A stretch of 63,625 nt of DNA, filler included, from Stramenopiles sp. TOSAG23-6 (taxonomy: Eukaryota), in NCBI GenBank assembly GCA_900128565.1. It is 9 parts of 9 records of this genome, joined end to end, with 100 filler letters (N's around TTAATTAATTAA, not from the genome) between each part and the next. Parts side by side here need not be neighbours in the genome. Positions count along the whole stretch, not along the records: positions 1 to 8,696 come from LT636424.1; positions 8,797 to 17,465 come from LT636426.1; positions 17,566 to 26,232 come from LT636427.1; positions 26,333 to 34,991 come from LT636428.1; positions 35,092 to 43,744 come from LT636429.1; positions 43,845 to 52,493 come from LT636430.1; positions 52,594 to 61,227 come from LT636431.1; positions 61,328 to 62,426 come from LT639729.1; 1 more part is not named here. One strand, given 5' to 3'. Shown here piece after piece: positions 1 to 63,625 of the stretch. The position numbers and the translations under genes are program-made. The notes beneath the pieces were generated by a model. The model was given only the letters and a program-made list of their open reading frames with translations, was not told the origin of the DNA and made no database searches. How positions within the stretch are numbered: the first letter of the stretch is position 1; each line of letters opens with the position of its first letter.

Positions 1-713
1 ATTTAGAGTTAAAGTTCAGAGAAGAATTACTTTCCCGTCCATTATCACCGACATTACCTTCAAATGATTTTAGTACGAGACCTAAATGGCATGATCAAAC
101 TTGGGAATGGACTATAGTTCGTGATTATTGGATGAAGGCAGCAAATGGATGTGAAATGTTTACTGAACTTGCAATTGCTTCGTCTGTCAAACATGGCAAT
201 GGTTTTCATATTGCCCGCGCAGCACTTCTATACGAAGAAGTCCTGGCCAATGAACCAATTGACGAATTAAACATCAGCGCATTAAAAAATCTAGGGCTAT
301 TATATTTAAACATTGTACACAAGAAGCTTAAGATAACTCCTCAAATGGGTAGAAATCTTTTTATAGATCCCATGTCCACATATTCATCACAACCATCTAA
401 AGGTAAAAAAAGAATTCATTTTTTCTATTCAATCTCAAAAGATAGCCTTACTACTCATTCACCAGACAACAAGGATAAAGAAATCGATGAAACTTTATTA
501 TTATATGCTACCATGTTTGAATCTCGAATAGCCGCGCAACATAAAAGTGGTTATATGTCTGCAGATACCATTACAACGCTTGGCACTTTTCGCTTATTAG
601 AGTTATGGACGAAATGGTTAAAATATCCAAGTGCAAAGGATGATCAAGGGTATGCGACTGTTAAGCAAACAATCGACACACTTTCAAAAATATTCAAGAA
701 AAAATCAGAGTAA
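1..713 (+). CDS. hypothetical protein, 5'-partial
   Basis: The frame of ORF 132..713 is open back to the window start; no recognisable family motif. Confidence 0.55.
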   Translation, partial: LELKFREELLSRPLSPTLPSNDFSTRPKWHDQTWEWTIVRDYWMKAANGCEMFTELAIASSVKHGNGFHIARAALLYEEVLANEPIDELNISALKNLGLLYLNIVHKKLKITPQMGRNLFIDPMSTYSSQPSKGKKRIHFFYSISKDSLTTHSPDNKDKEIDETLLLYATMFESRIAAQHKSGYMSADTITTLGTFRLLELWTKWLKYPSAKDDQGYATVKQTIDTLSKIFKKKSE

Positions 714-751
714 AGTTTTTAAAATATAAATGTTTCGTTTGTTTATTTGTT

Positions 752-1719
752 TCAGGAAACCCGACGCCTCTTACAATTAGGACTTAATTTTTCATTTTCA
801 TTATTAATCACAGTTTTAGAATATCCACCAGTTTGACCTCCTTTAGTGAGAGCTATCCGGTACTGAATTTGAGCACTTTCCGATGGAAAAGCATTCAAAA
901 CAGTCGCTTTAAATATTTTCTGATCTTGGCTCATCGTGTCAGTACTAGATTTTACCTCGACAAATACTAAATGTTTTTTTTTCCATAGCACTAAATCTGG
1001 ACATCCACGCCATTCAAGTTCATTCATTATAATGTTGAGCAGCTTCTCAATAATATGTCTACCCAAACAAATTACTATGTATTGTGATGTTTTTTTTCAA
1101 TCAAAAAAAAATCATTAGGTACAAATTTTCCTACGAAAAAAAAATGTAAAAAAATGATGAAAACGCACATGTCTGCAGTGATGGCTTTGCTATACCAACC
1201 TCTAATAACACAAGGCAAAGGATTTCTCACTGAACGTTGAAATTCCTTAGTAGCGATAGTTTTCCATAATCTACTTTCGGCATACGCCCCTCTCCAACCA
1301 TTTGATGGGCTGTATGCAGCAACATTTTGACAAACGGTAAACGTTTTTCTTAACTTTTCAAAACATTTTATAGTTGTCGGACTCCCTGCCCAGCGTGAAA
1401 GAAGATACACAAGAGTACCTATTTCAACCGATACGCGAATAGATTTATCCACGGCATACATCAAATCGAGTCCAACGAGACCCCAGATGCGAATTTGGTG
1501 GTTATCTAATTTCGAAGATATTAGACTTTTGGGCACGACAGCTCTGAAGTGCGACGTAACTTCTGATATATAGTTTTCTAGAATAATGGACTGTGCTTCA
1601 ACTGTTCTTCGCGCTTCTTTTGGTTGTAGCTTAAATGCTTCCTGAAAGGCAAAAAACAGAGCCGGTTTTCGTTCGTCATAAAGGGGTGCGTATATGATAC
1701 CTCCCTTTTGAATAACCAT
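752..1719 (-). CDS. VRR-NUC (FAN1-like) PD-(D/E)XK nuclease domain protein, 2 exons
   Basis: Removing intron 1077-1168 joins ...ITAD-I-VICLGRHII...RGCPDLVLW...FVEVKS..D.MSQDQ, the VRR-NUC GxPDL / EVK motifs. Confidence 0.75.
1077..1168 (-). other. non-canonical spliceosomal-type intron, GT-AT (92 nt)
   Basis: AT|GTGCGTTTT...TTTGTACCTAAT...CACAATACAT|A; excision restores the frame between ORFs 1075..1719 and 752..1066. Confidence 0.8.
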
Positions 1720-1962
1720 TGTTCGATGATATCTCCCACGATATCATGCTTTATTAAAGCAAATATAAGAAGAAGGAGAGAATAATCGAAATCGCGAATC
1801 AAAATTTAATTGACTCAACCCTAACCCTAATCTATATCCTTGATTGACTGATTGTTTTTGATTGTCACAACACCAAAAAACTCAGTCTTGACTCTTGAGT
1901 TCGACTTCTGAAGTCTCGAATGTATATTATTTTTTTAACTACTACAAAAGTATTAATTTATT

Positions 1963-3255
1963 GTGACCGATATTATAAGTACGTACCACAAGAAACACAT
2001 CAAGATTATGTTTCGTCTTCAGAGATATTGGAGAGGGACTTACTCTGTATACTGTTTACGAAAATCGACTTATCGTTGCTTCTTTGGTAATGCATGTTCC
2101 TCATTTCGTTATTTTTCACAGGTCGCCACAACACAGCCTATATATAAGGAAAAACTTCACACTGCTGTTGAGACAGGAGATTTCCCCACATTTTCGAAGT
2201 TATTGAGAGAGTGTAGTGTTGACTTAGACCTAGGTGACGCTTCAAAAGGAGGTACAACTGCTTTATTACTGTCGATACGTCTCGGGCGTATTCAAATGGC
2301 AAACGAACTTATTGAAGCTGGGGCAAATGTCAATAAATCGGGTGCATGGAATTTCTCTCCGCTCATGTATTGTGCAATATTCGGCCAAACTGAAATTGCA
2401 GAGAAATTATTATCATATGGAGCTGATAAGCACGCTGTTGACTCCCGTGGAGATACAGCTTTATGCCACGCAGTAGGAGAAAGACATCTTGATATTGTCG
2501 CTTTACTTGATGACCCTAACCCTAATGATGATTCAAAGATACTTTCTAGCGTTAAAGACAAAGAGCATCACTTTGTTGACGACACTGATTTGCATGGTGG
2601 TTTTATGAAAAAGGAACATTTAGAAAAATCAATTCGGCAGTTGACGTTATCACAACAACGATTTGTTGTTTCTGAGACTCTGCAAATTCAAAATTCGAAA
2701 GGTATGAAAATTGATATAGCTTCAATGTCTAGTGAATTACAAGAGAAAGAAAATAATATAGAAGGGATGCCTAAAGCCCTTGGTAATATCACTATAAATG
2801 GATTTACTACAAAGGATGTTGATAAAAAAGAAAGTGATTATTCACAAGGTACATTTTATTCCTCTGTTAGCGGCTTACCACTGTTTTGTTTCAATGATTT
2901 TATTGAAGACAAAACAGAATTAAAAGATATTTTAAACAATATCGATGAATTGGAGCGTCCTGATATTCTTGATTTTTTTTGGTTTGATGTTTCGAAATAT
3001 TCACAGAATTTTGTAATTCAAGATGTCAATGATAAAAAAGAAAGTAAAATATTTGATAAAAAATCGGGAACGTTAGTTGGTTCAGCTTTCCCTAACCCTA
3101 TTCAGGACTCTCCATGTGATTTCGTGTTTGGAGTTCATGGAGCAGCCCTCTGTTTTGACGAACTTTCTAAAGAAAATTGTGTTTTTGTATCTAGTATCAA
3201 TAGATACATTTTGAAGGAAGTTAAAATATATGATGGAAGTGACCTGATTCATTGA
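1963..3255 (+). CDS. ankyrin-repeat protein with N-terminal targeting-like peptide and degenerate MsrB-like C-terminus
   Basis: Ankyrin repeats (GTTALLLS..GRIQMANELIEAGANVN; SPLMYCA; GDTALCHA); C-terminal GTFYSSVSGLPLF and GSAFPNP..VHGAALCF resemble the MsrB fold. ATG start probably lies downstream of 1963. Confidence 0.7.
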   Translation: MTDIISTYHKKHIKIMFRLQRYWRGTYSVYCLRKSTYRCFFGNACSSFRYFSQVATTQPIYKEKLHTAVETGDFPTFSKLLRECSVDLDLGDASKGGTTALLLSIRLGRIQMANELIEAGANVNKSGAWNFSPLMYCAIFGQTEIAEKLLSYGADKHAVDSRGDTALCHAVGERHLDIVALLDDPNPNDDSKILSSVKDKEHHFVDDTDLHGGFMKKEHLEKSIRQLTLSQQRFVVSETLQIQNSKGMKIDIASMSSELQEKENNIEGMPKALGNITINGFTTKDVDKKESDYSQGTFYSSVSGLPLFCFNDFIEDKTELKDILNNIDELERPDILDFFWFDVSKYSQNFVIQDVNDKKESKIFDKKSGTLVGSAFPNPIQDSPCDFVFGVHGAALCFDELSKENCVFVSSINRYILKEVKIYDGSDLIH

Positions 3256-3783
3256 AATTTTTGACCTGATTCATTGAAACTTTTGGGGCTAGCTAGAGTT
3301 ACAATATCAAATTACTTTAACACGAAAAATGCTGTCTCTATATAGCTGGAATATACGTTAAACCACGAAAAATCAGGAGGAACTACTCTTAGGACTCTTG
3401 CAGTAGGAGGAATAGGAAAATTACAAATGAATATTTCAAGTTCTACATATTGAAAGATTGATTCTAATAAATGAATTTTTAAAATTACTTTTACTAAGAG
3501 TTCTTAGTATTCAGGTTGTGANTTTGTTTNAGAATATTAGAAAAAAATGATCGATTCTGAGATTTTAGAGGTGCGCAGATTTCAAAATTTAAATTCTTCT
3601 GCGAAGTCATTTTCGAATTCCGAATTTCGAATTTCGAAAATTTCAAATTTCGAAATTTAAATTGGTACGTTATTTTTGGCGTATCCAAAAAAGTGAAAAA
3701 CGTATCCTGCAGGTGGCAGTACCCCATTCTGTCATATTCCGCAGATTGAATAGCTAGGAGAAGAAATTATCACACACATTACA

Positions 3784-5427
3784 ATGGTATCTAATACAGC
3801 ATCCGTTCTATTCATAGTTGTGCTTGGATGCTGTAACTGCTTTATTCGTGGTCAAGTTTTACTTTTAACAGCACCATGCCCGGCAGGAAGCACATTCAAA
3901 ACTTATGAACAGTGCACATCTTACGCAGGAGGTACTCCAGTGGTAAGGCGAGATAATGCTCCTCAGGGTTGCACATTTGATAAAAAAGAGAAAGAATATG
4001 TGTGGAATGAAAATCCAAGTGAAATAGCTTGTAGTGATCTATTTCTTTGTGCGTGCGGTGGCGACGGAGTCGGTAAATCATTCAAAATCTTGTCTAGCAC
4101 CTCGAAGTCAGTCAAGGTTTACAAGATAGTTGTTACTTGTTTATCTGAAGCAAAACCAGAGGTCAATGAGAAATGGTTTATCAACACATTTGGGCCTAAT
4201 TGTTTTTTAACAATGGGTAATGTATATGGGAATTCTCCAGGTAATCTTTTACGCGCAAAGTCAGGGCCACGGACCATTTCAGTAAATTTATTCAGTGACA
4301 CAGCATCCGAAGCAAATCCTCAGATGTCTCAAAAAGAACTCAAACAGTCTATTTTAACAAAGCTGAACGGTGCGAGTCAAAGCATTTGTAAAAATGCAAG
4401 TCTTCTAGCATTTGATGTTATTACGGATGCGAAAAAGATAGATGAAATTAATGAGAAGATATCTTCCGCTCAAGCCTTAAGAAATTGTCTTGCTAATGGT
4501 AAGAAGAAGAATACCGTAAATCTTCAAACTGCCTTAACAGCCTATAAACCAAAGGTAAGCCCCCTTTCCGAGGATGATGCGTGTTCCCTAATTTTACATC
4601 TACGGGATGTGATTAAAGGCAGGGATGCATGTGTGGGTGAGGGTTGTGGACACGAAGAAGAAGATGATGGAAAAACTGGAGAAAAGGGTGAAAACTGCCC
4701 TAAGTGTAACCCTCCAAATGTCCCATGCCCTGTTTGCGACAACACTCCACAATCTGGTATATTTGGTGGTCAAGGCGGACTAATAAATAATCTATTACCC
4801 AGCGACGGACGAGGAGTACGCAACGATCAACAGGGGTACCCAAATGGTTTCAATAACGGAGAACGTGGATTAAGACCCCCACAATATGTCAATACACCAG
4901 GATATCCAGGAAGATACAATGAAGGATCTAACGATTCACAAAGGTATCCATCTCAAGGTTTTAATAGACAACAAGTTAGTGGTGCAGGTCAACAGGGAAG
5001 CTCACAATACGACCCAAGATCTCCTGGACCACAAGGTCAACCACAAGGTTCTAGTAGACAGCAAGGCAGTTATACAGGTGAACAGGGAAACGCACAATAC
5101 GACCCAAGATATCCCGGACAACGCAGAGAAGCGCCAGGACGCGATGGAAAACCTGGACGCGATAACACGCAACACAGTGTAAATCCAAACGGATACCAAC
5201 GCAACATATCCCGAAGTTTTAATCAACAAGGTTCTGATAACAAGTTTCCAACAGTGGTGGTAAAAAACGTTTTTGGGAGTTTGGGAGCGTCTAAACCAAA
5301 GATGAAGACAACAACGCACGACTCAGATTTTGACTCAGATTCTGAAGAAGATCCGGAAAAAGATGAGAAGTGTCCTTGTATGAAAAAAGAAAGTAAAAAA
5401 ACTCAAGAGTCCTTGAAAAAAAACTAA
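3784..5427 (+). CDS. secreted Cys-rich protein with Gln/Gly/Pro-rich low-complexity tail
   Basis: Intronless 547-aa ORF, hydrophobic signal-peptide-like start, CxxYA...PQGC...CSDLFLCAC module, QQGxxQYDPR repeats. Confidence 0.65.
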   Translation: MVSNTASVLFIVVLGCCNCFIRGQVLLLTAPCPAGSTFKTYEQCTSYAGGTPVVRRDNAPQGCTFDKKEKEYVWNENPSEIACSDLFLCACGGDGVGKSFKILSSTSKSVKVYKIVVTCLSEAKPEVNEKWFINTFGPNCFLTMGNVYGNSPGNLLRAKSGPRTISVNLFSDTASEANPQMSQKELKQSILTKLNGASQSICKNASLLAFDVITDAKKIDEINEKISSAQALRNCLANGKKKNTVNLQTALTAYKPKVSPLSEDDACSLILHLRDVIKGRDACVGEGCGHEEEDDGKTGEKGENCPKCNPPNVPCPVCDNTPQSGIFGGQGGLINNLLPSDGRGVRNDQQGYPNGFNNGERGLRPPQYVNTPGYPGRYNEGSNDSQRYPSQGFNRQQVSGAGQQGSSQYDPRSPGPQGQPQGSSRQQGSYTGEQGNAQYDPRYPGQRREAPGRDGKPGRDNTQHSVNPNGYQRNISRSFNQQGSDNKFPTVVVKNVFGSLGASKPKMKTTTHDSDFDSDSEEDPEKDEKCPCMKKESKKTQESLKKN

Positions 5428-5783
5428 TAAAATAAAATGTTGAATACCAAGTACTTTGTTTGTGTAATTCTAAAGTACGTAAACATAATAGGTTTCATAC
5501 AGTATATATGCTATATCTTGTAGTCATATACAGCCTTGAATAATTTCGATGTATGTGGTAATCTAAACCATTCCTTTGCCTCTTTTATTAAAGCAGGCAT
5601 GGATAAGTCGAAGAATGATATCTCTGCCAATATTGAATGTTGAATATATTGCTTTGCTTTTTTTTGAGGATATCATGTCAGTTATTTTCTAACGTATATA
5701 GTAAGGTTTTATTTTTATTTTTATTTTTTTTTACAATACCATAGAATATTAAATATTTTCAGATGGGTATGTTGCTTTACATA

Positions 5784-6197
5784 CTAGTTTGAAGGGCATG
5801 CTTGGTCACATGCAGAGCCCGCTACAGCAACAGCTATTCCACATTCTGGTTCGCCAAAAATCTCNAAGGCGCAAGCTACTTCTCCAGCCGCTTCTGCAGT
5901 CGCACAACCAGCCGTACAGGCAATTACTCCAACTGCATCCAACGACGTGAGTAATTCTCCTGTTGGAAGGCCCATGCAATATGATGAACCTGTGGTATTG
6001 TTATTTAAACGTGAGCATGCGTCGCCATCTTTCATGCTGAAGTGAGCTTTTATGGAGTCTTTACAATCATTGCAATTTGAAGCAAACGCTACAAATGAAT
6101 AGTTCACAGAAGGAACTGCTGTTACTCCACGCAGTACTGATGTAGCACTTGCCATCAATATTGTGGTGGTAAATAGGAAAAAGCTGAAGACTTTCAT
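5784..6197 (-). CDS. small secreted Cys-rich protein
   Basis: Signal peptide MKVFSFFLFTTTILMASA; about 10 Cys in 137 aa. Confidence 0.6.
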   Translation of the reverse strand: MKVFSFFLFTTTILMASATSVLRGVTAVPSVNYSFVAFASNCNDCKDSIKAHFSMKDGDACSRLNNNTTGSSYCMGLPTGELLTSLDAVGVIACTAGCATAEAAGEVACAXEIFGEPECGIAVAVAGSACDQACPSN

Positions 6198-6551
6198 TTT
6201 TTTATTGTCGTTTTTTTCTTTGGAAGAAATAAGTTATGATACAAATGAGAGACTACACTACAATAACTGTGTTTAAAACTCACCTTTTTTTGGGTTCCTG
6301 TCACTCGACACTGTCATTTTCTTTCGGTCAAAATTTTGTATAGGACTATGCTGACTCTAAACTACAGGTTGTGGGTTAACTTAGAGCTACATTCCAATAT
6401 TACTACACCGATGGCACTACAGATTTGAAGATCATAATATTTATTGACGGAAATTGACACATTACCGGGTCAGTGTAACAATATATATAGTCCACACACT
6501 CATATTCATTTATTGCGGAATCGTTTCCTAAAAGAGTGTAAGCTTAAAGAA

Positions 6552-7920
6552 ATGCTTCGTCGTTTTTTTTTCATACCAAAAATTCCGAAGTTGGAAAGTA
6601 AAAATCTGATAAAAACTGCACGGTTAAGTATCGAACGCCCGAAGCTTGTATATGTGGGAACTTGTAAAAAATGGCAGACAACATTGGAAGTCGAGCCTGA
6701 TTGTCCCTCCAGTATCGTTGGGTTTTTCAAACTACATTTTCCAAAACTAAAAAAAAACGAATTATACAAGATGCTGCGGAAAAAGCGAGTTGTTGTTGAA
6801 ACGAATAAAATAGGTAATGGTGTTTCCCATAGATCTAAAGCTCGCTTTGATACCAGCATCTCCGGTGGAGACCTCATTCACTTTCCATCTTGTATGAAAG
6901 AATTTCTAATCCAAGACGCTACAAACTCTACAAGTCGTAAGAAAACTCCTTCTCAACAAGATCGCTTTTTAAGAAAGGCTGGAATAGAGATAGTATATTC
7001 TGACAATAATTCTGTGGTAATCAACAAGGCGTATGGAATAGCGGTCCAAGGTGGTACGGATACTATAAATCATCTGGGTGATGTTTTGCATGCTGCAGGT
7101 CTTAAATTAGTACATCGATTGGATAAAGAGACGTCCGGTTGTCTTCTGTTGGCGAGAAATCGAAAGGCTGCTTCTTTTTTAACTTCTCAGTTTGAACTTC
7201 GGAAAGTTAGAAAAATGTATTGTGCACAGCTTTCGAGGAAAATAAAGCCCATATTACCACAACGTGGATGTTTATCAGCTCTATTTATAAATGGAAATAC
7301 AGCCATTCGAAAAGGTAAAGCAAAATTTTCAGGAATTGAGAATTTTTCTTGTAGTCATTTATTCAATAGTAATAGTAATAGTAATAGTAATAGTAATAGT
7401 ATTAGTAATAGTATTAGTAATAGGCATGGTAAGTCATCAGTGACTAATTATATCCAAATGACAACAACGAGTAAGCCTTTTTTTGCTCTTTTCCCTTACA
7501 CAGGGCGAAAGCATCAATTGAGAATTCATTGTGCTGCTTTGTTCGAAGCCTCAATCATTGGTGATTTGAAATATTCAAGTGAAAAAAGTCTTTATAAACC
7601 AAAAGAAATGCTTTTACATGCGAGAAGTTTGATGTATACTAGTCTAGATGGTACAGTTGTTCACGTTCGATCACCATTTCCAAAATATATGTACGTTTTC
7701 ATTTCGTTTGTATTTTTCTTTTGTAGATAATTTTTGTACCTAACAGAAAAATATATTTTTTTTAAATATTTTTCTAAAATATATGAAAGATAGTTGGTCT
7801 TTGTCCTTGAGAAATAATAGTAACGATAATAATATTATGAAATCAAAATATGGTACATCCATTGAGGATAGTTCTGAGTTAGTCTGGATTGACTTTAATC
7901 AAGTGCTAAAATCAAAATAA
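6552..7920 (+). CDS. RluA/RluC-family RNA pseudouridine synthase, 2 exons
   Basis: VINKAYGIAVQG, VHRLDKETSGCLL, TGRKHQLRIH, IIGDLKY, LLHA motifs; intron 7691-7784 (GTACGT...ATAT) gives an open last exon to TAA at 7920. Confidence 0.9.
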
Positions 7921-8239
7921 ATTAGTATTAACTTCAATTATAATTCCAGATATATATGAAATAATAAGTTACCCGGATACCGGAATATTCGGTTATTTCA
8001 GTGCCACGTGTCAAAAAATATTTGCGTTTGCTAAGCCTAAAATAAATGCGCGCGAAATTATATAGATAGGCCGCCCGCAAAGCAAGCAAGCACTCATTAT
8101 TCACTCCTTCACACAGACAACATTGTGACAACAACAACATAACTTCAGATTTAAAGACTTTGACGCATTCGCATGACACCCTGAAGTAAGAATCTGTTAA
8201 TAAAAGTCCTTGCCTCTTATTTCTAGTTGTGTACGAAAG

Positions 8240-8696
8240 ATGGAAGGAAGCACCGAAAATGGCTGGCGTGTCAAACTTTATCAACTCAATGACGGTGGGC
8301 AATGGGACGATAATGGAACTGGGTTCTGCGCTTGTGTTGTTATTGAGGCACATACTGCTATTGTAATCAAGTCGGAGGATGACAATGAGAACATTTTACT
8401 AGAGTCAATTATTGTTGACGAGGATGTCTACCAAAGGCAAGGTGCGACTATAATTACCTTCAAAGATCCAAAAAAGCTTGTTGATCTTGCTCTGAGTTTC
8501 CAAGAAGAAGACGGTTGCCAAGAAATTTGGTCAAGAATTGCTGAAATTCAAGGTAAGTTTGCTTCTGATTATCACTGTGTTATTAGTCAACCTCACGGTG
8601 ATGAATATATAGTAGAAGGTGAAGATATAGTCGTTGAAGAGAATGTCGGTGATAATGGACGGGAAAGTAATTCTTCTCTGAACTTTAACTCTAAAT
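8240..8696 (+). CDS. PPP4R3: protein phosphatase 4 regulatory subunit 3 (SMEK/Psy2), N-terminal EVH1-like domain, 3'-partial
   Basis: RVKLYQLN..GQWDDNGTG, YQRQGATII, DLALSFQEEDGCQEIW; truncated by contig end. Confidence 0.85.
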
Positions 8697-8795
8697 NNNN
8701 NNNNNNNNNNNNNNNNNNNNNNNNNNNNNNNNNNNNNNNNTTAATTAATTAANNNNNNNNNNNNNNNNNNNNNNNNNNNNNNNNNNNNNNNNNNN
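8697..8795. other. artificial contig linker (N..TTAATTAATTAA..N)
   Basis: The same six-frame-stop linker recurs at 17466, 26233, 34992, 43745, 52494, 61228 and 62427. Confidence 0.97.
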
Positions 8796-9677
8796 NTTTT
8801 CATACGAAATTTTGTACCTAACAAATTTTTTTAGATTTTTTTTTTGAAATATTTTTCCAAAATACATAAAGCATTTCTTATTGCTTGTGAGCGCGGAAAT
8901 TTACCTGTTTTAGAGTACTTATCGAAAGAAGGATTAGACCCAACACATACTGCCGTGAAAGATTCAATATTTAGATGTGTCAAGGGTTCAAAACAAATCA
9001 ATTCAATAGTACATATAAAAGGTAAACCAACAATGCAGGCCAATGTGTCTCCTAGTATCGTGCCCATGTATGTTTTATTTTTTTTTCAACAAAAAAATCG
9101 ATTTTTTTTTTTATAAAAATTTTGTACCTAACAAATTTTAGTTTTTTTTTTTGTAATATTTTTCCAAAATACAGTGTCCAATGGCTTCTTAAGAAAGGAC
9201 TTGATGTAAATGCTTGTCATGAAAAAGCTAACCCTAATGAAAAATATGCAGATTTCAAAATGAATGGTCTCACTCCATTACATATTGGATGTGCTAAAGG
9301 CGACTACGGAACAGTCAGGGTACTTGTTCAAGGAGGAGCTGATGTTAATGTATGTTTTTATTTTTTTTTTTTTTTACCGAAAAAAAAAAAAATCGAATTT
9401 TTTTTTTTTTGGTAAAAAAATTTTGTACCTAACAAATGTAGTAATGTACTAAAAAAAATATTTTTTCACAATACATGCTGTTGCTCAAAATAATGTCCTT
9501 CCGTTACACTGTGCTTTAGCCACAGTCCAGTCATCTAAAGAAAGATTTGCGAGAACATCAGGAAATATGGATGAAACTAATAAACAAATATTTGCTAGAT
9601 CAATAGCTATAAAGGAAAAAATTATTGAACTACTATTATCAAAAGGGGCGCGAAAATCCTGGAGAAGAGACATATAA
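8796..9677 (+). CDS. ankyrin-repeat protein, 5'-partial, multi-exon
   Basis: ACERGNLPVLEYL, GLTPLHIGCAKG..GADVN|AVAQNNVLPLHCA; introns 9068-9174 (GT-AG) and 9350-9476 (GT-AT) restore the frame. Confidence 0.8.
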
Positions 9678-9856
9678 TCAAACATGATGATAGATAAGAT
9701 ACACTGTTAAAATCCTGGAGAAGAGACATATAATCAAGTAAGATGATACACTATTATAGTATATACTATGATACACTTGTGCTTTAAAAAAAAAATGCAA
9801 AAAATATTCCGTGTACTACAAACAAAGTGATACTATATATATAAAACATTTCTAGT

Positions 9857-9859
9857 CTA

Positions 9860-9910
<51 letters not shown>
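9857..9910. repeat. (TATC)n microsatellite
   Basis: About 13 tandem TATC/CTAT units. Confidence 0.9.
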
Positions 9911-10098
9911 CGATATATTACTTTCAGTTTTTTTTCCTTCTGAGATACAAAATCACTGAATATCTAATTGATTTTTTTAATTTTTTAATTTTTATTTTTA
10001 TTTTTCTATTTTTTTTATTTTTTTGCTAGGAAAATGAAATAAACATCGCCGACGTCTTTCTTAACCATATGATAATCTTAAGTATACACTACACTACA

Positions 10099-10907
10099 CT
10101 ACACAGATCCAACAGATCCAACAGATCCAATAGATCCAATAAACTGAGAATGTACTTTTAAGATTTTTTCTCCAATGGTATTATAGTCAGCATCTTGAAC
10201 TTTGACAGGAAGAGTATTGCAAAAACCAGTTACTCCAGTATCCCGAATACCTATAAAATCAAAAATTTGTTGTAAATACGTTCCACAATGATCATATAAT
10301 GTATTTTGGAAAAATATTTCAAAAAAAAATTTTGAAAATTTGTTAGGTACAAAATTTTAATTAAAAAAAAAATCGAATTTGAAAAACAATAAAACGTTCA
10401 TGAACCATTTATATGTCCATTTGGTGGCAAACTCCCACTACTCATTATGATGTGCCCTGTAATATGCTTCAAGTGTCCATTCCATTTGTGGTTTGCACCA
10501 TAATGAAAAGTTTTTCGGCTTCTTACTATATGGTCAATCCATAGCTTCAGACACGCAGGAACGTTGAAGTTATACATTGCTGTTGAAATAATCAGAATAT
10601 CTGCATCCATCAACTCCTTACAGAGTACATTTGACTCAACTAGTCGAGCAACTTCTTCAGGGTAGTTTCCGTTGGCCCGTTTATGATTATACACTCCTTT
10701 TACATATAAAGAATCGAGATGGGAAGGGGGATTTTTAACCAGATCTCTAGAAACTAATTTTACACTTGCAAGTTGCCGAAGACTCTTAATCAAATTATTC
10801 GCCGCTTGCCTACTCCTAGATAAAGAATTACTTCGCGCACTTGACGTTACAAGCAATACATTCACCATTTTTTGTTCACTTCCGTATGCCTTGACATTGT
10901 GTTCCAT
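10099..10907 (-). CDS. azoR: FMN-dependent NADH-azoreductase (flavodoxin-2 fold), 2 exons
   Basis: SSAR..SLSRS, ADILIISTAMYNFNVPACLKLWIDHI.R..KTF.Y, SSG, then after intron 10299-10399 YLQQIFDFIGI. Start codon uncertain. Confidence 0.8.
10299..10399 (-). other. non-canonical intron, GA-AT (101 nt)
   Basis: AT|GAACGTTTT...TTTTGTACCTAAC...CCAAAATACAT|TA; removal gives NGS-L-YDHCGTYLQQIF. Confidence 0.75.
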
Positions 10908-11401
10908 TTTGGAAAATTCTTCGTTGGTAGTACACGCAGTACGTTCGACACTCAATACAATACCCAAATAAATTTCAAAACTCTATCGAACAAAATCCCT
11001 GTGCGAGTTACAACCGTAGAAATTCTGAGGTCGTATTTAAGAGAAGCTTGCCTTTTTTATTATGAAACACACTCAGGATACGTAGCTTGCTGTAGTACTA
11101 GGCTACTACTATAGGTAGTATTTTTAAACCACGTGTTCTCCTAGTAAGTCGGGATTTTGTCGGGCATACTTAAATATCACAAAAATCTCATCACGAAACT
11201 TCTTTTTGAAAAATTCCGAAGTTTTTTCGAAATTTCGGGAGTCCAAAATAATGTTAAAAAACTGCTGTCAAATTGGATCTAGGTACGCGATCGAGATCGC
11301 TGCTCTAACAACAGTGTGTTTTATTACTTTATAGGATACGTTTTCTACCCCTTACAAGTAGATGTCTTAATTTTCATACAAATAATATAACAAATAATAT
11401 A

Positions 11402-12661
11402 ATGAATAAAAGTGCGTTGCTTCTTCTATCAATAACTTTATTGAATACGTTTCAACTGTCAAAGGCAACGTCTGTTCTTTTGATAATTCCTGGAGTGGGC
11501 GGTACGTTTTTTTGGGGTCGGAAACTAGAATGGGGAGAGACCGAGAAAGGTTGGTTTCCTTTTGGAGGTTTTGAACCAGAAGGTACATTTGATAAAGTGA
11601 TCAACCTTTCATGGCGCAAACCGACGATTCAGGATGAATGGATTGGGGTAGAGGGCGCAGATAAGACATTTTTTGAGGGTGCACTCGAGAAATATAGGGA
11701 CCCTAATTCCAGACATCTTGTATTGCAACAAACTTTTGATTATCTTGTTAAACAACACGGAAGAGATTTACACATTAGCATCATATCATATTCTGATGGA
11801 TGTGCTCAGATAACAAACTATTTGTATTGGATGAAAGTAGGGGGAACCTTTAATGATAAACTAATATCGAGGTTATTTTTTGTAGCTCCACATTTTTCCG
11901 TAGTGCATTTTGAATCACCTTTGGCCGGAAAGGATCAAATTAAAAATGCAAGAATAGCACTCAATACCAGAATTCCTATGGTAGCTGTACAAGTTTTGGG
12001 AGACCCTAATTATTCTGAAATGTATAGGGCGACAGGAGTAAAGCTCGAGACGATTGCCACAAATCATGTATTTTCGTTACATTCAGTAGAATCTTGTTTA
12101 GCACTTGTGCACTTCGTCAATGTTTGGATGAACGAAGTAAGTGCAAAGATTTTGGCTGACACTGCTGCTGTTACTGCTTCAAATGCTATGGGTATTGGTA
12201 TGGGCTCTACGGCTCGTAGTTCTCATGGCCAGACTGAAGCTCTTGCTCTTACTCCTTCTGTGTCTCAAAACACAGCTTCGACTGTTAGGATAATCACACA
12301 CCCTGATGGGACTATCATCCGTGAAGTTGTTCGAAACACTCCTGAAGAAGCTGCTGGTGGCGGCATGGGCATGGGTTATATGATGAGTGCTACGACATTG
12401 CGAGATTCTCCTCCACAATCACCTCCAAAATCTCCTGAACTTCATGATCTTACTCCGGCTGATGTTGCTCCGATATCGCCGGCTGACACTGCTGCTGCTG
12501 CTGCTGGCGGCATGGGTGTTATGGGGAATGCTCCTGAAGAAGCGGGTACACATGATGTTGAGGTGGACGCTGCTACTGCAACCGCCGCACTTGTGAAAAA
12601 AATTCTACAAGAAGAAAATGATGCAAAATTGGCAGAAATGTTGAGTCAACAATGGTACTAA
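11402..12661 (+). CDS. secreted protein, possible alpha/beta-hydrolase fold, low-complexity C-terminus
   Basis: Signal peptide; LIIPGVGG and IISYSDGC (nucleophile-elbow-like); intronless. Confidence 0.5.
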   Translation: MNKSALLLLSITLLNTFQLSKATSVLLIIPGVGGTFFWGRKLEWGETEKGWFPFGGFEPEGTFDKVINLSWRKPTIQDEWIGVEGADKTFFEGALEKYRDPNSRHLVLQQTFDYLVKQHGRDLHISIISYSDGCAQITNYLYWMKVGGTFNDKLISRLFFVAPHFSVVHFESPLAGKDQIKNARIALNTRIPMVAVQVLGDPNYSEMYRATGVKLETIATNHVFSLHSVESCLALVHFVNVWMNEVSAKILADTAAVTASNAMGIGMGSTARSSHGQTEALALTPSVSQNTASTVRIITHPDGTIIREVVRNTPEEAAGGGMGMGYMMSATTLRDSPPQSPPKSPELHDLTPADVAPISPADTAAAAAGGMGVMGNAPEEAGTHDVEVDAATATAALVKKILQEENDAKLAEMLSQQWY

Positions 12662-13187
12662 CAGCATACCTTGTGAAGGGGGGGACGATATTAAAGATTG
12701 CCTCTTATCATTTAAACAGTTAAGATTCTTCGGCAAATCAAAGATTACTAAGTTTAAGGTTAACAAATTATAAAATTGTATACTATATAATTATTTGTTT
12801 TTATTCATGTAATAATACAGTAGGACAAAATAAAATAATGAAGACGCATATAATAGTCTGTTTAAACAGTGTAATCAACAAATCCAACAAATCAAATTAG
12901 TTTGTTTGTTACTTGATTACTTTAATGTAAACAGGGGTATTTAAAGGCTGATGCCACTGTTTTGGCACCTATATATATGGATATATATGCAAAAAAAAAA
13001 GATCCAAAAATGAAAATAATTTTGTTTTTATATTTTGTTTTTTTAGAGACAATTTTTTTTGAACGAAAAAAAATTGAGAAAACCGCAGAAAAAAAGAAAA
13101 GATATCTTTGCATCTTTGCTGTGAAATAGTAGAGCTGGAGTTTCCTTTATATATATATATATATATATATTACTCCTACAATATACA

Positions 13188-14363
13188 ATGAAATGGTCAC
13201 GTTCGTTGTTTACAGTAGTATGTTCTTCATCAATGGCATTTTTATTAGTATTTCTCCGGAAGCGTAAACGAAACAATTTCATTATAAAAGAGAAGATTCA
13301 TAACTTTTCTATTGTTGTGCACGGGGGTGCGTGGGCAATCCCTGACAAAATTTCAGAGGCAACATTAAATGGTGTTAAACGAGCAGTAAATATAGGGTAT
13401 AGTATTTTAAACAGTGGGGGGACTGCTCTACAAGCTGTTGAAGCAGCAGTTCGAGAATTAGAGCTTAATCCTGTATTTGACGCCGGTGTTGGGTCTGTGT
13501 TGAATAACGAGGGTGCAGTTGAAATGGACGCTATGATAATGTGTGGCAAAACTCTTTCTACGGGCGCAGTTGCTGGAATCAGCAATGTACGCCATCCAGT
13601 CACTGTTGCACGACTAGTAAAGGAAAAAACAGACCACGTAATTTTTGTGGGTTCTGGAGCTGATCAACTCGCGAAGGAGCTCGGAGTAGAGACTGTCGAC
13701 CAATCAGTGCTTGTAACACCTGCTGCACGCATAGAATGGGAAACATTCAATAAATACAAAGCATCTGTTGGAGCTCTTTTCGATAATTCGACCTCAGTTG
13801 GTCACGATACAGTAGGTGCTGTTGCAATGGACAATTTTGGTCATCTTGCATGTGCGACAAGCACTGGAGGAATAACTGCAAAGAAAAAAGGTAGAGTTGG
13901 GGACTCTCCATTTGTAGGATGTGGTGGATACGCTCAAGATGGTGCAGGAGCTGTTTCTACAACTGGTCACGGTGAATCAATCATTAAAGTTGTTTTAGCT
14001 CATCGAATTATTGAAAGTCTTTCAAGCAATTACCCTAACCCTAACCCTGAAATTGTTCAAAGTGTTATTAAAAAAAATCTAGAATACATGAAGAGTAAAG
14101 TATCTGGGTATGGTGGTGCAATTGCAATAGATAGAAATGGTTTTGTGGGTATCTCGCATACCACCAAGCGTGTATGTTTTTATTACGAATATTTTTTTAT
14201 CGATTTTTTGTAAAATATTTTTTTCTAATTTTTTTTTCATAGAAAATTTTGTACCTAACGAGAAAAAAAATTAAAAAAATATTTTTTCACAATACCGATG
14301 GCTTGGGCAAAAGCAGAAAGTCGAACGGGTGGAAAAGTAAGCGGAGGTTTGAATATTAGATAG
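13188..14363 (+). CDS. ASRGL1: isoaspartyl peptidase / L-asparaginase (Ntn hydrolase), 2 exons
   Basis: IVVHGGAW, FDAGVGS, EMDA, HDTVGAVA, ATSTGG, GRVGDSP, STTGHGE; intron 14172-14297 gives HTTKR|MAWA. Confidence 0.92.
14172..14297 (+). other. non-canonical intron, GT-CG (126 nt)
   Basis: CGT|GTATGTTTT...TTTTGTACCTAAC...CACAATACCG|ATGGCTTGG; no in-frame AG available at the junction. Confidence 0.75.
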
Positions 14364-14385
14364 TAATTGAAATATAATATAGTAT

Positions 14386-14475
14386 GTATGTTTTTTTTTT
14401 TCACTTTCGAATTTTTTTTTATAGTAAATTTTGTACCTAACGATTTTTCTTTTGAATTTTTTTTTCAAAGTACAT
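14386..14475 (+). other. same-family intron in 3' UTR, GT-AT (90 nt)
   Basis: Donor, branch motif and a divergent acceptor (TTTTTCAAAGTACAT) 22 nt after the ASRGL1 stop; no frame constraint available. Confidence 0.55.
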
Positions 14476-14682
14476 AAGTTGCACCTTATGGTAAATAAAA
14501 CATAGTTTAAAATATTATACAAATAAAACTACATTAAAAATAGTTTAAAATATTACAAATAAAACTATATTGAAATGAAAAAAAAAAAAAAATTGAAATC
14601 AGTCTTCATCTTACTTTATTTGTACACAATACAACTAAAAAAACTATTCTATTCTCCTAACCCTAACCCTAATTCTTCATTT

Positions 14683-15832
14683 TTACTTTACCATACCGTT
14701 AGGCTTGCCCTTTGCTTGTTGAAGTATTACAATAATAGCAGTCATGTTGTCTTTCGATCCTAAGGCTAAGCATTTGTCTAATAATTTTTGAGGTACCATG
14801 TATTTTGGAACAATATTTCAAAAAAAAAAACTAAAATTTGTTAGGTACAAAATTTTTATAAAAAAAAAAATCGATTTTTTTGTAAAAAAAAAAAAATAAA
14901 AACATACATTTTCATTTCGGTTCCATTATTTATTTCAGCATTTAGAAATGATATACACTCTACATTAGTCATTACATCCCAAATGCCATCACACGCAATG
15001 ACTATGAATTTATCACTTGGTTGTCTTTTTACTGTGAGAACGTCGGGGATGTATTTTGGAAAAATATTTCAAAAAAAAAAATCTAAAAAAACTGTTAGGT
15101 ACAAAATTTCGTACGAAAAAAAAAATCAAATTTTCAAAAAAATAAAACATACATTGGTGAAACAGCTTGTGACTCAGGTTGTAAATCTGGTGCCTTGTAC
15201 ATAAAATCTCCGAGTGCTCGAGATACTGCCAAATCTCCATTCACGCGATTCATACTTACAGTTCCACCGGCTGCTACGATTCTTTTAGTTTCGATAGGGT
15301 TTTTTGGTTTATGGTCATACGAGAGGGGAAACGCATTTATTGTATTATCAGCATTTTGCCTACAAAGGACGGCACGAGAGTCGCCAACGTTGGCACAGAC
15401 AATATGGTCAGATGTTATATATGTTACACAAGCTGTTGTACCACTACAATCTGTACCAGTTTTTACACACGGTTGCTGTAAAAGCCATTTGTCCATAGAA
15501 ACCATCGTCTTTTCAAAAACAGTCGTGAAGACTTCTGGGGTAATTTCTGAGGAAGACTGGGGAGATTGGGTTTCTAGTATTTCACGTGTGGATATCTGAA
15601 ATTGACCTAATAAGCGTTTACCACTTTCCTTTGCAGCCCAATCCCCACCATGACCATCAAATACACCAAACATACAATTATTACCGTCTATACCAGTCTT
15701 GCAGATTTCTGCGTCTTCCATAGAAATCCGATAACCTTGCATTGAGGCTGAGGTAACATGAATTCCTCCCTCTGTATATATTTCTTCATGCACCTCCTTT
15801 GAAGTGATAGGCTTATCTAGAAAAGATCCCAT
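14683..15832 (-). CDS. protein phosphatase 2C (PPM family), 3 exons
   Basis: MGSFLDKP, SMQGYRISMEDA, VFDGHGG, ANVGDSR, LAVSRALGD, ACDGIWDV, GSKDNMTA; GT-AT introns 15049-15152 and 14798-14907. Confidence 0.95.
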
Positions 15833-16199
15833 ATTGTATAGATAATGGTGTATAAAGGGCAAAGTTATGCGAATAAATATTATTATAAGCAAGCCGGCAA
15901 AAGGGCAGCGAAGTGCCTAATTATTCCCTTTGGTGCGGCAGGCAGCCAGCCAATTGAGTGTAGTTTTCCGGATATTCCGGATTTGAATTTTTGAATTTCT
16001 ATTTTTTGCCCCAACCCTAGTACTAACTAGACTAGCCTTGCTTCAAAGCAAACGGTCAATAAATTATAAATATGTCAAAATGGATTGGCCAACCAAAGAA
16101 ATAATCTCAAAATCAAGTGACACAATTGAATTTGGTAGCAGTATATTAAATTGATACTTCTCATTTTCTACTAGAGTCACATTTCTCCAGAAGTACACC

Positions 16200-16898
16200 A
16201 TGGCCACGTTAAAATGTCCTTTTACTGCGACAGCTGTAGTCGTTGCTCCCATTGCTTTACTCGCAGCACCGAAATCTTTTCCTTTATTGACCTCCATTTA
16301 TAATGAGATATCTAGCGGTATTGTTTATGTGCTTTCTATACTCCCATTTGGCATCTCCGCACTGTTATCTCGCTTATTCACACGCATTGAAATATTGGTG
16401 TTTATTTTCATTGGGATAAAGAGTATGCTTTTATTACGTGAACGAGATTTATGCAGTCTATACCAGGATGCAAAGAGGTTTCTTTTCGATACTCCACGAT
16501 CTCTCTTTCCCGAGGGTTTGCTGGTTGAAACTGAACGACATGGAGGAGAACTTGTTGCGAGAACACTTCAAGCACATGGCGTCAAATTCCTCTTTACGTT
16601 AGTTGGTGGACATATTTCTCCTTTATTGGCTGAGTCAAAAGAACGAGGAATGTATNTTTTTTTTTTTCAATTTTGAAATATATTTTTCATACGAAATTTT
16701 GTACCTAACAAATTTAAATATTTTTTTTAAATATTTTTCCGAAATACATTCGTGTCATTGATGTTCGACACGAAGTCAATGCTGTATTTGCTGCCGACGC
16801 TGTAGCTCGTCTCACTGGCGTCGTGGGTGTTGCTGCAGTCACAGCTGGTCCAGGTGTGACAAATACCGTTACAGCAATCAAAAATGCACAAATGGCAC
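16200..16898 (+). CDS. ILVBL: acetolactate-synthase-like / 2-hydroxyacyl-CoA lyase 2, N-terminal part only
   Basis: [17 protein letters not shown], (intron 16652-16749 GT-AT) [33 protein letters not shown]; downstream exons absent. Confidence 0.88.
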
Positions 16899-17041
16899 GT
16901 ATGTTTTTTTTTTTTTTTTTTTTCGTACGAAATTTTGTTCCTAACAATTTTTTTTTTTTTTTTTTTTTTTGCTTTTCATACGAAATTTTGTACCTAACAA
17001 AAAATTTTAGATTTTTTTTGAAATATTTTTTCAAAATACAT

Positions 17042-17364
17042 GTAGAACGTATCTGGGGTTGTAGCATTGATGAACTTATCGAAAAATCAAAAGAAACCCC
17101 TAACCCTAGTACTAATGGTGAAGTCAACTGTTTAAAACAATGTCCAGTATGTATGTTTTATTTTTTTTTGTTTTTTTGTTTTGTATGAAATTTTTTTCGT
17201 ACGAAATTTTGTACCTAACAATTTTTTTTTGATTTTTTTTTGAAATATTTTTCCAAAATAAATGTGCTCTTAAATGTCCATGCTCGGCTTGTCGTAGGAA
17301 ACTAAATGAAACAGCAATAAAATTAGGAAATGGTGAAAAAATGAAACGAAAACGTCGTTGTAGC
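17042..17364 (+). CDS. exons of a Cys-rich zinc-finger (4CXXC-like) protein, partial
   Basis: Removing 17151-17263 gives [17 protein letters not shown]; unrelated to the upstream ILVBL exons. Confidence 0.55.
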
Positions 17365-17414
17365 GTAAGTTTTTTTTAATACGAAATTTCGTACCTAACC
17401 AAACCAAACCAAAC

Positions 17415-17447
<33 letters not shown>

Positions 17448-18182
17448 GAATCATTACAAATATTTNNNNNNNNNNNNNNNNNNNNNNNNNNNNNNNNNNN
17501 NNNNNNNNNTTAATTAATTAANNNNNNNNNNNNNNNNNNNNNNNNNNNNNNNNNNNNNNNNNNNNAAATTGTATTTTTTTATAAAGAAATATTTTATTTT
17601 TCATCAAATAGTCTTAAACATTGTTGTTTCAATTATTTTTCATCAAATAGTCTTAAACATTGTTGTTTCAATTATTTTTTATCAAATAGTCTTGAACATT
17701 GTTGTTTCAATTATTTTCGCACTTTTAGGAATACTATCATAATCTTTCTGCAATTGTATTAAATGTTTTACTTGTTTCGATTCAGTTCCATATTTAGCAG
17801 AAGCAATGATAATCTCACTTTTTAAATGATCAACATATAAATGAATTGTGAAAAATATTTTTTTTTTGTAAAAAAAAAAAATGTTAAGTATAAAATGGTC
17901 TACAAATTTTTTTTTCTACCAAAAAAAAATTTGAAAAAAAAAAAATGATAACAACGTACATGTCCCATTTCTTTTTCTATTCTATGCATTTCCTTATCTA
18001 ATTTATGTTTTTTTCTCGCCAATTTTCGAATTTCAACATGGTGAATATTTCGATGTTCTTCTACTGTATTTTGGAAAAATATTTCAAAAAAAATCTTCAA
18101 AAAATTTGTTAGGTACAAAATTTCGTACGAAAAAAAAATTCGAATTTTTTTTTTTTGAAATTTTCAAAAAAATAAAACATAC

Positions 18183-19031
18183 ACATTCAGAAGAAATCCC
18201 ATATACGGAATCATCCCAACAGATTAAGCATGGCAAATCTTCAGATGCTGGTGGTGCAGTATACGATGCAACATATTTACTTAATTGTCCAGAACCGCTA
18301 CACATCCAACACATTCGTTTTCCTTGTAGTTTTTTAGATTGTTGTAGGGTTAGGGCTTTAGATGAGTTGTTAGATGGAGGAAGGAGACTTTCTTTTTGCT
18401 CTTTTTCTTCATTTGATTCGTCCTTTGATTTATCAGAGCTACTGACTTTAGAAAACAATTGAAGTAATGCACCGGCAACAACTACACCATAATCACCCCA
18501 GCCACCAGGGGGTGGTGGAACTTCTTTTTTGTTTTCATCTTCTTTTTCATTTTCAGTTGTTTGTTCATTGATTTTGTTTTCGTTTGTAATAGAGCCATTT
18601 TGTTTTGTTTCGTCTTTGTCAAATAGTATCATCTTGTTTTCATGTACTAATGGATTCTTTGGAGTACTACTTGCACAATTTTGTAATCGAATCGATGCAC
18701 ACACAGCTTTGTATGCAACTCTTAACTTTTCTTTTGGAGTATAGTCAATAAACCCTTCTCCATTGCATACAAAACACTTTATATCAGAAGAGTGATTACG
18801 TTGAAAAAAGTCGTGTCTGTCTTCAAAGCGTTTATATAGTTCACGTCGCTTGAGTTCTAATTCAGTGTTGTGTTCATGTGACATATTCTTTATTAAATCT
18901 GCAGCAGAGCTTCGTCTTTGCTCAGGATTCAGAGATTTGGCATTCTTGCCGTTATCTGAAATGGATGGTTGACTTTTGATTTTCAACTCTGACACTTTTA
19001 CCATCTCAATGTCATCTTTTTTCTTTACCAT
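18183..19031 (-). CDS. Zn-finger/RING-like protein, first exon
   Basis: CFVCNGEG, CWMCSGSG, then CLICWD...SSEC (start of a RING) ending at a family donor. Confidence 0.6.
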
Positions 19032-19382
19032 GGTCAATCACAACAGATATACTTATGTAATCTATCTTTATAATGTTGCACCACTGCTGTTATATTTTCG
19101 GGGGGGGGGGGGAATAATACCAATAAATATCTTTTTTTTGTGTTGGTGTGGGGAAAAGATTTTCGAGAAGAAAAAAAAATGACTACAAAAAAAATTGACA
19201 TTGACAAATTAGGGTTAGGGTTAACAATTAATTAATAGTAGAATATGAGCAGGTTTATTCTTGAAAAATAAAAAATATATTCAGTGCTCAAAAAAAAATG
19301 TACACGCAACGCAACTAACTCATACGGTGCTATAGCTAGTAGCTAGTAGCTAGGCAACTAGTCCTATTTTCAATCTAGTCTC

Positions 19383-20418
19383 ATGTGTGGTAGATCGGCA
19401 GTAACTATGCATCATCAGCTTTCTTTATTATGTTTGTTTATGTTGCTGATAAAGCCTTTTGCTAGCCAAACTAGTCAATTGCGCAATCCAAATGTACTCG
19501 AGAAACTACTTGCAACGACTAATGTTTACCCCCAGATATACTCACCNGGNTTTTTTTTCTNCCTATACCGAGAATAGCAACGATTCTTCATTTTGTATAT
19601 TTAGCACAGATTTACTTTCTACAAATACAAAATTAGAAAATTATGCAATTATAAAACTATGTCTTACAGAAAGACAATATAAGGTGGCTCTATGTACAAC
19701 AAATGAGAGATATGTTCTTGGTGATCCTCAAAACGAAATAGAAGTCAATATATTGGATCAGTCGTGGATGCCAATCAACTTGGCAGAGCATCTTATTAAT
19801 CATAAATTTCATTTTATCAACGTAGGATCTGGACTGTATCCTCACTATGGACTTCGAAATGTTGATACAGTTGAATCATTAGGGTTAACTAATACTCAAG
19901 TATATCCAGTATATGAATTAAACCCGACTACTCACACACTTTATGGTGGAAATGATTCAATAACGTTTCATGATAGTTTACCACAAAAACGAATAACAAA
20001 AACAAGAAAAGAAACGAAAAATCGGAAAACAAAGATTAAAAAAAAAAAGAAACAAAGAAAAAGTAAAGCTATTGAAACAATGCTTCAACCACGAAAACTG
20101 GAAATTCCAAAAGGCATACATAGACCTGGTTGGTTGTTTGGATTAGGTGTTTATTTGTTACCAGCTGGTGTATTGTCGTCGAAAACTATTTTTTTAAAAA
20201 ATGATGCATATATTGCAGGGTTTCAGAAATTCCAAAGATCTATCTTTGATATGGCTAATGTGTATGTTGTTGATACTAACGATAAAATATCAACATTTGA
20301 TGCAACTGCAAACTCGATGGATTTGGACCTATCTATGAGTTCTTACGTACCTATGACTTCTTTTTCATATTCGTTTGGAGATTTACTTCCTCGAAACGGT
20401 TGGTGGTCTGGTGTTTAA
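19383..20418 (+). CDS. hypothetical secreted protein (frame broken at N-containing stretch)
   Basis: Signal-like ORF 19383..19577 and ORF 19459..20418 meet at ambiguous bases ~19546-19561. Confidence 0.4.
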
Positions 20419-20824
20419 ACGGATAGTTTTGTGCGTGGTTAGATGCAATTTAATTTAAAAAAACTTTTTCATCAATTGTGATATTAGCCTACTTGAGAGA
20501 TAGTGTTATATAAATACATTTAAAAAGAGAGTATGGTGAAATAAATAAAGTTTGAATTAATAAGAAACCAATTTTAAAATGAATTTAATTTGAACAATAG
20601 GAAATCATGAGGAACCTCGCGTCTCAGCTATAGTTACTACTATATAAGTTATACGTAGGATACCAAGTACATTAATTATTGTGGTCAAGGACGGGGTACC
20701 AAAAAAGGTACCGTGTTGTACGAAAATTTTATTGGTAGCAAATAATTGGTCAATTTCAAAAAAAAATACTTTTTTGTGACGACACTTTGGTGTTGCGCAT
20801 TTGCACTTGAATTACACATACGTA

Positions 20825-21538
20825 ATGGTTCTTTTTTTTAAAATGTGTGCAGTACGGAAATATCTTTTTCTTGTAGGTATTTCTCATCTTTTATTACATT
20901 GTTCTTTGGCAGCTACATCACAACCGGTTGCAACGTCCATTTCAAAATATCCAAAACGAGAACGAAGACAAACCAAGAGACATAATGTTCGAAGTTTTTC
21001 ATCCTCTGAAACATCTCCAACAAAACCAAAAGGTATTGAACAGTCTCAGATAGGAAAGAAACGTAACAGGAGTACCACTCGTATTGGTGAAGAAGAACAA
21101 AGCAAAAAACGACAAACTTTGGTTAATGTTGACGGAAACGTTGACAAAACGGCGTTTTTAACGTCTCCATCGTTTACATCTCCAGTACAAAGACATTTGA
21201 TACCTGATTCTCTTCTGCTTCACGCTAATACTTTACGTGCTCCAGACAGGATCCCACATACGGATGGGATTTCAACTCACACTGATTATACAGCACTGCT
21301 ACAAAAACTATTGTACTTGATGAAACATGAAGACGAAGATTCAGAAGAAATCAATACTGAACTTTCTCGTTTGTCACAAGTGCTACAATTGCACAAGTCT
21401 AACCCTAACCCTAATTCAACACAAAGGCAAGTATTTCTTCCAATGGGATTTTCAACACATCCACAAATTGATAGTAAACGAAGATTTCGTGAGACTGATC
21501 TCGATGGAATTGAAAAATTCTTTCAAAATCATCAGTAA
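20825..21538 (+). CDS. hypothetical protein with signal-like N-terminus
   Basis: About 240-aa open frame, hydrophobic N-terminus, no family motif. Confidence 0.45.
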   Translation: MVLFFKMCAVRKYLFLVGISHLLLHCSLAATSQPVATSISKYPKRERRQTKRHNVRSFSSSETSPTKPKGIEQSQIGKKRNRSTTRIGEEEQSKKRQTLVNVDGNVDKTAFLTSPSFTSPVQRHLIPDSLLLHANTLRAPDRIPHTDGISTHTDYTALLQKLLYLMKHEDEDSEEINTELSRLSQVLQLHKSNPNPNSTQRQVFLPMGFSTHPQIDSKRRFRETDLDGIEKFFQNHQ

Positions 21539-21716
21539 TATATTATATATACTATCATTAAAATTAAACATTAAAAATCATTAGTAATATATTATATATA
21601 CTATCATTAAAATTAAACATTAAAAATTATTAGTAATATATTATATATACTATTATTAAAATTATTAAAATTAAACATTAAAAATCATTAGTAATATATT
21701 ATATATACTATTATTA
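21533..21716. repeat. ~48-nt AT-rich tandem repeat, about 3.5-4 copies
   Basis: Unit AGTAATATATTATATATACTATCATTAAAATTAAACATTAAAAATCATT beginning at the stop codon of the upstream ORF. Confidence 0.85.
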
Positions 21717-22093
21717 ATATCAGTGTGCCAAAGTTTATTTTATTAGCTACTTATATACAATTTTTGTAGCTTTATATGAAAAAATAAACACCGATTTTTT
21801 TTCTTCTGTCATCTTCTAACAATCAACAAGTTACACCATCACAATTATTATCAACAGCACTGCATATTTCATCCACTCCTGGTGTTTATAGTATTGTCAT
21901 TGTCATTACACTCAATTTTTGTTGGAGATGAAAAAACAATATACTTATTTTTTTGATCAAATTCAGTAGATTTTTCAATAGCATCCAATTCCTGATAAAG
22001 TGCAGTAAATTGTTTAGTAAATGCCTCATCGGATTTGGAAGTAGTGTCAAACCCTTGGTCAAACACATCCTTAGCTGATGTTACAATTTTTGT

Positions 22094-23023
22094 TCATAAA
22101 GGATAAATTTCAGGATCTGTATCATCAATATCAATTTTTCCAGTATACCTTTCATTATTTCCATTAAAAGGATTATTATGTTGTCCAGTAAAGCATTGAA
22201 TTGCATCATCTGAGTTTGGATTCAAGGGATATCCATCATTATCTTCATCATAAGCTGAACAAAACTGACCATTATGCATACATTTGTATACCTTTCCATC
22301 TGCATCTTTTTTTGTAGCACCAGGATAAATTTCAGGATCTGTATCATCAAAATCATCCATTCCATCATAGCCCACAAGTGATGTTCCAGCAGTATCAACA
22401 CCACCATCACCAGAAAGACATTTACTACTTTCTGATGTATCTTCAGGGAATCCATCATTATCATTATCAATGAAGTTGCAAAACTGACCAGTATACATAA
22501 TTTTGTACACACATGTTTCATCAGCAGACATGGCTGCTGCTGCTGCTGTTTTTGCTGCTGCTGCTGCTGTTTCTGTTGTTGTTGTTGCTGCTGCTGCTGC
22601 CACTGTTGCTGTTGTTGTTGCTACTGCTGCCCATGTTGTTGCTGCTGCTGCTGCTGCTGTTTTTACTGCTGCTGCTGCCACTGCTGCTGCCACTGCTGCT
22701 GTTTCTGCTTTTACTGCCTGTGCTGCCACTGCTGCTGTTTGTGCTACTGTTGCTGCTAATGCTACTGATAATGTTCTTTTTGCTGCTGCTGCTGTTTCTG
22801 TTTCTGTTGGTGTTGGTGTTGCTGCTGTTGCTGCTGCTGCTGTTGCTGCTTCTGTTGCTGTTGTTGCTGCTGCTGTTGCTGTTACTGTTGCTGCTGCTGC
22901 TGCTGTTTCTGTTGCTGTTGTTGCTGCTACTGCTGCTGTTGCTGCTGTTGCTGTTGCCAGTGCTGCCATTTTTGCTGCTCTTGCTGCTGCTGCTGCTGTT
23001 TCTGTTTCTGTTTCTGTTGCTCT

Positions 23024-23067
<44 letters not shown>

Positions 23068-23404
23068 TTGCTGTTTTTNCTGCTGCTGTTGCTGTTGCTG
23101 TTGTTGCTGCTGCTGCTGCTGCCACTGTTGCTGTTGTTGCTGCTGTTTTTGTTTTTGTTTCTGTTGCTGTTGTTGCTGCTGCTGCTGTTGTTGTTGTTGT
23201 TGTTGCTGCTGCTGTTTCTGTTTCTGTTGCTGCTGTTTCTGTTTCTGTTGCTGCTGTTTTTGCTGCTGCTGCCACTGTTTCTGTTTCTGTTGCTGCTGTT
23301 GCTGTTTCTGTTGCTGCTGTTGCTGCTTTCACTGTTGCTGTTTTTACTACTGCTGCTGCTGCTGCTGCTGCCCCTGATAGTGTTTTTGCTGCTGCTGCTG
23401 CTGC

Positions 23405-23454
<50 letters not shown>

Positions 23455-23529
23455 TTTTTACTGCTTCTGCTTCTGCTGCTTCTGCTGCTGTTTTTGCTAA
23501 TGTTGCTTCTGCTGCCGCTGTTGCTGTTT

Positions 23530-23560
<31 letters not shown>

Positions 23561-26076
23561 CTCTGGTGCTGTTGTTGCTGTTGTTGCTGCCGCTGAGGCT
23601 GCTGTTGCTGCTGCTGCCACTGCTGTTGTTGTTGCTGCTGCTGCTGCAGCTTCTTCAAGATAACAAGCATTGCCTGACAAAATAGAATGTTTTAGAGCTC
23701 GCGGATGAACCTGTGGGTCATTATCGTCAAAATCAGGAGTTATGATAACATCATCAGCACTAACATGTAAGATGGAATTATGAATCGAAACTGTTTTACA
23801 TGCATTAGATGCATTAGATGTAAACTGCACATGTATTTTGGAAAAATATTTCAAAAAAAATTCTAAAAGTTTTTTGTTAGGTACAAAATTTCGTATGAAA
23901 CCAAAAAAAAAAAACTTCAAATTTTCAAAAACAAATAAAACATACATAACCATCATTATCATTGTCTACAACATTGGAACTTTTGCATGCAATACAAGAA
24001 TCTACAAGAGTATATGTTCTAAATATGGTAAAAGGGTGGATAGTATCCTTATTATCATCACAGTCGCATAAACCTGTATAGGGCGCTTCATGTATTTTGG
24101 AAAAATATTTCAAAAAAAAAACACTTAAATTTGTTAGGTACAAAATTTTCAAAAAAAAAAAAATCGAATTTGAAAAAAACTGAAACATACAATCTTATTG
24201 TTATCAAAAACTTGTATTTTTGGTTCAGTTGTGGCATCTTCTTCTTCTTCTGTTGTTGTTGTTCCAGTTGTTGTTGTTGTTGCTTCTTCTGGTGTTGATA
24301 TAATAATAAGACATTTAATATCTTCATTTGGACACCCAGAGTAACCTTTATAAGGTAGTGAATCCAATTCTTTTTTATTTGGATAACCGTCATTATCTAC
24401 ATCAATTTGTTGAGATGGTAAAGTTCTACAAAACGAACCATTTGCTAAACATTTATAACAATGTTCTTTACATTCTGAAATATCCTCAATTCTTTTGACA
24501 AAATATTTAGGTTCAACTTCTTCGTCTGATTTAACAATCACCATTTGGTTGCTTCCAGGATATATAAACGGATCATTATCATCACAATCATACTTACCAT
24601 GGTACCTTGTTTGCTGTTGTTGAGGATTACCACACGCATTTATTGTGAAAAAGAATCGTTTGTTTTTGTAAAAAAAATGTTAGGTACGAAATTTCGTACG
24701 AAAAAAAAATCACTATGAACATTTTGTATTTTGAATATGCAATTTTCATAGTAAAAAAAATATAAATTCATGAAAAAAAACCAAAAAAAACAAAATATAA
24801 ATGTAAAACATGTATACAATAAATGATGAAAACAAACATATGGGTTATTATGAGTTGGATTGCGATGAGGATATCCATGTATTTTGGAAAAATATTTCAA
24901 AAAAAAATCTTAAAAAAGTTGTTAGGTACAAAATTTTTTTACCAAAAAAAAAAAAATTCACCCAAAAAAAAAATAAAACATACATCGTTATCAACGTCGT
25001 CTAATGCACATACTTGTCCATTTGCCATACATTTATACACGTCACAACTTGCTTCTGTCTTCTTCTTTTGTACACCGTCTTCTTCTTTTTCTCCACAATC
25101 AGTGATACTAGATGAATCGCAATCTTCTCTTGCCAAGAATTTTGTAAATGCTGCTACGTTTAATTTTGCCTCGACTTTAAAGTAACAAATATCACCACAA
25201 CATGTACAACCACATTGACCATCTTTTGTTATATCAATTGTACCATCGCAGTCATTATCAATATGGATTTTAGGAAAATATTTCAAAAAAAAAAAAAAAA
25301 AATCGTTAGGTACAAAATTTCGTATGAAAAAAAAAATCGAAATTGAAATCAAAACGTACTTTATCACCACATATTTCTTCTGCATCTGGATGAATATCTT
25401 TATCTTTGTCATCACAATCTTGAACAACAGGTAAATCTTCTTTTTTATAACCATCACAATCTTCATCATTTGTTTTTGTAGTTGTATATGTATTTTGAAA
25501 AAATATTTGAAAGAAAAAAAACTTACATTTGTTAGGTACAAAATTTTTATAAAAAACAAAAAACAAAAATTCAAGTTTGAAAAAACATAAAACATACATG
25601 GATTTTGATCATCACAATCAAAATCTTCTTCAGGACCCGTATACTTTGTCAATGTATATTCTTCCCATATATTTTGAAAAATATTTTTTTTTAAATATTT
25701 TTGTTAGGTACAACATTTCGTACGAAAAAAAAAANTGNAANTGNAAANTAATAAAATATACATGGATAATGAATTCCTTCATCTGTTGAAGTAGGAAGCA
25801 TGACGACACATGCTTTATCGCCTTGTTCTACATGTATTGTGAATTTATTTATTTATTTATTTTTTTGTTAGGTACAAAATTTCGTATGAAAAAAAAGTTT
25901 TTAAAAAAATTAAAAAAAAAAAAAAAAAAAAACATACAAATTCATCTCCATCATGATCTAAACAAAATTGATCATTATCCATACAACGATAATATTTACG
26001 TCGCAAATTATTGTATTGAAAATGTATTTAGGAAAAATATTTCACATTTTTACAGTTTTTACAAATTTGTTAGATA

Positions 26077-26125
<49 letters not shown>

Positions 26126-26232
26126 TTTTTTAGTTTTTTATAAAAATTTTTTTACCAAAAAAAAAAAAAAAATTTGAAAAAAAAAAAAAAAAAAAATAAA
26201 ACATACATTATACCTCACTACACTACCATCAG
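22094..26232 (-). CDS. multi-exon surface/secreted protein with MopE-like / thrombospondin-3-like Asp-rich repeats and Ala/Thr-rich spacer, 5'-partial
   Basis: DCDDKDKDIHPDAEEICGDK|IDNDCDG, DNDNDGFP, DDTDPEIYPGA repeats, repeated YKCxxNGQFC; about 9 family introns. Confidence 0.7.
22531..23650. repeat. degenerate trinucleotide (GCT/GTT/ACT)n array, coding Ala/Thr/Glu/Lys on the minus strand
   Basis: About 1.1 kb of NNT triplets, in frame with flanking Asp-rich exonic sequence on the minus strand. Confidence 0.9.
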
Positions 26233-26340
26233 NNNNNNNNNNNNNNNNNNNNNNNNNNNNNNNNNNNNNNNNNNNNTTAATTAATTAANNNNNNNNNNNN
26301 NNNNNNNNNNNNNNNNNNNNNNNNNNNNNNNNTGTTCTGA

Positions 26341-26456
26341 ACTGGGAGATTCGCAATCATTCGAACAATTCTTTCGCCTTTTACTAAAGAATTCCGTGGT
26401 TACGAATTGCTAATCCCACTGATCCCAATGTTTGGATATACAAACTCTCACGAGTT
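26341..26456 (+). ncRNA. U5: U5 spliceosomal snRNA
   Basis: Invariant loop 1 GCCTTTTAC (26376-26384) closed by an 8-bp stem AATTCTTT/AAAGAATT, then CCG, Sm-like AATGTTTGG (26427-26435) and 3' hairpin AACTC-TCAC-GAGTT. Confidence 0.92.
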
Positions 26457-26460
26457 ACTG

Positions 26461-26662
26461 ATACCTTCTCGGCCTTTTGGCTAAGATCAAGTGTAGTATC
26501 TGTTCTTATTAGAGTGAAATCTAATATTCAGGTCATAGACCTGTAATTTTTCACACTAATTTTTCTAGGATCGATATGGGCGAGCAGTCGTTTACGATAG
26601 CCCCCTAATCAAGCTTGTCTTTTGCATTGCACTATCGCTCTGTGACGAGCGCCCGAAAGGGC
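26461..26662 (+). ncRNA. U2: U2 spliceosomal snRNA
   Basis: ATACCTTCTCGGCCTTTTGGCTAAGATCAAGTGTAGTATCTGTTCTT 5' end, branch-pairing GTAGTA (26493-26498), stems IIa/IIb, Sm site AATTTTTC, loop IV ATTGCAC; an extra GCCC-GAAA-GGGC hairpin at 26651-26662 may lie outside the mature RNA. Confidence 0.97.
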
Positions 26663-26680
26663 ATCTGTTTTTCCTTCTCA

Positions 26681-26839
26681 AAACGTACATGGAGTGATTT
26701 GGAGGTGGTCAATATGGCCTCTAAATCCGAGTGAAGCAAGACCTGATCACTTTGGTTGTTTGTAAAGCTCGGTGCTGCTCTTCGGAGTATGCGGATTCTC
26801 AATTTTTTGTAGGGCTCTGCAGCGCGTGCGCTCTTAGCC
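26681..26839 (+). ncRNA. U1: variant U1 snRNA with altered 5'-splice-site recognition sequence
   Basis: 5' AAACGTACATGG (9/12 identical to ATACTTACCTGG); SL-I 11-bp stem with 10-nt loop GGTCAATATG (cf. GATCACGAAG); SL-II loop TGATCACTTT (cf. ATTGCACTYY); SL-III with UUCG; closing helix GAGT/ATTC; Sm site AATTTTTTG (26801-26809); terminal stem GGCT..AGCC. Confidence 0.88.
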
Positions 26840-26845
26840 ATCTGT

Positions 26846-26980
26846 ATCTTTGCGCTTGGGGCATTACCTTTACCATTGACGTTCGCTGAGGTTGGGTTAT
26901 TGCTAGTTGAAAACTACATTCCAAGTTCATGGTTCTTCCTAGTGTTGAACCTAATTTCTCAAACGTCTCTCACGAGATAC
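26846..26980 (+). ncRNA. U4: U4 spliceosomal snRNA
   Basis: 5' ATCTTTGCGCTTGGGGCA (U6 stem II partner), TGAG k-turn element, TTGCTAGTTGAAAACT (stem I), Sm-like AATTTCT, 3' hairpin TCTC-TCAC-GAGA. Confidence 0.92.
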
Positions 26981-26982
26981 TG

Positions 26983-27040
26983 ATGCCAATTACCTTTATG
27001 GTGTTGTGCTAAGATTTGTGTTTCTTAATTTCTAAGGAAA
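26983..27040 (+). ncRNA. candidate small Sm-site RNA of unknown class
   Basis: Starts after the same ACTG spacer as U2; hairpin, then ATTTGTG (27014-27020), then hairpin TTTCTTA/TAAGGAA. Structure by eye only. Confidence 0.35.
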
Positions 27041-27043
27041 ATG

Positions 27044-27093
27044 TAAGATACTGCTGGTGTAGTTTTAATGCAGTTCGATTCTGCTTTGTCTTA
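27044..27093 (+). ncRNA. minimal tRNA-like structure lacking anticodon arm
   Basis: 7-bp closing stem TAAGATA/TGTCTTA, hairpin CTGC-TGGT-GTAG, T-arm-like GCAG-TTCGATT-CTGC. Confidence 0.45.
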
Positions 27094-27466
27094 ATTATTC
27101 GTTTACAGTATTTTTTCTTTATTTTTTTTCATTTATGTAAAATGTTTTTGCTTCATTCCTTCCAATAACAAATTGATTGTTACTTGTAAAATAGTTGATT
27201 TTGCTTACTATGTCTTTTACAATGACGTTAATGAATATTTTTGACTTTTAATTATAAAAGAATAACGAATGGACTAATGATTAAAGAAAACAAAAATTGA
27301 AACAAATCTAAAAATATTGCTCATCAAAATTCAAATGAAAACTAAGTTGGGATTTTAATAAATGGTAATTTGAAACCAAAATTAATTTTCAAATTATACC
27401 CTACAACTCCATTTTATAATTTACAAAAAAGATTTATATATATATATAAAATATTTTTTATATTTT

Positions 27467-28816
27467 TTACAAGCTTTTTACACTCTTTAGCTCGATTGGA
27501 GCTTCCAAAGCTGCTTCACTTCGACATAGTAGAAGCATATTTATAACAAAAAGCAATTTAAAAGATATAGCTAACATAAGAATCATGCAAAGGTCTTCAA
27601 AGTATTTGTCTTCACTGCTGACAGTTTGATAATTAAATCCTAAATTCTGAAGGACTTGTTCACCAGTATACCCGTAGCAATACTTCACACTCTTGGAACA
27701 TCGATATCCACCAGCAGCACCAGCAACAGTGTTACAGTTGGGTTCACTGGGATTACAAGGCACAGCTCCTTCATAGGTTCTATCTAGAAATTCAAGATTA
27801 ATAAGAGTTCGAAGTCCATATGTGTGAGGGGTAATATAACAAAATATTCTAAGAGGCCAAATAATATCATCTCTTCCAATCATAATTCCGCCAAATAAAA
27901 ATGAAGCAAACCAAAAGTTCATAAATTGCATCATACCTAGTATAGGATTATGAAAAGTTATAGCAAGCGCCTGCGCAACACATTCAAAACTCCACAGTAA
28001 TGCTGCAAATATTAAAAATGCTTTCAAAAGAGAATTTTCATTCCAATTTCCAATTCCATAGCCAGAGATCCCACAGGATGAAAGTGCCAAAACAAGCATC
28101 ATTGGAAACTCAATAATGATATTAGATATAATATACGCCATCGCACTGCACATTCCATTTTTAATTTCCTGCTGAAGTATTCTGCCTTCAGAGTTGTAGG
28201 AATGGACAGCAACACATGCAAGTTGACAAGGAACACCAACATGCCATAACAGTACCCACATTTTATTCAGAATTTGGCTTTGTTTTCTATCACGGCTGGA
28301 CAAATATACAATGGCAAAAAAAGTCATCAAAAAAATAAAACCAATGGCTCTTCCTAGGTACACCATTGGATCCCTTTTTACAAGTAACCATCTCCGTCTA
28401 GTCAGAGTGAATACTTGCCTACATAGTGATACATTTGTTGAAGTATTTGGTTTCACAACGGTGGTGTCATATTCATAATTGTCGTTAGTAAGTTCAAGAT
28501 TGTTTTCAATGCTATATTTGTTCCATGCATCCACTGTATCCTCGACAACTGAAGGATCTGTAAAATCTTTATTGATCAACTCTATAAAGTACTCTGCCGG
28601 GTTAAGATTTGAAGGACCCTTCCTACCAATTATTTCACAATAATTCATTGTATCTGAAGGAGAACCACGGTAAGCAACTTTGCCATCCGCTAACATGATT
28701 ACATGATTTATTCCTAAATAAACCCGTGATGAAGGAGCGTGTATAGTTGCAAACATAATAATATTTTCTTTTTCAGCTAACTGTCTTAAAAACAATATTA
28801 TATTTGCAGCAGCGGC
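27467..28816 (-). CDS. ABCG (White-family) transporter, C-terminal part
   Basis: AAANII..L, ATIHAPSS (H-loop), LADGKVAYRG, NPAEYFIEL, ABC2 membrane domain; Walker A/B exons absent. Confidence 0.88.
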   Translation of the reverse strand, partial: AAAANIILFLRQLAEKENIIMFATIHAPSSRVYLGINHVIMLADGKVAYRGSPSDTMNYCEIIGRKGPSNLNPAEYFIELINKDFTDPSVVEDTVDAWNKYSIENNLELTNDNYEYDTTVVKPNTSTNVSLCRQVFTLTRRRWLLVKRDPMVYLGRAIGFIFLMTFFAIVYLSSRDRKQSQILNKMWVLLWHVGVPCQLACVAVHSYNSEGRILQQEIKNGMCSAMAYIISNIIIEFPMMLVLALSSCGISGYGIGNWNENSLLKAFLIFAALLWSFECVAQALAITFHNPILGMMQFMNFWFASFLFGGIMIGRDDIIWPLRIFCYITPHTYGLRTLINLEFLDRTYEGAVPCNPSEPNCNTVAGAAGGYRCSKSVKYCYGYTGEQVLQNLGFNYQTVSSEDKYFEDLCMILMLAISFKLLFVINMLLLCRSEAALEAPIELKSVKSL

Positions 28817-28922
28817 ATGTATTGTGAAAAAATATTTCAAAAAAAAAAAAAANTTAAATTTGTTAGGTACAAAATTTCGTACGATAAAAAAAACTTCGAA
28901 TTTGAAAAAAAATAAAACATAC

Positions 28923-29922
28923 ATGTATTTCCAGGAACAGACTTTAATTGGATAGACTTGAATCCAAAATATAATGATTCAGTACAGAAAAATTTGGTTG
29001 TTGTACTAGGTTCCAAAGATTTGACTGGACTATGGACTAAGAAATTCCAAATACATCGCGACATTTCGATATTACTTGTTTTACCAAGACAAGATTTGGC
29101 AGCAGATACCAGGGTAACTGGTATCATTTCTACATCACCAGAGATTGTTTTATTCTCTATTTTACTAAAGCAAGAAGGTGCTTTACCACTCAAAGTAAGA
29201 AGATTTAGTAGATGTTCTAAAGTATTGGATTCAAACTCAGGGTGAGCTTGAAAAGTCAAAATATTTCTTTCATTGAAAGTACCATGAACTGAGCAATGAG
29301 AATTCCCCCCAATATTTTTCAATCCTTGCCCAATTTTTGTAACAATATCATTATGTATATACAATAAGCTTAGATCATTGATGTTGTCACTCAAATTTGA
29401 TTTAGTCTCAAGACTTTTAATATATGTAGCGCCTTCAGAATTTAAGTGAAATTTTCTGTTTCCAAATTCCATTCCTTTACTGCTCTTCTCAACTTCACCA
29501 CCTAATGCTAAATTAATAATTTGGTGACCGAAACAGCTACCATACAGTTTATGTCCAAATGAGTGAAGTTCACGTATAGTGCGAATCATTTGTAAAATCC
29601 ATGGCGTATCTGTTTCATATGCAGCGTGGCTTGAACCAGTTATAAGGAAAGCATCAAAGCTATTAAAGTATCCAAAAGTTGGAAAGTGCCCTTTTGCACA
29701 ATCATACACAACAACAGAAAATTCAGGTTCAGAAACCCCATTTGTTTTACGCAATTGAATTGCAGCTTCCCGTCCTTGCTTCAACAATTGTTTAAAGTGT
29801 AAGGAATAATCAAGTGTAGACTTCGACGGGCATCGTAAGATAGCAAAACGTAGATGCTTTTGAGTGCCGCTGCTGGTGTCTTGCTCAACAGTATCACCGG
29901 GATAGGCAACAGATTTACTCAT
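28923..29922 (-). CDS. class I glutamine amidotransferase-like domain protein, first exon
   Basis: FLITGSSHAAY...PWI, GSCFGHQII..ALGG, FQAHPEF (Cys-His-Glu triad). Confidence 0.85.
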
Positions 29923-30477
29923 TATTTGTTGATACTATATCAACAGCTTCATATTTCATGGCTAATATTTGGATTCAAATTTGTAGACACTCTAACAATC
30001 TTTTATTACTAGCTAGTACGTAGATAATTATATAGTCTTGGGAATAGATTCCAATAGAATCTTTCAATGATTCTTTGAGATCTTTCGACTGATCGACAAA
30101 ATTTAGGTACAAAACTGGACAAAACTGCTTTTTCTAATAAGTGCTTTTTTTTGGTTTTGGAAAAATTATGATGAAATCGGCGGTCATTTTTCTGTATTAT
30201 CCTTCTCGACTTGTTCCTTCACGATTTGAGATTATCATTTCTCGGAATATTCTAGATTACCTTTCATTTGGTTGACTTTAAAACTGTCTTTCAAGAATAT
30301 TACTAGATCATTTCATTTATCTTCGGGTACCAGTATCTGTCGTAATTGTATAATTTTACGTCAGCTATTAGTATAAAGTTGTGTTGTGTACGCCATTAGT
30401 ATAAAGTTGTGTTGTACACTTTTTAGAATACAGAGAGTTAAGCGCACGTGTCGACTTCAAATTGATATAATCACACG

Positions 30478-30765
30478 ATGAATGTATCTAACTTTATAAC
30501 CGACATGGGTTGGTTTCGCTTGATAGTTTTACTTTGCATCGCTTGGTTGACAATGGTTTTGTGGAGAATGGCTAGCTCCACCACGACAGCTTCCGCTTCT
30601 CAACGAAAGAATACGAGAAAAGGAGTCAACTCAAAGAGATTACAGGGTTTCAGAAACAGCAGTGAGTTGTTTACAAAACGGAAGTTGGCCGTGTTTGAGG
30701 CAGCACGTTCGCGCTATAATTTAATTCATGGTTTAGATCCGAGTTCTAAGTTGAAAAAAATATAG
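30478..30765 (+). CDS. small single-pass membrane protein, hypothetical
   Basis: 95-aa ORF with one hydrophobic helix and basic tail, convergent with NSE2. Confidence 0.4.
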   Translation: MNVSNFITDMGWFRLIVLLCIAWLTMVLWRMASSTTTASASQRKNTRKGVNSKRLQGFRNSSELFTKRKLAVFEAARSRYNLIHGLDPSSKLKKI

Positions 30766-30881
30766 GGTTTGGAAGTCAGGTTTAAGTTAAAAAATTTATA
30801 GAATATCCTTATAAATAGCAGTGTTTATTATTTTTAGATACATAGTTTCTAAATAGTTCAGTCTAATATAAATCGAACATT

Positions 30882-31649
30882 TTATTCATCATCATCAGAG
30901 TCAATTTCTTCGTCAAATCTGCTTCGTTGGCGTTGCGACTGTGAACGGCGTCTATTACTTGCTTCAACTTCAAGTGCAGTGTCTTTCACTAGGGTACTTT
31001 TAGTTACTATTTGATTACAACCAGCCACTGGACATTTTACCGAGGCCTTATTCCTCAGCATATGATATATACCCTCCTTATTATAACTATGACCACACAA
31101 CTGGTTTTGTAGTGGTTCGCACCAATCGAGCATTGTAATAGGACACTTTCTTGCAGTGGTATCAGAAGAAGGCATTTCTTCAAAGTCATCGTCCTTATTC
31201 TTACCTGAACCTAATACACGACTAAGTTTTTGGCAATACTTATGGGATTGAATACGTTCATCTGTGATTTTTTCAATCTCTACTTCATAACGCTGTGTTT
31301 CGATAAGTTCAAAGTCAAAACGTTCTGGCATGTTTTCATCCTTTCCTTCTTCAAGCGATTTCCCTTTAAATTGAGCAAACTCCTGCTTCGCAAATTGCCG
31401 AGCTTTTAACCAACATTCGAGTTCTGAATAACATCGCGCATAATTATTGACGCAAGTTTTGAGTACTTCAATGTTCTGAGTTGCGGTGCTGGCGTCTTCT
31501 TCATCATTGTTAGATTTCAACTTGAGCATTTCCTTTACAAACAACAGAGTTTCCTCAAACTGTCTATCTATTTCCTCTTTCCTTTCTGCGATATGTTTTG
31601 ATAATATCTTTATCGTATTATCTATCGCATGAACTCCATAACCTACCAT
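30882..31649 (-). CDS. NSE2: E3 SUMO ligase NSE2/MMS21 (SP-RING)
   Basis: N-terminal helical region, then CPIT....EPLQNQLCGHSY..EGI....KCPVAGC. Confidence 0.8.
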   Translation of the reverse strand: MVGYGVHAIDNTIKILSKHIAERKEEIDRQFEETLLFVKEMLKLKSNNDEEDASTATQNIEVLKTCVNNYARCYSELECWLKARQFAKQEFAQFKGKSLEEGKDENMPERFDFELIETQRYEVEIEKITDERIQSHKYCQKLSRVLGSGKNKDDDFEEMPSSDTTARKCPITMLDWCEPLQNQLCGHSYNKEGIYHMLRNKASVKCPVAGCNQIVTKSTLVKDTALEVEASNRRRSQSQRQRSRFDEEIDSDDDE

Positions 31650-31898
31650 TCTGAAGCAAACGCACCCAATTTAGAAGTCAATTTGAATAAGAATACTTCG
31701 AAGTTCGAACGACGACGATGAAAAAGGATGCGAGAAAAAAAATTGTCAAAAAAAAACAAGAAGCCGAAGCGGAAGTCAAAATTTTGAATCACGATGATGC
31801 CGAATGGAATGCAGTCTAAAACAAAGGAATTCAGAATTATAGTAGCTATATAGTAATTGACTTACGTTTGATACTTTTGGAACTGTATTAACAGAGCA

Positions 31899-33205
31899 AT
31901 GAAGTTGCCGTTTAGATTTCATAAAAGAACTTTCTTAAATAATACTGTGTACTGTGTTTTCATTTCTTTTGTTATATTAATTTTACGTACAAAGGTTTCG
32001 GATGTTCGCAAAATGTGGACTTCACTCAAAAGCAAAGTAGACAACACTTTCTTGAGCGTTGGTCTGAATGACCAAGATGAAAAAGATCCTATTTCTACCC
32101 CTGATTTACTTTTAAAGCACATACAATCTGCAGAATTGGAGCTTTTTGCTTTAGAGGAAGCAATAAATTACAAAAGAATGTATATAAAAAATGTAAAAAT
32201 GGCATATGCAAATCTCCACGGAAACTCAGGTACTTTAGTTGACAAAGAGAAAAAACCTCATATTTTTTCGAGTTCCCTTGAGAACAATATTACCTTTGAC
32301 TATTTAAATCATGCGAGGAATATAAAATCCCACATAAAAATGAAAGATTCACCTGAAAGTGAAGCAGCTATAGTGGAACAANNNNNNNNNNNNNNNNNNN
32401 NNNNNNNNNNNNNNNNNNNNNNNNNNNNNNNNNNNNNNNNNNNNNNNNNNNNNNNNNNNNNNNNNNNNNNNNNNNTCTAATACCTGAAGGCGAACAGAAC
32501 GTATGGCATATTCCATGTGGAGAAAATATATATAGTATTAATTGGTATGGTAATATTAGTGGTTGTTCGCCACAACGCTGTAGTAGGAGAATTCGTGACC
32601 ACGTGGCAAGTTTGAAGGAATGCAAATCTGCTATCAAATATATATCAACTGCAATGAATAATTTATTTCATAGAGGTGGCTCAACATCTCTTGTAGCAAA
32701 TACACCAGAACGCCTTGGACCTATGGGCCATAAGTTAATTCAAACGCTTATTAATCGAACACGAAATATCATTATAAAGGATTATGATCTGACGTCTCCT
32801 TTGTACAATAGCGGTTCGTTATTATCTCGACTAACTGCAGAGTTTGAAGATGATGAGTGGGAAGCAGCACCAAATGGATATGCATACTGGAACGCACATG
32901 TTGATAAGGCAAATATAGCTTCGTATGACTATTCTGCATTGTTATATCTTAATAGCCAAATAGATGATATAGACCAAGTCATTTTGAACGATGACTTTCA
33001 AAATTTTTCTGGTGGAAAATTCGTATTCATAGATGCTAAAGTGAATCATATTGTTGTACCAACTCCAGGACGTTTGGTAACTTTTACGTCTGGACTTGAA
33101 AATTTACATCGAGTGAGAGAAGTCACTCGTGGAACTCGTTTTGTTCTTGCCATGTGGTTCACTTGTGATAAATCTCGAGAATATTCTGATTCTGATTCTT
33201 TGTAA
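31899..33205 (+). CDS. OGFOD3: 2OG-Fe(II) oxygenase, OGFOD3/prolyl-hydroxylase-like (spans scaffold gap)
   Basis: YWNAHVDK, YDYSALLYLN, FSGGKFVF, FTSGLENLHRV, GTRFVLAMWFTCD; N gap at 32382-32475. Confidence 0.75.
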
Positions 33206-33483
33206 CTTTTTACATTATTGGTACTAGTTATTTGTATGTCAAAAATTGAAAAATTAAAAATTAAAATCGATTTTAGCGTTACGATTTCTGCTCTTTAGGT
33301 ACCAATTTTTTGGTAGGGATATATCGCGGATATTATGTGATCGGGGCTGCTATATTTTCCTAGGAGAAAATGCAATTTCCTAAGAAGGTTCCAAGGGTTC
33401 CACATTTCCTAATTGAGATTTAATTATGCATCATCAGATATATCCGAAACTACATATATCACGGAACACACATTGCATGTAAG

Positions 33484-34103
33484 ATGATTAAGTCGAAGAA
33501 AAAAACTAGCGGTTGGGAAAAGCTCAAGAATCAAAAGGGTAAGGCTAAAAAGGCTTTGACTTTGATTGGGTCTTATCGGAAAAGAAACGCTAACACGTTA
33601 GCAATGGTTTCAGTTTCAGCAAAAGAAGGTGCCAAGTATGACAACATATTCGAGGCTGCCAAAGAAGGCGATACACCAGCAGTTCGATATATGTACATGG
33701 ATGAAGGCAAGTCATGTAAAGATCCTGACGAGTTGAAAGGAATGACGTACGTAACTCACGAAACCTTGTATCAAAATTGTAAATCTTGGAGGAGATTTCT
33801 CAGATATCTCTATACTGGACTTTCTTCCTGCACAAGAGTGTCATCATTTAAACTGCCCTTATTTCTACATTTTCTTACACATTTTCACAACATTATATAT
33901 TCACTTACTATAGACCTCTTCACTGGGCTTCTACCGGAGGATGGCACACAACTGTTCGTTGGTTGTTAAAACAAGATGGAGTTGACGCTTTAGCGGAAGA
34001 TTTCCGTGGTTTCACCGCTCTCGATATAGCTAAACGTCGGGGTTACAGTCTCGTTGTTGGTGTAATTGATACACACTTATCGGGAGCTAAGCGAGGCTTC
34101 TGA
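33484..34103 (+). CDS. small ankyrin-repeat protein, 2 exons
   Basis: IFEAAKEGD..KGMT|PLHWASTGG..GFTALDIA after removal of GT-AG intron 33747-33913. Confidence 0.8.
33747..33913 (+). other. conventional GT-AG intron without the repeat-family motifs (167 nt)
   Basis: AC|GTACGT...CACTTACTATAG|A restores the ankyrin TPLH motif. Confidence 0.8.
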
Positions 34104-34276
34104 GTCCCCCCATTCCCACTCCTCCCCCAAATTAAGATGTATACCGTTCGTGTAATTTGACACTCATTTACCTGGAAATAAGCAACATTTTTGATTGAAG
34201 AATGAAAACAAAAATTGAATAAAATGAAGAATCTTGTTTTAATTAATTCTTAATTGTGAATTCTTTTGACTCTTAC

Positions 34277-34383
34277 ATCATGAATTCCTTTGGCTATTAA
34301 TCATGAATTCCTTTGGCTATCAATCATGGATTCCTTTGGATATTAATCATGAATTCCTTTGGCTATTAATCATGAATTCCTTT
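34277..34383. repeat. 23-nt tandem repeat, about 4.5 copies, overlapping the PDI stop codon
   Basis: Unit ATCATGAATTCCTTTGGCTATTA. Confidence 0.85.
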
Positions 34384-34923
34384 AACTCCTTGTAAATCAA
34401 ACTTATGTTTTGCATTTTTCTTAATAAATTTTGCAAAAGCAAGCACAGTAAAATCAGAGTCATATATTTTTGGTGTTTTTTCCTTCTCCGTGTCTCCACC
34501 AGGAGCAAAGTATATTGTCGGATACCCTCGACAATCATACAGAGTTGGTACGTCATTTGTAGTTGCATCAATTCTTGCAATGATTACAGATTGTATCGAA
34601 TCGAATTTCTTTGCTAGTTCTATCCACAAAATATCAAGAGTTTTGCAATATTTACACCCGGGTGCATATAAGTGAATAAGAACGTCTTTTCTTGGGTCAT
34701 TTACAATTTTCGCGAATGTTGCACCTGTAAGTTCAATAATTCCATGCTTAATCTCTAATGAAGTTTCAGTCTTAATTTGAGAATAAACATATGGTTCTTC
34801 TTTACCTTTTAAAATTTTATCAAGCCATGGTTGAAGTGTAAGAGTTGCATTTAAATTCTGATTCAAACTACTCATATCTTTAAATGCATCAGATGAATGT
34901 TTTAAAATATATTTTTTTCCCAA
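34366..34923 (-). CDS. protein disulfide-isomerase, C-terminal thioredoxin domain, 5'-partial
   Basis: KDVLIHLYAPGCKYCK, IARIDATTND, GYPTIYF. Confidence 0.85.
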   Translation of the reverse strand: MGKKYILKHSSDAFKDMSSLNQNLNATLTLQPWLDKILKGKEEPYVYSQIKTETSLEIKHGIIELTGATFAKIVNDPRKDVLIHLYAPGCKYCKTLDILWIELAKKFDSIQSVIIARIDATTNDVPTLYDCRGYPTIYFAPGGDTEKEKTPKIYDSDFTVLAFAKFIKKNAKHKFDLQGVKGIHD

Positions 34924-35182
34924 ACATTTTTTTTTAAAAAAAAAAAAAAAAATTTTTCACAAAATATTTTGCTGTCAATTTAATATTTTGGNNNNNNNNN
35001 NNNNNNNNNNNNNNNNNNNNNNNNNNNNNNNNNNNTTAATTAATTAANNNNNNNNNNNNNNNNNNNNNNNNNNNNNNNNNNNNNNNNNNNNAAAAATATT
35101 TCAAAAAAAAAAACTAAAATTTGTTAGGTACAAAATTTCGTATGAAAAATAAATTCGTAATTGAAAAAAAAATAAAACATAC

Positions 35183-36942
35183 ATTTTCGTGTCTACGATA
35201 TAAAATTGCAGAATTAGATCCAATTGATTTGGTACGTTGAATTTCTATCAAATTTGTCGACTTTTGACGACTAATTATGACATCTTTTTCTGACAGTCGA
35301 TCAATCAGACCCGCAGCCCATGCAGAACCTCCTCCCTGTTACTCAAAAATACATTACATTTGAAATTGTTATTTACAAAAATTCGAATGAAAAATAAAAA
35401 CTCAAAAAAAAAAAACTCTTAGGTACGAAATTTCGTATGAAAAAACAATTAGAAATTCAATTTTGAAAACGTGCAAGCTCTTCCTTCGGTCTATGAATGA
35501 CGGGTGTAGTCATTGTACTATGAATCCCTGAAGCATCGCATATCATGCTCCATCGAGTTTGAAGCCAATCGTTTGGATTTGATGTATAGTGAAAAAATAT
35601 TTGAAAAATTTGAAATTCTTTAGGTACGAAATTTTGTACGAAAAAAAAATAAATTGAAAATTCCTAATAAAAACATACTTGGGTTTTTATCACGAACTTT
35701 AAAACAGCAACATAAAACTGGTCCATTTAATTCTTTATGTAACTTTTGCAACATTTGAGACCAACTTGGTGACGTCATATCGAGATTATCTGTGTTTCTA
35801 TGAGGCACTTTTAGTAAATCTAGAAGACCAATGTGTGGTGAAAAAATATGTAAAATATTTTTTTGTTAAGTACAAAATTTCGTACGAAAAAAAAAAGTTG
35901 AAAAATTGAAAAAAAAAAATTCAATGTACACCAATTGTCCTTTGGATAGTATAAGAATAGACACGGCAGATAAGTATTGTGAAAAATATTTCAAAAAATG
36001 GTTTGGTTTTGTTAGATAAAAAAAATGAAATGATGAAAATGTACAAAACTGTCGATACAATTTTCAAAAGTTCAGGAAATGAAGGAAAAAAAAAAAAAAA
36101 TTTGAAATGATGAAAATGTACAAAACTGTCGATACAATTTTCCAAAGTTCCGAAAGTGTTCCTAAAGCAGGTCTATGGTTAAGATCAATGCTAACAGTTA
36201 AACCTAAGGACTGAGCCACTTGTAAATGTTTGATCCAATTTGAGCAAGACAGTTTAGGTATGGTGAAAAAATATTTAAAAAAAAATAAAATTGTTTGTTA
36301 GGTACAAAATTTCGTACGAAAAAAAAAGTTGAAATTAATAATAAAAACAAACACCACATAGTGGAGTAATACCTGTCGCATGTACCCAATCACACAGTAT
36401 AGGGGATGTAAATATATTATACCAGTTGAAGTTTGGTTGAGCGACCCAGAATGAAGATGTTCGTCTTTGATATTGAACGCGTTTTTCATCAGGTAGAACG
36501 TAAAAGATACCCATCTCGCCTTTTGGGTCAATATGCACATGATTGATACCAACTCCAACATCTTCAGCACATTTGAAAACTACATCTGTCATTTTAGAAT
36601 CCGCGGGCAAAACGGAAACCCACTCAGTAGACCAATCTAGCAGACGCAATGCGACAGCAACATTCATTTCATCACCACCTAGAGAAAATACAACATTGCT
36701 TCGAGAAGAAGGCTGGCCACGTCCCCAACTTGGATCTTCCTGTGGAGCAAGGCGAAGCATTACTTCACCCAACAATGTGTAGAATATTTAGGAAGAATAT
36801 ATGTACGAGTTACAACTACAAATGTTTCGAAATATAGAAGAGATGTATATTTATCGTAACATGAATGTTAAATATAAANGTCAAAANAGTTTTTTTTTTN
36901 ACTGTANCATACAAAAGTAACCAGACGACGCCCATGTGACAT
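35183..36942 (-). CDS. PfkB-family carbohydrate kinase (2-keto-3-deoxygluconate kinase-like), at least 6 exons, 3'-partial
   Basis: LVTF|GEVMLRLAP, GGDEMNVAVAL, HATGITPLCG, SIDLNHRPAL, EEL|GGGSAWAAG; introns 36770-36912, 36256-36352, 35972-36121, 35831-35929, 35582-35678, 35336-35474. Confidence 0.85.
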
Positions 36943-37345
36943 TTTAGACACTGATCCTACAGCTTCCAAGTTTTCAATTTTTGCATTTCCTCGCATTCTA
37001 GGTATACAAGTAACCATTCCTTAGACGACGTTGTAGCAAGTCCTCTACTTTCTAGAATATCACGTCTTGCAGATATCCGTCCAATTTCAAAATTCAAGGT
37101 TAATTTTAAAAGTGGTGCACGATGATTGGTTGTTTTCAAATGATTTTGTGAATTTTTTTTTTTTTTTTTTGACCTTCTTCGCCGACTTTTTTTTTCATTT
37201 TTGACTTTTGAAATGCTACTTTAAAATTTAATCCTGTACACGAAATCCTACTAGTTTGCTCGAAATTTCCCTTACGGAATGGAAATAAAATGATGAAAAA
37301 TATTTAAAAAATATAGTATATACTGTTTTATAATACAAATTTCAA

Positions 37346-40300
37346 TCATCTATGAAACTGTTTCCTGCGAACATTTTTTCTTTTACCAATTGTTGTCGTT
37401 GACCATTGAGCTTCAATTTCATTTTTGGAACTCGAACTTTTAGAATTTTTTTCTTTTCTACAATTTTTTTTTATTTTGTTTTGTGACACAATTTTATTCA
37501 CTCTATTACTATTATGATTGTGACTATAACTTTGAATATTTTCTGATGATTCTCTGGTTTCTTTTCCATAGGGCTGATTTTTCAAATGTCTTTGATGTTG
37601 TTGATGAGAAGTGAGAGAATTTTCTATTTTTGAAGCGAATTTTTGAGGGTTAGGGTTAGGGTCTTCATCTTCCACAAGAGAAATTTCACTCACATCCAAT
37701 GTTGAATTGAATGCATTTGCAGTTTGAAGTAAATTTTCTACGCGCATATATGTATTGTAAAAAAATATGTTTTACAGTTTGAAATTTGTTAGATACAGAA
37801 TTTTATATAAAAAAAATTGAAATTGAAATGATTTTTTTTTTGTTAGGTACAAAATTTACTATGAAAAAACGTACAAGAAGCGTCTAGATTAAGTTTACGC
37901 ATGGCGGAGACATCTGAGCATAAGTTATTTATTTGATTTNTATGATTTTNATTTTTTTNGTNGTANTATATTTATCTTTTGATCCAAGTCTTCCATCGTT
38001 GTTTTATCATGTATTGTGGAAAAATATTTTTTTTTTTTTGAAATTAAAAAAAAACGTTAGGTACGGAATTTCGTATGAAAAAAATTGGAATTCAATTTTG
38101 AAAACGTGCATAACTAATGTCATGGTTTCTAGCACCAACTGCTGCAACAACCATCGCGAGCTGACGTCGTTCTCTTTCGGCGCTTAGTAATTTAGCTTCA
38201 ATACGTTCTTCCAACTGCGAATCGCTTGTTTTTGATATTGCATTTCTTGTATTATTGCATTCATTTTCAAACTTTTGCATTGCTAATGACAATTTTTGAT
38301 GTGTCTCTCCAACAGCTTCTTGCATTACATTTCTAGATTCCAATAAATATTGATCACTTTTTCGCTGACAAATATCAAATGATTTTTTTATCAATTTGAT
38401 TTCTTCAGCATTTGCTTTTATGCAAAGATGTTGTTGATCTATAGATTGCGTGCATGATTGGTTTTGTTTCAGCAGAGCCGTGACATCATTGGATACACTA
38501 GAAATATTTTTTTGTATAGTTGTACGTAAATTTTGAAGTTTTGTTTGTTCCAAACATATTTTTTGTAATTCTTTCATTGTGGATTCTTCAATGCAGTCCA
38601 CTCGTGATTTAATTGAATGTAAACTTATTTTTTCAAAATGTTCTAATTTTGCTGCAAAATCTTTTCGAATTCGTATTGTAGAATCAGCTATTTTTGAAGC
38701 CATCATGTGTTCTGCATCAACACTCGATATACAAGATTTTTGCTCGAGATGATCAATACGAGTGATCTGAGTATTTGTAATAGTTTTGTCTGTACATAAT
38801 AATTTATCCAATGTTGCTATTTTTTTATTCACTGATTCGTCCAATTCCAATAGTTGATCTTTTAGAACTTTATACTCAGTTTTGACAAGGCTTTTATTGT
38901 TTTTGTAATTTATTTCACTATTTTTTTTTTCTTTGTCAATAACTTCAAATAGTTGTCGTGTTTTTTTCTCCACATTTTGTACAGTGGTATTAGTTTTAAT
39001 ACACGCTTCCTCAACTCTATCAAAAGCCGATTGAATTTCTTTGAGTGTGACAATTTCATTCTCAATATCTTTTATCGACGATTTCAGGCCATCTAATGCA
39101 TCAGTTGAAGATTTAAGAGACGTTTTGAGTCCATCTATTGCATCAGTTGAAGATAGAAACTTTTCTATCTCTTCCTTTACCCATTCACTAACTTCCTCTG
39201 TACGAGAACAGACTCGTGTATTTTGTAAAAATATTAAAAAAAAACTAAAATTTGTTAGGTATAAAATTTCGTACGAAACATAAATTCGAAATTGAAAAAA
39301 AAATAAAACATACGTTTTACATCCATTTGTAATGCTTTCGTTGTTTCTTGAGATTCAATGATGCGCATATTATTCCCCCGAATAGTTTTCTCTATGGTTT
39401 GCTTCCACTCGTCAAATTCAGACAGAAGCAAACTATGTCTTTCCTGATGAACTTCTGATCGGCCAATGTTTTGCGAAAAAATATTTTTTTTAGTAAAAAA
39501 ATGGTTAGGTACAATTTTTTTTGACGGAAAAAAAAAATAGGTAAAAATTCAATTTTGAAAACAAACATGCGACCAATATATTGATCAATTTTTTCTGCGA
39601 GAGAACTATATCTTTTCTGTAAATTTTCGATAAGACTAGATTCTAATTTACTTTTAATAGCATCATCTATATATGACTCGTTATTTCGACGTACTCGTGA
39701 AGCAGCTGCAATAGATAACTTTTCTTCTCTAGCCAGTTGGTGCATGTACTGTAGATTTTTTTTTTTTTNGTAAAATTCGTTAGGTACAAAATTTCGTATG
39801 ACAACAAAAATCAAAATTGAAAAAAATAAAACATACTCTATACGAGAATCAATTCGAGCGTACAATTCATTCCTTGCATTCGATGCATCACTCATTTCTT
39901 GTCCTAATCTTCTACGTAACGTCGACAAATCATTCGTTAAAGTATCCGTACTCTCACTTTGTTTTACAATGAAATCTGAAGTAGAAATATCAAAATCTTT
40001 TAGTTTCGTTTCCATATTTTTCATAATTTGTTCAACCTCAGGTTTTATTTGAGTCTCATGATATCGCCCACATAAAGCATCAACTTTATCGGGTAAAATA
40101 TCTTCAATTGCATTTTTTGTTTGCTCTACTATATCATCTCTCATCTTTGGTGTTAATATAGTAGATTTTTCATTACTCGTTTTTGAATATCTTGATAAAT
40201 TTCTATCATCAATTGAAGAATTATATAATTTCAAAAAATCATTTGATTTCTCAGATAGTTTTTCATGCAATAACTCTTTCAAAATTCGTCTAGATTTTGT

Positions 40301-42211
40301 GTCGGAAATATTTATATTCATTGTTTTTGTTAGGTACAAAATTTTCTACGAAAAAAAAAATTAAGAAAAAAAAAATTAAGAAAAAAAAAACATACATTTT
40401 GTCGTTTCCATTTCAATCTTCTGTGAAATTTCCATAAAGTCTTTTTTTTGTACATAATCATTGATAACAGAACTCAGGAGTGCATTACTTTCCACAATTT
40501 TGCGATCCAACCGATCTCGTTCAACATTACACATGTATTTTGGAAAAATATTTCAAAAAAAAATTCGTTAGGTACGAATTTTCGTACGAAAAATAAATTC
40601 GAAATTGAAAAATAAATTCGAAATACACCCGTTTTTGTTTCCTTTGTTCTCCTCGTAGCTGTTGTACATCTCGTTGTTGTTGGTCGATTACACTTTGAAT
40701 TCGACCTTCCATTTCTTGCTGTACTCGTATAGATATGTATTTTGGAAAAATATTAAAAAAAAAAATTCAAAATGTTTGTTAGGTACAAAATTTCGTAAGA
40801 AAAAAACTTTCGAATTTGAAAAAAAGTAAAACATACATATTATCGACGATACTATGAATATTATTTCTGAGTACACCAGATTCGATCTCTTGATGTAAAA
40901 TTTTTGGCATTTCAACTTTCATTGCAGTACTCATTGTTTCTTCAACACAATTACTCACCACATTAACGGCAACATCTTTAACTTTACGCATTAGTCGTAC
41001 TTCAACACCACCAAGACTGAGATCTATCAAAGATTCGCACTGTGATTTAATTGTAGCTTGAAGTGTGCTATCAATACAATCATCTACAACAGCAGCCGTT
41101 TCCGTCCGTACTCGAGCAGTGGATGCAGCGACAATTCTTTTTTCTAATTGAGCGACAGCAGGTGAAAATGGCGTGCATAAATCTGAAACTGTATGACACA
41201 TTCGTGGTGTGCCCGGTCTGTCTTCAATGAAATGCGAATCGTTATTATACACTTTTTTTATAGGGAATATGCTGTCATCTTTCATCTCTTTTATTTCCTT
41301 CAACTCTTTGTCTTGCCTACTAACATGATCTAATAAAATTTGTATTTGATCACATTGTGAATTCATCTTTTCAGTAAGTGATTCAATCTGTTCTTTTTGC
41401 TGTTCAATTACAAAATTTTCCGATTCAAATAATTTCTTAATTTTGTTTTCTCGTTTATGAGTTTCATGGGAAAATTCTTCTCTTAAAGTTATCTCCATTG
41501 CCTTTACTTGCTTTTCAATGAAACCAGAACAAAAATGAATAGTTTGCTGTATTATACCATCATTAGTCGCATCTGTAGAAATTTTCACCTCATGACACGT
41601 ATTGTGAAAAAATATTTATAAAAAAAAATGTTACGTACAAAATTTCGTATGAAAAAAAAATTGTATGTAAAAAAATCATGATGTAAACGTACGAAATTTT
41701 TCTAATTCTACATGACTACGTTTTTGAATTTCTTCTCTATTCTCTTTATTAATTTCTTTCATGTCAGCAAAAAATCTTTCCATTTTATCTCTCATATGTT
41801 CCTTATCATTTCGTGCATTGATAGATATGTTCTCGACTTGTGTGTCTAATTTATTAATTTGATGTTGTAATCCTTGCAAATTAGATTGTAATACACGATT
41901 TTCGTTTTCTCTTTTGTCAGAAATTGTACTCATATTTTCATAGATTTTGGAAAAATATTTCAAAAAAAAATCGTTAGGTACGAAATTTCGTACGAAACAA
42001 AATTCGAATTTAAAAAAAAATAAAACATACATGACATTTGATAACTTTTTCTTGTAAAATTTGTACATTTTTTTCTACATTGTTGACTCTATTTATAGCA
42101 GTCGCATTCTTCATATCTACATATTTGCTCATTTTGTCTTTATCTGATTCAAGACAACTCGACACCTCCAGCTTTACATCTTGTACCTTTGTCTCTAAAG
42201 AGCTCATGTGC
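37346..42211 (-). CDS. large coiled-coil protein(s), about 11 exons
   Basis: Successive E/K/Q/L-rich minus-strand ORFs each bounded by family introns; not every junction checked; 5' end missing. Confidence 0.6.
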
Positions 42212-42309
42212 ATGTATTGTGAAAAAAAAAAAATCAAAAAAAAATTGTTAGGTACAAAATTTCGTATGAAAAAAAATTTTAGTTAAAAAATTCGAAATTG
42301 AAAACGTAC

Positions 42310-43650
42310 ATGTCCAGAACATCTATTTGGACAATCAATCATGCTACAATCATCACCAACGAATGGCGGTCGACATTGACAACTACCAAATCCATCACAT
42401 ATCCCATGTGATTCTCCTTTATTTGTTGCTGAACATTCACTTTTTCGTTGTGTATATTCATAATATTGTGCAACATCAAGATCAAAACGTCCTGTCAAGG
42501 AATCATACATTTTTTTACCAGAACTACAACAATGATTGCACTTATGCTCTTGAGAATATTCATCATAATAACAAAAGTCACCTGGGCATGTTGTATTACT
42601 ACAATCTGAACCATAATAACCATCATTACAATAACAATAGCCTAATTTACATTCACCATGTAGTTTGGAAAAATATTTCAAAAAAAATTTAAAAAAATTT
42701 GTTAGGTACAAAATTGTTTTACCAAAAAAAAAAAATTAAACTCGAAATTGAAAAAAAATAAAACGTACATGCAATGAACAATTATGTGGACAAATATTCG
42801 TGTTATACTGCCATAAATCTCCCATTATTGTAAAATCAATAGTACGATTAAATAATGTATTGTGAAAAATATTTCAAAAAAAAAACTAAAATTTGTTAGG
42901 TACGAAATTTCGTATGAAAAAAATCAATTTCAAAATTTAAAAAGAAAATGAAAACGTACAAGGTATCGTTGGTTCTTTTACTGCTATTCCTCCAAACATC
43001 ATTATGATCTCATATTGTGCAGAATATACAGATTTCATATTCCATCGTTGTTCTGGTTGTTTATATAATAATTTAAACGGTAAATCATTTCGTTTATCAG
43101 CACGATCTCGACATCCATCCCAACCAGCTCTTTGTCGTCGTGGCTGATGGATAAACACATCTTTCCCACCACTTATATCAGTCAAATTCCAACCTCTTGT
43201 AGGTTGACCCCACACTGACATTGATGTTAATCTATCTTTTTCTCCAGCCATACATGTATTATGAAAAAATATTATTATTATTTTTTACAGTTAGGTATAC
43301 AATGTTAACCTTAATACAATTTTTTGAAAAAAAAAATCGTTAGGTACAAAATTTCGTACGAAAAAAAAAATTGAAAAATAAAAATAAAACATACATGTAT
43401 CATCCCAGCAGCTATATAAATCCAAATCATTATCACATTTTGTGACACCTTCAAGTCTAGCACGTTCAAGACAACAATTTATTTTGGAAAAATATTTCAA
43501 AAAAAAAAAACTTAAATCTGTTAGGTACAAAATTTTTATAAAAAAAAAAATTCGATTTTTTTGTAAAAAAATAAAACATACATCGCCTACATCAGCGACA
43601 ATACCTGGAGTATCTGGATCTTTTTTACAACAAGGATGAAATGTGAACAA
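42310..43650 (-). CDS. EGF-like / kelch-type extracellular protein, internal exons
   Basis: IMMFGG, CPHNCSLH|GECKLGYCYCNDGYYGSDCS, GICDGFGSCQCRPPFVGDDCS..CPNRCSGH; GT-AT intron 42658-42768. Confidence 0.75.
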
Positions 43651-43878
43651 ATATATATATTTTTTATTTTTGTTATTAGGTACAAAATTTTTTTACGAAA
43701 AAAAAACCAAAAAAAACAAAAAAAAAAAAAAAAAAAAATAAAAANNNNNNNNNNNNNNNNNNNNNNNNNNNNNNNNNNNNNNNNNNNNTTAATTAATTAA
43801 NNNNNNNNNNNNNNNNNNNNNNNNNNNNNNNNNNNNNNNNNNNNCAAAATTTCGTACGAAAAAAAATAAATTCGAAAT

Positions 43879-44627
43879 TGAAAAAAAAATAAAACATACC
43901 AATCTCGCTTTTAGGTAATGGGCGAGTTGTGTCAGTTAACCAAGGAGATGGCAAAACTGAAAAGAAAAAACTAACAACGGCGGTGAGAAGTAAAAAATCG
44001 ATGGCATTCGGACTTGAGGATGGGACGTGTAAAAAGGAAATCATTAATTGTGTTAATATACCACCGCTTGCTCCAACCCATATATAATGAACGTGATATG
44101 TTGTAATGTAAGCTACAAATGAATAAAAAGTGACAAAAAGTTGAGTAGGACAATAGTCTAATAAATAATACATACGCCTTAACAATACCAATGACAATAC
44201 CACTATTCCCAGGGAAATTTTTGACAGGTGTTGTATATACGGCGCATGCAACGCCTGCATTTCCAAGTTGACTTATACAAGCAAAGAACGTTAAAACAAA
44301 CGTAGGACCAACTGGCCACGAATCAATGGCTATTACTTTTCGTGCGACAGCCCATTCTAAAAATAAGAAAATAGATTGGATAACACCACCCCAACAACAT
44401 GACATAGCTGGACCATATTTATCCATGAATCCTCCAATCACAAAATTAAAAAATCCACCCAACAACTGCCAAGTTCCTATCGTGTCTATTTCAGAGGATA
44501 ATAGATCAAAGTTTCCTCTAATCGCTAATGAGTATACACCGAAAGCATAAGCTGATCCAGTTACTGCAGCGCCCCATATTGAAACAACTAACGACGCCCA
44601 TCTTGGATGAACCTGCTTAAATAGCAT
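43879..44627 (-). CDS. nodulin-like MFS transporter, N-terminal exons
   Basis: GSAYAFGVYS, GGFMDKYGP, KNFPGNSGIVIGIVKA|WVGASGGI; intron 44082-44175. Confidence 0.8.
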
Positions 44628-44929
44628 GAATACACGTTGAAATGTATTCGATTTATGGAAGAAAAGAAATCGTACTGGTTGTGTCCGATAGAAGAAGAAC
44701 AACAAACTATACGGAGGCTCCTCTGCATTCTGCGCGTAGAACTTTCTTTCAAAATTTGAAATTTCGTTTGGCGTTGGTTGGCCGTTTCATTTTCGTTTTT
44801 TTAACGTATATCTTCTCGGTTGTATCTAATTTTTAATTGGATTTTCGTTGTGTAGGTACAACTAGAAAAAAGAAGATGTATAACTTGGAATGAGGAATGG
44901 GTGAACAAATTGAATCCGCATAATTTAGT

Positions 44930-47900
44930 ATGTCGTTTGGAAAACCTAGAGTAAAGACGAAAAGGCGCCGGAGTAGGAATGCAACTTTTTCAAGGAAAGA
45001 GAGGCATCAATTATTTCAGCTATTCGACCTTAACCATGATGGAAAAGTAACTTTGGAAGAGGTAAAAAGGACATTTGCGAAAATAGACTCAAATAATGAT
45101 GGTATAATCGATCCTCAAGAGCTTGCAGCACTGCAAGTAGTTTTGTTTCAATGTGAAATGGTCGGTCAAAAGACGGTGTCTCGATTACAACTAAATTCAC
45201 TTTTAGATTCTAACAAGGATGGTACTATTGACTTCAAAGACGTGGTGTCTATTCTAAAACGACTTGAGCGTTGGAGCCCAAGAAGTTCCGAAGGGCGTAC
45301 TATAAATAATAGCTTCAGAACTAAAAGTGATCCACAATGGAAAGCAAGATTATGGGGTAAATGTTCGTTATACCAAATTCCCAAAAATAAAAACCAGACC
45401 ATGAGAGACGCAAGAAATCGAAAAACAATTTCAGAACGTGAAGCCCATATACCAAACAATGTCACACAAGTAAAACTTATGGATATACTAGAGGTGCCTA
45501 TCAGTAAGTTAGTAAAACTTTTGATTGAGAAAAAAACCTTGCAGTTAGAAAATCTATACGAAATTGTTATAGTTCTTTGGAATTTTTTCCATAGTATCAC
45601 ACTGAAAAATTCAAACCCCACAATTGACGAAAATAAAACGCTAACTAAAATGTCGCTATCAGTAATATCCAAAGCTTTAATGACTTATTGTAACCATGGT
45701 AAAAAAAATAATCGTATTACTGATGTCAATCATTTTAAACAGCAGATATTTAAGGCATGTTATAGCATTTTAAGATGTCCACATCTATGGCGTTCTATTG
45801 AGGATCCATTAAAATTTAAAAGTAAAAAGACAAAGTCAACACTAAAAGATGTTGGCGTTATTAGATCGCCGACTGCACCAGATATATCTTTGTCGTCTTT
45901 TAAACATAAACAACCTGAAATAGCTAAACATGACAATGACGCACATACTAAAAAGGCCGAGTTCAAAACTGATGACATTTATGATATGGCATTTAACTCG
46001 CTGAATAATTTAAATTCTCTTTATAATGAGAATAATACAAGCAACTCAGATAAATCCAAGTATAAACAAATGAAAAAGACGGAACACGCGTATGCTATAG
46101 ACGATGCAATCATAAAACATTCTAATAAAGTTGTAAAAATTAAGAAACAAAATGAAGATGAAAAGCATAATGCGAAGAAGAAATTTGAATTAGCAGAAAT
46201 ATCAGCTTTGAGGGGTATTCATACTGAGAAGGAAAAGTCAGAAGCAAATGCAAAAGACGAATATCAACGAAATATTACGGGAATTTTACATGAGCACTTG
46301 AATCCTGATTATGAGGAAAATGGTTCTGTGTTTACTGCAGTAGAAAATCAAATGGTTGTGGCAGCTAAGAAACATAAAAAGGAGATAGATTTTATTAATA
46401 CTGTTCGTAAGCGCGATACAGAACTTGCAGAAATTCAAGATAATGACTCATCACATATCAAAGCTGAATTTGACAAGTCAATAAATAAAGCTAAACAAAA
46501 GTATAAAACGGAAATAAAGCATATACTTGATGAATATTTTGATGCAAACAAGCATAGTTTACCGCGAAAAAGTCGTCTCACATACGATGTTATCACCATG
46601 AAAATGCTACGAGCAACAAATCAATTTTCTGAAAAATTGTGTGAAATTGGCGACCTGCACAATGACAATAAACGTGTTTTACAGAATAATACAGAACAAG
46701 AAGCTGTACATATTTTAAAAAATATCGAAAGCAAAAAAATCAAAGCGATGGCTCTAGCAAGATGCAATCATAACAAAACTATAAAAAAGGTATTAGGAAA
46801 GACCCCAGAAGTTTTATTTCCTTCTGTGAAAAAACACAATAACACGCGAGCTCTTGTTGTACAAGCCGTTATAAAAACCACAGAAAACTTTGTAATGGAA
46901 ACAAATAAAATTTGTAAAGACCATAAGTACAAAATGGAAGAACTAGAGATTCAAGGTAGTGATACAACACTTATTAACTCTGTGTTGGACGCGTCAATGG
47001 ATAAAGCAAAGCAAAGATATGAAATAGAAATGAAAACTATTATTTATAAATATTTTGATGCCGAAAAGTTAGATGGTCCATTGGATATCCAAGAATTGTT
47101 AATTGGCGTTTTAAACGCTGATGTTACTGACGAAATCCTAAAGATCAAAGCAGTACATTATGACAAAGAGAAACTCAGAAAAGAAAACTTGGAAAATGAG
47201 ACTACACTTGCTTTTAAAGATATTGCTGCTGCAAAGAAAGGATCTATGATGGCTGCAAATAAGGAGTATAAAATGAACATTAAGAAATTTCTTGATGGAC
47301 TCGTATTTGCTCGAAGAGATCTGAACAGTGAAAGATATCAGGAAACCAAACAAAAAATGATAGTTGTTGCAGCCAAGGCATACGTTACAGAAGTAGAATT
47401 TATTAATAGTACATACCATGGTGATATTGAAGAGGCCCGAGGAAATTATATATCGCGCATCAGTTCCAAGTTAGACTCATCATTGGCTAAAGCAAAAGAC
47501 AAGTATACTACAGCATTGAGGAGTATACTTGATGAAAAGTTTGGAAAAAATAAGGACATTAAAAAATCAAATCCTTTTTATGACGAGATCATTACTAAAT
47601 GTCTTAACATCAGTACACAACATACAAAGAAAGTTGACGAGATCAAAGTATTATATGATGGTAAAGTACAAGTTGCTTTGCGTGGCATTGATATTAATAT
47701 GCAGTATGACATTGATCATGCTAAACAAAAACATAAATCTTTCACAAAATCTATTCTGGAAAATAGCTTAAGTAATAATGAAAACAGCAATAAACAAGCA
47801 TACGCCGTGATTACCGAGCAAATGGTCAATGCTGCTATGGTCTATGTCAAACAAGTCAAGATGCAGACGGCACTTCATCGAAAGCGTACCGAAGCAACAT

Positions 47901-50900
47901 TTTCACAAGGCTTAGACCCCAAAATATATGAAACAAAAACATATATAAAAGCAAAATACGAAGCAAAAAAAAAGTATAAAATAGCAATGCAAACTATTCT
48001 TGATGAATATTGTAAGACAAACAGGTTTAGTGCATCACGAAAAGGTAACCTCAAATACAATATTATCACGCTAAAATTGCTCCGCGTGACAACACAATAC
48101 TCAGACAAAGTCGCAAGAATTGAAGCACTTCATGAAGGTGAAAATAAATTAAGTAGTCAGCATTTAGACAGTAAAATGGATATGGCAGTCCAAACAATCA
48201 ATGATAATAAAGATAGAGCAATAGCGAATGCACAAAATAATTATGAAATATCTATGAAGAATATGTTGGACAATTATTGCGATATTTTATACCCTAAAGT
48301 GATTGCTACTAAGAATTTGAATTCTGAAGTAGAACACCTCATTACTTCGTCAGCAACAACATACGCAGTAGAATCAGAGAAAATTAAAAGGAAATACGAA
48401 TTTGATATCCAAGATGCAAAAGCTCATCATAATAGTTCTGATCAAATTGTGCATGATTATAAACAGGCCTTAAAAAAGTTAAAGCATAGTTATATATTGG
48501 GAATGAATGATATATTTCGAGAGTATTTTGTAATGAATCATAAAGATGGATCAAACAATCAAAATAATATGGAAGATGATGAGATAGTTAAAAAGTGTAC
48601 AAATTTAGCCTCAGAGTATATCACTGCTTTATCTAAAATTAAAAGATTGTTTGACAATAAAAGACGTAATATTAAACAAGAAAAATGGGATAAAACTGTC
48701 GCTGCTATACATAGTTTGGAGAATGAGGAACGCATGTTGATAAATCAATCTAGGACAGAACAAATGAAAAAAGTCAACAGTATTTTTGATTCATATTTGA
48801 ACCAAGATGACACGTTTTCTGCAAATAAGGCACAACAAAGACTACAAGAAAATAATCACAGTCCAAGAATGAAGCTTCGGAAAATGAATCTAAATTTTCT
48901 GCGGCATGTATTAAATCATAATCCTGAAAAAATACAAGAAGACGTATCCGAAGATAAGAAACAAATTAATTTTCTTCGCGACAGATTGAATGTTGGTCCG
49001 AAAACTACAGAAGAAGATACATCTGAAAATAAAAAACAAATTAATTTTCTTCGTGACAAATTCAATGTTAGTCCGAAAATTGCGCATGAAAATATCTCTA
49101 AAGATAAAACACAGATTAATTTTCTTCGTGAAAAATTTAATGATAGCCCGAAAAAAGAAAAACAAGATATATCTGAAAATTATAATATGATAGAAGACAG
49201 TTTGGAAGAATTATATCGAAAGATAGATAGTTCATCTGGGAAAGATTTAGACCATGAGAGAATGAAGAAGAAAGTTATCGCTGTAAATATACAAGGTCCT
49301 CCAGGAAAGGATGGAATACAAGGACCACGTGGACCCCCAGGAAAGGATGCAATTTCAAATAGTAATGTTGTTGTTATATTGAAAGAAACCGAGAAAATTG
49401 ATGATAGTGAGGCCACGATAAAATCTCTTGTTGAAATCAAAAGTTCTTTGAATGATAATACAAAAAATAATATCCTCGTAATTAAGGGTTCAGATAAATT
49501 TGTTGAAGATGTTGATAAGCTCAATCCTAGTAAAGATTCCACAAAGCAAGCTCTCAGTGAGATCAAAAAAAGTTTAGACACAATAGTAGCCGTTGTAGAT
49601 AAAAACGCATCAAAAAATATTTTTGGCATTCCAAAAAATATTGTAACAAACGATGTAGAAGATGAATCAACAGAAATACAAGATGAATCAACAGAAATAC
49701 AAGATGATTCAACAGAAATACAAGATGATTCAACAGAAATACAAGATGACTCAACAGAAATACAAGATGACTCAACAGAAATTCATACTGAAATGGAAGA
49801 AATGCGAGATAGTGCATCAGAAATTCATGCTGAAATGGTAGAAATGCGAGATAGTTCATCAGAAATTCATGCTAAAATGGTAGAAATGGGAGATAAAGCA
49901 ACAGGAATGCAGGATGACACAGTAGTAGCAGAGGCCGATGCCATAGAAATGCAAGAGAAAGCAATGAAAATTTTGAAGATTTCAAATAAGAGGAGAGTGT
50001 CAGTGGGACTACCTCGACAAAATATAACAAGGCAAGTGCAGGAACTTATCAATCGCAGAAGAAGAGAGTTAGGATTATTCGATGACATTGAACCTTTAGA
50101 CTCTAGAAGAGCCGAATTAGGACTATTTCAAAAGAACAGTGATGTGAAAATGTCAGAGGCTGAAAATATGATAGCCAAGTTTGAAATGCCCGTGAGACCA
50201 TTTGGGAGTATTGGTACTGATCGAGACATTCAGAATGATTTGAGTATAGAAATGAGAATCCAACGAATGAAAGAAAGAGCAATCGAATCCGATAATATAG
50301 CTAAACATTCATTACGAAAACGTGCTACAAAAATGCAATCAGAAAGAAGGCTACGAAAATTATTAAAGGGGCATCCATATGGAAAGCCTTATCCTCATGC
50401 AATTGCGCGTAATATGAGATCTTTATGGAGACTACCAGAGGAGTATTCTGTAGATGACAAGCTATTCTATGATCGATTCTTCGAGGCAAAGAGCTATATA
50501 TATACCCCACCAAAATGTAATTTTGGTTTGTATTCATGTGAAGAAGATTACGAGAGAGATAAAAACGTAAATTTCCGCGTTGCTGAAGCTATCAGGGCTA
50601 TCGATAAATACTACAAGGGTAGTAGGCGTCTTCGAAAAATGTTTTTAGAACAGCCTCATTCCTCTGAGTACTACTGTGCATCACAATATTCTGACATAAA
50701 CACAATAACACCGCCATCTAGTAGGTTTGTAAATAAAATCCAAGAGAGCGTACGAGATTTTGCTACTATCGACTATTATGTGTGTACGCCCCACAACAAA
50801 TATCCTTGTTCTACAGTTTATACAGATAGACTACAATCAAAAATACCAAGTTCGAGAGAAGTCACAGAATCGGTAATGCGCAACAAAGTAGCTCGTTCTA

Positions 50901-50908
50901 TAGCGTAA
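44930..50908 (+). CDS. 1992-aa intronless EF-hand protein with helical repeats, short collagen-like segment and STEIQDD tandem repeats
   Basis: DLNHDGKVTLEE, DSNNDGIIDPQE, DSNKDGTIDFKD; GPPGKDGIQGPRGPPGKD; 21-nt repeats ~49660-49790. Confidence 0.75.
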   Translation: MSFGKPRVKTKRRRSRNATFSRKERHQLFQLFDLNHDGKVTLEEVKRTFAKIDSNNDGIIDPQELAALQVVLFQCEMVGQKTVSRLQLNSLLDSNKDGTIDFKDVVSILKRLERWSPRSSEGRTINNSFRTKSDPQWKARLWGKCSLYQIPKNKNQTMRDARNRKTISEREAHIPNNVTQVKLMDILEVPISKLVKLLIEKKTLQLENLYEIVIVLWNFFHSITLKNSNPTIDENKTLTKMSLSVISKALMTYCNHGKKNNRITDVNHFKQQIFKACYSILRCPHLWRSIEDPLKFKSKKTKSTLKDVGVIRSPTAPDISLSSFKHKQPEIAKHDNDAHTKKAEFKTDDIYDMAFNSLNNLNSLYNENNTSNSDKSKYKQMKKTEHAYAIDDAIIKHSNKVVKIKKQNEDEKHNAKKKFELAEISALRGIHTEKEKSEANAKDEYQRNITGILHEHLNPDYEENGSVFTAVENQMVVAAKKHKKEIDFINTVRKRDTELAEIQDNDSSHIKAEFDKSINKAKQKYKTEIKHILDEYFDANKHSLPRKSRLTYDVITMKMLRATNQFSEKLCEIGDLHNDNKRVLQNNTEQEAVHILKNIESKKIKAMALARCNHNKTIKKVLGKTPEVLFPSVKKHNNTRALVVQAVIKTTENFVMETNKICKDHKYKMEELEIQGSDTTLINSVLDASMDKAKQRYEIEMKTIIYKYFDAEKLDGPLDIQELLIGVLNADVTDEILKIKAVHYDKEKLRKENLENETTLAFKDIAAAKKGSMMAANKEYKMNIKKFLDGLVFARRDLNSERYQETKQKMIVVAAKAYVTEVEFINSTYHGDIEEARGNYISRISSKLDSSLAKAKDKYTTALRSILDEKFGKNKDIKKSNPFYDEIITKCLNISTQHTKKVDEIKVLYDGKVQVALRGIDINMQYDIDHAKQKHKSFTKSILENSLSNNENSNKQAYAVITEQMVNAAMVYVKQVKMQTALHRKRTEATFSQGLDPKIYETKTYIKAKYEAKKKYKIAMQTILDEYCKTNRFSASRKGNLKYNIITLKLLRVTTQYSDKVARIEALHEGENKLSSQHLDSKMDMAVQTINDNKDRAIANAQNNYEISMKNMLDNYCDILYPKVIATKNLNSEVEHLITSSATTYAVESEKIKRKYEFDIQDAKAHHNSSDQIVHDYKQALKKLKHSYILGMNDIFREYFVMNHKDGSNNQNNMEDDEIVKKCTNLASEYITALSKIKRLFDNKRRNIKQEKWDKTVAAIHSLENEERMLINQSRTEQMKKVNSIFDSYLNQDDTFSANKAQQRLQENNHSPRMKLRKMNLNFLRHVLNHNPEKIQEDVSEDKKQINFLRDRLNVGPKTTEEDTSENKKQINFLRDKFNVSPKIAHENISKDKTQINFLREKFNDSPKKEKQDISENYNMIEDSLEELYRKIDSSSGKDLDHERMKKKVIAVNIQGPPGKDGIQGPRGPPGKDAISNSNVVVILKETEKIDDSEATIKSLVEIKSSLNDNTKNNILVIKGSDKFVEDVDKLNPSKDSTKQALSEIKKSLDTIVAVVDKNASKNIFGIPKNIVTNDVEDESTEIQDESTEIQDDSTEIQDDSTEIQDDSTEIQDDSTEIHTEMEEMRDSASEIHAEMVEMRDSSSEIHAKMVEMGDKATGMQDDTVVAEADAIEMQEKAMKILKISNKRRVSVGLPRQNITRQVQELINRRRRELGLFDDIEPLDSRRAELGLFQKNSDVKMSEAENMIAKFEMPVRPFGSIGTDRDIQNDLSIEMRIQRMKERAIESDNIAKHSLRKRATKMQSERRLRKLLKGHPYGKPYPHAIARNMRSLWRLPEEYSVDDKLFYDRFFEAKSYIYTPPKCNFGLYSCEEDYERDKNVNFRVAEAIRAIDKYYKGSRRLRKMFLEQPHSSEYYCASQYSDINTITPPSSRFVNKIQESVRDFATIDYYVCTPHNKYPCSTVYTDRLQSKIPSSREVTESVMRNKVARSIA

Positions 50909-51045
50909 AAGTTGAACTTTACATTAAAATTGAAAAGAGACTGGTACTGTGAGCAGCACAGATAGCTTTATTTCCTTTACGTAAAAAAATTATAAAATTT
51001 ATCATATAATTTCAAATCATATTTTTTTTATTTATTTAGTAAGAA

Positions 51046-52435
51046 CTAATTCCAAAATGTTGCAGTATATTCTGGTGGATCGCCACGGGCTTCCATTTCC
51101 TTTTCAAACGCATGATCGCCTAGCCAATTCATTTTTGCTGCTATATCTAATGGCAGTAAACCTTCATATTGAGCTGCAAAGAAACGTGCCAAGGTCATTC
51201 GGAATTCATTAGCGGCTATATAGTGGTAAACAGATATGCTTGTACCAATTGTTTTTGTAGTTGCGTCAGATTTTACAGGGTATATTTCACCTGCACCAGT
51301 TGGCATCACCGTATGTAATCTTGGAACTATCAAGGGATATTTCTTACCGCAACTTTCAGGTGAAACAATTTTAACCACAGCATCAGCTTTTTCAACTTCA
51401 TGTATTTTGGAAAAATATTTCAAAAATATTTCGTTAGGTACAAAATTTCGTACGAAAAATAAATTCGAAATTGAAAAAAAAATAAAACGTACATTATGTT
51501 TTTGATCAGCAGAACAATTTTTATCATTTGTATTCTGTGAATCGATCATTAATATTCGCAATTGTTTTATTGCACACCAACGAAGTTCAAAACTTTGAGA
51601 TCCTACTGATCCCATCAATGAAGAAAGTAATGCACCATATTTTATTTTACAACAATGTAGATTTTCTAAAAATTCATTTTCACATGCAAGCATATCTTTG
51701 TTTAAAGAAGGTGTTAATTTGCCAATGACTAATAATAGCAATTTGTTCCACAAATTGCGACTCATTTGAGAATTTCTCATTCGATGTTCGATTATATGCA
51801 TTTATTTTGGAAAAATATTTGAAAAAAAAAACTTAAATTCGTTAGGTACAAAATTTCGTACGCAAAAATAAATTCGATTTTTCTGTTAAAAAAAAATAAA
51901 ACATACGAATCCTCAAGAGAAATTTGAGGAACTGCACAGGATTTTTTCGAGGAGCCAACTGCAGCAGTTACTACACCAACAGCTTTTTCTAAGAGCGTTG
52001 TTCCCATCCCTTTGCTACTACTGACATGTCCGCTATTTAGTTGATCTTGCTGTCCAACACATTTATTTTGGAAAAATATTTGAAAAAAAAATCATTAGGT
52101 ACAAAATTTTTATAAAAAAAAAATTCGAATTTGAAAAAAAATAAAACATACATAATGATCGAGCAAGCAATCGAAGACCTAACACACATAAACTTTCGGA
52201 TTTGCGTGACAATAAAGAAGCCCAAGTTTTTTTCACTGTTGCTTTTATCGAATGTAAAATATATGCGGGAACATTTCGGAGGAATATTTTTATCACTGGA
52301 ATTATATCTATATCGGAAAGATTTGAATCTGAAATATAGTTCAAAATTTCTACAGAACTTATGACAATGTTTGACCTCAAACCATTAATTGTGTCATGTT
52401 TATCTATGCTATTTTGCGTAGTACCATTAAAACTA
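51046..52435 (-). CDS. hypothetical helical (HEAT-like) protein, 3' exons
   Basis: Minus-strand ORF pieces separated by four family introns. Confidence 0.5.
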
Positions 52436-52593
52436 TTGATTTTGGAAAAATATTTCAAAAAAAAATCTAAAAAAAATTGTTAGGTACAAAATTNNNNNNN
52501 NNNNNNNNNNNNNNNNNNNNNNNNNNNNNNNNNNNNNTTAATTAATTAANNNNNNNNNNNNNNNNNNNNNNNNNNNNNNNNNNNNNNNNNNNN

Positions 52594-54799
52594 ACGAAAT
52601 TTTGTACCTAACGATTTTTTTTTGAAATATTTTTCCAAAATACATGAACATTGTGGTGCTGTTATTGGAATTGATCTCATCACAAATAAAGTCTGTTTTT
52701 TTTCTGACTGTGGTGGAATTAGTCCTAACCTTTACAAAAGTAAAAATTCTAAACATTCTACAAAATGTAATACAAAATGTAATACAAAATCTAAAAGTCG
52801 TATTAAATGTCAATCACTCATACGAAAATGTAAACAAGTCAAAGGTGGTATGCTTTGTGATGAACCAGGTTTAGGCAAAACTATTACAATACTTGCTTTA
52901 ATACTACGCTCTGTTGGTCGGTATGCTGTGACACCTCGTCGATGTCCAATTTATTTTTCACAAAATGTGGAAAATGGGTCAAGAAGAGATCAACGAAGAG
53001 TTTGTGCAATGAGTAAATTGATACATTTAGATTCTAATTTACTTCAATCATTCACAACATTAATCATTGTTCCACCACCACTTATTGAACATTGGGCGAA
53101 TCAAATGAAAGAGCATGTTGATTGGCGATATGTAAACTATACAAATAAAAGTAAAAACACGAAAAACACTAAAAAGACTAAAAAAAAAAACATTGTGTTT
53201 CAAAATCGCATTGACCGTGAAAAACATGAAAAAGAATTAGCGTTTCAAGCATCGGTGTATATTGACGATGGTAAATCTAATATACCTGATCCAGAAACTC
53301 TTGCATCCTATACAATTGTTCTTACCTCTTTACAACGTATGAGCACTGAGCAAATGAAGCAAGATCGATCAAAGAGATTGAGAGAGGAAGTAGACAACTC
53401 TAGTTATAGCAGTATCGATGATACAGTAGAATGTTATGTATCACCATTTTGTAGATTACGATGGCTTCGTATTGTTGTTGATGAAGGACATAAAGTGGCT
53501 TCAAATTGCTCATCGATGACTGTCTTTGTAATGTCGCTCACGAAAGAACGCACATGTATGTTTTCAGTATGATTTTTTTTTGAAATTTTTTTTCATACGA
53601 AATTTCGTACCTAACAAAATTTTAAATTTTTTTGAAATATTTTTTCACAGTTCATGGGTCATGACTGGAACTCCAACAAAAGAAATAGATGATACTACGG
53701 CCTTAAAAAATCTACTTGGATTATTACAATTTATCCGACACGATCCATTCGGTCGATTTTATCCATCTAGATTGTGTGGTGAGAATGATATTTCTAGTAG
53801 TCTAAATTCTTCTTCATTTTCCACTTTAGGATGTGACCTTTGGCGTCGATTAGTCTCAAAACCATTATTGGCTGGTCGACAAGATGGTTTTATTCGTTGT
53901 CAGCGTGTAATGCAATCATTGATGGTACGTCACACGAAAGCGGATGTTCCTGATATACCCATTCCTATTCGACGGAATCATTATATTACATTGAATCCAA
54001 ATGAGTTACATGATTATAATACAAGAGTCGCATTTACACGTACAAATATTTTAATGACTGTACGACCCGCTGATGGATATGTACAACCTGAATCTTTACT
54101 AAATCCATCAAATTCAAGAGATGCACGTAATAATATAAGAGCAATTCAATTAATGTGTTGTGGTGGAGGACGACAAATCCCATCGATTACAGATTCAAAT
54201 AGAGAATCGACTAAAACTATGATGATGTCCGTACCATGTTGGAAATTGGGAGATGGAAAAGATCATTCAAAATGTGCTCGAGGTCAATTGGGTGCATCTG
54301 ATGGACACTGGTGTCGACATTATAAAATCGAAAAAAAAGGTTTACTTTCGATTGATAATAGAAAAATGAATGGTTTGGGATGTACTGAGCGTGTACGTCT
54401 TTTGCATTACAATTTTAAATTATATTTTTTTTTTTTTGTATGAAATTCCATACCTAACAAATGTTTTTTTAATATTTTTTTCATACTACATGAATGGCAA
54501 CGAGTAGATGATTTCATTGGTAGGGCCATTACAGGTGATGATAGTGTATGTGGCATGTGTGGAATTAAAGTTCAGTTATTACTTGTCACGCCTTGCTCCC
54601 ATTTATTTTGTGTGGATTGTATCCAGAGAAGTTTTTGGGAATGTCAATTATGTAAAAACATTCATCTTTTTGAAGATCTTCAAGTTTTACAACCTGGTTT
54701 TGAATTGAATTGGGCAGAGACTAAATCAGAAAGCTTGGCAAGAAGAAAGGAATTATTTAATCAAAGGCGAATGCTTCAACAACAGAGAGTTGATTCCAA

Positions 54800-54837
<38 letters not shown>

Positions 54838-56708
54838 ACATAGAAAGTGAATATAATGATATGGAAACAAATATTGTTACGTCAATGAGTATCTCACAAG
54901 GTATGGCAACGCAAGGAGGTTCTAAAGCCAAATATTTATGTGAAAGGATTAAATCCTTGAGAGAAAATGATACTCGACAATTACGAAGATTAATGCGTAG
55001 GAAATCTCAGTGTGTATGTTTTCAAAAAATGATTTTTATTTTCGTACAAAATTGTATACCTAACAATTTTTTTTTTATTTTTTTTTATTTTTTTACATCT
55101 AACAAAAACATTGTACTATAGAAATATTTCTTCACAATACATGGTGAAAATAATGGTAAAAAAATAGAATTTTCTCCTTGTAAGATTATTGTATACAGCC
55201 AATGGCGTAAAGTATTAAATCTTGTAGGTAATGATTTAATCCATACTTTTGGTCAAGATGCTGTTGCTGAGTTTTATGGTAAATATCGTAGTGAAGAAAT
55301 GCATAAATTTAGATATAATGAACAAAGAGAATGGATATGCAAATATTGTAAATATAATAATCTTTCTGCTGACTCTTGTTGTCAAAATAGTTATTTACTG
55401 GTTAAATTTGAAATTGCTACCGAAACGACTACAAATACAAATACAATGGGTAATACTCCAAGACACATTGATGACTCTTTGAATTCGTTTTGGTCTGGAT
55501 GGGAAGAAAATTGTATTGGATTACCTGATAAACCACCATATAACAAAAGAAAACGAACTGTAGAACATTCTGAAGGGTATAGATACATGTGGATATATTC
55601 TGTAAATGTTGATAATTATTCTCTAGGTCAAAGGTACAACATTGGTGATGTTATTGTAACTTTTGGAAGGCCTGGTATTGTTGTGGACAGATCTCATTGT
55701 GGTTGTAATCAACTTCAAGCAACTCATAGATCTCGACGTGTTGATTGCTCTGTGATGCTTCTCGGCTCAGATGGAAGTCTTGGACTTGATCTTTCCTTTG
55801 TAACTCATATATTTCTACTTGATAAAATATGGGCATTTGATTTGGAACAACAAGTCGTTGCACGTGCCCATCGTATGGGAGCTGTACAACCTGTAATTGT
55901 AGAACAATTAATTGCTCGTGGAACGATTGAAGAATTAATGATGTCAATGGGTTCTCGCAATCATGTTTCAGATTCAAAGAATGAACAAGGAATGATGATT
56001 GATGACAAAAAAAACGAAAATTGGAAATGTATGCTATGTGACCTTGAACTAAATAAGAAAATTGCACCTGCTGGACATTTGTGTCTTGCATGTCTCGCAG
56101 AGCGTGAAAAATTGACAACACCAACAGTGGGTAAAGTTCGGAAAAGAGTTCCAAGTCGAAATGACATACATCTTGGTTTAGCTACAAAAAAACGTAAGAG
56201 TGGAAACCGTCGTCGTATTCTTCGTGGAACTGCTGTTGAAGATCATGCAAAAACAATTTATATTTTAAATAATATTTCATTACTCCGAAGACATTTATTG
56301 AGAGATGATAAAGAGGTAGAACGTATACATAATAATAATAATAATCATAATAATAATAATAATAATAATCATTATAATCATTATAATAATAACGAGACTG
56401 GTCATGAGGATGTAGATAAAAATGTTACAAATCAATATAATATGACACACAATCAAAATAATATTGATGTTTTAAATAATAAAAAAGTCCGTTTGGATAC
56501 AAATAGTGGACGGAAGACTCAGGAAATTCGCAATTCGTTAGGTACAAAATCTAGTACGAAAAAACAAAAATCAATTTCAGTTTTGCCAAGTGTCAACCCT
56601 CTAGGTGTTTGGTACTGTAGGAGTGGGTGTGGGAAATTTTTTCAAGATGAAAATGGTGAAATTAAACATTATAATAGGAGGTTTAAATATTGTTCCTCAT
56701 TTAAATAG
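52594..56708 (+). CDS. SNF2/Rad5-like helicase with internal RING finger, 5'-partial
   Basis: GGMLCDEPGLGKT, RIVVDEGH, T|WVMTGTP, CGMC..TPCSHLFCVDC, KIIVYSQW, GLDLSF, EQQVVARAHRMG; GT-AT introns 53556-53655, 54393-54491, 55014-55142 all restore the frame. Confidence 0.92.
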
Positions 56709-56912
56709 ATTATGAAATGAAAATTTTGAGTCTGTTTCTGAATTTATAAACAGAAATCAACTCATTCTAAATAAACCGTATTATATAGATTGTATGAAAT
56801 TTATATTTATTTTTTTCAATTTTAATTGAGAGTGTAATAAAAAAAAATAATAATTTCATCCATTTGTTTTTGTTTGACGTTGTTTTACATAAAAAAATAT
56901 GAAAGCAATATC

Positions 56913-58256
56913 TCATTTTGCTGTTCTCTTCAAACACTCTTTTTTGTGTGTACTCTTCCAATGCTTTCTCTGACACTTTTTTGAACAATATGTCGCACAA
57001 TTACACCGACTACAAATAAGCATTTTTTTATGTTTACCCTCTTTACCACATGTAAAACATGTTGATTTGCTGTATTCAATTATGCGTTTCTTTAGAGTAT
57101 CATCTGTTACATCTTTTAACTGCTTTTCTGCTTTTATATTCCACTTTGCTGCAGTTTTCAAACATTTAGTGATACCATGACCATGAAAATAGCACTGACC
57201 AAGCATAAATTGTGCATCAATATCACCACCATTCGCAGATTTAGAAAACCACTTGAAAGCTTTTTTTTTGTCTTCAGCAACACCAACACCATAATAATAG
57301 CAATTACCAAGCTTATTTTGTCCATTGCTATCACCACCATTCGCAGATTTAGTTAACCACTTGAAAGCTTCTTTTTTGTCTTGAGCAACACCAACACCAC
57401 GTAAATAGCACACGCCAAGCATAAATTGTCCAAAACTATTACCAGCATTCGCAGATTTAGCAAACCACTTGAAAGATTCTTTTTTGTCTTCAGCAACACC
57501 ATCACCACTAAAATAGCACTTACCAAGATTTTTTTGTCCTTCACTATGACCTGCAATAGCCGATTTCATAAACCACTTGAAAGCTTCTTTTTTGTCTTCA
57601 GCAACACCATTACCATAAAAATAGCAACAACCAAGACTATTTTGTCCTTCACTATGACCAGCATTAGCTGATTTAGTATACCACTTGAAAGCTTCTTTTT
57701 TATCTTCAGTAACACATTCACCATACATATAGCATTCACCAAGATTATATTGTCCCATGATACTACCTGCATTCGCAGATTTAATATACCACTTGAAAGC
57801 TTCTTTTTTATCTTCAGCAACACCATCACCATAAAAATAACAATTACCAAGATTAAGTTGTCCTTCACTATGACCAGCATTAGCAGATTTAGTAAACCAC
57901 TTGAAAGCTTCTTTTTTATCTTCAGTAACACCAACACCATAATAATAGCAATCACCAACTTGACATTGTGCTTCAATATGACCAGCATTTGCAGATTTAG
58001 TCAACCACTTGAAAGCTTCTTTTTTGTCTTCAGCAACACCAACACCACGTAAATAGCAAAAACCAAGATTAAGTTGTCCTTCACTATTACCAGCATTCGC
58101 AGATTTAGTAAACCACTTGAAAGCTTCTTTTTTATCTTCAGCAACACCATCACCATAATAATAGCAATCACCAAGACTGTTTTGTGCGGCACTATTACCT
58201 TTATTAGCAGATTTATTATACCTCTTGAAAGCTTTTTTTTTGTCTTTCGCACCCAT
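56913..58256 (-). CDS. Sel1-like repeat protein with C-terminal MYND zinc finger
   Basis: About 10 36-aa repeats (GQxNLGxCYxxGxGVAEDKKEAFKWFxKSA); CFTC..CSRC..YCSKKCQRKHWK.THKKEC; intronless. Confidence 0.92.
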   Translation of the reverse strand: MGAKDKKKAFKRYNKSANKGNSAAQNSLGDCYYYGDGVAEDKKEAFKWFTKSANAGNSEGQLNLGFCYLRGVGVAEDKKEAFKWLTKSANAGHIEAQCQVGDCYYYGVGVTEDKKEAFKWFTKSANAGHSEGQLNLGNCYFYGDGVAEDKKEAFKWYIKSANAGSIMGQYNLGECYMYGECVTEDKKEAFKWYTKSANAGHSEGQNSLGCCYFYGNGVAEDKKEAFKWFMKSAIAGHSEGQKNLGKCYFSGDGVAEDKKESFKWFAKSANAGNSFGQFMLGVCYLRGVGVAQDKKEAFKWLTKSANGGDSNGQNKLGNCYYYGVGVAEDKKKAFKWFSKSANGGDIDAQFMLGQCYFHGHGITKCLKTAAKWNIKAEKQLKDVTDDTLKKRIIEYSKSTCFTCGKEGKHKKMLICSRCNCATYCSKKCQRKHWKSTHKKECLKRTAK

Positions 58257-58704
58257 GTTGAAGCTCAGCGGAATACGTTTTCTCTCTCATAAAACTCTGT
58301 CTGTCTCTCTCTTGGCCACTGGCAGGTGTGGTTCGACCAGATCCTTGGATGCTAAACACTGAACAACGTAACGAATGTTTAGTTGTATTAAGTATTTACT
58401 TATGATGATTAAGTTAACACAAAGCCAATCGATCCAATATCATATTGGTTGGCCGAATTCTGTCATCAGGATGAGTGGTCAGAACAAAAAATAATTAAAA
58501 CCTCCGTCGACCACCCACGATACCCGGTCCACAAACGTATCAGTGCTTCTTAGTTGAATAATTGGTCAGCTGACTAAGGAACTACCTACTATAACCATGT
58601 TGTTGTTGTTCGTTTTGGTGTGTGCACAATAATCAGTAAACAAATTGGCACAATACTACGTATAAGTAATTACTCTCATAACAAAATGATACGGTTTATA
58701 TTAT

Positions 58705-58983
58705 GTACAATGTTTTTGTTAGATGTAAAAAAATAAAAAAAAATAAAAAAAAAATTGTTAGGTATACAATTTTGTACGAAAATAAAAATCATTTTTTGAA
58801 AACATACACACTGAGATTTCCTACGCATTAATCTTCGTAATTGTCGAGTATCATTTTCTCTCAAGGATTTAATCCTTTCACATAAATATTTGGCTTTAGA
58901 ACCTCCTTGCGTTGCCATACCTTGTGAGATACTCATTGACGTAACAATATTTGTTTCCATATCATTATATTCACTTTCTATGT

Positions 58984-59021
<38 letters not shown>

Positions 59022-61227
59022 TTGGAATCAACTCTCTGTTGTTGAAGCATTCGCCTTTGATTAAATAATTCCTTTCTTCTTGCCAAGCTTTCTGATTTAG
59101 TCTCTGCCCAATTCAATTCAAAACCAGGTTGTAAAACTTGAAGATCTTCAAAAAGATGAATGTTTTTACATAATTGACATTCCCAAAAACTTCTCTGGAT
59201 ACAATCCACACAAAATAAATGGGAGCAAGGCGTGACAAGTAATAACTGAACTTTAATTCCACACATGCCACATACACTATCATCACCTGTAATGGCCCTA
59301 CCAATGAAATCATCTACTCGTTGCCATTCATGTAGTATGAAAAAAATATTAAAAAAACATTTGTTAGGTATGGAATTTCATACAAAAAAAAAAAAATATA
59401 ATTTAAAATTGTAATGCAAAAGACGTACACGCTCAGTACATCCCAAACCATTCATTTTTCTATTATCAATCGAAAGTAAACCTTTTTTTTCGATTTTATA
59501 ATGTCGACACCAGTGTCCATCAGATGCACCCAATTGACCTCGAGCACATTTTGAATGATCTTTTCCATCTCCCAATTTCCAACATGGTACGGACATCATC
59601 ATAGTTTTAGTCGATTCTCTATTTGAATCTGTAATCGATGGGATTTGTCGTCCTCCACCACAACACATTAATTGAATTGCTCTTATATTATTACGTGCAT
59701 CTCTTGAATTTGATGGATTTAGTAAAGATTCAGGTTGTACATATCCATCAGCGGGTCGTACAGTCATTAAAATATTTGTACGTGTAAATGCGACTCTTGT
59801 ATTATAATCATGTAACTCATTTGGATTCAATGTAATATAATGATTCCGTCGAATAGGAATGGGTATATCAGGAACATCCGCTTTCGTGTGACGTACCATC
59901 AATGATTGCATTACACGCTGACAACGAATAAAACCATCTTGTCGACCAGCCAATAATGGTTTTGAGACTAATCGACGCCAAAGGTCACATCCTAAAGTGG
60001 AAAATGAAGAAGAATTTAGACTACTAGAAATATCATTCTCACCACACAATCTAGATGGATAAAATCGACCGAATGGATCGTGTCGGATAAATTGTAATAA
60101 TCCAAGTAGATTTTTTAAGGCCGTAGTATCATCTATTTCTTTTGTTGGAGTTCCAGTCATGACCCATGAACTGTGAAAAAATATTTCAAAAAAATTTAAA
60201 ATTTTGTTAGGTACGAAATTTCGTATGAAAAAAAATTTCAAAAAAAAATCATACTGAAAACATACATGTGCGTTCTTTCGTGAGCGACATTACAAAGACA
60301 GTCATCGATGAGCAATTTGAAGCCACTTTATGTCCTTCATCAACAACAATACGAAGCCATCGTAATCTACAAAATGGTGATACATAACATTCTACTGTAT
60401 CATCGATACTGCTATAACTAGAGTTGTCTACTTCCTCTCTCAATCTCTTTGATCGATCTTGCTTCATTTGCTCAGTGCTCATACGTTGTAAAGAGGTAAG
60501 AACAATTGTATAGGATGCAAGAGTTTCTGGATCAGGTATATTAGATTTACCATCGTCAATATACACCGATGCTTGAAACGCTAATTCTTTTTCATGTTTT
60601 TCACGGTCAATGCGATTTTGAAACACAATGTTTTTTTTTTTAGTCTTTTTAGTGTTTTTCGTGTTTTTACTTTTATTTGTATAGTTTACATATCGCCAAT
60701 CAACATGCTCTTTCATTTGATTCGCCCAATGTTCAATAAGTGGTGGTGGAACAATGATTAATGTTGTGAATGATTGAAGTAAATTAGAATCTAAATGTAT
60801 CAATTTACTCATTGCACAAACTCTTCGTTGATCTCTTCTTGACCCATTTTCCACATTTTGTGAAAAATAAATTGGACATCGACGAGGTGTCACAGCATAC
60901 CGACCAACAGAGCGTAGTATTAAAGCAAGTATTGTAATAGTTTTGCCTAAACCTGGTTCATCACAAAGCATACCACCTTTGACTTGTTTACATTTTCGTA
61001 TGAGTGATTGACATTTAATACGACTTTTAGATTTTGTATTACATTTTGTATTACATTTTGTAGAATGTTTAGAATTTTTACTTTTGTAAAGGTTAGGACT
61101 AATTCCACCACAGTCAGAAAAAAAACAGACTTTATTTGTGATGAGATCAATTCCAATAACAGCACCACAATGTTCATGTATTTTGGAAAAATATTTCAAA
61201 AAAAAATCGTTAGGTACAAAATTTCGT
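58705..61227 (-). repeat. apparently exact 2523-nt inverted copy of 52594-55116 (truncated SNF2 gene)
   Basis: Identical ORF translations on opposite strands; coordinate sums match (113821); identity stops inside an intron. Confidence 0.95.
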
Positions 61228-61465
61228 NNNNNNNNNNNNNNNNNNNNNNNNNNNNNNNNNNNNNNNNNNNNTTAATTAATTAANNNNNNNNNNNNNNNNN
61301 NNNNNNNNNNNNNNNNNNNNNNNNNNNTTTTTTTTTTTTTTTTTAAAACAAAAAAAAAAACGATTTTTTTTTTTTTTTTTTTTTTTTTTTCATACGAAAT
61401 TTTGTACCTAACAAATTTTTTTTTTATAGAAAATTTTTAAAATATTTTTCCAAAATACATCAGTA

Positions 61466-62426
61466 GTGTCTGATGAAGTTGCAATGAAAATATCTTCTGT
61501 TTTATCCGAACAATGTAAAGCAACACGAAATAAACAAAATGTATATCCAGTACATAATATACAAATTGAAACGGCTTATGAAATCGTTCAAAGTTCCGTA
61601 CAAAAATTATATACACAAATAAGTCGGCTTACATTGGACAAAAAAAACAAAAAAAACAAAAAAAACAAAAAAAACTCATTACAATTCTTAGGTACAGAAA
61701 TTCGTATGAAAAAAAATGAAAAAAATAATTTACTAAAAAAAATACTACAAAATATTTATATAATTAGAGCAGGTGTTTTGACTTTGCATTCATCTATTCA
61801 AATCAAGGAAGAAAAATTATTATTACAATATGCTCAAGCTCAAACTATTTTTGATTTTGATACAAAAATCGCAAAACAAAAAAGACAAACATTTAAGAAA
61901 CTTTGCCGTACTCATCATCATTTTGATGATACAGATGTCCAATCATCGCCAACACAAATATATCAACAACAATCTAATGCTGCATGTCAAGTTGCATCAA
62001 TTTCAAAAATAGTCTTATATAAAATGAAAAATAAATTGTATCGAGAGAGACAGGTTTTGCATACTATGAAAGACTATACTACAGAAATCGAGCATACTAT
62101 AAACACTATTATAAAATATCTGCCAAATACAATGAAAACGTTTGAGAGCAAAGATAATGAGACCAAAGGTAATCGTCATTATTTGTCGATGGGTAAAAAA
62201 TTATCTATACAACACACAAAAATTATTGAAAATATTGAAGGAAAAGTAAATGACAAAAAAAACAAATATGATGATAAAAATAACAACCAAAATAAAGAAA
62301 TTGTATTTCATTATTTGGAAAATCTTGGCCTTGAACAAACCAAACAACTCCTACATAGAGTTTGCCTAGACATAAATACAAAAAATACAAAAAATACAAA
62401 AAATACAAAAAATACAAAAAATACAA
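61466..62426 (+). CDS. hypothetical protein exon, partial
   Basis: Open frame after a family acceptor at 61460, running to the contig end. Confidence 0.45.
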
Positions 62427-62526
62427 NNNNNNNNNNNNNNNNNNNNNNNNNNNNNNNNNNNNNNNNNNNNTTAATTAATTAANNNNNNNNNNNNNNNNNN
62501 NNNNNNNNNNNNNNNNNNNNNNNNNN

Positions 62527-63370
62527 AAGTGACTTTGACCCGACCAACTGGTTGATAAAAAGTATATCAACGTTTTCAAAAAAAAAAAAAAAATAAGACA
62601 CCCAACCATAGTTAAAATACGTTTGAACGAAGAAACAATATTCGTTAAGAAGATAACCATCCTGTTTGTTCACAATTAACACAAACCCTGTCGACTTTGA
62701 ACTCCATGGGGCCATTCAAAACACTGACTTACGCCAACATCGTTGCCACCAACACTGTGTCCATGGATATCAACAATCAACATACACACAGCACTAATAC
62801 TATTACAGCAGCAAAAGAAGAAAGAATTAATGTAGGTGTTTATTTTTTATTTTTTTTTAAATGTTAGGTACAAAATTCCCTACGAAAAGTTCTGACAATT
62901 TATTTTTATTTTATTTTTTTTATTTCATAGTAAATTTTGTACCTAACAAACTCTTCAACGTTTTGAAACAATATTTCCCCAGAACACATACTCTTCAACA
63001 CATGTTAACCGAGGCTTTAGTACAAATAAAAACAGCAGGTAATTCAATGAAAAATTTAAAGAAGGGAATTGATATGATAAAATTGTGTGTTGAACCATTT
63101 TCTATTGTACAAAAAGCCGAAAATCTCCGTCAATATTTGAGAAATAAAAAGTTACTTTTCAAATTGCATACTATTAAAGATGAAGTAGCAAAGGAATGTG
63201 AGTTTTATTTTTTTTCAAATTCCAAATTTTTTTTTTTTTTTGGTTTTTATAAACATTTTGTACCTAACAAATTTAAGTTTTTTTTTTGAAATATTTTTCT
63301 AAAAGAAATGGAGAGTTATTAAAAAAGAACGTGCTCAAAAAGATAGTTGGACACAGCAAATGAGTACAAG
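62527..63370 (+). CDS. hypothetical coiled-coil protein, internal exons
   Basis: Short coding-like segments between family introns (acceptors ~62989 and ~63309). Confidence 0.35.
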
Positions 63371-63625
63371 TACGTTTTCATGAATTGTATTTTAATTTTT
63401 TTTTAAATTTCAAAGTTTTTTAAGTTTTAAAATTTTTTTTTTTTTTGATTTTTTTTTTTTGAATTTTTTTTTTTTGCATTTTTTTTTTCTTTTTCTTTCT
63501 TCATGCAAAATTGTAAAAACCTTGAACAACAACTTGAATGAAAAATGAATAAAAAATAAACAATATTTTTTTTTTTGAAATATTTTCGTACAACAAAGTT
63601 GAGTTTGTTTTGAATAATACATTTG

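Follow-up and report, generated by a model that had tools for sequence, protein, structure and literature searches.

Introner-like elements with probable GU-AU ends, and a U1 snRNA matching their 5' site, in an uncultured marine protist

The window analysed here, 63,625 nucleotides from the AT-rich genome of Stramenopiles sp. TOSAG23-6, contains one element of roughly 100 nt at 65 loci, of which about 60 are unique. We consider it probable that these elements form a single introner family of an uncultured marine protist, that is, short, mobile and near-identical spliceosomal introns that would have spread into many unrelated genes, and that the major spliceosome excises them at GU-AU ends. The AG at the 3' end of introns is near-universal, and 44 of the 48 complete copies have no terminal AG. 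What is new here is a snRNA cluster in the same window, in which U1 carries changes matching the 5' site of the element.

Rather than a single locus, the window comprises nine contigs of about 8.65 kb strung together via N44-TTAATTAATTAA-N44 linkers. Its gene models carry labels that suggest a single-cell assembly from a marine stramenopile of MAST-3 type. A 19-nt core of the element, ACGAAATTTTGTACCTAAC, occurs in it 59 times with up to 3 mismatches, against 0.07 expected from shuffles. A search with a profile derived from the curated copies gave 68 matches at E<1e-3, and the 65 loci in which they lie reduce to about 60 because one intron is split over two loci and four loci lie in the other arm of an inverted duplication. 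Curation yielded 48 unique copies that are complete, 73-143 nt in length; an additional diverged copy lies at 54394-54491, and about 10 further copies are truncated by contig ends. Curated copies share the layout (c)AT/GTAYGTTTT ... GTACGAAATTTTGTACCTAAC ... T-rich ... TTTTTCMMAATAC+NN (the slash marks a junction throughout). At the RNA level, the 5' splice site CAU/GUAYGUUUU would be followed by an internal palindrome, a U2-type branch site (GUAC-CUAAC), a U-rich tract, the 3' block UUUUUCMMAAUAC and two further intron nucleotides, usually AU. The element is bounded by a terminal inverted repeat, (C)ATGTAT...ATACAT(G). The loci are the following, with first and last bases of the copy where known.

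1077-1168 (-): GTGCGT..AT, VRR-NUC-type gene
7691-7784 (+): GTACGT..AT, RluA-type pseudouridine synthase gene
8797-8871 (+): 3' part of a copy, cut by the contig start
9068-9174 (+): GTATGT..AG, ankyrin gene
9350-9476 (+): GTATGT..AT, ankyrin gene
10299-10399 (-): GAACGT..AT, flavodoxin-like (AzoR-type) gene
14172-14297 (+): GTATGT..CG, asparaginase-type gene, HTTKR/MAWAKAE
14386-14475 (+): GTATGT..AT, just 3' of the asparaginase-type ORF, with an ORF on neither side
14798-14907 (-): GTATGT..AT, PP2C gene
15049-15152 (-): GTATGT..AT, PP2C gene
16652-16749 (+): GTATNT..AT, TPP-enzyme (ILVBL-like) gene
16899-17041 (+): double copy (two branch motifs), with an ILVBL-like exon before it and a Cys-rich finger exon after it; probable chimera
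17151-17263 (+): GTATGT..(ATAA)AT
17841-17959 (-): GTACGT..AT
18064-18182 (-): copy ending AG; frame kept only with the 5' cut at a GT 2 nt upstream (GTGTATGT..AG) or a shifted 3' end
23831-25937 (-): eight copies in a Cys/Asp-rich repeat gene, all ending AT: 23831-23945, 24090-24190, 24631-24712 (5' end not found), 24877-24983, 25263-25359, 25488-25597, 25667-25761, 25832-25937
28817-28922 (-): GTATGT..AT, with a GATase-like ORF on one side and the C-terminal half of an ABC-2 transporter on the other; falls in the wrong frame class and is a probable chimera
35336-35474 (-): GCACGT..AG, PfkB-type gene, EEL/GGGSAW colinear at P0242 residues 291/292
35582-35678 (-): GTATGT..AT, PfkB-type gene, in a loop 6 residues longer than that of homologues
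35831-35929 (-): GTACAT..AT, PfkB-type gene, colinear with P0242
35972-36044 (-): GTACAT..TT, PfkB-type gene, colinear with P0242
36256-36352 (-): GTTTGT..CT, PfkB-type gene, PLCG/KLSC colinear
37750-43581 (-): seventeen copies in coiled-coil and EGF-like genes: 37750-37874, 38009-38109, 39216-39313 (AC), 39466-39566, 39744-39836, 40290-40395 (AG), 40533-40628, 40735-40836, 41597-41692 (GT), 41940-42030, 42212-42309, 42658-42768, 42855-42959, 43254-43394, 43477-43581, and two cut by contig ends, 43634-43717 and 35092-35182
51400-51492, 51800-51906, 52061-52151 (-): three copies, all ending AT
53556-53655 (+): GTATGT..(GTTC)AT, SNF2 gene, restoring ..T/WVMTGTP
60166-60265 (-): identical second copy of the preceding, inverted duplication
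54394-54491 (+): diverged copy GTACGT..(CTAC)AT, SNF2 gene; duplicate around 59318-59402 (-)
55014-55142 (+): GTATGT..AT, SNF2 gene
63198-63309 (+): GTGAGT..(AGAA)AT
17368-17465, 43845-43899, 52435-52493, 52593-52650, 61171-61228, 61376-61471: others cut like 8797-8871
61672-61716, 62861-62990: degenerate element pieces

All curated copies lie in the sense orientation of the ORFs that they interrupt. With the 5' end fixed at G and the 3' end varied by frame class, each flank stays open for 20 codons or more in 42 of 49 rows if the end is at +2 after ATAC, against 16-21 of 49 for the other two classes. Seven rows fail, two explained as chimeras and one by an upstream GT, the other four being unexplained or having uncertain ends. 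Retention would place an in-frame stop in 34 of 42 copies, the length is not a multiple of 3 in 31 of 42, and all three intron phases are in use (17, 13 and 12 copies), at a density of about one element per kb of coding sequence. These frames support the view that the elements behave as sense-strand introns whose 3' boundary falls 2 nt after ..ATAC regardless of what those 2 nt are.

Eight junctions, spread over four conserved genes, show exact colinearity with homologues. The TTKR/MAW junction at 14172-14297, those of the PP2C gene with P0122 (residues 242/243 at 15049-15152 and residue 290 at 14798-14907) and four of the five in the PfkB-type gene with P0242, including those with CT and TT ends, are all in line with the homologous proteins, and the Pfam match is contiguous across the SNF2 junction (positions 12-153 / 159-262, with 5 residues between). 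The TPP-enzyme junction joins Pfam profile positions 2-36 and 41-87, with 3 residues between. The first-pass annotation had reported about 60 stereotyped, mostly non-AG elements whose excision restores conserved genes, and both the number and the restoration are borne out, as are all its coordinates and special-case termini. Its claim that a CAG 5 nt upstream must be skipped at 53556-53655 also proved correct, since use of that CAG gives ...T F H G S stop. The public gene models P0002, P0121 and P0241 of this genome leave the elements unspliced; they run on through the element sequence or splice at AGs close by, and therefore give no indication of a transcript joined at the predicted junctions.

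Among the 48 curated copies, the 5' dinucleotide is GT in 45, GC in two and GA in one. The last two nucleotides are AT in 39 (81%) and AG in four (8%; 9174, 18064, 35336 and 40290), with single instances of CG (14297), CT (36256), TT (35972), AC (39216) and GT (41597). Conservation of these two positions (A in 44/48, T in 42/48) does not exceed that of the preceding 20 nt and so, taken alone, is no sign of selection on a terminal AU. An AG between the branch-like motif and the predicted 3' end is bypassed in 21 of the 44 non-AG copies. The earlier proposal of an AG-independent 3' choice, governed by distance or by a motif further upstream, is partly supported, at the sequence level, by the frames, the colinear homologues and these bypassed AGs; as between its two variants, we would favour the motif by deduction, because the interval from the A of CTAAC to the 3' end varies (34-48 nt in 44/48 copies), whereas the ..ATAC block keeps a constant 2-nt offset from that end.

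The second line of evidence is a back-to-back U5-U2-U1-U4 snRNA cluster.

26341-26458 (+): U5 snRNA gene, standard loop 1 (CGCCUUUUACUAAAG)
26461-26657 (+): U2 snRNA gene, standard GUAGUA branch-binding box
26681-26840 (+): U1 snRNA gene, 5' end (A)AAACGUACAUGG, complementary to CCAU/GUACGUUU(U)
26846-26977 (+): U4 snRNA gene

The U1 match scores 54.1 bits, under the Rfam gathering score of 69.5, with an E of 1.7e-12 in a 1-kb search. In the Rfam alignment its 5' end reads AAACGUACAUGG against the consensus AUACUUACCUGG; the three substitutions, U2A, U5G and C9A, are all complementary to CAU/GUAYGUUU and correspond to -1 U, +4 C/U and +7 U in the consensus of the family. Pairing with the element involves a mean of 10.1 of 11 positions (-3..+8, 48 copies), compared with 7.3 of 11 when the 5' end of the Rfam consensus is used instead. 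This complementarity makes spliceosomal removal, and a 5' cut at G, much more likely, and would explain the exonic AT that precedes the element.

We propose that splicing would begin with the variant U1 pairing along an unbroken stretch of 10-13 positions at the 5' site, exonic CAU included, and setting the cut before G. The complementarity is present in the sequences, and its function is presumed. U2 would then pair with CUAAC, at a distance of 34-48 nt before the 3' end. The second splicing step would take place at the phosphate 2 nt after ..AUAC, a position given by the frames and the colinearity of homologues, so that the intron would end in CAU (81%), CAG (8%) or occasionally another dinucleotide; its chemistry is presumed. 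As for the recognition of the 3' end, it can be speculated that U1 A9-U10-G11 could equally pair with the terminal CAU, because these nucleotides are complementary to the exonic and the terminal CAU alike, and that the conserved 3' block might serve as a docking signal, with U(-1) in place of G(-1) opposite G(+1).

We infer the exact register, the branch point and the removal from RNA. The two nucleotides before GT are the same as the last two in 29 of 48 copies, where GT..AT, TG..CA and AT..AC would give the same mRNA; the first-pass annotation did not consider these identical flanks, at which GT..AT and AT..AC look alike. The same introns could have their termini 2 nt further upstream, as NN-GTAYG...ATAC, most copies then being AT-AC and none ending in AT. 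We regard this as unlikely, even though it agrees with the shared mRNA of those copies and with the conserved ..ATAC (C at -3 in 39/48), turns the GA..AT of 10299-10399 into AT..AC, and yields an end pair that spliceosomes are known to accept, the compatibility of A(+1) with C(-1) being established. U2-dependent AT-AC introns are mentioned in PMC1557818. However, the other 19 of 48 copies would start with TT, GT, AC, TC, AA, GG or GA, the shift giving eight different 5' dinucleotides; the invariant R of TTKRMAW in the asparaginase-type gene would become P, and the conserved G of PLCG in the PfkB-type gene would become A, this G being kept at 36256-36352 only in register 0 or -1. Register -1 is compatible with every protein junction. 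The variant U1, by standard geometry (C8 opposite +1), in turn sets the cut before G.

Excision at the DNA level, or gene-breaking MITE insertions that are never spliced, with the frames reflecting recent insertion or somatic excision, seems to us quite improbable. The terminal inverted repeat would suit such an origin, as would the weak excess of matching 2-nt flanks (29 of 48 against 23.8 expected, with 29 being reached in 21 of 10,000 shuffles), the presence of AC/AC and TT/TT flank pairs, and the behaviour of contigs at the repeat described below. Yet DNA excision would not require the sense orientation of all curated copies, 42 of 49 with long flanking ORFs, nor a 5' site that matches the cell's own U1 over 10-13 nt together with a CTAAC branch motif; and at the observed density, with the stops that retention would bring, most genes would be dead, conserved ones too. 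It is very improbable that the elements are minor-spliceosome (U12-type) introns or structured introns independent of the spliceosome, including the nonconventional euglenid and diplonemid types, whose ends would be joined by base pairing with the terminal dinucleotide free. Their 5' site reads GTAYGTTTT instead of RTATCCTT; in 44 of 48 copies the distance of the branch-like motif from the 3' end is 34-48 nt, far past the 10-26 nt that is usual for U12-type introns; and Rfam scores the complementary snRNA as U1, U11 belonging to the same clan, so that only the better-scoring model would be retained. The ends GUAU(G)UUUU and AAAAUAC are able to pair, but they do so in only one of six minimum-energy folds, and no consistent or unusually stable structure, a stable terminal hairpin included, was predicted in the six folded copies (z -2.0 to +0.1). 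Euglenid and hemistasiid diplonemid nonconventional introns resemble the elements in lacking a 3' AG and in having ends able to pair; as far as PMC12621601 describes them, they lack U1 complementarity and show extensive end pairing, those of Euglena being released as circles, whereas here U1 complementarity is extreme and end pairing weak.

Introners as a class are reportedly the subject of Huff et al. in 2016, cited in both papers named next. These transposon-derived intron families are described in Micromonas, Aureococcus, dinoflagellates and many other, mostly aquatic, protists (PMC9860276, PMC12130899). As in those accounts, the present elements are short, near-identical introns (tens to thousands in introners) in unrelated genes; they bring splice signals of their own, are richer in AT than exons, and have inverted termini, a possible short target duplication and a frame that splicing would restore exactly. 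The families described there use GY-AG ends, unlike the 44 of 48 copies here, and the consulted text of both papers describes no co-varying U1 such as the variant present here; PMC12130899 accepted AG and AC as 3' ends and discarded families that lacked transcript support. The non-canonical introner elements of the parasitic dinoflagellate Amoebophrya, as described in PMC7789003, are likewise repeated introns with non-GT-AG ends, terminal inverted repeats and short direct repeats that span the exon-intron boundaries, and a MITE-like origin has been proposed for them. They differ in having no dominant dinucleotide pair, hairpins formed by inverted repeats of 8-20 nt and a U1 protein reported missing. 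Here, in contrast, the 5' end is a conventional, highly conserved GTAYGT that U1 matches, AT is the dominant 3' dinucleotide, and such a stable hairpin was not predicted in the six folded copies. Introns of the larvacean Fritillaria borealis are said, after Henriet et al. in 2019, to be mostly non-canonical, thought to be MITE-derived and removed by the major spliceosome, with diverse termini (AG-AC, AG-AT and others) that reportedly include a non-GT 5' end; the departure here is at the 3' end only. These introns are also mentioned in PMC12621601.

The speculated role of U1 at the 3' end has a parallel of its own. In fission yeast, U1 C9-U10 is said, after Reich et al., to pair with the 3' AG, and budding yeast reportedly has no need for such pairing, according to Seraphin and Kandels-Lewis in 1993. 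The likeness is that U1 nucleotides pairing with the last exon bases also fit the terminal bases of the intron; the fission yeast case involves a normal AG and a normal U1, whereas here each of the two would be altered (C9 to A, G(-1) to U). The fission yeast pairing is cited as Reich et al, 1992 (Cell 69:1159) in PMC9508853 and PMC5029451.

Element copies stand at the ends of several contigs, which terminate within the element, and contigs break and recombine at this repeat. At least two elements that link exons of unrelated genes, 16899-17041 and 28817-28922, look like assembly chimeras at the repeat. Four metatranscriptome runs contain 8-9% of the words of one contig.

The element, an intron-like unit of about 100 nt carried on the sense strand, forms a family dispersed over all nine contigs. 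With up to three mismatches allowed, its core ACGAAATTTTGTACCTAAC occurs 59 times in the window against 0.07 expected, and a profile HMM built from the curated copies gives 68 matches at E<1e-3, corresponding to 65 loci. These reduce to about 60 unique loci, since one intron was counted twice and four loci belong to the second arm of an inverted duplication in contig 52594-61227. The curated set comprises 48 complete unique copies of 73-143 nt; one further, diverged copy is located at 54394-54491, and around ten are truncated by contig ends. Many near-identical copies occupy non-homologous positions in unrelated host genes (PP2C, asparaginase-type, SNF2, PfkB-type, ankyrin, TPP-enzyme, AzoR-type, VRR-NUC and coiled-coil among others), at a density of approximately one per kb of coding sequence, and this is the pattern that defines introners. 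From 5' to 3', the consensus consists of an exonic (c)AT, GTAYGTTTT, a T-rich stretch, (C)GTACGAAATTT(T/C)GTAC-CTAAC, a second T-rich stretch, GAAATATTTTTCMMAATAC, two further nucleotides and an exonic (G). The element has short inverted ends (ATGTAT..ATACAT) and contains a palindrome, GTACGAAA/TTT(T/C)GTAC, immediately 5' of CTAAC. G(+1) is present in all 48 copies, the 5' dinucleotide being GT in 45, GC in two and GA in one. The 3' dinucleotide, whose position is set by reading frames and homologue colinearity, is AT in 39 copies and AG, the terminus expected of U2-type introns, in only four of the 48, with CG, CT, TT, AC and GT in one each. The first-pass annotation had described repeated, mostly non-AG intron-like elements, an observation which is confirmed by the core matches, the 65 loci and the predominance of AT.

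The position of the 3' end was evaluated by a frame test in which the 5' end was fixed at the G and the 3' end was slid, a pass requiring at least 20 stop-free codons on each side of the join. When the cut is placed 2 nt after ..ATAC, 42 of 49 rows (the 48 copies and one duplicated copy) pass, compared with 16-21 of 49 for the other two frame classes. Retention of the element leads to a stop in the upstream frame in 34 of 42 copies, its length is not a multiple of three in 31 of 42, and intron phases 0, 1 and 2 are represented by 17, 13 and 12 copies. At the level of sequence, the elements behave as sense-strand introns with a fixed excised length. Seven rows fail the test. Two of them, 16899-17041 and 28817-28922, are considered below with the assembly. 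The copy at 18064-18182, which has an AG end, keeps the frame only with a GT 2 nt upstream as its 5' end; 14386-14475 is positioned after a stop codon; and the three rows 40290-40395, 40533-40628 and 42212-42309 are borderline or end at uncertain positions.

Homologous proteins agree with these boundaries. At the asparaginase-type junction, which belongs to the CG-ending copy, the joined product reads HTTKR/MAWAKAE (the slash marking the join), equivalent to TTKRMAW or TTERMAW in four aligned homologues. The PP2C gene aligns with its nearest homologue, P0122, as three exons (1-242, 243-290 and 290-315), with zero missing or extra residues at junctions 15049-15152 and 14798-14907. The PfkB-type gene is colinear with its homologue P0242 (63% identical) across 36256-36352 (CT), 35972-36044 (TT), 35831-35929 (AT) and 35336-35474 (AG), while the fifth junction falls in a loop to which the window adds 6 residues relative to P0242. 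Pfam profiles are likewise resumed across the elements, SNF2 at positions 12-153 and 159-262 on either side of 53556-53655, with 5 residues between, and the TPP-enzyme domain at 2-36 and 41-87 on either side of 16652-16749, with 3 residues between. Chance continuity of the ORFs is ruled out by the frame test together with the colinearity of the PP2C and PfkB-type homologues. The earlier claim that a CAG 5 nt upstream must be skipped at 53556-53655 also holds, as its use reads ...T F H G S stop. More generally, 21 of the 44 non-AG copies carry an AG downstream of the branch-like motif and before the inferred 3' end, and in 32 of the 44 the downstream exon opens with 8 nt free of AG.

The public gene models P0002 (asparaginase-type, 13524-14210), P0121 (PP2C, 14859-15832) and P0241 (PfkB-type, 36067-36760) either continue the reading frame through the elements or impose GT-AG pairs close by. 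P0002, P0121 and, similarly, P0241 are identical to the window except in the mis-modelled pieces, which add intron-encoded residues, for example VCFYYEYFFIDFL, and remove real exon sequence. P0002 and P0121 carry EukProt labels starting with GSMAST32, which makes a single-cell assembly from a MAST-3-type marine stramenopile the most likely source. The public proteome of this genome, and analyses built on it, are likely to be wrong wherever an element is located.

Four snRNA genes of the major spliceosome are arranged head to tail on one strand:

26341-26458, U5 snRNA, Rfam 76.8 bits, loop 1 standard
26461-26657, U2 snRNA, Rfam 138.8 bits, GUAGUA box standard
26681-26840, U1 snRNA, Rfam 54.1 bits, below the gathering score of 69.5; E 1.7e-12 in a 1-kb search
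26846-26977, U4 snRNA, Rfam 76.0 bits

The spacers of only 2, 23 and 5 nt leave no room for separate promoters, and the U5-U2-U1-U4 cluster suggests a polycistronic snRNA unit. The string ..CTCTCACGAG(T/A)TACTGAT is found after both U5 and U4. Right after U4, the segment 26978-27060 starts with ATGCC and includes AAGGAAAAT, which we take to be reminiscent of U12 snRNA; Rfam gave no match in this segment at E<=1.

The canonical 5' end of U1 is AUACUUACCUG. Once aligned, the 5' end of the window U1 reads AAACGUACAUGG where the Rfam consensus has AUACUUACCUGG, with one extra A upstream, and it deviates at positions 2, 5 and 9 (U2A, U5G, C9A). Its reverse complement, CCAU/GUACGUUU(U), corresponds to the 5' splice site of the family preceded by the exonic CAU. 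Relative to the textbook site CAG/GUAAGUAU, the family site is changed to U at -1, to C or U at +4 and to U at +7, and every one of these changes matches one of the three U1 substitutions. The window U1 pairs at a mean of 10.1 of 11 positions (-3..+8) across the 48 copies, compared with 7.3 for the consensus U1 5' end. The element profile gave no match beside the U1 5' end, and the adjoining sequence is not an element fragment. The complementarity represents strong and independent support for a U1-dependent spliceosomal recognition of the elements, as judged from sequence. In the standard geometry of U1, C8 lies opposite G(+1); applied to the window U1, this geometry places the 5' cut before the G. 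Since A9-U10 of this U1 pairs with the exonic AT, a target-site duplication is not needed to explain the exonic AT; it was set aside as the whole explanation, although it may still contribute.

In 29 of 48 copies the intron ends with the same two bases that precede GT; the pair is AT/AT in most of these, AC/AC in one and TT/TT in another. Because these flank pairs are equal, cuts at GT..AT, TG..CA or AT..AC would give the same mRNA in those copies. The agreement is a modest excess over chance, the shuffled mean being 23.8 and 21 of 10,000 shuffles reaching 29, and pairing of U1 with the exonic AU would account for it as well. A register shifted by 2 nt upstream, which would turn the family into AT..AC introns, is equivalent in these 29 copies; in the remaining ones, it would require eight different 5' dinucleotides. 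It would also convert the invariant R of the asparaginase-type junction to P and the conserved G of the PfkB-type PLCG to A, and it is disfavoured by the geometry of the variant U1. The 5' dinucleotides, protein junctions and U1 taken together favour the unshifted register, with the proteins alone also being compatible with a 1-nt shift.

Other modes of removal were compared with splicing of this kind by the major spliceosome. U12-type introns are characterised by the 5' box RTATCCTT and the branch box TCCTTAAC 10-26 nt from the 3' end. The elements do not fit these boxes: their 5' consensus is GTAYGTTTT, and in 44 of 48 copies 34-48 nt separate the branch-like motif from the 3' end. Within the window, Rfam reported U1, U2, U4 and U5 only, and no minor-spliceosome snRNA. 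A structure-driven removal independent of the spliceosome, of the euglenid or diplonemid type, is unsupported in view of the strong U1 complementarity and of the weak folding of six copies examined as RNA (z = -1.69, -2.01, -0.42, -0.37, -1.01 and +0.12). These six folds revealed no shared or unusually stable structure, the intron ends being paired in one of the six minimum-energy folds, and among the curated copies the T to C change at position +4 has no compensating change at its pairing partner. Elimination at the DNA level, as internal eliminated sequences, would be a further explanation, against which the strict sense orientation of the copies speaks indirectly. Conventional GT-AG introns outside the family were sought by a crude scan of neighbouring ORFs and by inspection of 31560-32220, which gave nothing convincing.

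An origin of the window from a giant virus or a prokaryote was rejected, the genes and snRNAs being eukaryotic. The 19-mer core gave three unrelated chance matches in metagenome contigs, one match in a Bacteroidales MAG among prokaryote genomes, none of these being a true match, and none in viral contigs; these collections provided no relatives for an empty-site comparison. Four seawater metatranscriptome runs contain 0.08-0.09 of the sampled words of contig 43845-52493, a word overlap which in itself is not support for splicing. Protein searches returned no near-identical non-self (transcript-derived) protein crossing a junction, and zero matches for the exon 51493-51798.

Conservation over the final 20 bases of the intron is approximately 85-94%, and it is no higher at the terminal A (44/48) and T (42/48) than at neighbouring positions; of the six copies lacking a terminal T, five have G. 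The A of CTAAC stands at a variable distance from the 3' end (34-48 nt in 44 of 48 copies) and ..ATAC at a constant 2 nt, so that a 3' site anchored by the motif fits better than one anchored by distance. The first-pass interpretation had been an AG-independent choice of the 3' site, by an upstream motif or by distance. Its sense-strand introns with a non-AG 3' end are borne out by frames and homologues and are now joined by the U1 match; of its two options, the motif is favoured. CTAAC, followed by a T-rich tract, is found in nearly all copies, a count biased by ascertainment as CTAAC was part of the search motif, and the window U2 has the GUAGUA box that pairs in the standard manner with CUAAC-type branch sites. 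We propose that A9-U10-G11 of U1, which would pair with the exonic CAU, could equally pair with the complementary terminal CAU, such that a single C9-to-A change may have switched the preferred base from G to U at the exon end and also in early 3'-site recognition. This proposal is modelled on the pairing of U1 with the 3' splice site reportedly described in fission yeast by Reich et al. in 1992.

Few signals of nuclear splicing vary as little as the terminal AG. U2AF35 or U1 recognises it early, and a second reading, by G(+1), G(-1) and the branch A, takes place in the second catalytic step. The elements are filed here as introner-type spliceosomal introns, a known class, with a putative GU-AU code, and it is probable that the major spliceosome removes them from the G to 2 nt after ..ATAC. 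It can be hypothesised more tentatively, at somewhat less than even chances, that an AG-independent code has arisen in this uncultured marine stramenopile lineage by co-evolution of U1 with the intron population. An invading introner family would have become the bulk of the introns, and U1 would have followed at three positions of its near-invariant 5' end, with a consensus CAU/GUAYGU ... CAU/G in place of CAG/GURAGU ... YAG/G. The 3' site would then be chosen without AG, through the conserved 3' block, the A9-U10 pairing of U1 and a second-step contact between G(+1) and U(-1). If true, the lineage would represent a natural double-compensatory experiment on both intron ends, and a natural system for 3'-site choice without AG in which the 5' site is conventional and U1 carries three compensating changes. 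It would also offer a way to ask how quickly core snRNAs can keep pace when a transposon remodels the intron population.

The non-canonical introns of Fritillaria deviate at their 5' end as well as at their 3' end. The elements fit the definition of introners given in PMC9860276 and PMC12130899, where the families described have GY-AG ends and where, for the survey of PMC12130899, AG and AC are the accepted 3' ends. The introns of Amoebophrya, as presented in PMC7789003, are also repeated and non-canonical, but they have no dominant termini, carry long terminal hairpins and occur where a U1 protein is missing. The nonconventional introns of diplonemids and euglenids, as described in PMC12621601, are without U1 complementarity, unlike the elements of the window. 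Such introns are unmentioned in the main text of the single-cell MAST genome paper (PMC5778133) and of the Incisomonas paper (PMC12614181), whose supplements may hold intron statistics. Within main texts, we did not find in print any introns that combine a canonical 5' site matched to U1 with a single dominant 3' dinucleotide other than AG, a density of about one copy per kb in coding sequence and a U1 carrying three compensating changes.

The window does not correspond to a single locus, its nine contigs (seven of ~8.65 kb, G+C 27-43%) being joined by N44-TTAATTAATTAA-N44 linkers:

8697-8796, linker
17466-17565, linker
26233-26332, linker
34992-35091, linker
43745-43844, linker
52494-52593, linker
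61228-61327, linker
62427-62526, linker

The contigs are nearly equal and slowly decreasing in length, from 8669 to 8634 nt, followed by two of ~1.1 kb. Most contig ends lie inside element copies, which indicates that the repeat limits assembly. The two remaining rows that fail the frame test are probably assembly chimeras, mis-joined through the repeat, which is consistent with contig ends inside copies: 16899-17041, which has two branch motifs, connects an ILVBL-like exon with one for a Cys-rich finger, and at 28817-28922 the C-terminal half of an ABC-2 transporter is linked through the element with a glutamine-amidotransferase-like ORF. In contig 52594-61227, a segment of the SNF2 gene is present twice in inverted orientation, at 52594-55142 (+) and 61227-58680 (-), with identical rows, and this duplication looks like a whole-genome-amplification chimera, not biology. 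In a 1.1-kb contig, 62861-62990 contains two element fragments head to head on opposite strands, the only place with a copy that is not clearly in ORF sense.

An uninterrupted ORF of 1994 codons at 44924-50908 (+), with N-terminal EF-hands, contains zero element copies, whereas neighbouring genes carry several. At 22094-23965 (-), a 623-codon ORF has a very long core of low complexity, rich in Ala and Thr (G+C 0.43, AT skew -0.39) and bordered by repeated Cys/Asp-rich units (..DNDNDGYP.., ..DIDDTDPEIYP..), and its upstream exons are separated by eight element copies.

What the first reader, a model, noticed from the sequence alone, without database searches (positions are those of the whole stretch)
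26341..26980. U5-U2-U1v-U4 packed head-to-tail with 4-18 nt spacers: possible polycistronic snRNA operon
Seen: four Sm-class snRNAs on one strand within 640 nt. Gaps are about 4 nt (U5-U2), 18 nt (U2 extra hairpin-U1v) and 6 nt (U1v-U4). Each unit ends in a hairpin followed by ACTG or ATCTG (26457, 26663, 26840, 26979), and U5 and U4 share the terminal hairpin CTC-TCAC-GAG. Established: these snRNAs normally each have an upstream PSE/USE promoter tens of nt long and need a 5' cap, and there is no room for such promoters here. U6, the Pol III/LSm member, is absent. Inference: one precursor cleaved at hairpin+WCTG signals, or promoters embedded in the upstream gene.
Basis: partly seen in the sequence, partly recalled or inferred. 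Interest (0 to 1): 0.85.

Follow-up and report, generated by a model that had tools for sequence, protein, structure and literature searches.

The report
Four snRNA genes packed end-to-end
An uncultured marine microbe carries its U5, U2, U1 and U4 splicing-RNA genes head to tail with almost no DNA between them, which suggests, without yet proving, that they are made as one long RNA and cut apart, something not described for these RNAs.

Summary
Rfam finds U5 (26341-26458), U2 (26461-26657) and U4 (26846-26977) above the curated thresholds. It finds a full-length U1 (26681-26840) below threshold (54.1 vs 69.5 bits). All lie on the + strand, with gaps of 4, 18 and 6 nt. Each unit ends in a short hairpin followed at once by A(U)CUG.

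Two corrections. The window is a chain of ~8.6-kb contigs joined by N linkers, and U5 starts 8 nt after a contig start, so the DNA upstream of U5 is unknown. The "U1 variant" matches this organism's introns: its three departures from the U1 consensus pair with the local 5' splice site (A-U|GUAYGUUUU).

No shared promoter-like motif lies upstream of U2, U1 or U4. A metagenomic locus with the same order U5-U2-U1 has ~240-nt spacers with their own flanking boxes.

Best reading (about 0.5): one precursor from a promoter upstream of the contig, cut at the hairpin-A(U)CUG sites. Embedded promoters and a silent copy array remain open.

In passing: the introns are a near-uniform family that seems to end in AU rather than AG.

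The parts
26333..26340 (+). First 8 nt of the contig (TGTTCTGA). They end in TCTG plus one base directly before U5, like the junctions inside the cluster. This hints at a further unit upstream, beyond the contig start.
   Evidence: N44-linker-N44 ends at 26332.
26341..26460 (+). U5 snRNA gene, including the terminal hairpin 26443-26456 (5-bp stem, loop UCAC) and ACUG at 26457-26460.
   Evidence: Rfam RF00020 at 26341-26458, 76.8 bits against 40. Fold.
26461..26667 (+). U2 snRNA gene. It carries an extra 3' hairpin at 26651-26662 (4-bp stem, GAAA loop), followed by AUCUG at 26663-26667.
   Evidence: Rfam RF00004 at 26461-26657, 138.8 bits against 46. Fold.
26668..26680 (+). The only true spacer, 13 nt and U/C-rich. 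It holds one copy of the box WCCUUYWY (26672-26679).
26681..26844 (+). U1 snRNA gene. Its 5' end is AAACGUACAUGG, its Sm site is at 26802-26810, stem-loop 4 is at 26813-26839, and AUCUG follows at 26840-26844.
   Evidence: Rfam RF00003 at 26681-26840, 54.1 bits (below 69.5), full model, E 1.8e-12. The 5' end is the complement of the local 5' splice-site consensus. Fold.
26846..26982 (+). U4 snRNA gene, including the terminal hairpin 26965-26978 (loop UCAC) and ACUG at 26979-26982.
   Evidence: Rfam RF00015 at 26846-26977, 76.0 bits against 46. Fold. The 16-mer is shared with the U5 end.
26463..26470 (+). Box WCCUUYWY 3 nt after the U5 CUG. It lies inside the U2 5' end.
26866..26873 (+). Box WCCUUYWY 22 nt after the U1 CUG. 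It lies inside the U4 5' stem-loop.
26992..26999 (+). Box WCCUUYWY 10 nt after the U4 CUG, in the flank.
26983..27466 (.). Flank between U4 and the stop codon of the convergent ABC-transporter ORF on the - strand. No further RNA family, no tRNA and no significant fold were found here.
   Evidence: (scan to 27300), (z -1.08 for 26983-27090).

Best explanation
The four Sm-class spliceosomal RNA genes form one transcription unit. RNA polymerase II (inferred) starts upstream of the contig start, possibly in front of at least one more unit. It reads through U5, U2, U1 and U4 and stops in the ~480-nt flank before the convergent ABC-transporter gene. The precursor is cut by an endonuclease that recognises the terminal hairpin plus A(U)CUG, perhaps helped by a pyrimidine box (WCCUUYWY) 3-22 nt downstream. 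At U5/U2 one cut would make both the 3' end of the upstream RNA and the 5' end of the next. At U1/U4 the same holds within 1 nt. U1 would need 13 more nt trimmed from its 5' side. The downstream RNAs would then begin with a 5' monophosphate, not a co-transcriptional m7G/TMG cap.

What is shown: the genes, their order and spacing, the recurrent junction module, the lack of a shared upstream motif, and the fit of U1 to the organism's introns.

What is inferred: co-transcription, the polymerase, the cleavage sites, the role of the box and the cap status.
For: 1. Four full-length snRNA genes lie on one strand with gaps of 4, 18 and 6 nt.

2. Every unit ends in a hairpin followed on the next base by A(U)CUG. 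That word occurs once per 253 nt in the window. The 8 known nt before U5 end the same way.

3. The U5 and U4 ends share a 16-mer (2 matches, 0.01 expected). They also share a 21-nt repeat, 19 of 21 identical, that runs 5 nt past the CUG into whatever follows. So the similarity is not confined to the mature RNA.

4. U2 has an added GNRA hairpin that supplies the same ending. The U2 of locus L007 shows no such addition by eye.

5. No shared positioned motif lies in -80..-1 of U2, U1 and U4: 0 hits at 5 of 5 settings. The same script on L007, which has the same order U5-U2-U1 but spacers of about 240 nt, finds a 3' box after 3 of 3 genes (12 hits against 0.13 in shuffles). It also finds an upstream box at about -70, clear before U5 and U2 only; the U1 window aligned at -72 is a poor match, and a similar word lies further upstream of U1.

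6. WCCUUYWY follows each CUG within 3-22 nt: 4 copies on the + strand of about 0.66 kb, against 63 on both strands of the 63.6-kb window.

7. The U1 copy is adapted to this genome's introns. The genes are therefore of the working type, not decayed relics.

8. Three seawater metagenome runs of one other study hold 0.76-0.87 of the sampled words of 26333-27100, and three metatranscriptome runs of one further study hold 0.24-0.37.

9. Precedent: Giardia ncRNAs, snRNAs included, are made from mono- and di-cistronic precursors cut at a 3' motif (PMC3510501; abstract, section 10 and passages read).
Against: No RNA was examined.

The region where the promoter should be is not in the assembly.

Sm-class snRNAs normally acquire an m7G cap at initiation and a TMG cap later. 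A cleavage product would lack both, and the downstream product of 3'-end cleavage is normally degraded (established knowledge, recalled).

The junction motifs were found and tested on the same four sites, so they are post hoc. Two of the four boxes lie in functionally constrained parts of U2 and U4. The U2 one is also present in L007, which has long spacers, so it did not evolve for this purpose.

No close relative of the cluster was found, so nothing can be said from conservation: 0 hits for the three-anchor pattern in metagenome contigs, and none of the 25 U5-core loci is tightly packed.

The 0.87 share in the best independent DNA run leaves about 10 of 75 words unaccounted for. These could be the junction words.

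The assembly contains at least one contig with perfect 2,523-nt inverted ends, so assembly or amplification artefacts do exist in it.
Confidence: 0.5

Rival explanations
1. Each gene is transcribed on its own. The promoter elements of U2, U1 and U4 lie inside the preceding snRNA gene or inside the gene itself. Initiation at the mapped 5' ends gives normally capped RNAs. The hairpin-A(U)CUG module is only the usual 3'-end signal of each gene.
For: Classical biology of Sm-class snRNAs requires a cap acquired at initiation (recalled). U5 carries a 4-nt insertion (UAUA) relative to the Rfam model (alignment). By my count, this falls about 25 nt before the U2 start, where a TATA-like element would sit. 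A hairpin followed by AUCUG also follows U5 in metagenomic loci L002 and L016, which have long spacers, so the ending alone does not imply a polycistron. Trypanosomatid snRNA genes show that unusual extragenic or tRNA-borne promoters exist (PMC4950102, listing abstract only).
Against: No motif is shared at a similar distance upstream of U2, U1 and U4. By eye, no TATA-like word lies near -25 to -30 of U1 or U4. The three upstream regions are three different, functionally constrained RNAs. No tRNA or tRNA-like gene is present. Runs of 5-6 T inside U2 and U1 and in the spacer argue against RNA polymerase III with internal promoters (termination rule recalled). Read-through from each upstream gene would still have to be handled within 0-18 nt.
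Confidence: 0.22
2. The array is not the working source of these RNAs. It is either a silent copy made by reverse transcription with template switching between mature snRNAs, or a joint created by whole-genome amplification or assembly. The expressed genes lie elsewhere with normal spacing.
For: The units are joined almost exactly end to end at what look like mature termini, as in chimeric retro-copies known from mammals (recalled). The contig breaks 8 nt before U5. The assembly holds a contig with perfect 2,523-nt inverted ends. The whole genome is not held, so other copies cannot be excluded. The source runs are very small.
Against: All four genes score as full-length, intact family members. 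A 13-nt spacer between U2 and U1 and the lack of any poly(A) tail after U4 do not fit simple retro-copying. Amplification chimeras typically join sequences in inverted order, not four different genes in direct order at their exact boundaries (recalled). The same order U5-U2-U1 occurs with long spacers in locus L007, and U4 followed by U5 occurs in L017. This fits descent from an ordinary cluster by loss of spacers.
Confidence: 0.13

Closest known systems
Giardia lamblia mono- and di-cistronic ncRNA/snRNA precursors cut at a conserved 12-nt 3' motif (Hudson et al. 2012, PMC3510501; abstract, section 10 and passages read)
   Same: Small nuclear and nucleolar RNAs lie a few nucleotides from the next gene. 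A short sequence motif at or just after the mature 3' end marks the processing site. Precursors spanning two genes were shown there by RT-PCR. The 12 nt starting at the window's spacer box (26672-26683) fit 11 of the 12 positions of the published consensus, by my own comparison by eye.
   Different: Giardia has pairs, not four Sm-class spliceosomal RNAs in a row. Its motif is single-stranded and not tied to a hairpin-A(U)CUG. Its U1 and U2 were reported as mostly capped. The organisms are unrelated, and the motif likeness may be chance. Nothing here has been shown at the RNA level.
Polycistronic snoRNA clusters of plants, yeast and trypanosomes (recalled; listing only)
   Same: Several small stable RNAs are made from one Pol II precursor and released by nucleases. 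The mature RNAs are uncapped.
   Different: Those are snoRNAs, protected by snoRNP proteins and released by RNase III cuts in longer spacers plus exonuclease trimming. Here the RNAs are Sm-class spliceosomal RNAs, the spacers are 0-13 nt, and the hairpins (4-5 bp) are too short for RNase III.
Ordinary linked or tandem snRNA gene clusters, each gene with its own promoter. Examples: locus L007 here, and the SL RNA-5S-U2 repeat of Diplonema papillatum (PMC10161547, passages read)
   Same: Several snRNA genes lie on one strand. L007 has the same order U5-U2-U1.
   Different: Spacers there are hundreds of nt, with a recurring 3' box after all three genes and an upstream box that is clear before U5 and U2. 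Here the spacers are 0-13 nt and no such boxes are seen.
Uncapped spliceosomal snRNAs of Trichomonas vaginalis (PMC2588526, abstract in the listing only)
   Same: This shows that spliceosomal snRNAs can work without a cap and with probable 5' monophosphates, which the cleavage model predicts here.
   Different: The abstract seen reports no polycistronic arrangement, and I recall none. The cap status here is unknown.
Herpesvirus saimiri HSUR-microRNA transcripts processed by Integrator (recalled; not looked up)
   Same: An Sm-class RNA is co-transcribed with further small RNAs placed directly after its 3' end, before the 3' box.
   Different: There the downstream products are microRNA hairpins, not further snRNAs, and the system is viral.

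Membership tests
U5 snRNA (RF00020) | Covariance-model score at or above the curated threshold, with the invariant loop I. | tested here: met
   76.8 bits against 40, model 1-117. The loop sequence is present.
U2 snRNA (RF00004) | Covariance-model score at or above threshold, over the full length. | tested here: met
   138.8 bits against 46, model 1-192.
U4 snRNA (RF00015) | Covariance-model score at or above threshold, over the full length. | tested here: met
   76.0 bits against 46, model 1-138. Pairing with U6 could not be tested, because no U6 is in the window.
U1 snRNA (RF00003) | Covariance-model score at or above the curated threshold. | tested here: not met
   54.1 bits against 69.5. 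The alignment is full-length (1-166) with E 1.8e-12 for the 1.1-kb stretch.
U1 snRNA (RF00003) | A 5' end complementary to the organism's 5' splice sites. | tested here: met
   The reverse complement of nt 1-12 is CCAUGUACGUUU. At 35 unique 5' splice sites found through a downstream branch-like motif, the positions not used for selection read: -2 A in 25 of 35, -1 U in 30 of 35, +7 U in 34 of 35, +8 U in 35 of 35. Positions +1 to +6 were fixed by the search.
U1 snRNA (RF00003) | Four stem-loops and an Sm site before the last stem-loop. | tested here: met
   The Rfam alignment places all four helices and the Sm site AAUUUUUUG. Stem-loop 4 folds.
Polycistronic small-RNA transcription unit | An RNA molecule that spans two or more of the genes. 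| not testable with these tools
Shares of words in RNA runs do not say which parts are held.
Polycistronic small-RNA transcription unit | One promoter upstream of the first gene and none between the genes. | tested here: inconclusive
   No shared motif between the genes (with a positive control). The region upstream of U5 is missing.
Polycistronic small-RNA transcription unit | A recurrent processing signal at every junction. | tested here: met
   Hairpin plus A(U)CUG at 4 of 4 unit ends, with a WCCUUYWY box 3-22 nt after each. This shows recurrence only; function is untested.
Classical Pol II snRNA gene (upstream PSE-type element plus 3' box) | A conserved upstream element at a fixed distance, and a 3' box within about 20 nt after the RNA. 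| tested here: not met
   No common upstream element for U2, U1 and U4. L007 shows the 3' box after 3 of 3 genes and an upstream box that is clear before U5 and U2 only. A candidate 3' box (WCCUUYWY) exists but is defined post hoc.

The most novel reading that the evidence does not exclude
A marine protist makes its Sm-class spliceosomal RNAs (U5, U2, U1, U4 and probably at least one more upstream) from one polycistronic precursor. A single cut after a hairpin-A(U)CUG module creates the 3' end of one snRNA and the uncapped 5' end of the next. The same organism has a re-tuned splicing system: a U1 whose 5' arm has changed at three positions together with the 5' splice sites, and a near-uniform, transposon-like intron family that ends in AU instead of AG.
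Probability: 0.4. Interest if true: 0.85.

Novelty: new variant of a known kind. Interest (0 to 1): 0.7.

Why it matters
Textbook snRNA biogenesis ties each Sm-class snRNA to its own promoter, to a cap acquired at initiation and to a 3' box. If four of the five spliceosomal RNAs are cut from one precursor, three things follow. Caps would be dispensable, or added in another way, for U2, U1 and U4. Equal transcription of the four genes would be built into the gene layout. And a new endonucleolytic signal, a hairpin plus A(U)CUG, would be open to study.

The locus also gives a clean natural example of U1 and 5' splice sites changing together. It points to a genome in which most introns seem not to end in AG. 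That touches the open questions of how the 3' splice site is chosen and how transposon-like introns spread.

If instead each gene proves to have an embedded promoter, it would be an extreme case of promoter elements written inside functional RNA genes.

Tried and rejected
1. Read evidence. The look-up of sequencing runs listed DNA and RNA holders. Nothing was laid, so expression, junction-spanning reads, read depth and a tandem array could not be tested. Runs with shares under 0.2 (X14-X20) are not used as evidence of anything.

2. Whole genome. None is held, so other snRNA copies, U6 and copy number could not be searched.

3. Relatives.
- A three-anchor pattern (U5 loop, U2 stem-loop IV loop, U4 centre, with gaps of +/-15 nt) found 0 metagenome contigs.
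- A 33-nt U5 core pattern found 25 loci, none closely related outside the core and none tightly packed.
- A U1-specific pattern found 0 in genome contigs and 0 in viral contigs.
- As a result, no covariation or conservation test of the junction motifs was possible.

4. A fifth RNA after U4. No Rfam family at E up to 10 (to 27300). The fold of 26983-27090 is not unusual (z -1.08, 29 of 200 shuffles as good). A T-arm-like hairpin near 27069-27083 is not part of a tRNA (ARAGORN found 0). Rejected. A likeness of the first bases after U4 to U12 was considered from memory and dropped, because Rfam gave no U12 hit.

5. The downstream flank as a decayed second copy of the cluster. The short repeats found have inconsistent offsets (346-595 nt). 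Rejected.

6. The bacterial-type promoter and terminator scan is not applicable to a eukaryote and is ignored.

7. Lineage. The Atlas search with the ABC-transporter ORF gave only the family (ABC-2 membrane domain) and no useful taxon. The lineage was left undetermined.

8. A first ORF-continuity test of the intron 3' ends, using 60-nt flanks, was too permissive (25 of 33 passed, but so did many other positions). It was replaced by the splice-and-translate test.

9. Searches were syntax errors and were corrected.

10. Earlier findings of this scan: none for this place or these words.

11. Literature. Four searches for a polycistronic or co-transcribed Sm-class snRNA cluster and one on snRNA gene clusters found none beyond Giardia. 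Supplementary files were not seen.
Full report
WHAT IS THERE

The window is not one piece of genome. It contains 18 runs of 44 N, arranged in pairs around the 12-mer TTAATTAATTAA. These cut the window into pieces of about 8.6 kb in falling order of size, i.e. contigs strung together (linker read). The contig that holds the finding runs from 26333 to 34991.

Rfam at gathering threshold finds three families in the whole window, all on the + strand of that contig's first 650 nt:
- U5 at 26341-26458, 76.8 bits (threshold 40).
- U2 at 26461-26657, 138.8 bits (threshold 46).
- U4 at 26846-26977, 76.0 bits (threshold 46).

A permissive scan of 26200-27300 adds a full-length U1 at 26681-26840. It scores 54.1 bits, below the curated 69.5, with E 1.8e-12. 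No U6 reaches threshold in the window.

So are the four positions of ACTG/ATCTG: 26457, 26663, 26840 and 26979. Each is the first base after a terminal hairpin. A(T)CTG occurs once per 253 nt in the window.

The U5 and U4 endings share a 16-mer (2 matches, 0.01 expected). They also share a 21-nt repeat, 19 of 21 identical, that continues 5 nt beyond the CUG.

U2 carries an extra GNRA-looped hairpin after stem-loop IV, which gives it the same kind of ending.

The 8 nt before U5, all that the contig offers, end in TCTG plus one base. This is the same layout as the U1/U4 junction, so the array probably continues upstream.

IS THE U1 REAL?

Its 5' end (AAACGUACAUGG) differs from the Rfam consensus at positions 2, 5 and 9. 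While testing whether this fits the organism's introns, I found that the window is full of a stereotyped element of roughly 80-140 nt:
- It begins GTAYGTTTT.
- It holds a branch-like TACCTAAC.
- It ends ...CCAAAATACAT.

I counted each element once, with the second arm of a perfect inverted repeat masked. There are 56 branch-like motifs. Of these, 36 have GTAYGT within 110 nt upstream, giving 35 unique 5' sites.

At the positions that the search did not fix, the sites read:
- A at -2 in 25 of 35.
- U at -1 in 30 of 35.
- U at +7 in 34 of 35.
- U at +8 in 35 of 35.
- U at +9 in 34 of 35.

The reverse complement of U1 nt 1-12 is CCAUGUACGUUU. So all three departures of this U1 from the consensus pair with the local splice-site consensus: A9 with U at -1, G5 with C or U at +4, and A2 with U at +7.

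GTAAGT, the classical site, is rare: 17 on both strands against about 43 expected from base composition.

This U1 is therefore of the type the organism's introns match. A recent silent copy would share that property.

HOW MIGHT THE CLUSTER BE EXPRESSED?

For U2, U1 and U4 there is no room for an upstream promoter outside the preceding RNA gene. The 80 nt before the three starts share no positioned word at any of five settings.

The method does work on a control. Metagenomic locus L007 carries U5, U2 and U1 in the same order and orientation, but with spacers of about 240 nt. There the script finds CCAAAAACAAG 10-17 nt after all three genes (12 hits against 0.13 in shuffles). It also finds GCC(W)GATATCG near -70 before U5 and U2. 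The U1 window aligned at that distance is a poor match, and a similar word lies further upstream of U1.

L011 repeats U5 followed by U2 at about 300 nt, and L017 has U4 followed by U5 at 165 nt. An ordinary cluster in this cyclic order thus exists in other marine eukaryotes. The window's version looks like the same layout with the spacers, and whatever they carried, removed.

In the window, each CUG is followed within 3-22 nt by WCCUUYWY. There are 4 copies on the + strand of the cluster, against 63 on both strands of the whole window (composite pattern). Two of the four lie inside U2 and U4, and the motif was defined on these same sites, so it is only a lead.

Runs of five or six T inside U2 and U1 and in the spacer argue against RNA polymerase III. 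There is no tRNA-like element. Nothing after U4 has the look of a further RNA.

The reading I think most likely (about 0.5) is one precursor, started upstream of the contig and cut at the hairpin-A(U)CUG modules.

The nearest published system is Giardia. There, ncRNAs including snRNAs come from mono- and di-cistronic precursors cut at a 12-nt 3' motif (PMC3510501; abstract, section 10 and passages read). The 12 nt starting at the window's spacer box (26672-26683) fit 11 of the 12 consensus positions by eye, which may be chance.

Trichomonas shows that snRNAs can lack caps (PMC2588526, listing abstract).

Four literature searches found no polycistronic Sm-class snRNA cluster.

WHAT IS NOT SHOWN

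No RNA data were examined. Several seawater metagenome runs (three from one study at 0.76-0.87) and metatranscriptome runs (three from one study at 0.24-0.37) hold part of 26333-27100. The shares cannot be turned into statements about junctions. The roughly 10 of 75 words missing from the best independent DNA run could even be the junction words.

The whole genome is not held, so other copies of these genes cannot be excluded.

No close relative of the locus was found, so the junction motifs have no comparative support.

The assembly contains a contig with perfect 2,523-nt inverted ends, which warns of amplification or assembly artefacts. Such artefacts do not normally place four different genes in direct order at their exact boundaries.

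RIVALS

Embedded promoters with independent, capped transcripts: about 0.22. For this reading: a 4-nt UAUA insertion in U5, which by my count falls about 25 nt before the U2 start, and the same hairpin-AUCUG ending after U5 in the long-spacer loci L002 and L016.

A silent retro-copied array or an artefact: about 0.13. For this reading: the end-to-end joins and the contig break. Against it: the 13-nt spacer, the lack of a poly(A) tail, the intact genes, and the presence of most of the stretch in runs of another study.

The remaining odds go to things I have not thought of.

VERDICT

The arrangement is a new variant of known kinds: linked snRNA genes, and polycistronic small-RNA units. It deserves an RNA-level test.

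IN PASSING: THE INTRONS

Removing the stereotyped elements from the G of GTAYGT to the T of the final ...ACAT joins open reading frames:
- A PP2C phosphatase at 14700-15300 on the - strand: 2 of 2 junctions fall inside one ORF, which grows from 75 to 128 aa.
- A gene at 51300-52300 on the - strand: 3 of 3 junctions, and the ORF grows from 167 to 236 aa.
- In the two longer regions the longest ORF did not grow. It spanned 2 of 6 and 1 of 10 junctions, with several introns missed or mis-set by the automatic rule.

By eye, the same rule rebuilds an EGF-type cysteine motif and DNDCDG-type repeats across four consecutive introns.

With the 5' cut at the canonical |GU, the last two intron letters are AU in 28 of 35, AG in 3, other in 3, and not found in 1. 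Registers shifted by one or two bases give the same length and cannot be told apart from DNA alone. RNA-seq is needed.

Uniform, transposon-like introns and non-canonical ends are known from Amoebophrya (PMC7789003, passages read) and from diplonemids (PMC12621601, passages read). I found no report of a GU-AU majority in the one search aimed at it.

Noticed in passing
Whole window, e.g. 14804-14907(-), 15049-15152(-), 25263-25359(-), 42658-42768(-): About 50 copies of a near-uniform intron family of roughly 80-140 nt. The layout is |GUAYGUUUUA, then a U run, then (C)GUACGAAAUUUUGUACCUAAC, then a U run, then GAAAUAUUUUUCCAAAAUACAU|. The copies resemble transposon-born 'introner' families. With the 5' cut at GU, the last two letters are AU in 28 of 35, AG in 3. 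Removing them by this rule joins ORFs in PP2C and another gene. AG dinucleotides 8-14 nt after the branch motif would have to be skipped.
   Followed up: partly
Window 26681-26692 compared with the intron 5' ends: U1 and the 5' splice sites have changed together. U1 positions 2, 5 and 9 differ from the consensus, and each pairs with the local consensus (U at +7, Y at +4, U at -1). This gives up to 12-13 contiguous base pairs.
   Followed up: yes
Window 8697-8796, 17466-17565, 26233-26332, 34992-35091, 43745-43844, 52494-52593, 61228-61327, 62427-62526: The window is a chain of contigs in falling order of size, joined by N44-TTAATTAATTAA-N44 linkers. Neighbouring pieces are therefore not neighbours in the genome.
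   Followed up: yes
Window 52594-55116 and 58705-61227: One contig has perfect 2,523-nt inverted ends, 100% complementary. This is either an amplification or assembly chimera of the kind seen in single-cell genomes, or a real long inverted repeat. It double-counts the elements in that contig.
   Followed up: partly
L007 1856-2802 (- strand): A GC-richer marine eukaryote has U5, U2 and U1 in the same order with spacers of about 240 nt. The 3' box CCAAAAACAAG follows all three genes, and an upstream GCC(W)GATATCG lies near -70 of U5 and U2. Its U1 5' end is canonical.
   Followed up: partly
L002 (57 and 1020), L016, L018, L001, L017: Other U5 arrangements in metagenomes. L002 and L016 hold tandem U5 repeats of 963-969 nt. 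L018 holds a 1,280-nt repeat with U5 and two tRNAs. L001 has U5 and U6 divergent. L017 has U4 followed by U5 at 165 nt. In L002 and L016 the U5 hairpin is also followed by AUCUG.
   Followed up: no
Window 27467-29934 (- strand): The ABC-transporter ORF starts in the middle of its ATPase domain, right after an intron-like element at about 28820-28922. The ORF upstream of that element is an unrelated glutamine-amidotransferase-like protein. Either exons are missing or the piece is rearranged.
   Followed up: no
Window 26863-26872 and 26989-26998: The 10-mer ATTACCTTTA occurs in the U4 5' stem-loop and again 7 nt after the U4 end. It overlaps two of the WCCUUYWY boxes.
   Followed up: no
Window 17392-17430 (+): A short (CCAAA)n-like run follows a branch-like motif and a long T run. 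Its meaning is unknown.
   Followed up: no

What the first reader, a model, noticed from the sequence alone, without database searches (positions are those of the whole stretch)
26681..26839. Variant U1 snRNA whose 5' end is rewritten to match this genome's unusual 5' splice sites
Seen: an RNA gene with full U1 architecture (SL-I with 10-nt loop, SL-II, SL-III, closing helix, Sm site, SL-IV) between U2 and U4, beginning AAACGUACAUGG. Established: U1 almost invariantly begins AUACUUACCUGG and pairs with CAG|GUAAGUAU. The three changes (U2A, U5G, C9A) predict the target CAU|GUAYGUUU, since G5 pairs with C or wobbles with U. Seen: the dominant donor across this window is AT|GTATGTTTT or AT|GTACGTTTT (e.g. 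7691, 9068, 9350, 15152, 42768, 53556). The U1-70K and U1A loops are also diverged (GGTCAATATG, TGATCACTTT). Inference: compensatory co-evolution of U1 and donors, or a specialised U1 snRNP for this intron class.
Basis: partly seen in the sequence, partly recalled or inferred. Interest (0 to 1): 0.95.

Follow-up and report, generated by a model that had tools for sequence, protein, structure and literature searches.

The report
U1 snRNA retuned to transposon-like introns
This is a real-looking U1 spliceosomal RNA gene whose intron-recognising tip carries three changes that make it pair almost perfectly with the start of the one repeated, transposon-like intron family that interrupts nearly every gene around it, a rare case of the splicing machinery following its introns.

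Summary
Window 26681-26840 (+) matches Rfam U1 over the whole model (54.1 bits, E 1e-10, below the curated cut-off of 69.5). It folds into helix H, SL I-III, Sm site and SL IV. It lies head-to-tail between U5, U2 and U4. Its 5' end reads AAACGUACAUGG, against the consensus AUACUUACCUGG.

The window's introns belong to one ~104-nt repeat family (68 nhmmer hits). Across 47 unique donors the consensus is (C)AT|GTAYGTTTT. These donors pair with this U1 at a mean of 10.2 of 11 positions, against 7.5 for the consensus U1. Only 3 of 4455 possible triple substitutions would pair better.

Reading frames (18 of 21 strong cases) and two informative protein junctions support splicing in the GTAYGT register.

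Best reading: a functional U1 co-adapted to a MITE-like introner family. There is precedent in Entamoeba, Mastigamoeba and Physarum, so this is a new variant of a known kind.

Not shown: expression, the cap, absence of a canonical U1 elsewhere, conservation in relatives.

Also seen: 40 of 46 intron 3' ends read AT, not AG, and the snRNA genes abut.

The parts
26681..26840 (+). U1 snRNA gene (possibly starting one A earlier, at 26680)
   Evidence: Rfam RF00003, 54.1 bits, model 1-166, E 1e-10 window-wide. Cloverleaf fold.
26681..26691 (+). 5' splice-site recognition sequence AAACGUACAUG, with three changes from the consensus at nt 2, 5 and 9
   Evidence: cmscan alignment. Pairs with 47 donors at a mean of 10.19 of 11 positions.
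26696..26727 (+). U1 stem-loop I, 11-bp stem with 10-nt loop GGUCAAUAUG in the Rfam alignment (the position of the U1-70K loop)
26728..26771 (+). U1 stem-loop II, loop UGAUCACUUU (the position of the U1A loop)
26773..26793 (+). U1 stem-loop III, capped by a UUCG loop
26801..26809 (+). Sm site AAUUUUUUG
26813..26839 (+). U1 stem-loop IV
26341..26458 (+). U5 snRNA, first gene of the head-to-tail cluster; loop I is canonical
   Evidence: Rfam RF00020, 76.8 bits.
26461..26657 (+). U2 snRNA, with canonical branch-point recognition sequence GUAGUA
   Evidence: Rfam RF00004, 138.8 bits.
26846..26977 (+). U4 snRNA, 5 nt after the end of U1
   Evidence: Rfam RF00015, 76.0 bits.
9068..9174 (+). Family intron, donor CAT|GTATGTTTT (11 of 11 pairable with U1), 3' end AG
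14172..14297 (+). Family intron in the asparaginase gene, donor CGT|GTATGTTTT, 3' end CG; informative for register
   Evidence: The junction needs Arg, which 106 of 115 homologues carry; none carries Pro.
15049..15152 (-). Family intron in a PP2C-like gene (my reading of the translation; no family search run), donor AAT|GTATGTTTT, 3' end AT
42658..42768 (-). Family intron, donor CAT|GTACGTTTT (fully Watson-Crick to U1 nt 1-11), 3' end AT
44082..44175 (-). Diverged family intron in a gene I read as MFS/nodulin-like (no family search run), donor GGC|GTATGTATT, 3' end AT; informative for register
53556..53655 (+). Family intron in an SNF2-type helicase gene (my reading; no family search run); splicing rebuilds a Trp codon ahead of the residues TGTP

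Best explanation
Window 26681-26840 encodes a working U1 snRNA of a marine stramenopile. The taxon is inferred only from the source label of the closest protein models; the label reads like MAST-3.

Its single-stranded 5' end has changed at three positions (U2A, U5G, C9A). It can therefore pair over 11 nt, or 12 if transcription starts at 26680, with CAU|GUAYGUUU(U). That is the 5' end of one MITE-like intron family that supplies essentially all introns seen in this window.

The pairings are:
- G5 forms G-C with GUACGU donors and G.U with GUAUGU donors.
- A2 and A1 pair with the U run at +7 and +8.
- A9 pairs with the -1 U, which is the last base of the AT repeat flanking the element.

What is shown:
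- The gene's U1 architecture.
- The three changes.
- The donor matrix.
- The fit between the two.
- That the elements are removed in the GT register (frames and protein junctions).

What is inferred:
- That the RNA is made, capped and used.
- That U1 followed the introns. One amplified element made the donors uniform, which let U1 move without losing substrates.
- That this is the cell's main or only U1.
For: U1 identity:
- A full-length Rfam U1 match with E 1e-10, and the only U1 match in the window.
- The canonical four-way junction, Sm site and SL IV.
- It lies in one array with well-scoring U5, U2 and U4, whose own functional motifs are canonical.

Introns:
- 68 family hits in 63.6 kb.
- Flanking frames are continuous across 18 of 21 strong cases, 29 of 37 in all; P = 1.1e-6 for the strong set.
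- The informative junction at 14172 needs Arg. Arg is found in 106 of 115 homologues and Pro in none.
- The junction at 44175 needs a small residue. A, G, S or T is found in 21 of 21 inspected homologues, and the GT register gives Ala.

Fit between U1 and donors:
- Donor matrix, n = 47: -2 A 34, -1 T 38, +1 G 47, +2 T 45, +3 A 43, +4 T 32 / C 14, +5 G 47, +6 T 47, +7 T 46, +8 T 46, +9 T 45.
- Mean in-register pairing is 10.19 of 11 with this U1 and 7.47 with the consensus U1.
- Mean duplex energy is -9.43 against -2.01 kcal/mol.
- 47 of 47 donors pair better with this U1, and 18 of 47 pair at all 11 positions.
- Reverting any one of the three changes costs 0.8-1.0 pairs.
- Only 3 of 4455 triple substitutions of the consensus pair better.
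- The canonical target AGGTAAGTAT with up to 1 mismatch is not enriched: 7 found against 3.75 expected.
Against: - The Rfam score (54.1 bits) is under the curated gathering score (69.5).
- The thermodynamic z-score of the free fold is only -1.8, and the unconstrained minimum-energy fold pairs part of the 5' end.
- There is no RNA evidence of any kind.
- No relative of this U1 was found, so there is no covariation support and no dating of the changes.
- The 47 donors are copies of one repeat family. Their agreement is largely by descent, so the enrichment measures the repeat and is not 47 independent selections.
- No whole genome is held, so a canonical U1 elsewhere is not excluded.
- The assembly is fragmented and breaks or joins inside intron copies. 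Frames do not continue across the copy at 28922, and the window holds an inverted duplicate. Local arrangement therefore deserves caution.
- With only 2-23 nt between the snRNA genes there is no room for a separate upstream promoter. How a capped 5' end would arise is unexplained.
Confidence: 0.75

Rival explanations
1. A specialised second U1. The cell keeps a canonical U1 elsewhere for ordinary introns, and this variant serves only the repeated intron family.
For: Variant U1 genes beside standard ones are reported for Physarum (passage of 10.1101/2022.06.08.495308). No whole genome is held, so other U1 genes cannot be excluded. A few family donors depart from GTAYGT: GTAAGT, GTGAGT, GTTTGT, GCACGT, GAACGT.
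Against: I found no intron class in the window that would need a canonical U1. Every intron I could define belongs to the family or is a decayed copy of it. I did not search systematically for non-family introns. The canonical target is not enriched. This U1 sits in what looks like the main snRNA array, beside U5, U2 and U4.
Confidence: 0.13
2. A non-functional U1 pseudogene or decaying copy whose 5' end drifted. The match to donors would be a coincidence, or a short patch copied from an intron end in antisense.
For: The score is below Rfam's gathering cut-off. Both protein-binding loops diverge from consensus. There is no expression data. The antisense of U1 nt 1-10 is literally an ATGTACGTTT donor word.
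Against: All helices, the Sm site and SL IV are intact. The three changes fall exactly on the three positions that mismatched local donors, and in the right direction; only 3 of 4455 alternatives do better. The family HMM gives no hit at the U1 locus, and similarity to the element stops after about 13 nt. The neighbouring U5, U2 and U4 are well conserved.
Confidence: 0.06
3. Not a U1 at all: a U11-like or other Sm-class RNA, or an artefact of single-cell amplification or assembly that only resembles U1.
For: The score is below gathering. The window is a chain of short contigs joined by linkers and holds at least one probable chimera.
Against: Rfam keeps the best member of the U1/U11 clan at a locus, and that member is U1, matched over the full model length. 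No U11, U12 or other family reaches E <= 1 there. Random chimeras would not place four complete snRNAs end to end on one strand.
Confidence: 0.03

Closest known systems
Entamoeba U1 snRNA with recognition sequence AACAAAC (Roy & Bowser, bioRxiv 10.1101/2022.06.08.495308; abstract and passages read)
   Same: The U1 5' end has changed so that it is fully complementary to the lineage's atypical donor (GUUUGUU). An extra A extends pairing to +7, as A2 does here. U1 architecture is otherwise kept, with diverged loops.
   Different: The lineage is different (Amoebozoa) and so are the bases (ACAAAC against ACGUAC). Entamoeba is intron-poor, whereas this window holds about 0.8 introns per kb. In the passages I read, Entamoeba shows no change at the exon -1 pairing position and no link to a transposon-like intron family.
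Mastigamoeba balamuthi U1 candidate with ACGUAC (same preprint)
   Same: It has the identical core hexamer ACGUAC, that is the same U5-to-G change pairing with a pyrimidine at intron +4.
   Different: Its donors are reported as GUGCGC, with no extended pairing. Here the donors are GUAYGUUUU, and two further U1 changes (positions 2 and 9) extend the duplex on both sides.
Physarum polycephalum U1 with ACAUAC (as cited in the same preprint)
   Same: It shows a compensatory change opposite +4 of GUAUGU donors.
   Different: A, not G, lies opposite +4. Standard and modified U1 variants are said to coexist there. Whether they coexist here is unknown.
Saccharomycotina, Giardia and Trichomonas (GUAUGU donors with unchanged U1) and Fritillaria borealis (95% non-GT/AG introns, U1 5' end strictly preserved; PMC13326754, passages read)
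   Same: Their donor consensus departs from GUAAGU.
   Different: Those lineages keep ACUUAC in U1. This one changed it, and that contrast is what makes it unusual.
Introner elements, i.e. MITE-derived introns (Micromonas, Aureococcus and others; recalled. Review PMC11282704 and Amoebophrya paper PMC7789003 seen only in the search listing)
   Same: Many near-identical short introns. The terminal sequences are inverted-repeat-like (CATGTAT.../...ATACATG). A short flanking repeat (AT) is kept once after splicing. One splice site lies at the element's edge.
   Different: No changed U1 is linked to introners in the 12 papers that hold both 'introner' and 'U1 snRNA' (I read passages from two of them only, the Entamoeba preprint and the tunicate paper). 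Here the 3' end is AT rather than AG.
Rfam RF00003 (U1 spliceosomal RNA)
   Same: Full-length alignment with all helices and the Sm site.
   Different: The score is 54.1, below the 69.5 gathering score. There are three substitutions in the otherwise near-invariant first 11 nt, and both loops are diverged.

Membership tests
U1 spliceosomal snRNA (Rfam RF00003) | Covariance-model score at or above the curated gathering score | tested here: not met
   54.1 bits against a gathering score of 69.5. The match is still full-length, with E 1e-10 for the whole window.
U1 spliceosomal snRNA (Rfam RF00003) | Four-way junction (helix H, SL I, SL II, SL III), then the Sm site, then SL IV | tested here: met
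   cmscan structure line. Constrained fold: H 12-14/118-120, SL I 16-47, SL II 48-91, SL III 93-113, Sm 121-129, SL IV 133-159.
U1 spliceosomal snRNA (Rfam RF00003) | Single-stranded 5' end complementary to the organism's 5' splice sites | tested here: met
   Mean of 10.19 of 11 positions paired with 47 local donors. The sequence itself differs from the consensus ACUUACCU at 3 positions.
U1 spliceosomal snRNA (Rfam RF00003) | SL I loop (U1-70K site) and SL II loop (U1A site) consensus motifs | tested here: inconclusive
   SL I loop matches consensus at 7 of 10 positions. The SL II loop keeps CAC, but AUUG reads UGAU. The proteins are not in the window.
U1 spliceosomal snRNA (Rfam RF00003) | Expressed, Sm-bound RNA with a trimethylguanosine cap | not testable with these tools
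Co-evolved U1 / 5' splice-site pairs (Entamoeba and Mastigamoeba type) | U1 changes fall on positions that mismatch the lineage's donor consensus and restore pairing | tested here: met
   Positions 2, 5 and 9 face +7 T (46 of 47), +4 Y (46 of 47) and -1 T (38 of 47).
Co-evolved U1 / 5' splice-site pairs (Entamoeba and Mastigamoeba type) | The modified U1 is the only U1 of the genome and is conserved among related species | not testable with these tools
   No whole genome is held. Scans found no relative: metagenome contigs gave 1 chance hit; genome contigs and viral contigs gave 0 hits.
Introner / MITE-derived introns | Many near-identical introns sharing sequence along their whole length | tested here: met
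   68 nhmmer hits (E <= 0.01) of a 110-position family model in 63.6 kb. Median length 104 nt.
Introner / MITE-derived introns | Terminal inverted repeats and target-site duplication | tested here: inconclusive
   The reverse complement of the 3' consensus (CATGTATTTTGG) resembles the 5' end (CATGTATGTTTT). AT flanks both ends: -2/-1 are A 34 and T 38 of 47, and the 3' end is AT in 40 of 46. No empty site or autonomous element was seen.
U11 snRNA / minor spliceosome | Best clan member at the locus is U11; introns carry ATATCC/GTATCC donors and a branch site 10-26 nt from the 3' end | tested here: not met
   The best clan member is U1, with no U11 or U12 hit at E <= 1. Donors read GTAYGTTTT, and the CTAAC adenosine lies a median of 41.5 nt from the 3' end.

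The most novel reading that the evidence does not exclude
One MITE-like element has become nearly the sole source of introns in this stramenopile, and the spliceosome has been rebuilt around it in three ways:
1. U1's recognition sequence was rewritten at three positions to pair over 11-12 nt with the element's terminal repeat plus its flanking AT.
2. The element's mirror-image 3' end makes AT, not AG, the normal 3' splice site, giving a genome of GT-AT major-type introns.
3. U5, U2, U1 and U4 are encoded end to end, as if made from one precursor.
This would show that intron uniformity created by a transposon burst, rather than intron scarcity, can free the most conserved RNA-RNA contact in splicing to evolve.
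Probability: 0.4. Interest if true: 0.9.

Novelty: new variant of a known kind. Interest (0 to 1): 0.8.

Why it matters
The first 10 nt of U1 are among the most conserved RNA sequences in eukaryotes. Yeasts, Giardia and Trichomonas keep them despite GUAUGU donors. Fritillaria keeps them although 95% of its introns are non-canonical (passages).

In the passages I read, the only reported exceptions are three amoebozoan lineages. The prevailing idea there is that U1 can co-evolve once introns have become few.

Here the same kind of change, including the identical ACGUAC core seen in Mastigamoeba, appears in an unrelated lineage and in an intron-dense stretch of about 0.8 introns per kb. In that stretch the donors are uniform because they descend from one amplified element.

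If confirmed, this ties introner biology to snRNA evolution. It also gives a natural test case for how much U1:5'ss pairing a spliceosome tolerates.

There is a practical side as well. The two public protein models I saw for this organism (P0002, P0121) read straight through these introns. Gene sets for this lineage are therefore probably systematically wrong.

Tried and rejected
RNA evidence.
- The look-up of sequencing runs listed five metatranscriptome runs holding small shares (0.09-0.18) of the contig's words, and three seawater DNA runs holding 0.39-0.71. None was laid, so they count for nothing.

Whole genome. None is held.

Relatives of U1.
- A degenerate pattern allowing canonical, variant and intermediate 5' ends plus the SL I loop gave 1 hit in metagenome contigs. 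That hit, L001, is a chance match inside coding-like sequence with no Rfam hit.
- The same pattern gave 0 hits in viral contigs.
- The variant-only pattern gave 0 hits in genome contigs.

Relatives of the intron family. 0 hits in genome contigs and 0 in viral contigs.

Earlier findings of this scan. Nothing by place, by sequence or by words.

AT-AC register (intron shifted 2 nt upstream). Rejected for three reasons:
- It would put Pro at the asparaginase junction, and 0 of 115 homologues carry Pro there.
- It would put Ile at the 44175 junction, and 0 of 21 homologues carry Ile there.
- It would make the less conserved dinucleotides the splice sites.

Upstream AG as the 3' site. Rejected. It would add about 11 residues of variable length at junctions that homologues show to be tight. 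This is my inference.

U1 5' end as an inserted intron fragment. The family HMM gives no hit there.

Downstream of U4 as a decayed U2. The alignment shows only the shared 21-nt end motif.

Literature.
- The MAST single-cell genome paper (PMC5778133) has no occurrence of 'splice', 'canonical' or 'snRNA' and only 2 passing uses of 'intron'.
- The Incisomonas paper (PMC12614181) has 0 occurrences of 'intron', 'splice', 'spliceosom', 'snRNA' or 'introner'.
- In the search for 'introner', 'MAST' and 'stramenopile', none of the 12 listed papers (of 144 holding at least 2 of the 3 terms) holds 'introner'.
- The listing for 'polycistronic' and spliceosomal snRNA showed no end-to-end snRNA array among the 15 of 61 papers listed.

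Full report
**What is at the coordinates.**

Rfam's U1 model aligns to window 26681-26840 on the + strand from model position 1 to 166. The score is 54.1 bits. E is 1.5e-12 when 901 nt are searched and 1e-10 when the whole window is scanned against all 4227 families. This is under Rfam's curated gathering score of 69.5, so the hit is missing from the default scan. It is the only U1 match in the window. No U6, U11 or U12 reaches E <= 1.

The free fold is only weakly better than shuffles (z = -1.8), and its minimum-energy form pairs part of the 5' end. When the first 11 nt and the Sm site are kept single-stranded, the textbook U1 shape appears:
- helix H, nt 12-14 with 118-120
- SL I, nt 16-47
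- SL II, nt 48-91
- SL III, nt 93-113, with a UUCG loop
- Sm site AAUUUUUUG, nt 121-129
- SL IV, nt 133-159

In the Rfam alignment SL I closes on the 10-nt loop GGUCAAUAUG. The fold adds two further pairs inside that loop.

The first 12 nt read AAACGUACAUGG, where the model consensus reads AUACUUACCUGG. They differ at positions 2, 5 and 9, and the alignment posteriors there are maximal. One more A precedes the match at 26680.

**Surroundings.**

The window is a chain of short contigs joined by 100-nt linkers. The U1 contig starts at 26333.

On that contig four snRNA genes lie head to tail on one strand:
- U5, 26341-26458
- U2, 26461-26657
- U1, 26681-26840
- U4, 26846-26977

The spacers between them are 2, 23 and 5 nt. 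U5 loop I, the U2 branch-point recognition sequence and the U4 5' region are canonical in the alignments. U1's 5' end is therefore the only functional snRNA motif seen to differ. U5 and U4 end in the same 21-nt motif.

The closest protein models carry a source label that reads like a MAST-3 marine stramenopile. I use this only as a hint to the group.

**The introns.**

Almost every gene in the window is interrupted by copies of one short element. The element reads GTAYGTTTTATTTTTTT..CGTACGAAATTTTGTACCTAAC..T-run..GAAATATTTTTCCAAAATACAT.

A profile built from 10 copies finds 68 hits at E <= 0.01 in 63.6 kb. These include partial hits, split copies and the copies of an inverted duplicate contig. 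Median length is 104 nt (range 90-185, n = 37) and GC is 17.5%.

Several lines show that these are introns:
- The best open frames on the two sides are continuous across the element in 18 of 21 cases where both sides are long and unambiguous (29 of 37 overall). One third would be expected by chance, P = 1.1e-6.
- One of the three strong failures (18182) has a stop codon as the first downstream codon in the GT register. For another (28922) the two flanking ORFs look like unrelated proteins, which I read as a probable assembly chimera joined inside an intron copy. The third (42309) I did not look into.
- Conserved residues are rebuilt across some junctions. An example is the Trp codon ahead of the residues TGTP of an SNF2-type protein at 53556 (naming the motif is from my own knowledge).

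**Register.**

In most copies CATG flanks both ends, so the cut could be placed as GT...AT or as AT...AC. Two introns with unequal flanks decide it:
- At 14172 the GT register gives Arg before the Met-x-Trp motif of asparaginases. Among 120 homologues, 115 carry the motif; 106 of these have Arg and none has Pro, which is what the shifted register would give.
- At 44175 the GT register gives Ala followed by Trp-Val-Gly. In 21 of 21 homologues that I inspected the residue is A, G, S or T, never the Ile that the shifted register would give. I picked these 21 among the top 40 of the 150 listed, as rows whose match reaches the end of the query and continues beyond it.

Conservation agrees with this. 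+1 G is 47 of 47 and +2 T is 45 of 47, against -2 A at 34 of 47 and -1 T at 38 of 47.

**The fit.**

For 47 unique donors the matrix is:

| Position | Counts of 47 |
|---|---|
| -3 | C 19, T 13, A 12, G 3 |
| -2 | A 34 |
| -1 | T 38 |
| +1 | G 47 |
| +2 | T 45 |
| +3 | A 43 |
| +4 | T 32, C 14 |
| +5 | G 47 |
| +6 | T 47 |
| +7 | T 46 |
| +8 | T 46 |
| +9 | T 45 |

Rows left out of the matrix:
- three duplicates from the inverted duplicate contig
- seven copies whose donor held an N or that I had not placed by frame (GTATN, GTAAGT, GTTTGT, GTATAT, GCACGT, GTACAT, GTGTAT)
- the later-found 44175

In register, this U1 pairs with the donors at a mean of 10.19 of 11 positions (9.06 of them Watson-Crick). 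The consensus U1 pairs at 7.47. Mean duplex energy is -9.43 against -2.01 kcal/mol. All 47 donors pair better with this U1, and 18 pair at all 11 positions.

Reverting any one of the three changes loses 0.8-1.0 pairs. Of 4455 possible triple substitutions of the consensus, only 3 pair better.

ATGTAYGTTT occurs 25 times against 0.78 expected. The canonical target is not enriched: 7 against 3.75 expected with up to one mismatch.

A caution applies. The donors are copies of one family, so these numbers show that U1 fits the family. They do not show 47 independent events.

**How it most likely works.**

- The element looks like a MITE. The reverse complement of its 3' consensus (CATGTATTTTGG) mirrors its 5' end (CATGTATGTTTT), and AT flanks both ends, as a 2-bp duplication of a CATG target would leave (inference).
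- Splicing removes the element plus one AT.
- The donor that U1 must find is then fixed by the element (GUAYGUUUU) and by the retained AT (-2 A, -1 U).
- U1's G5 gives G-C with GUACGU (14 of 47 donors) and G.U with GUAUGU (32 of 47). A2 and A1 read the U run. A9 reads the -1 U. The unchanged U10 and G11 read -2 A and -3 C.
- I infer that amplification of one element made the donors uniform enough for U1 to follow.
- The direction of change, the expression of the RNA and its uniqueness in the genome are not shown.

**Comparison with what is known.**

Passages of Roy & Bowser's preprint report three cases:
- Entamoeba: U1 with AACAAAC, for GUUUGUU donors.
- Mastigamoeba: U1 with ACGUAC, the same core as here.
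- Physarum: ACAUAC, beside standard copies.

The same passages stress that yeasts, Giardia and Trichomonas keep ACUUAC despite GUAUGU donors. Fritillaria keeps U1's 5' end although 95% of its introns are non-canonical.

This case is therefore a new variant of a known, rare kind. It lies in another major lineage and in intron-dense DNA. It adds a change at the exon -1 pairing position, and it is tied to a transposon-like intron family.

I found no description of these introns or this U1 in the MAST papers checked. Their supplements were closed.

**What could not be done.**

- No read could be laid.
- No genome is held.
- No relative was found in the collections open to me.

Expression, the 5' cap, a possible canonical U1 elsewhere, and conservation all remain open.

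**Verdict.**

Confidence that this is a functional U1 co-adapted to these donors is 0.75. Interest is 0.8.

Noticed in passing
window 26341-26977 (+): U5, U2, U1 and U4 genes lie head to tail with spacers of only 2, 23 and 5 nt. That leaves no room for separate upstream promoters and suggests one precursor or internal promoters. U5 and U4 end in the same 21-nt motif (26445-26465 and 26967-26987, 90% alike). CATCTGT follows both U2 and U1. The contig starts 8 nt before U5, so more genes may lie upstream.
   Followed up: partly
46 unique intron 3' ends across the window, e.g. 15049 (-), 42658 (-), 53655 (+): The family's 3' ends read ..AAAATACAT|G. The last two intron bases are AT in 40 of 46, AG in 2, and CG, CT, AC and GT once each. 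With the GT register fixed by two protein junctions, these would be GT-AT introns of the major type. In the one search I ran, GT-AT appeared only in papers on rare non-canonical or U12-type splice sites (titles and abstracts in the listing only). RNA junctions are needed.
   Followed up: partly
whole window; contig ends at 8797, 17466, 35091, 43745/43845, 52494/52594, 61228, 61328: The intron family behaves like a MITE, with mirror-image termini CATGTAT../..ATACATG and a flanking AT. It is so repetitive that contigs end inside copies. At least one join (the intron at 28922) links exons whose frames and protein families do not continue, which is probably an assembly chimera.
   Followed up: partly
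window 14172-14297 and 44082-44175; proteins P0002, P0121: The two public protein models of what is evidently the same organism that I saw read straight through these introns. One of them also lacks an internal 28-residue stretch that the window's exon encodes. Gene sets for this lineage probably miss this intron class.
   Followed up: partly
window 52594-56708 (+) and 58676-61227 (-): The ORFs of one contig recur on the opposite strand of the next, with translations identical in two pairs and differing only at one end in the third. This is an inverted duplicate, probably an amplification or assembly artefact. I counted its introns once.
   Followed up: no
inside family introns, e.g. 15105-15125 (-): Each copy carries TTTGTACCTAAC. 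Its CTAAC would fit the canonical U2 GUAGUA with a bulged A, a median of 41.5 nt from the 3' end. Upstream of it lies a palindrome, TTTCGTACGAAA, which contains a second donor-like GTACG. CGTACG often reads CATACG and GTACGT often reads GTATGT, as CpG decay would give.
   Followed up: no
window 14386-14475 (+): A family copy sits after the stop codon of the asparaginase gene, so the element also occurs in an untranslated region.
   Followed up: no
window 22094-23965: A long Ala/Thr-rich low-complexity ORF. The weak Rfam isrG matches there (20-36 bits against a gathering score of 100) are composition artefacts.
   Followed up: no
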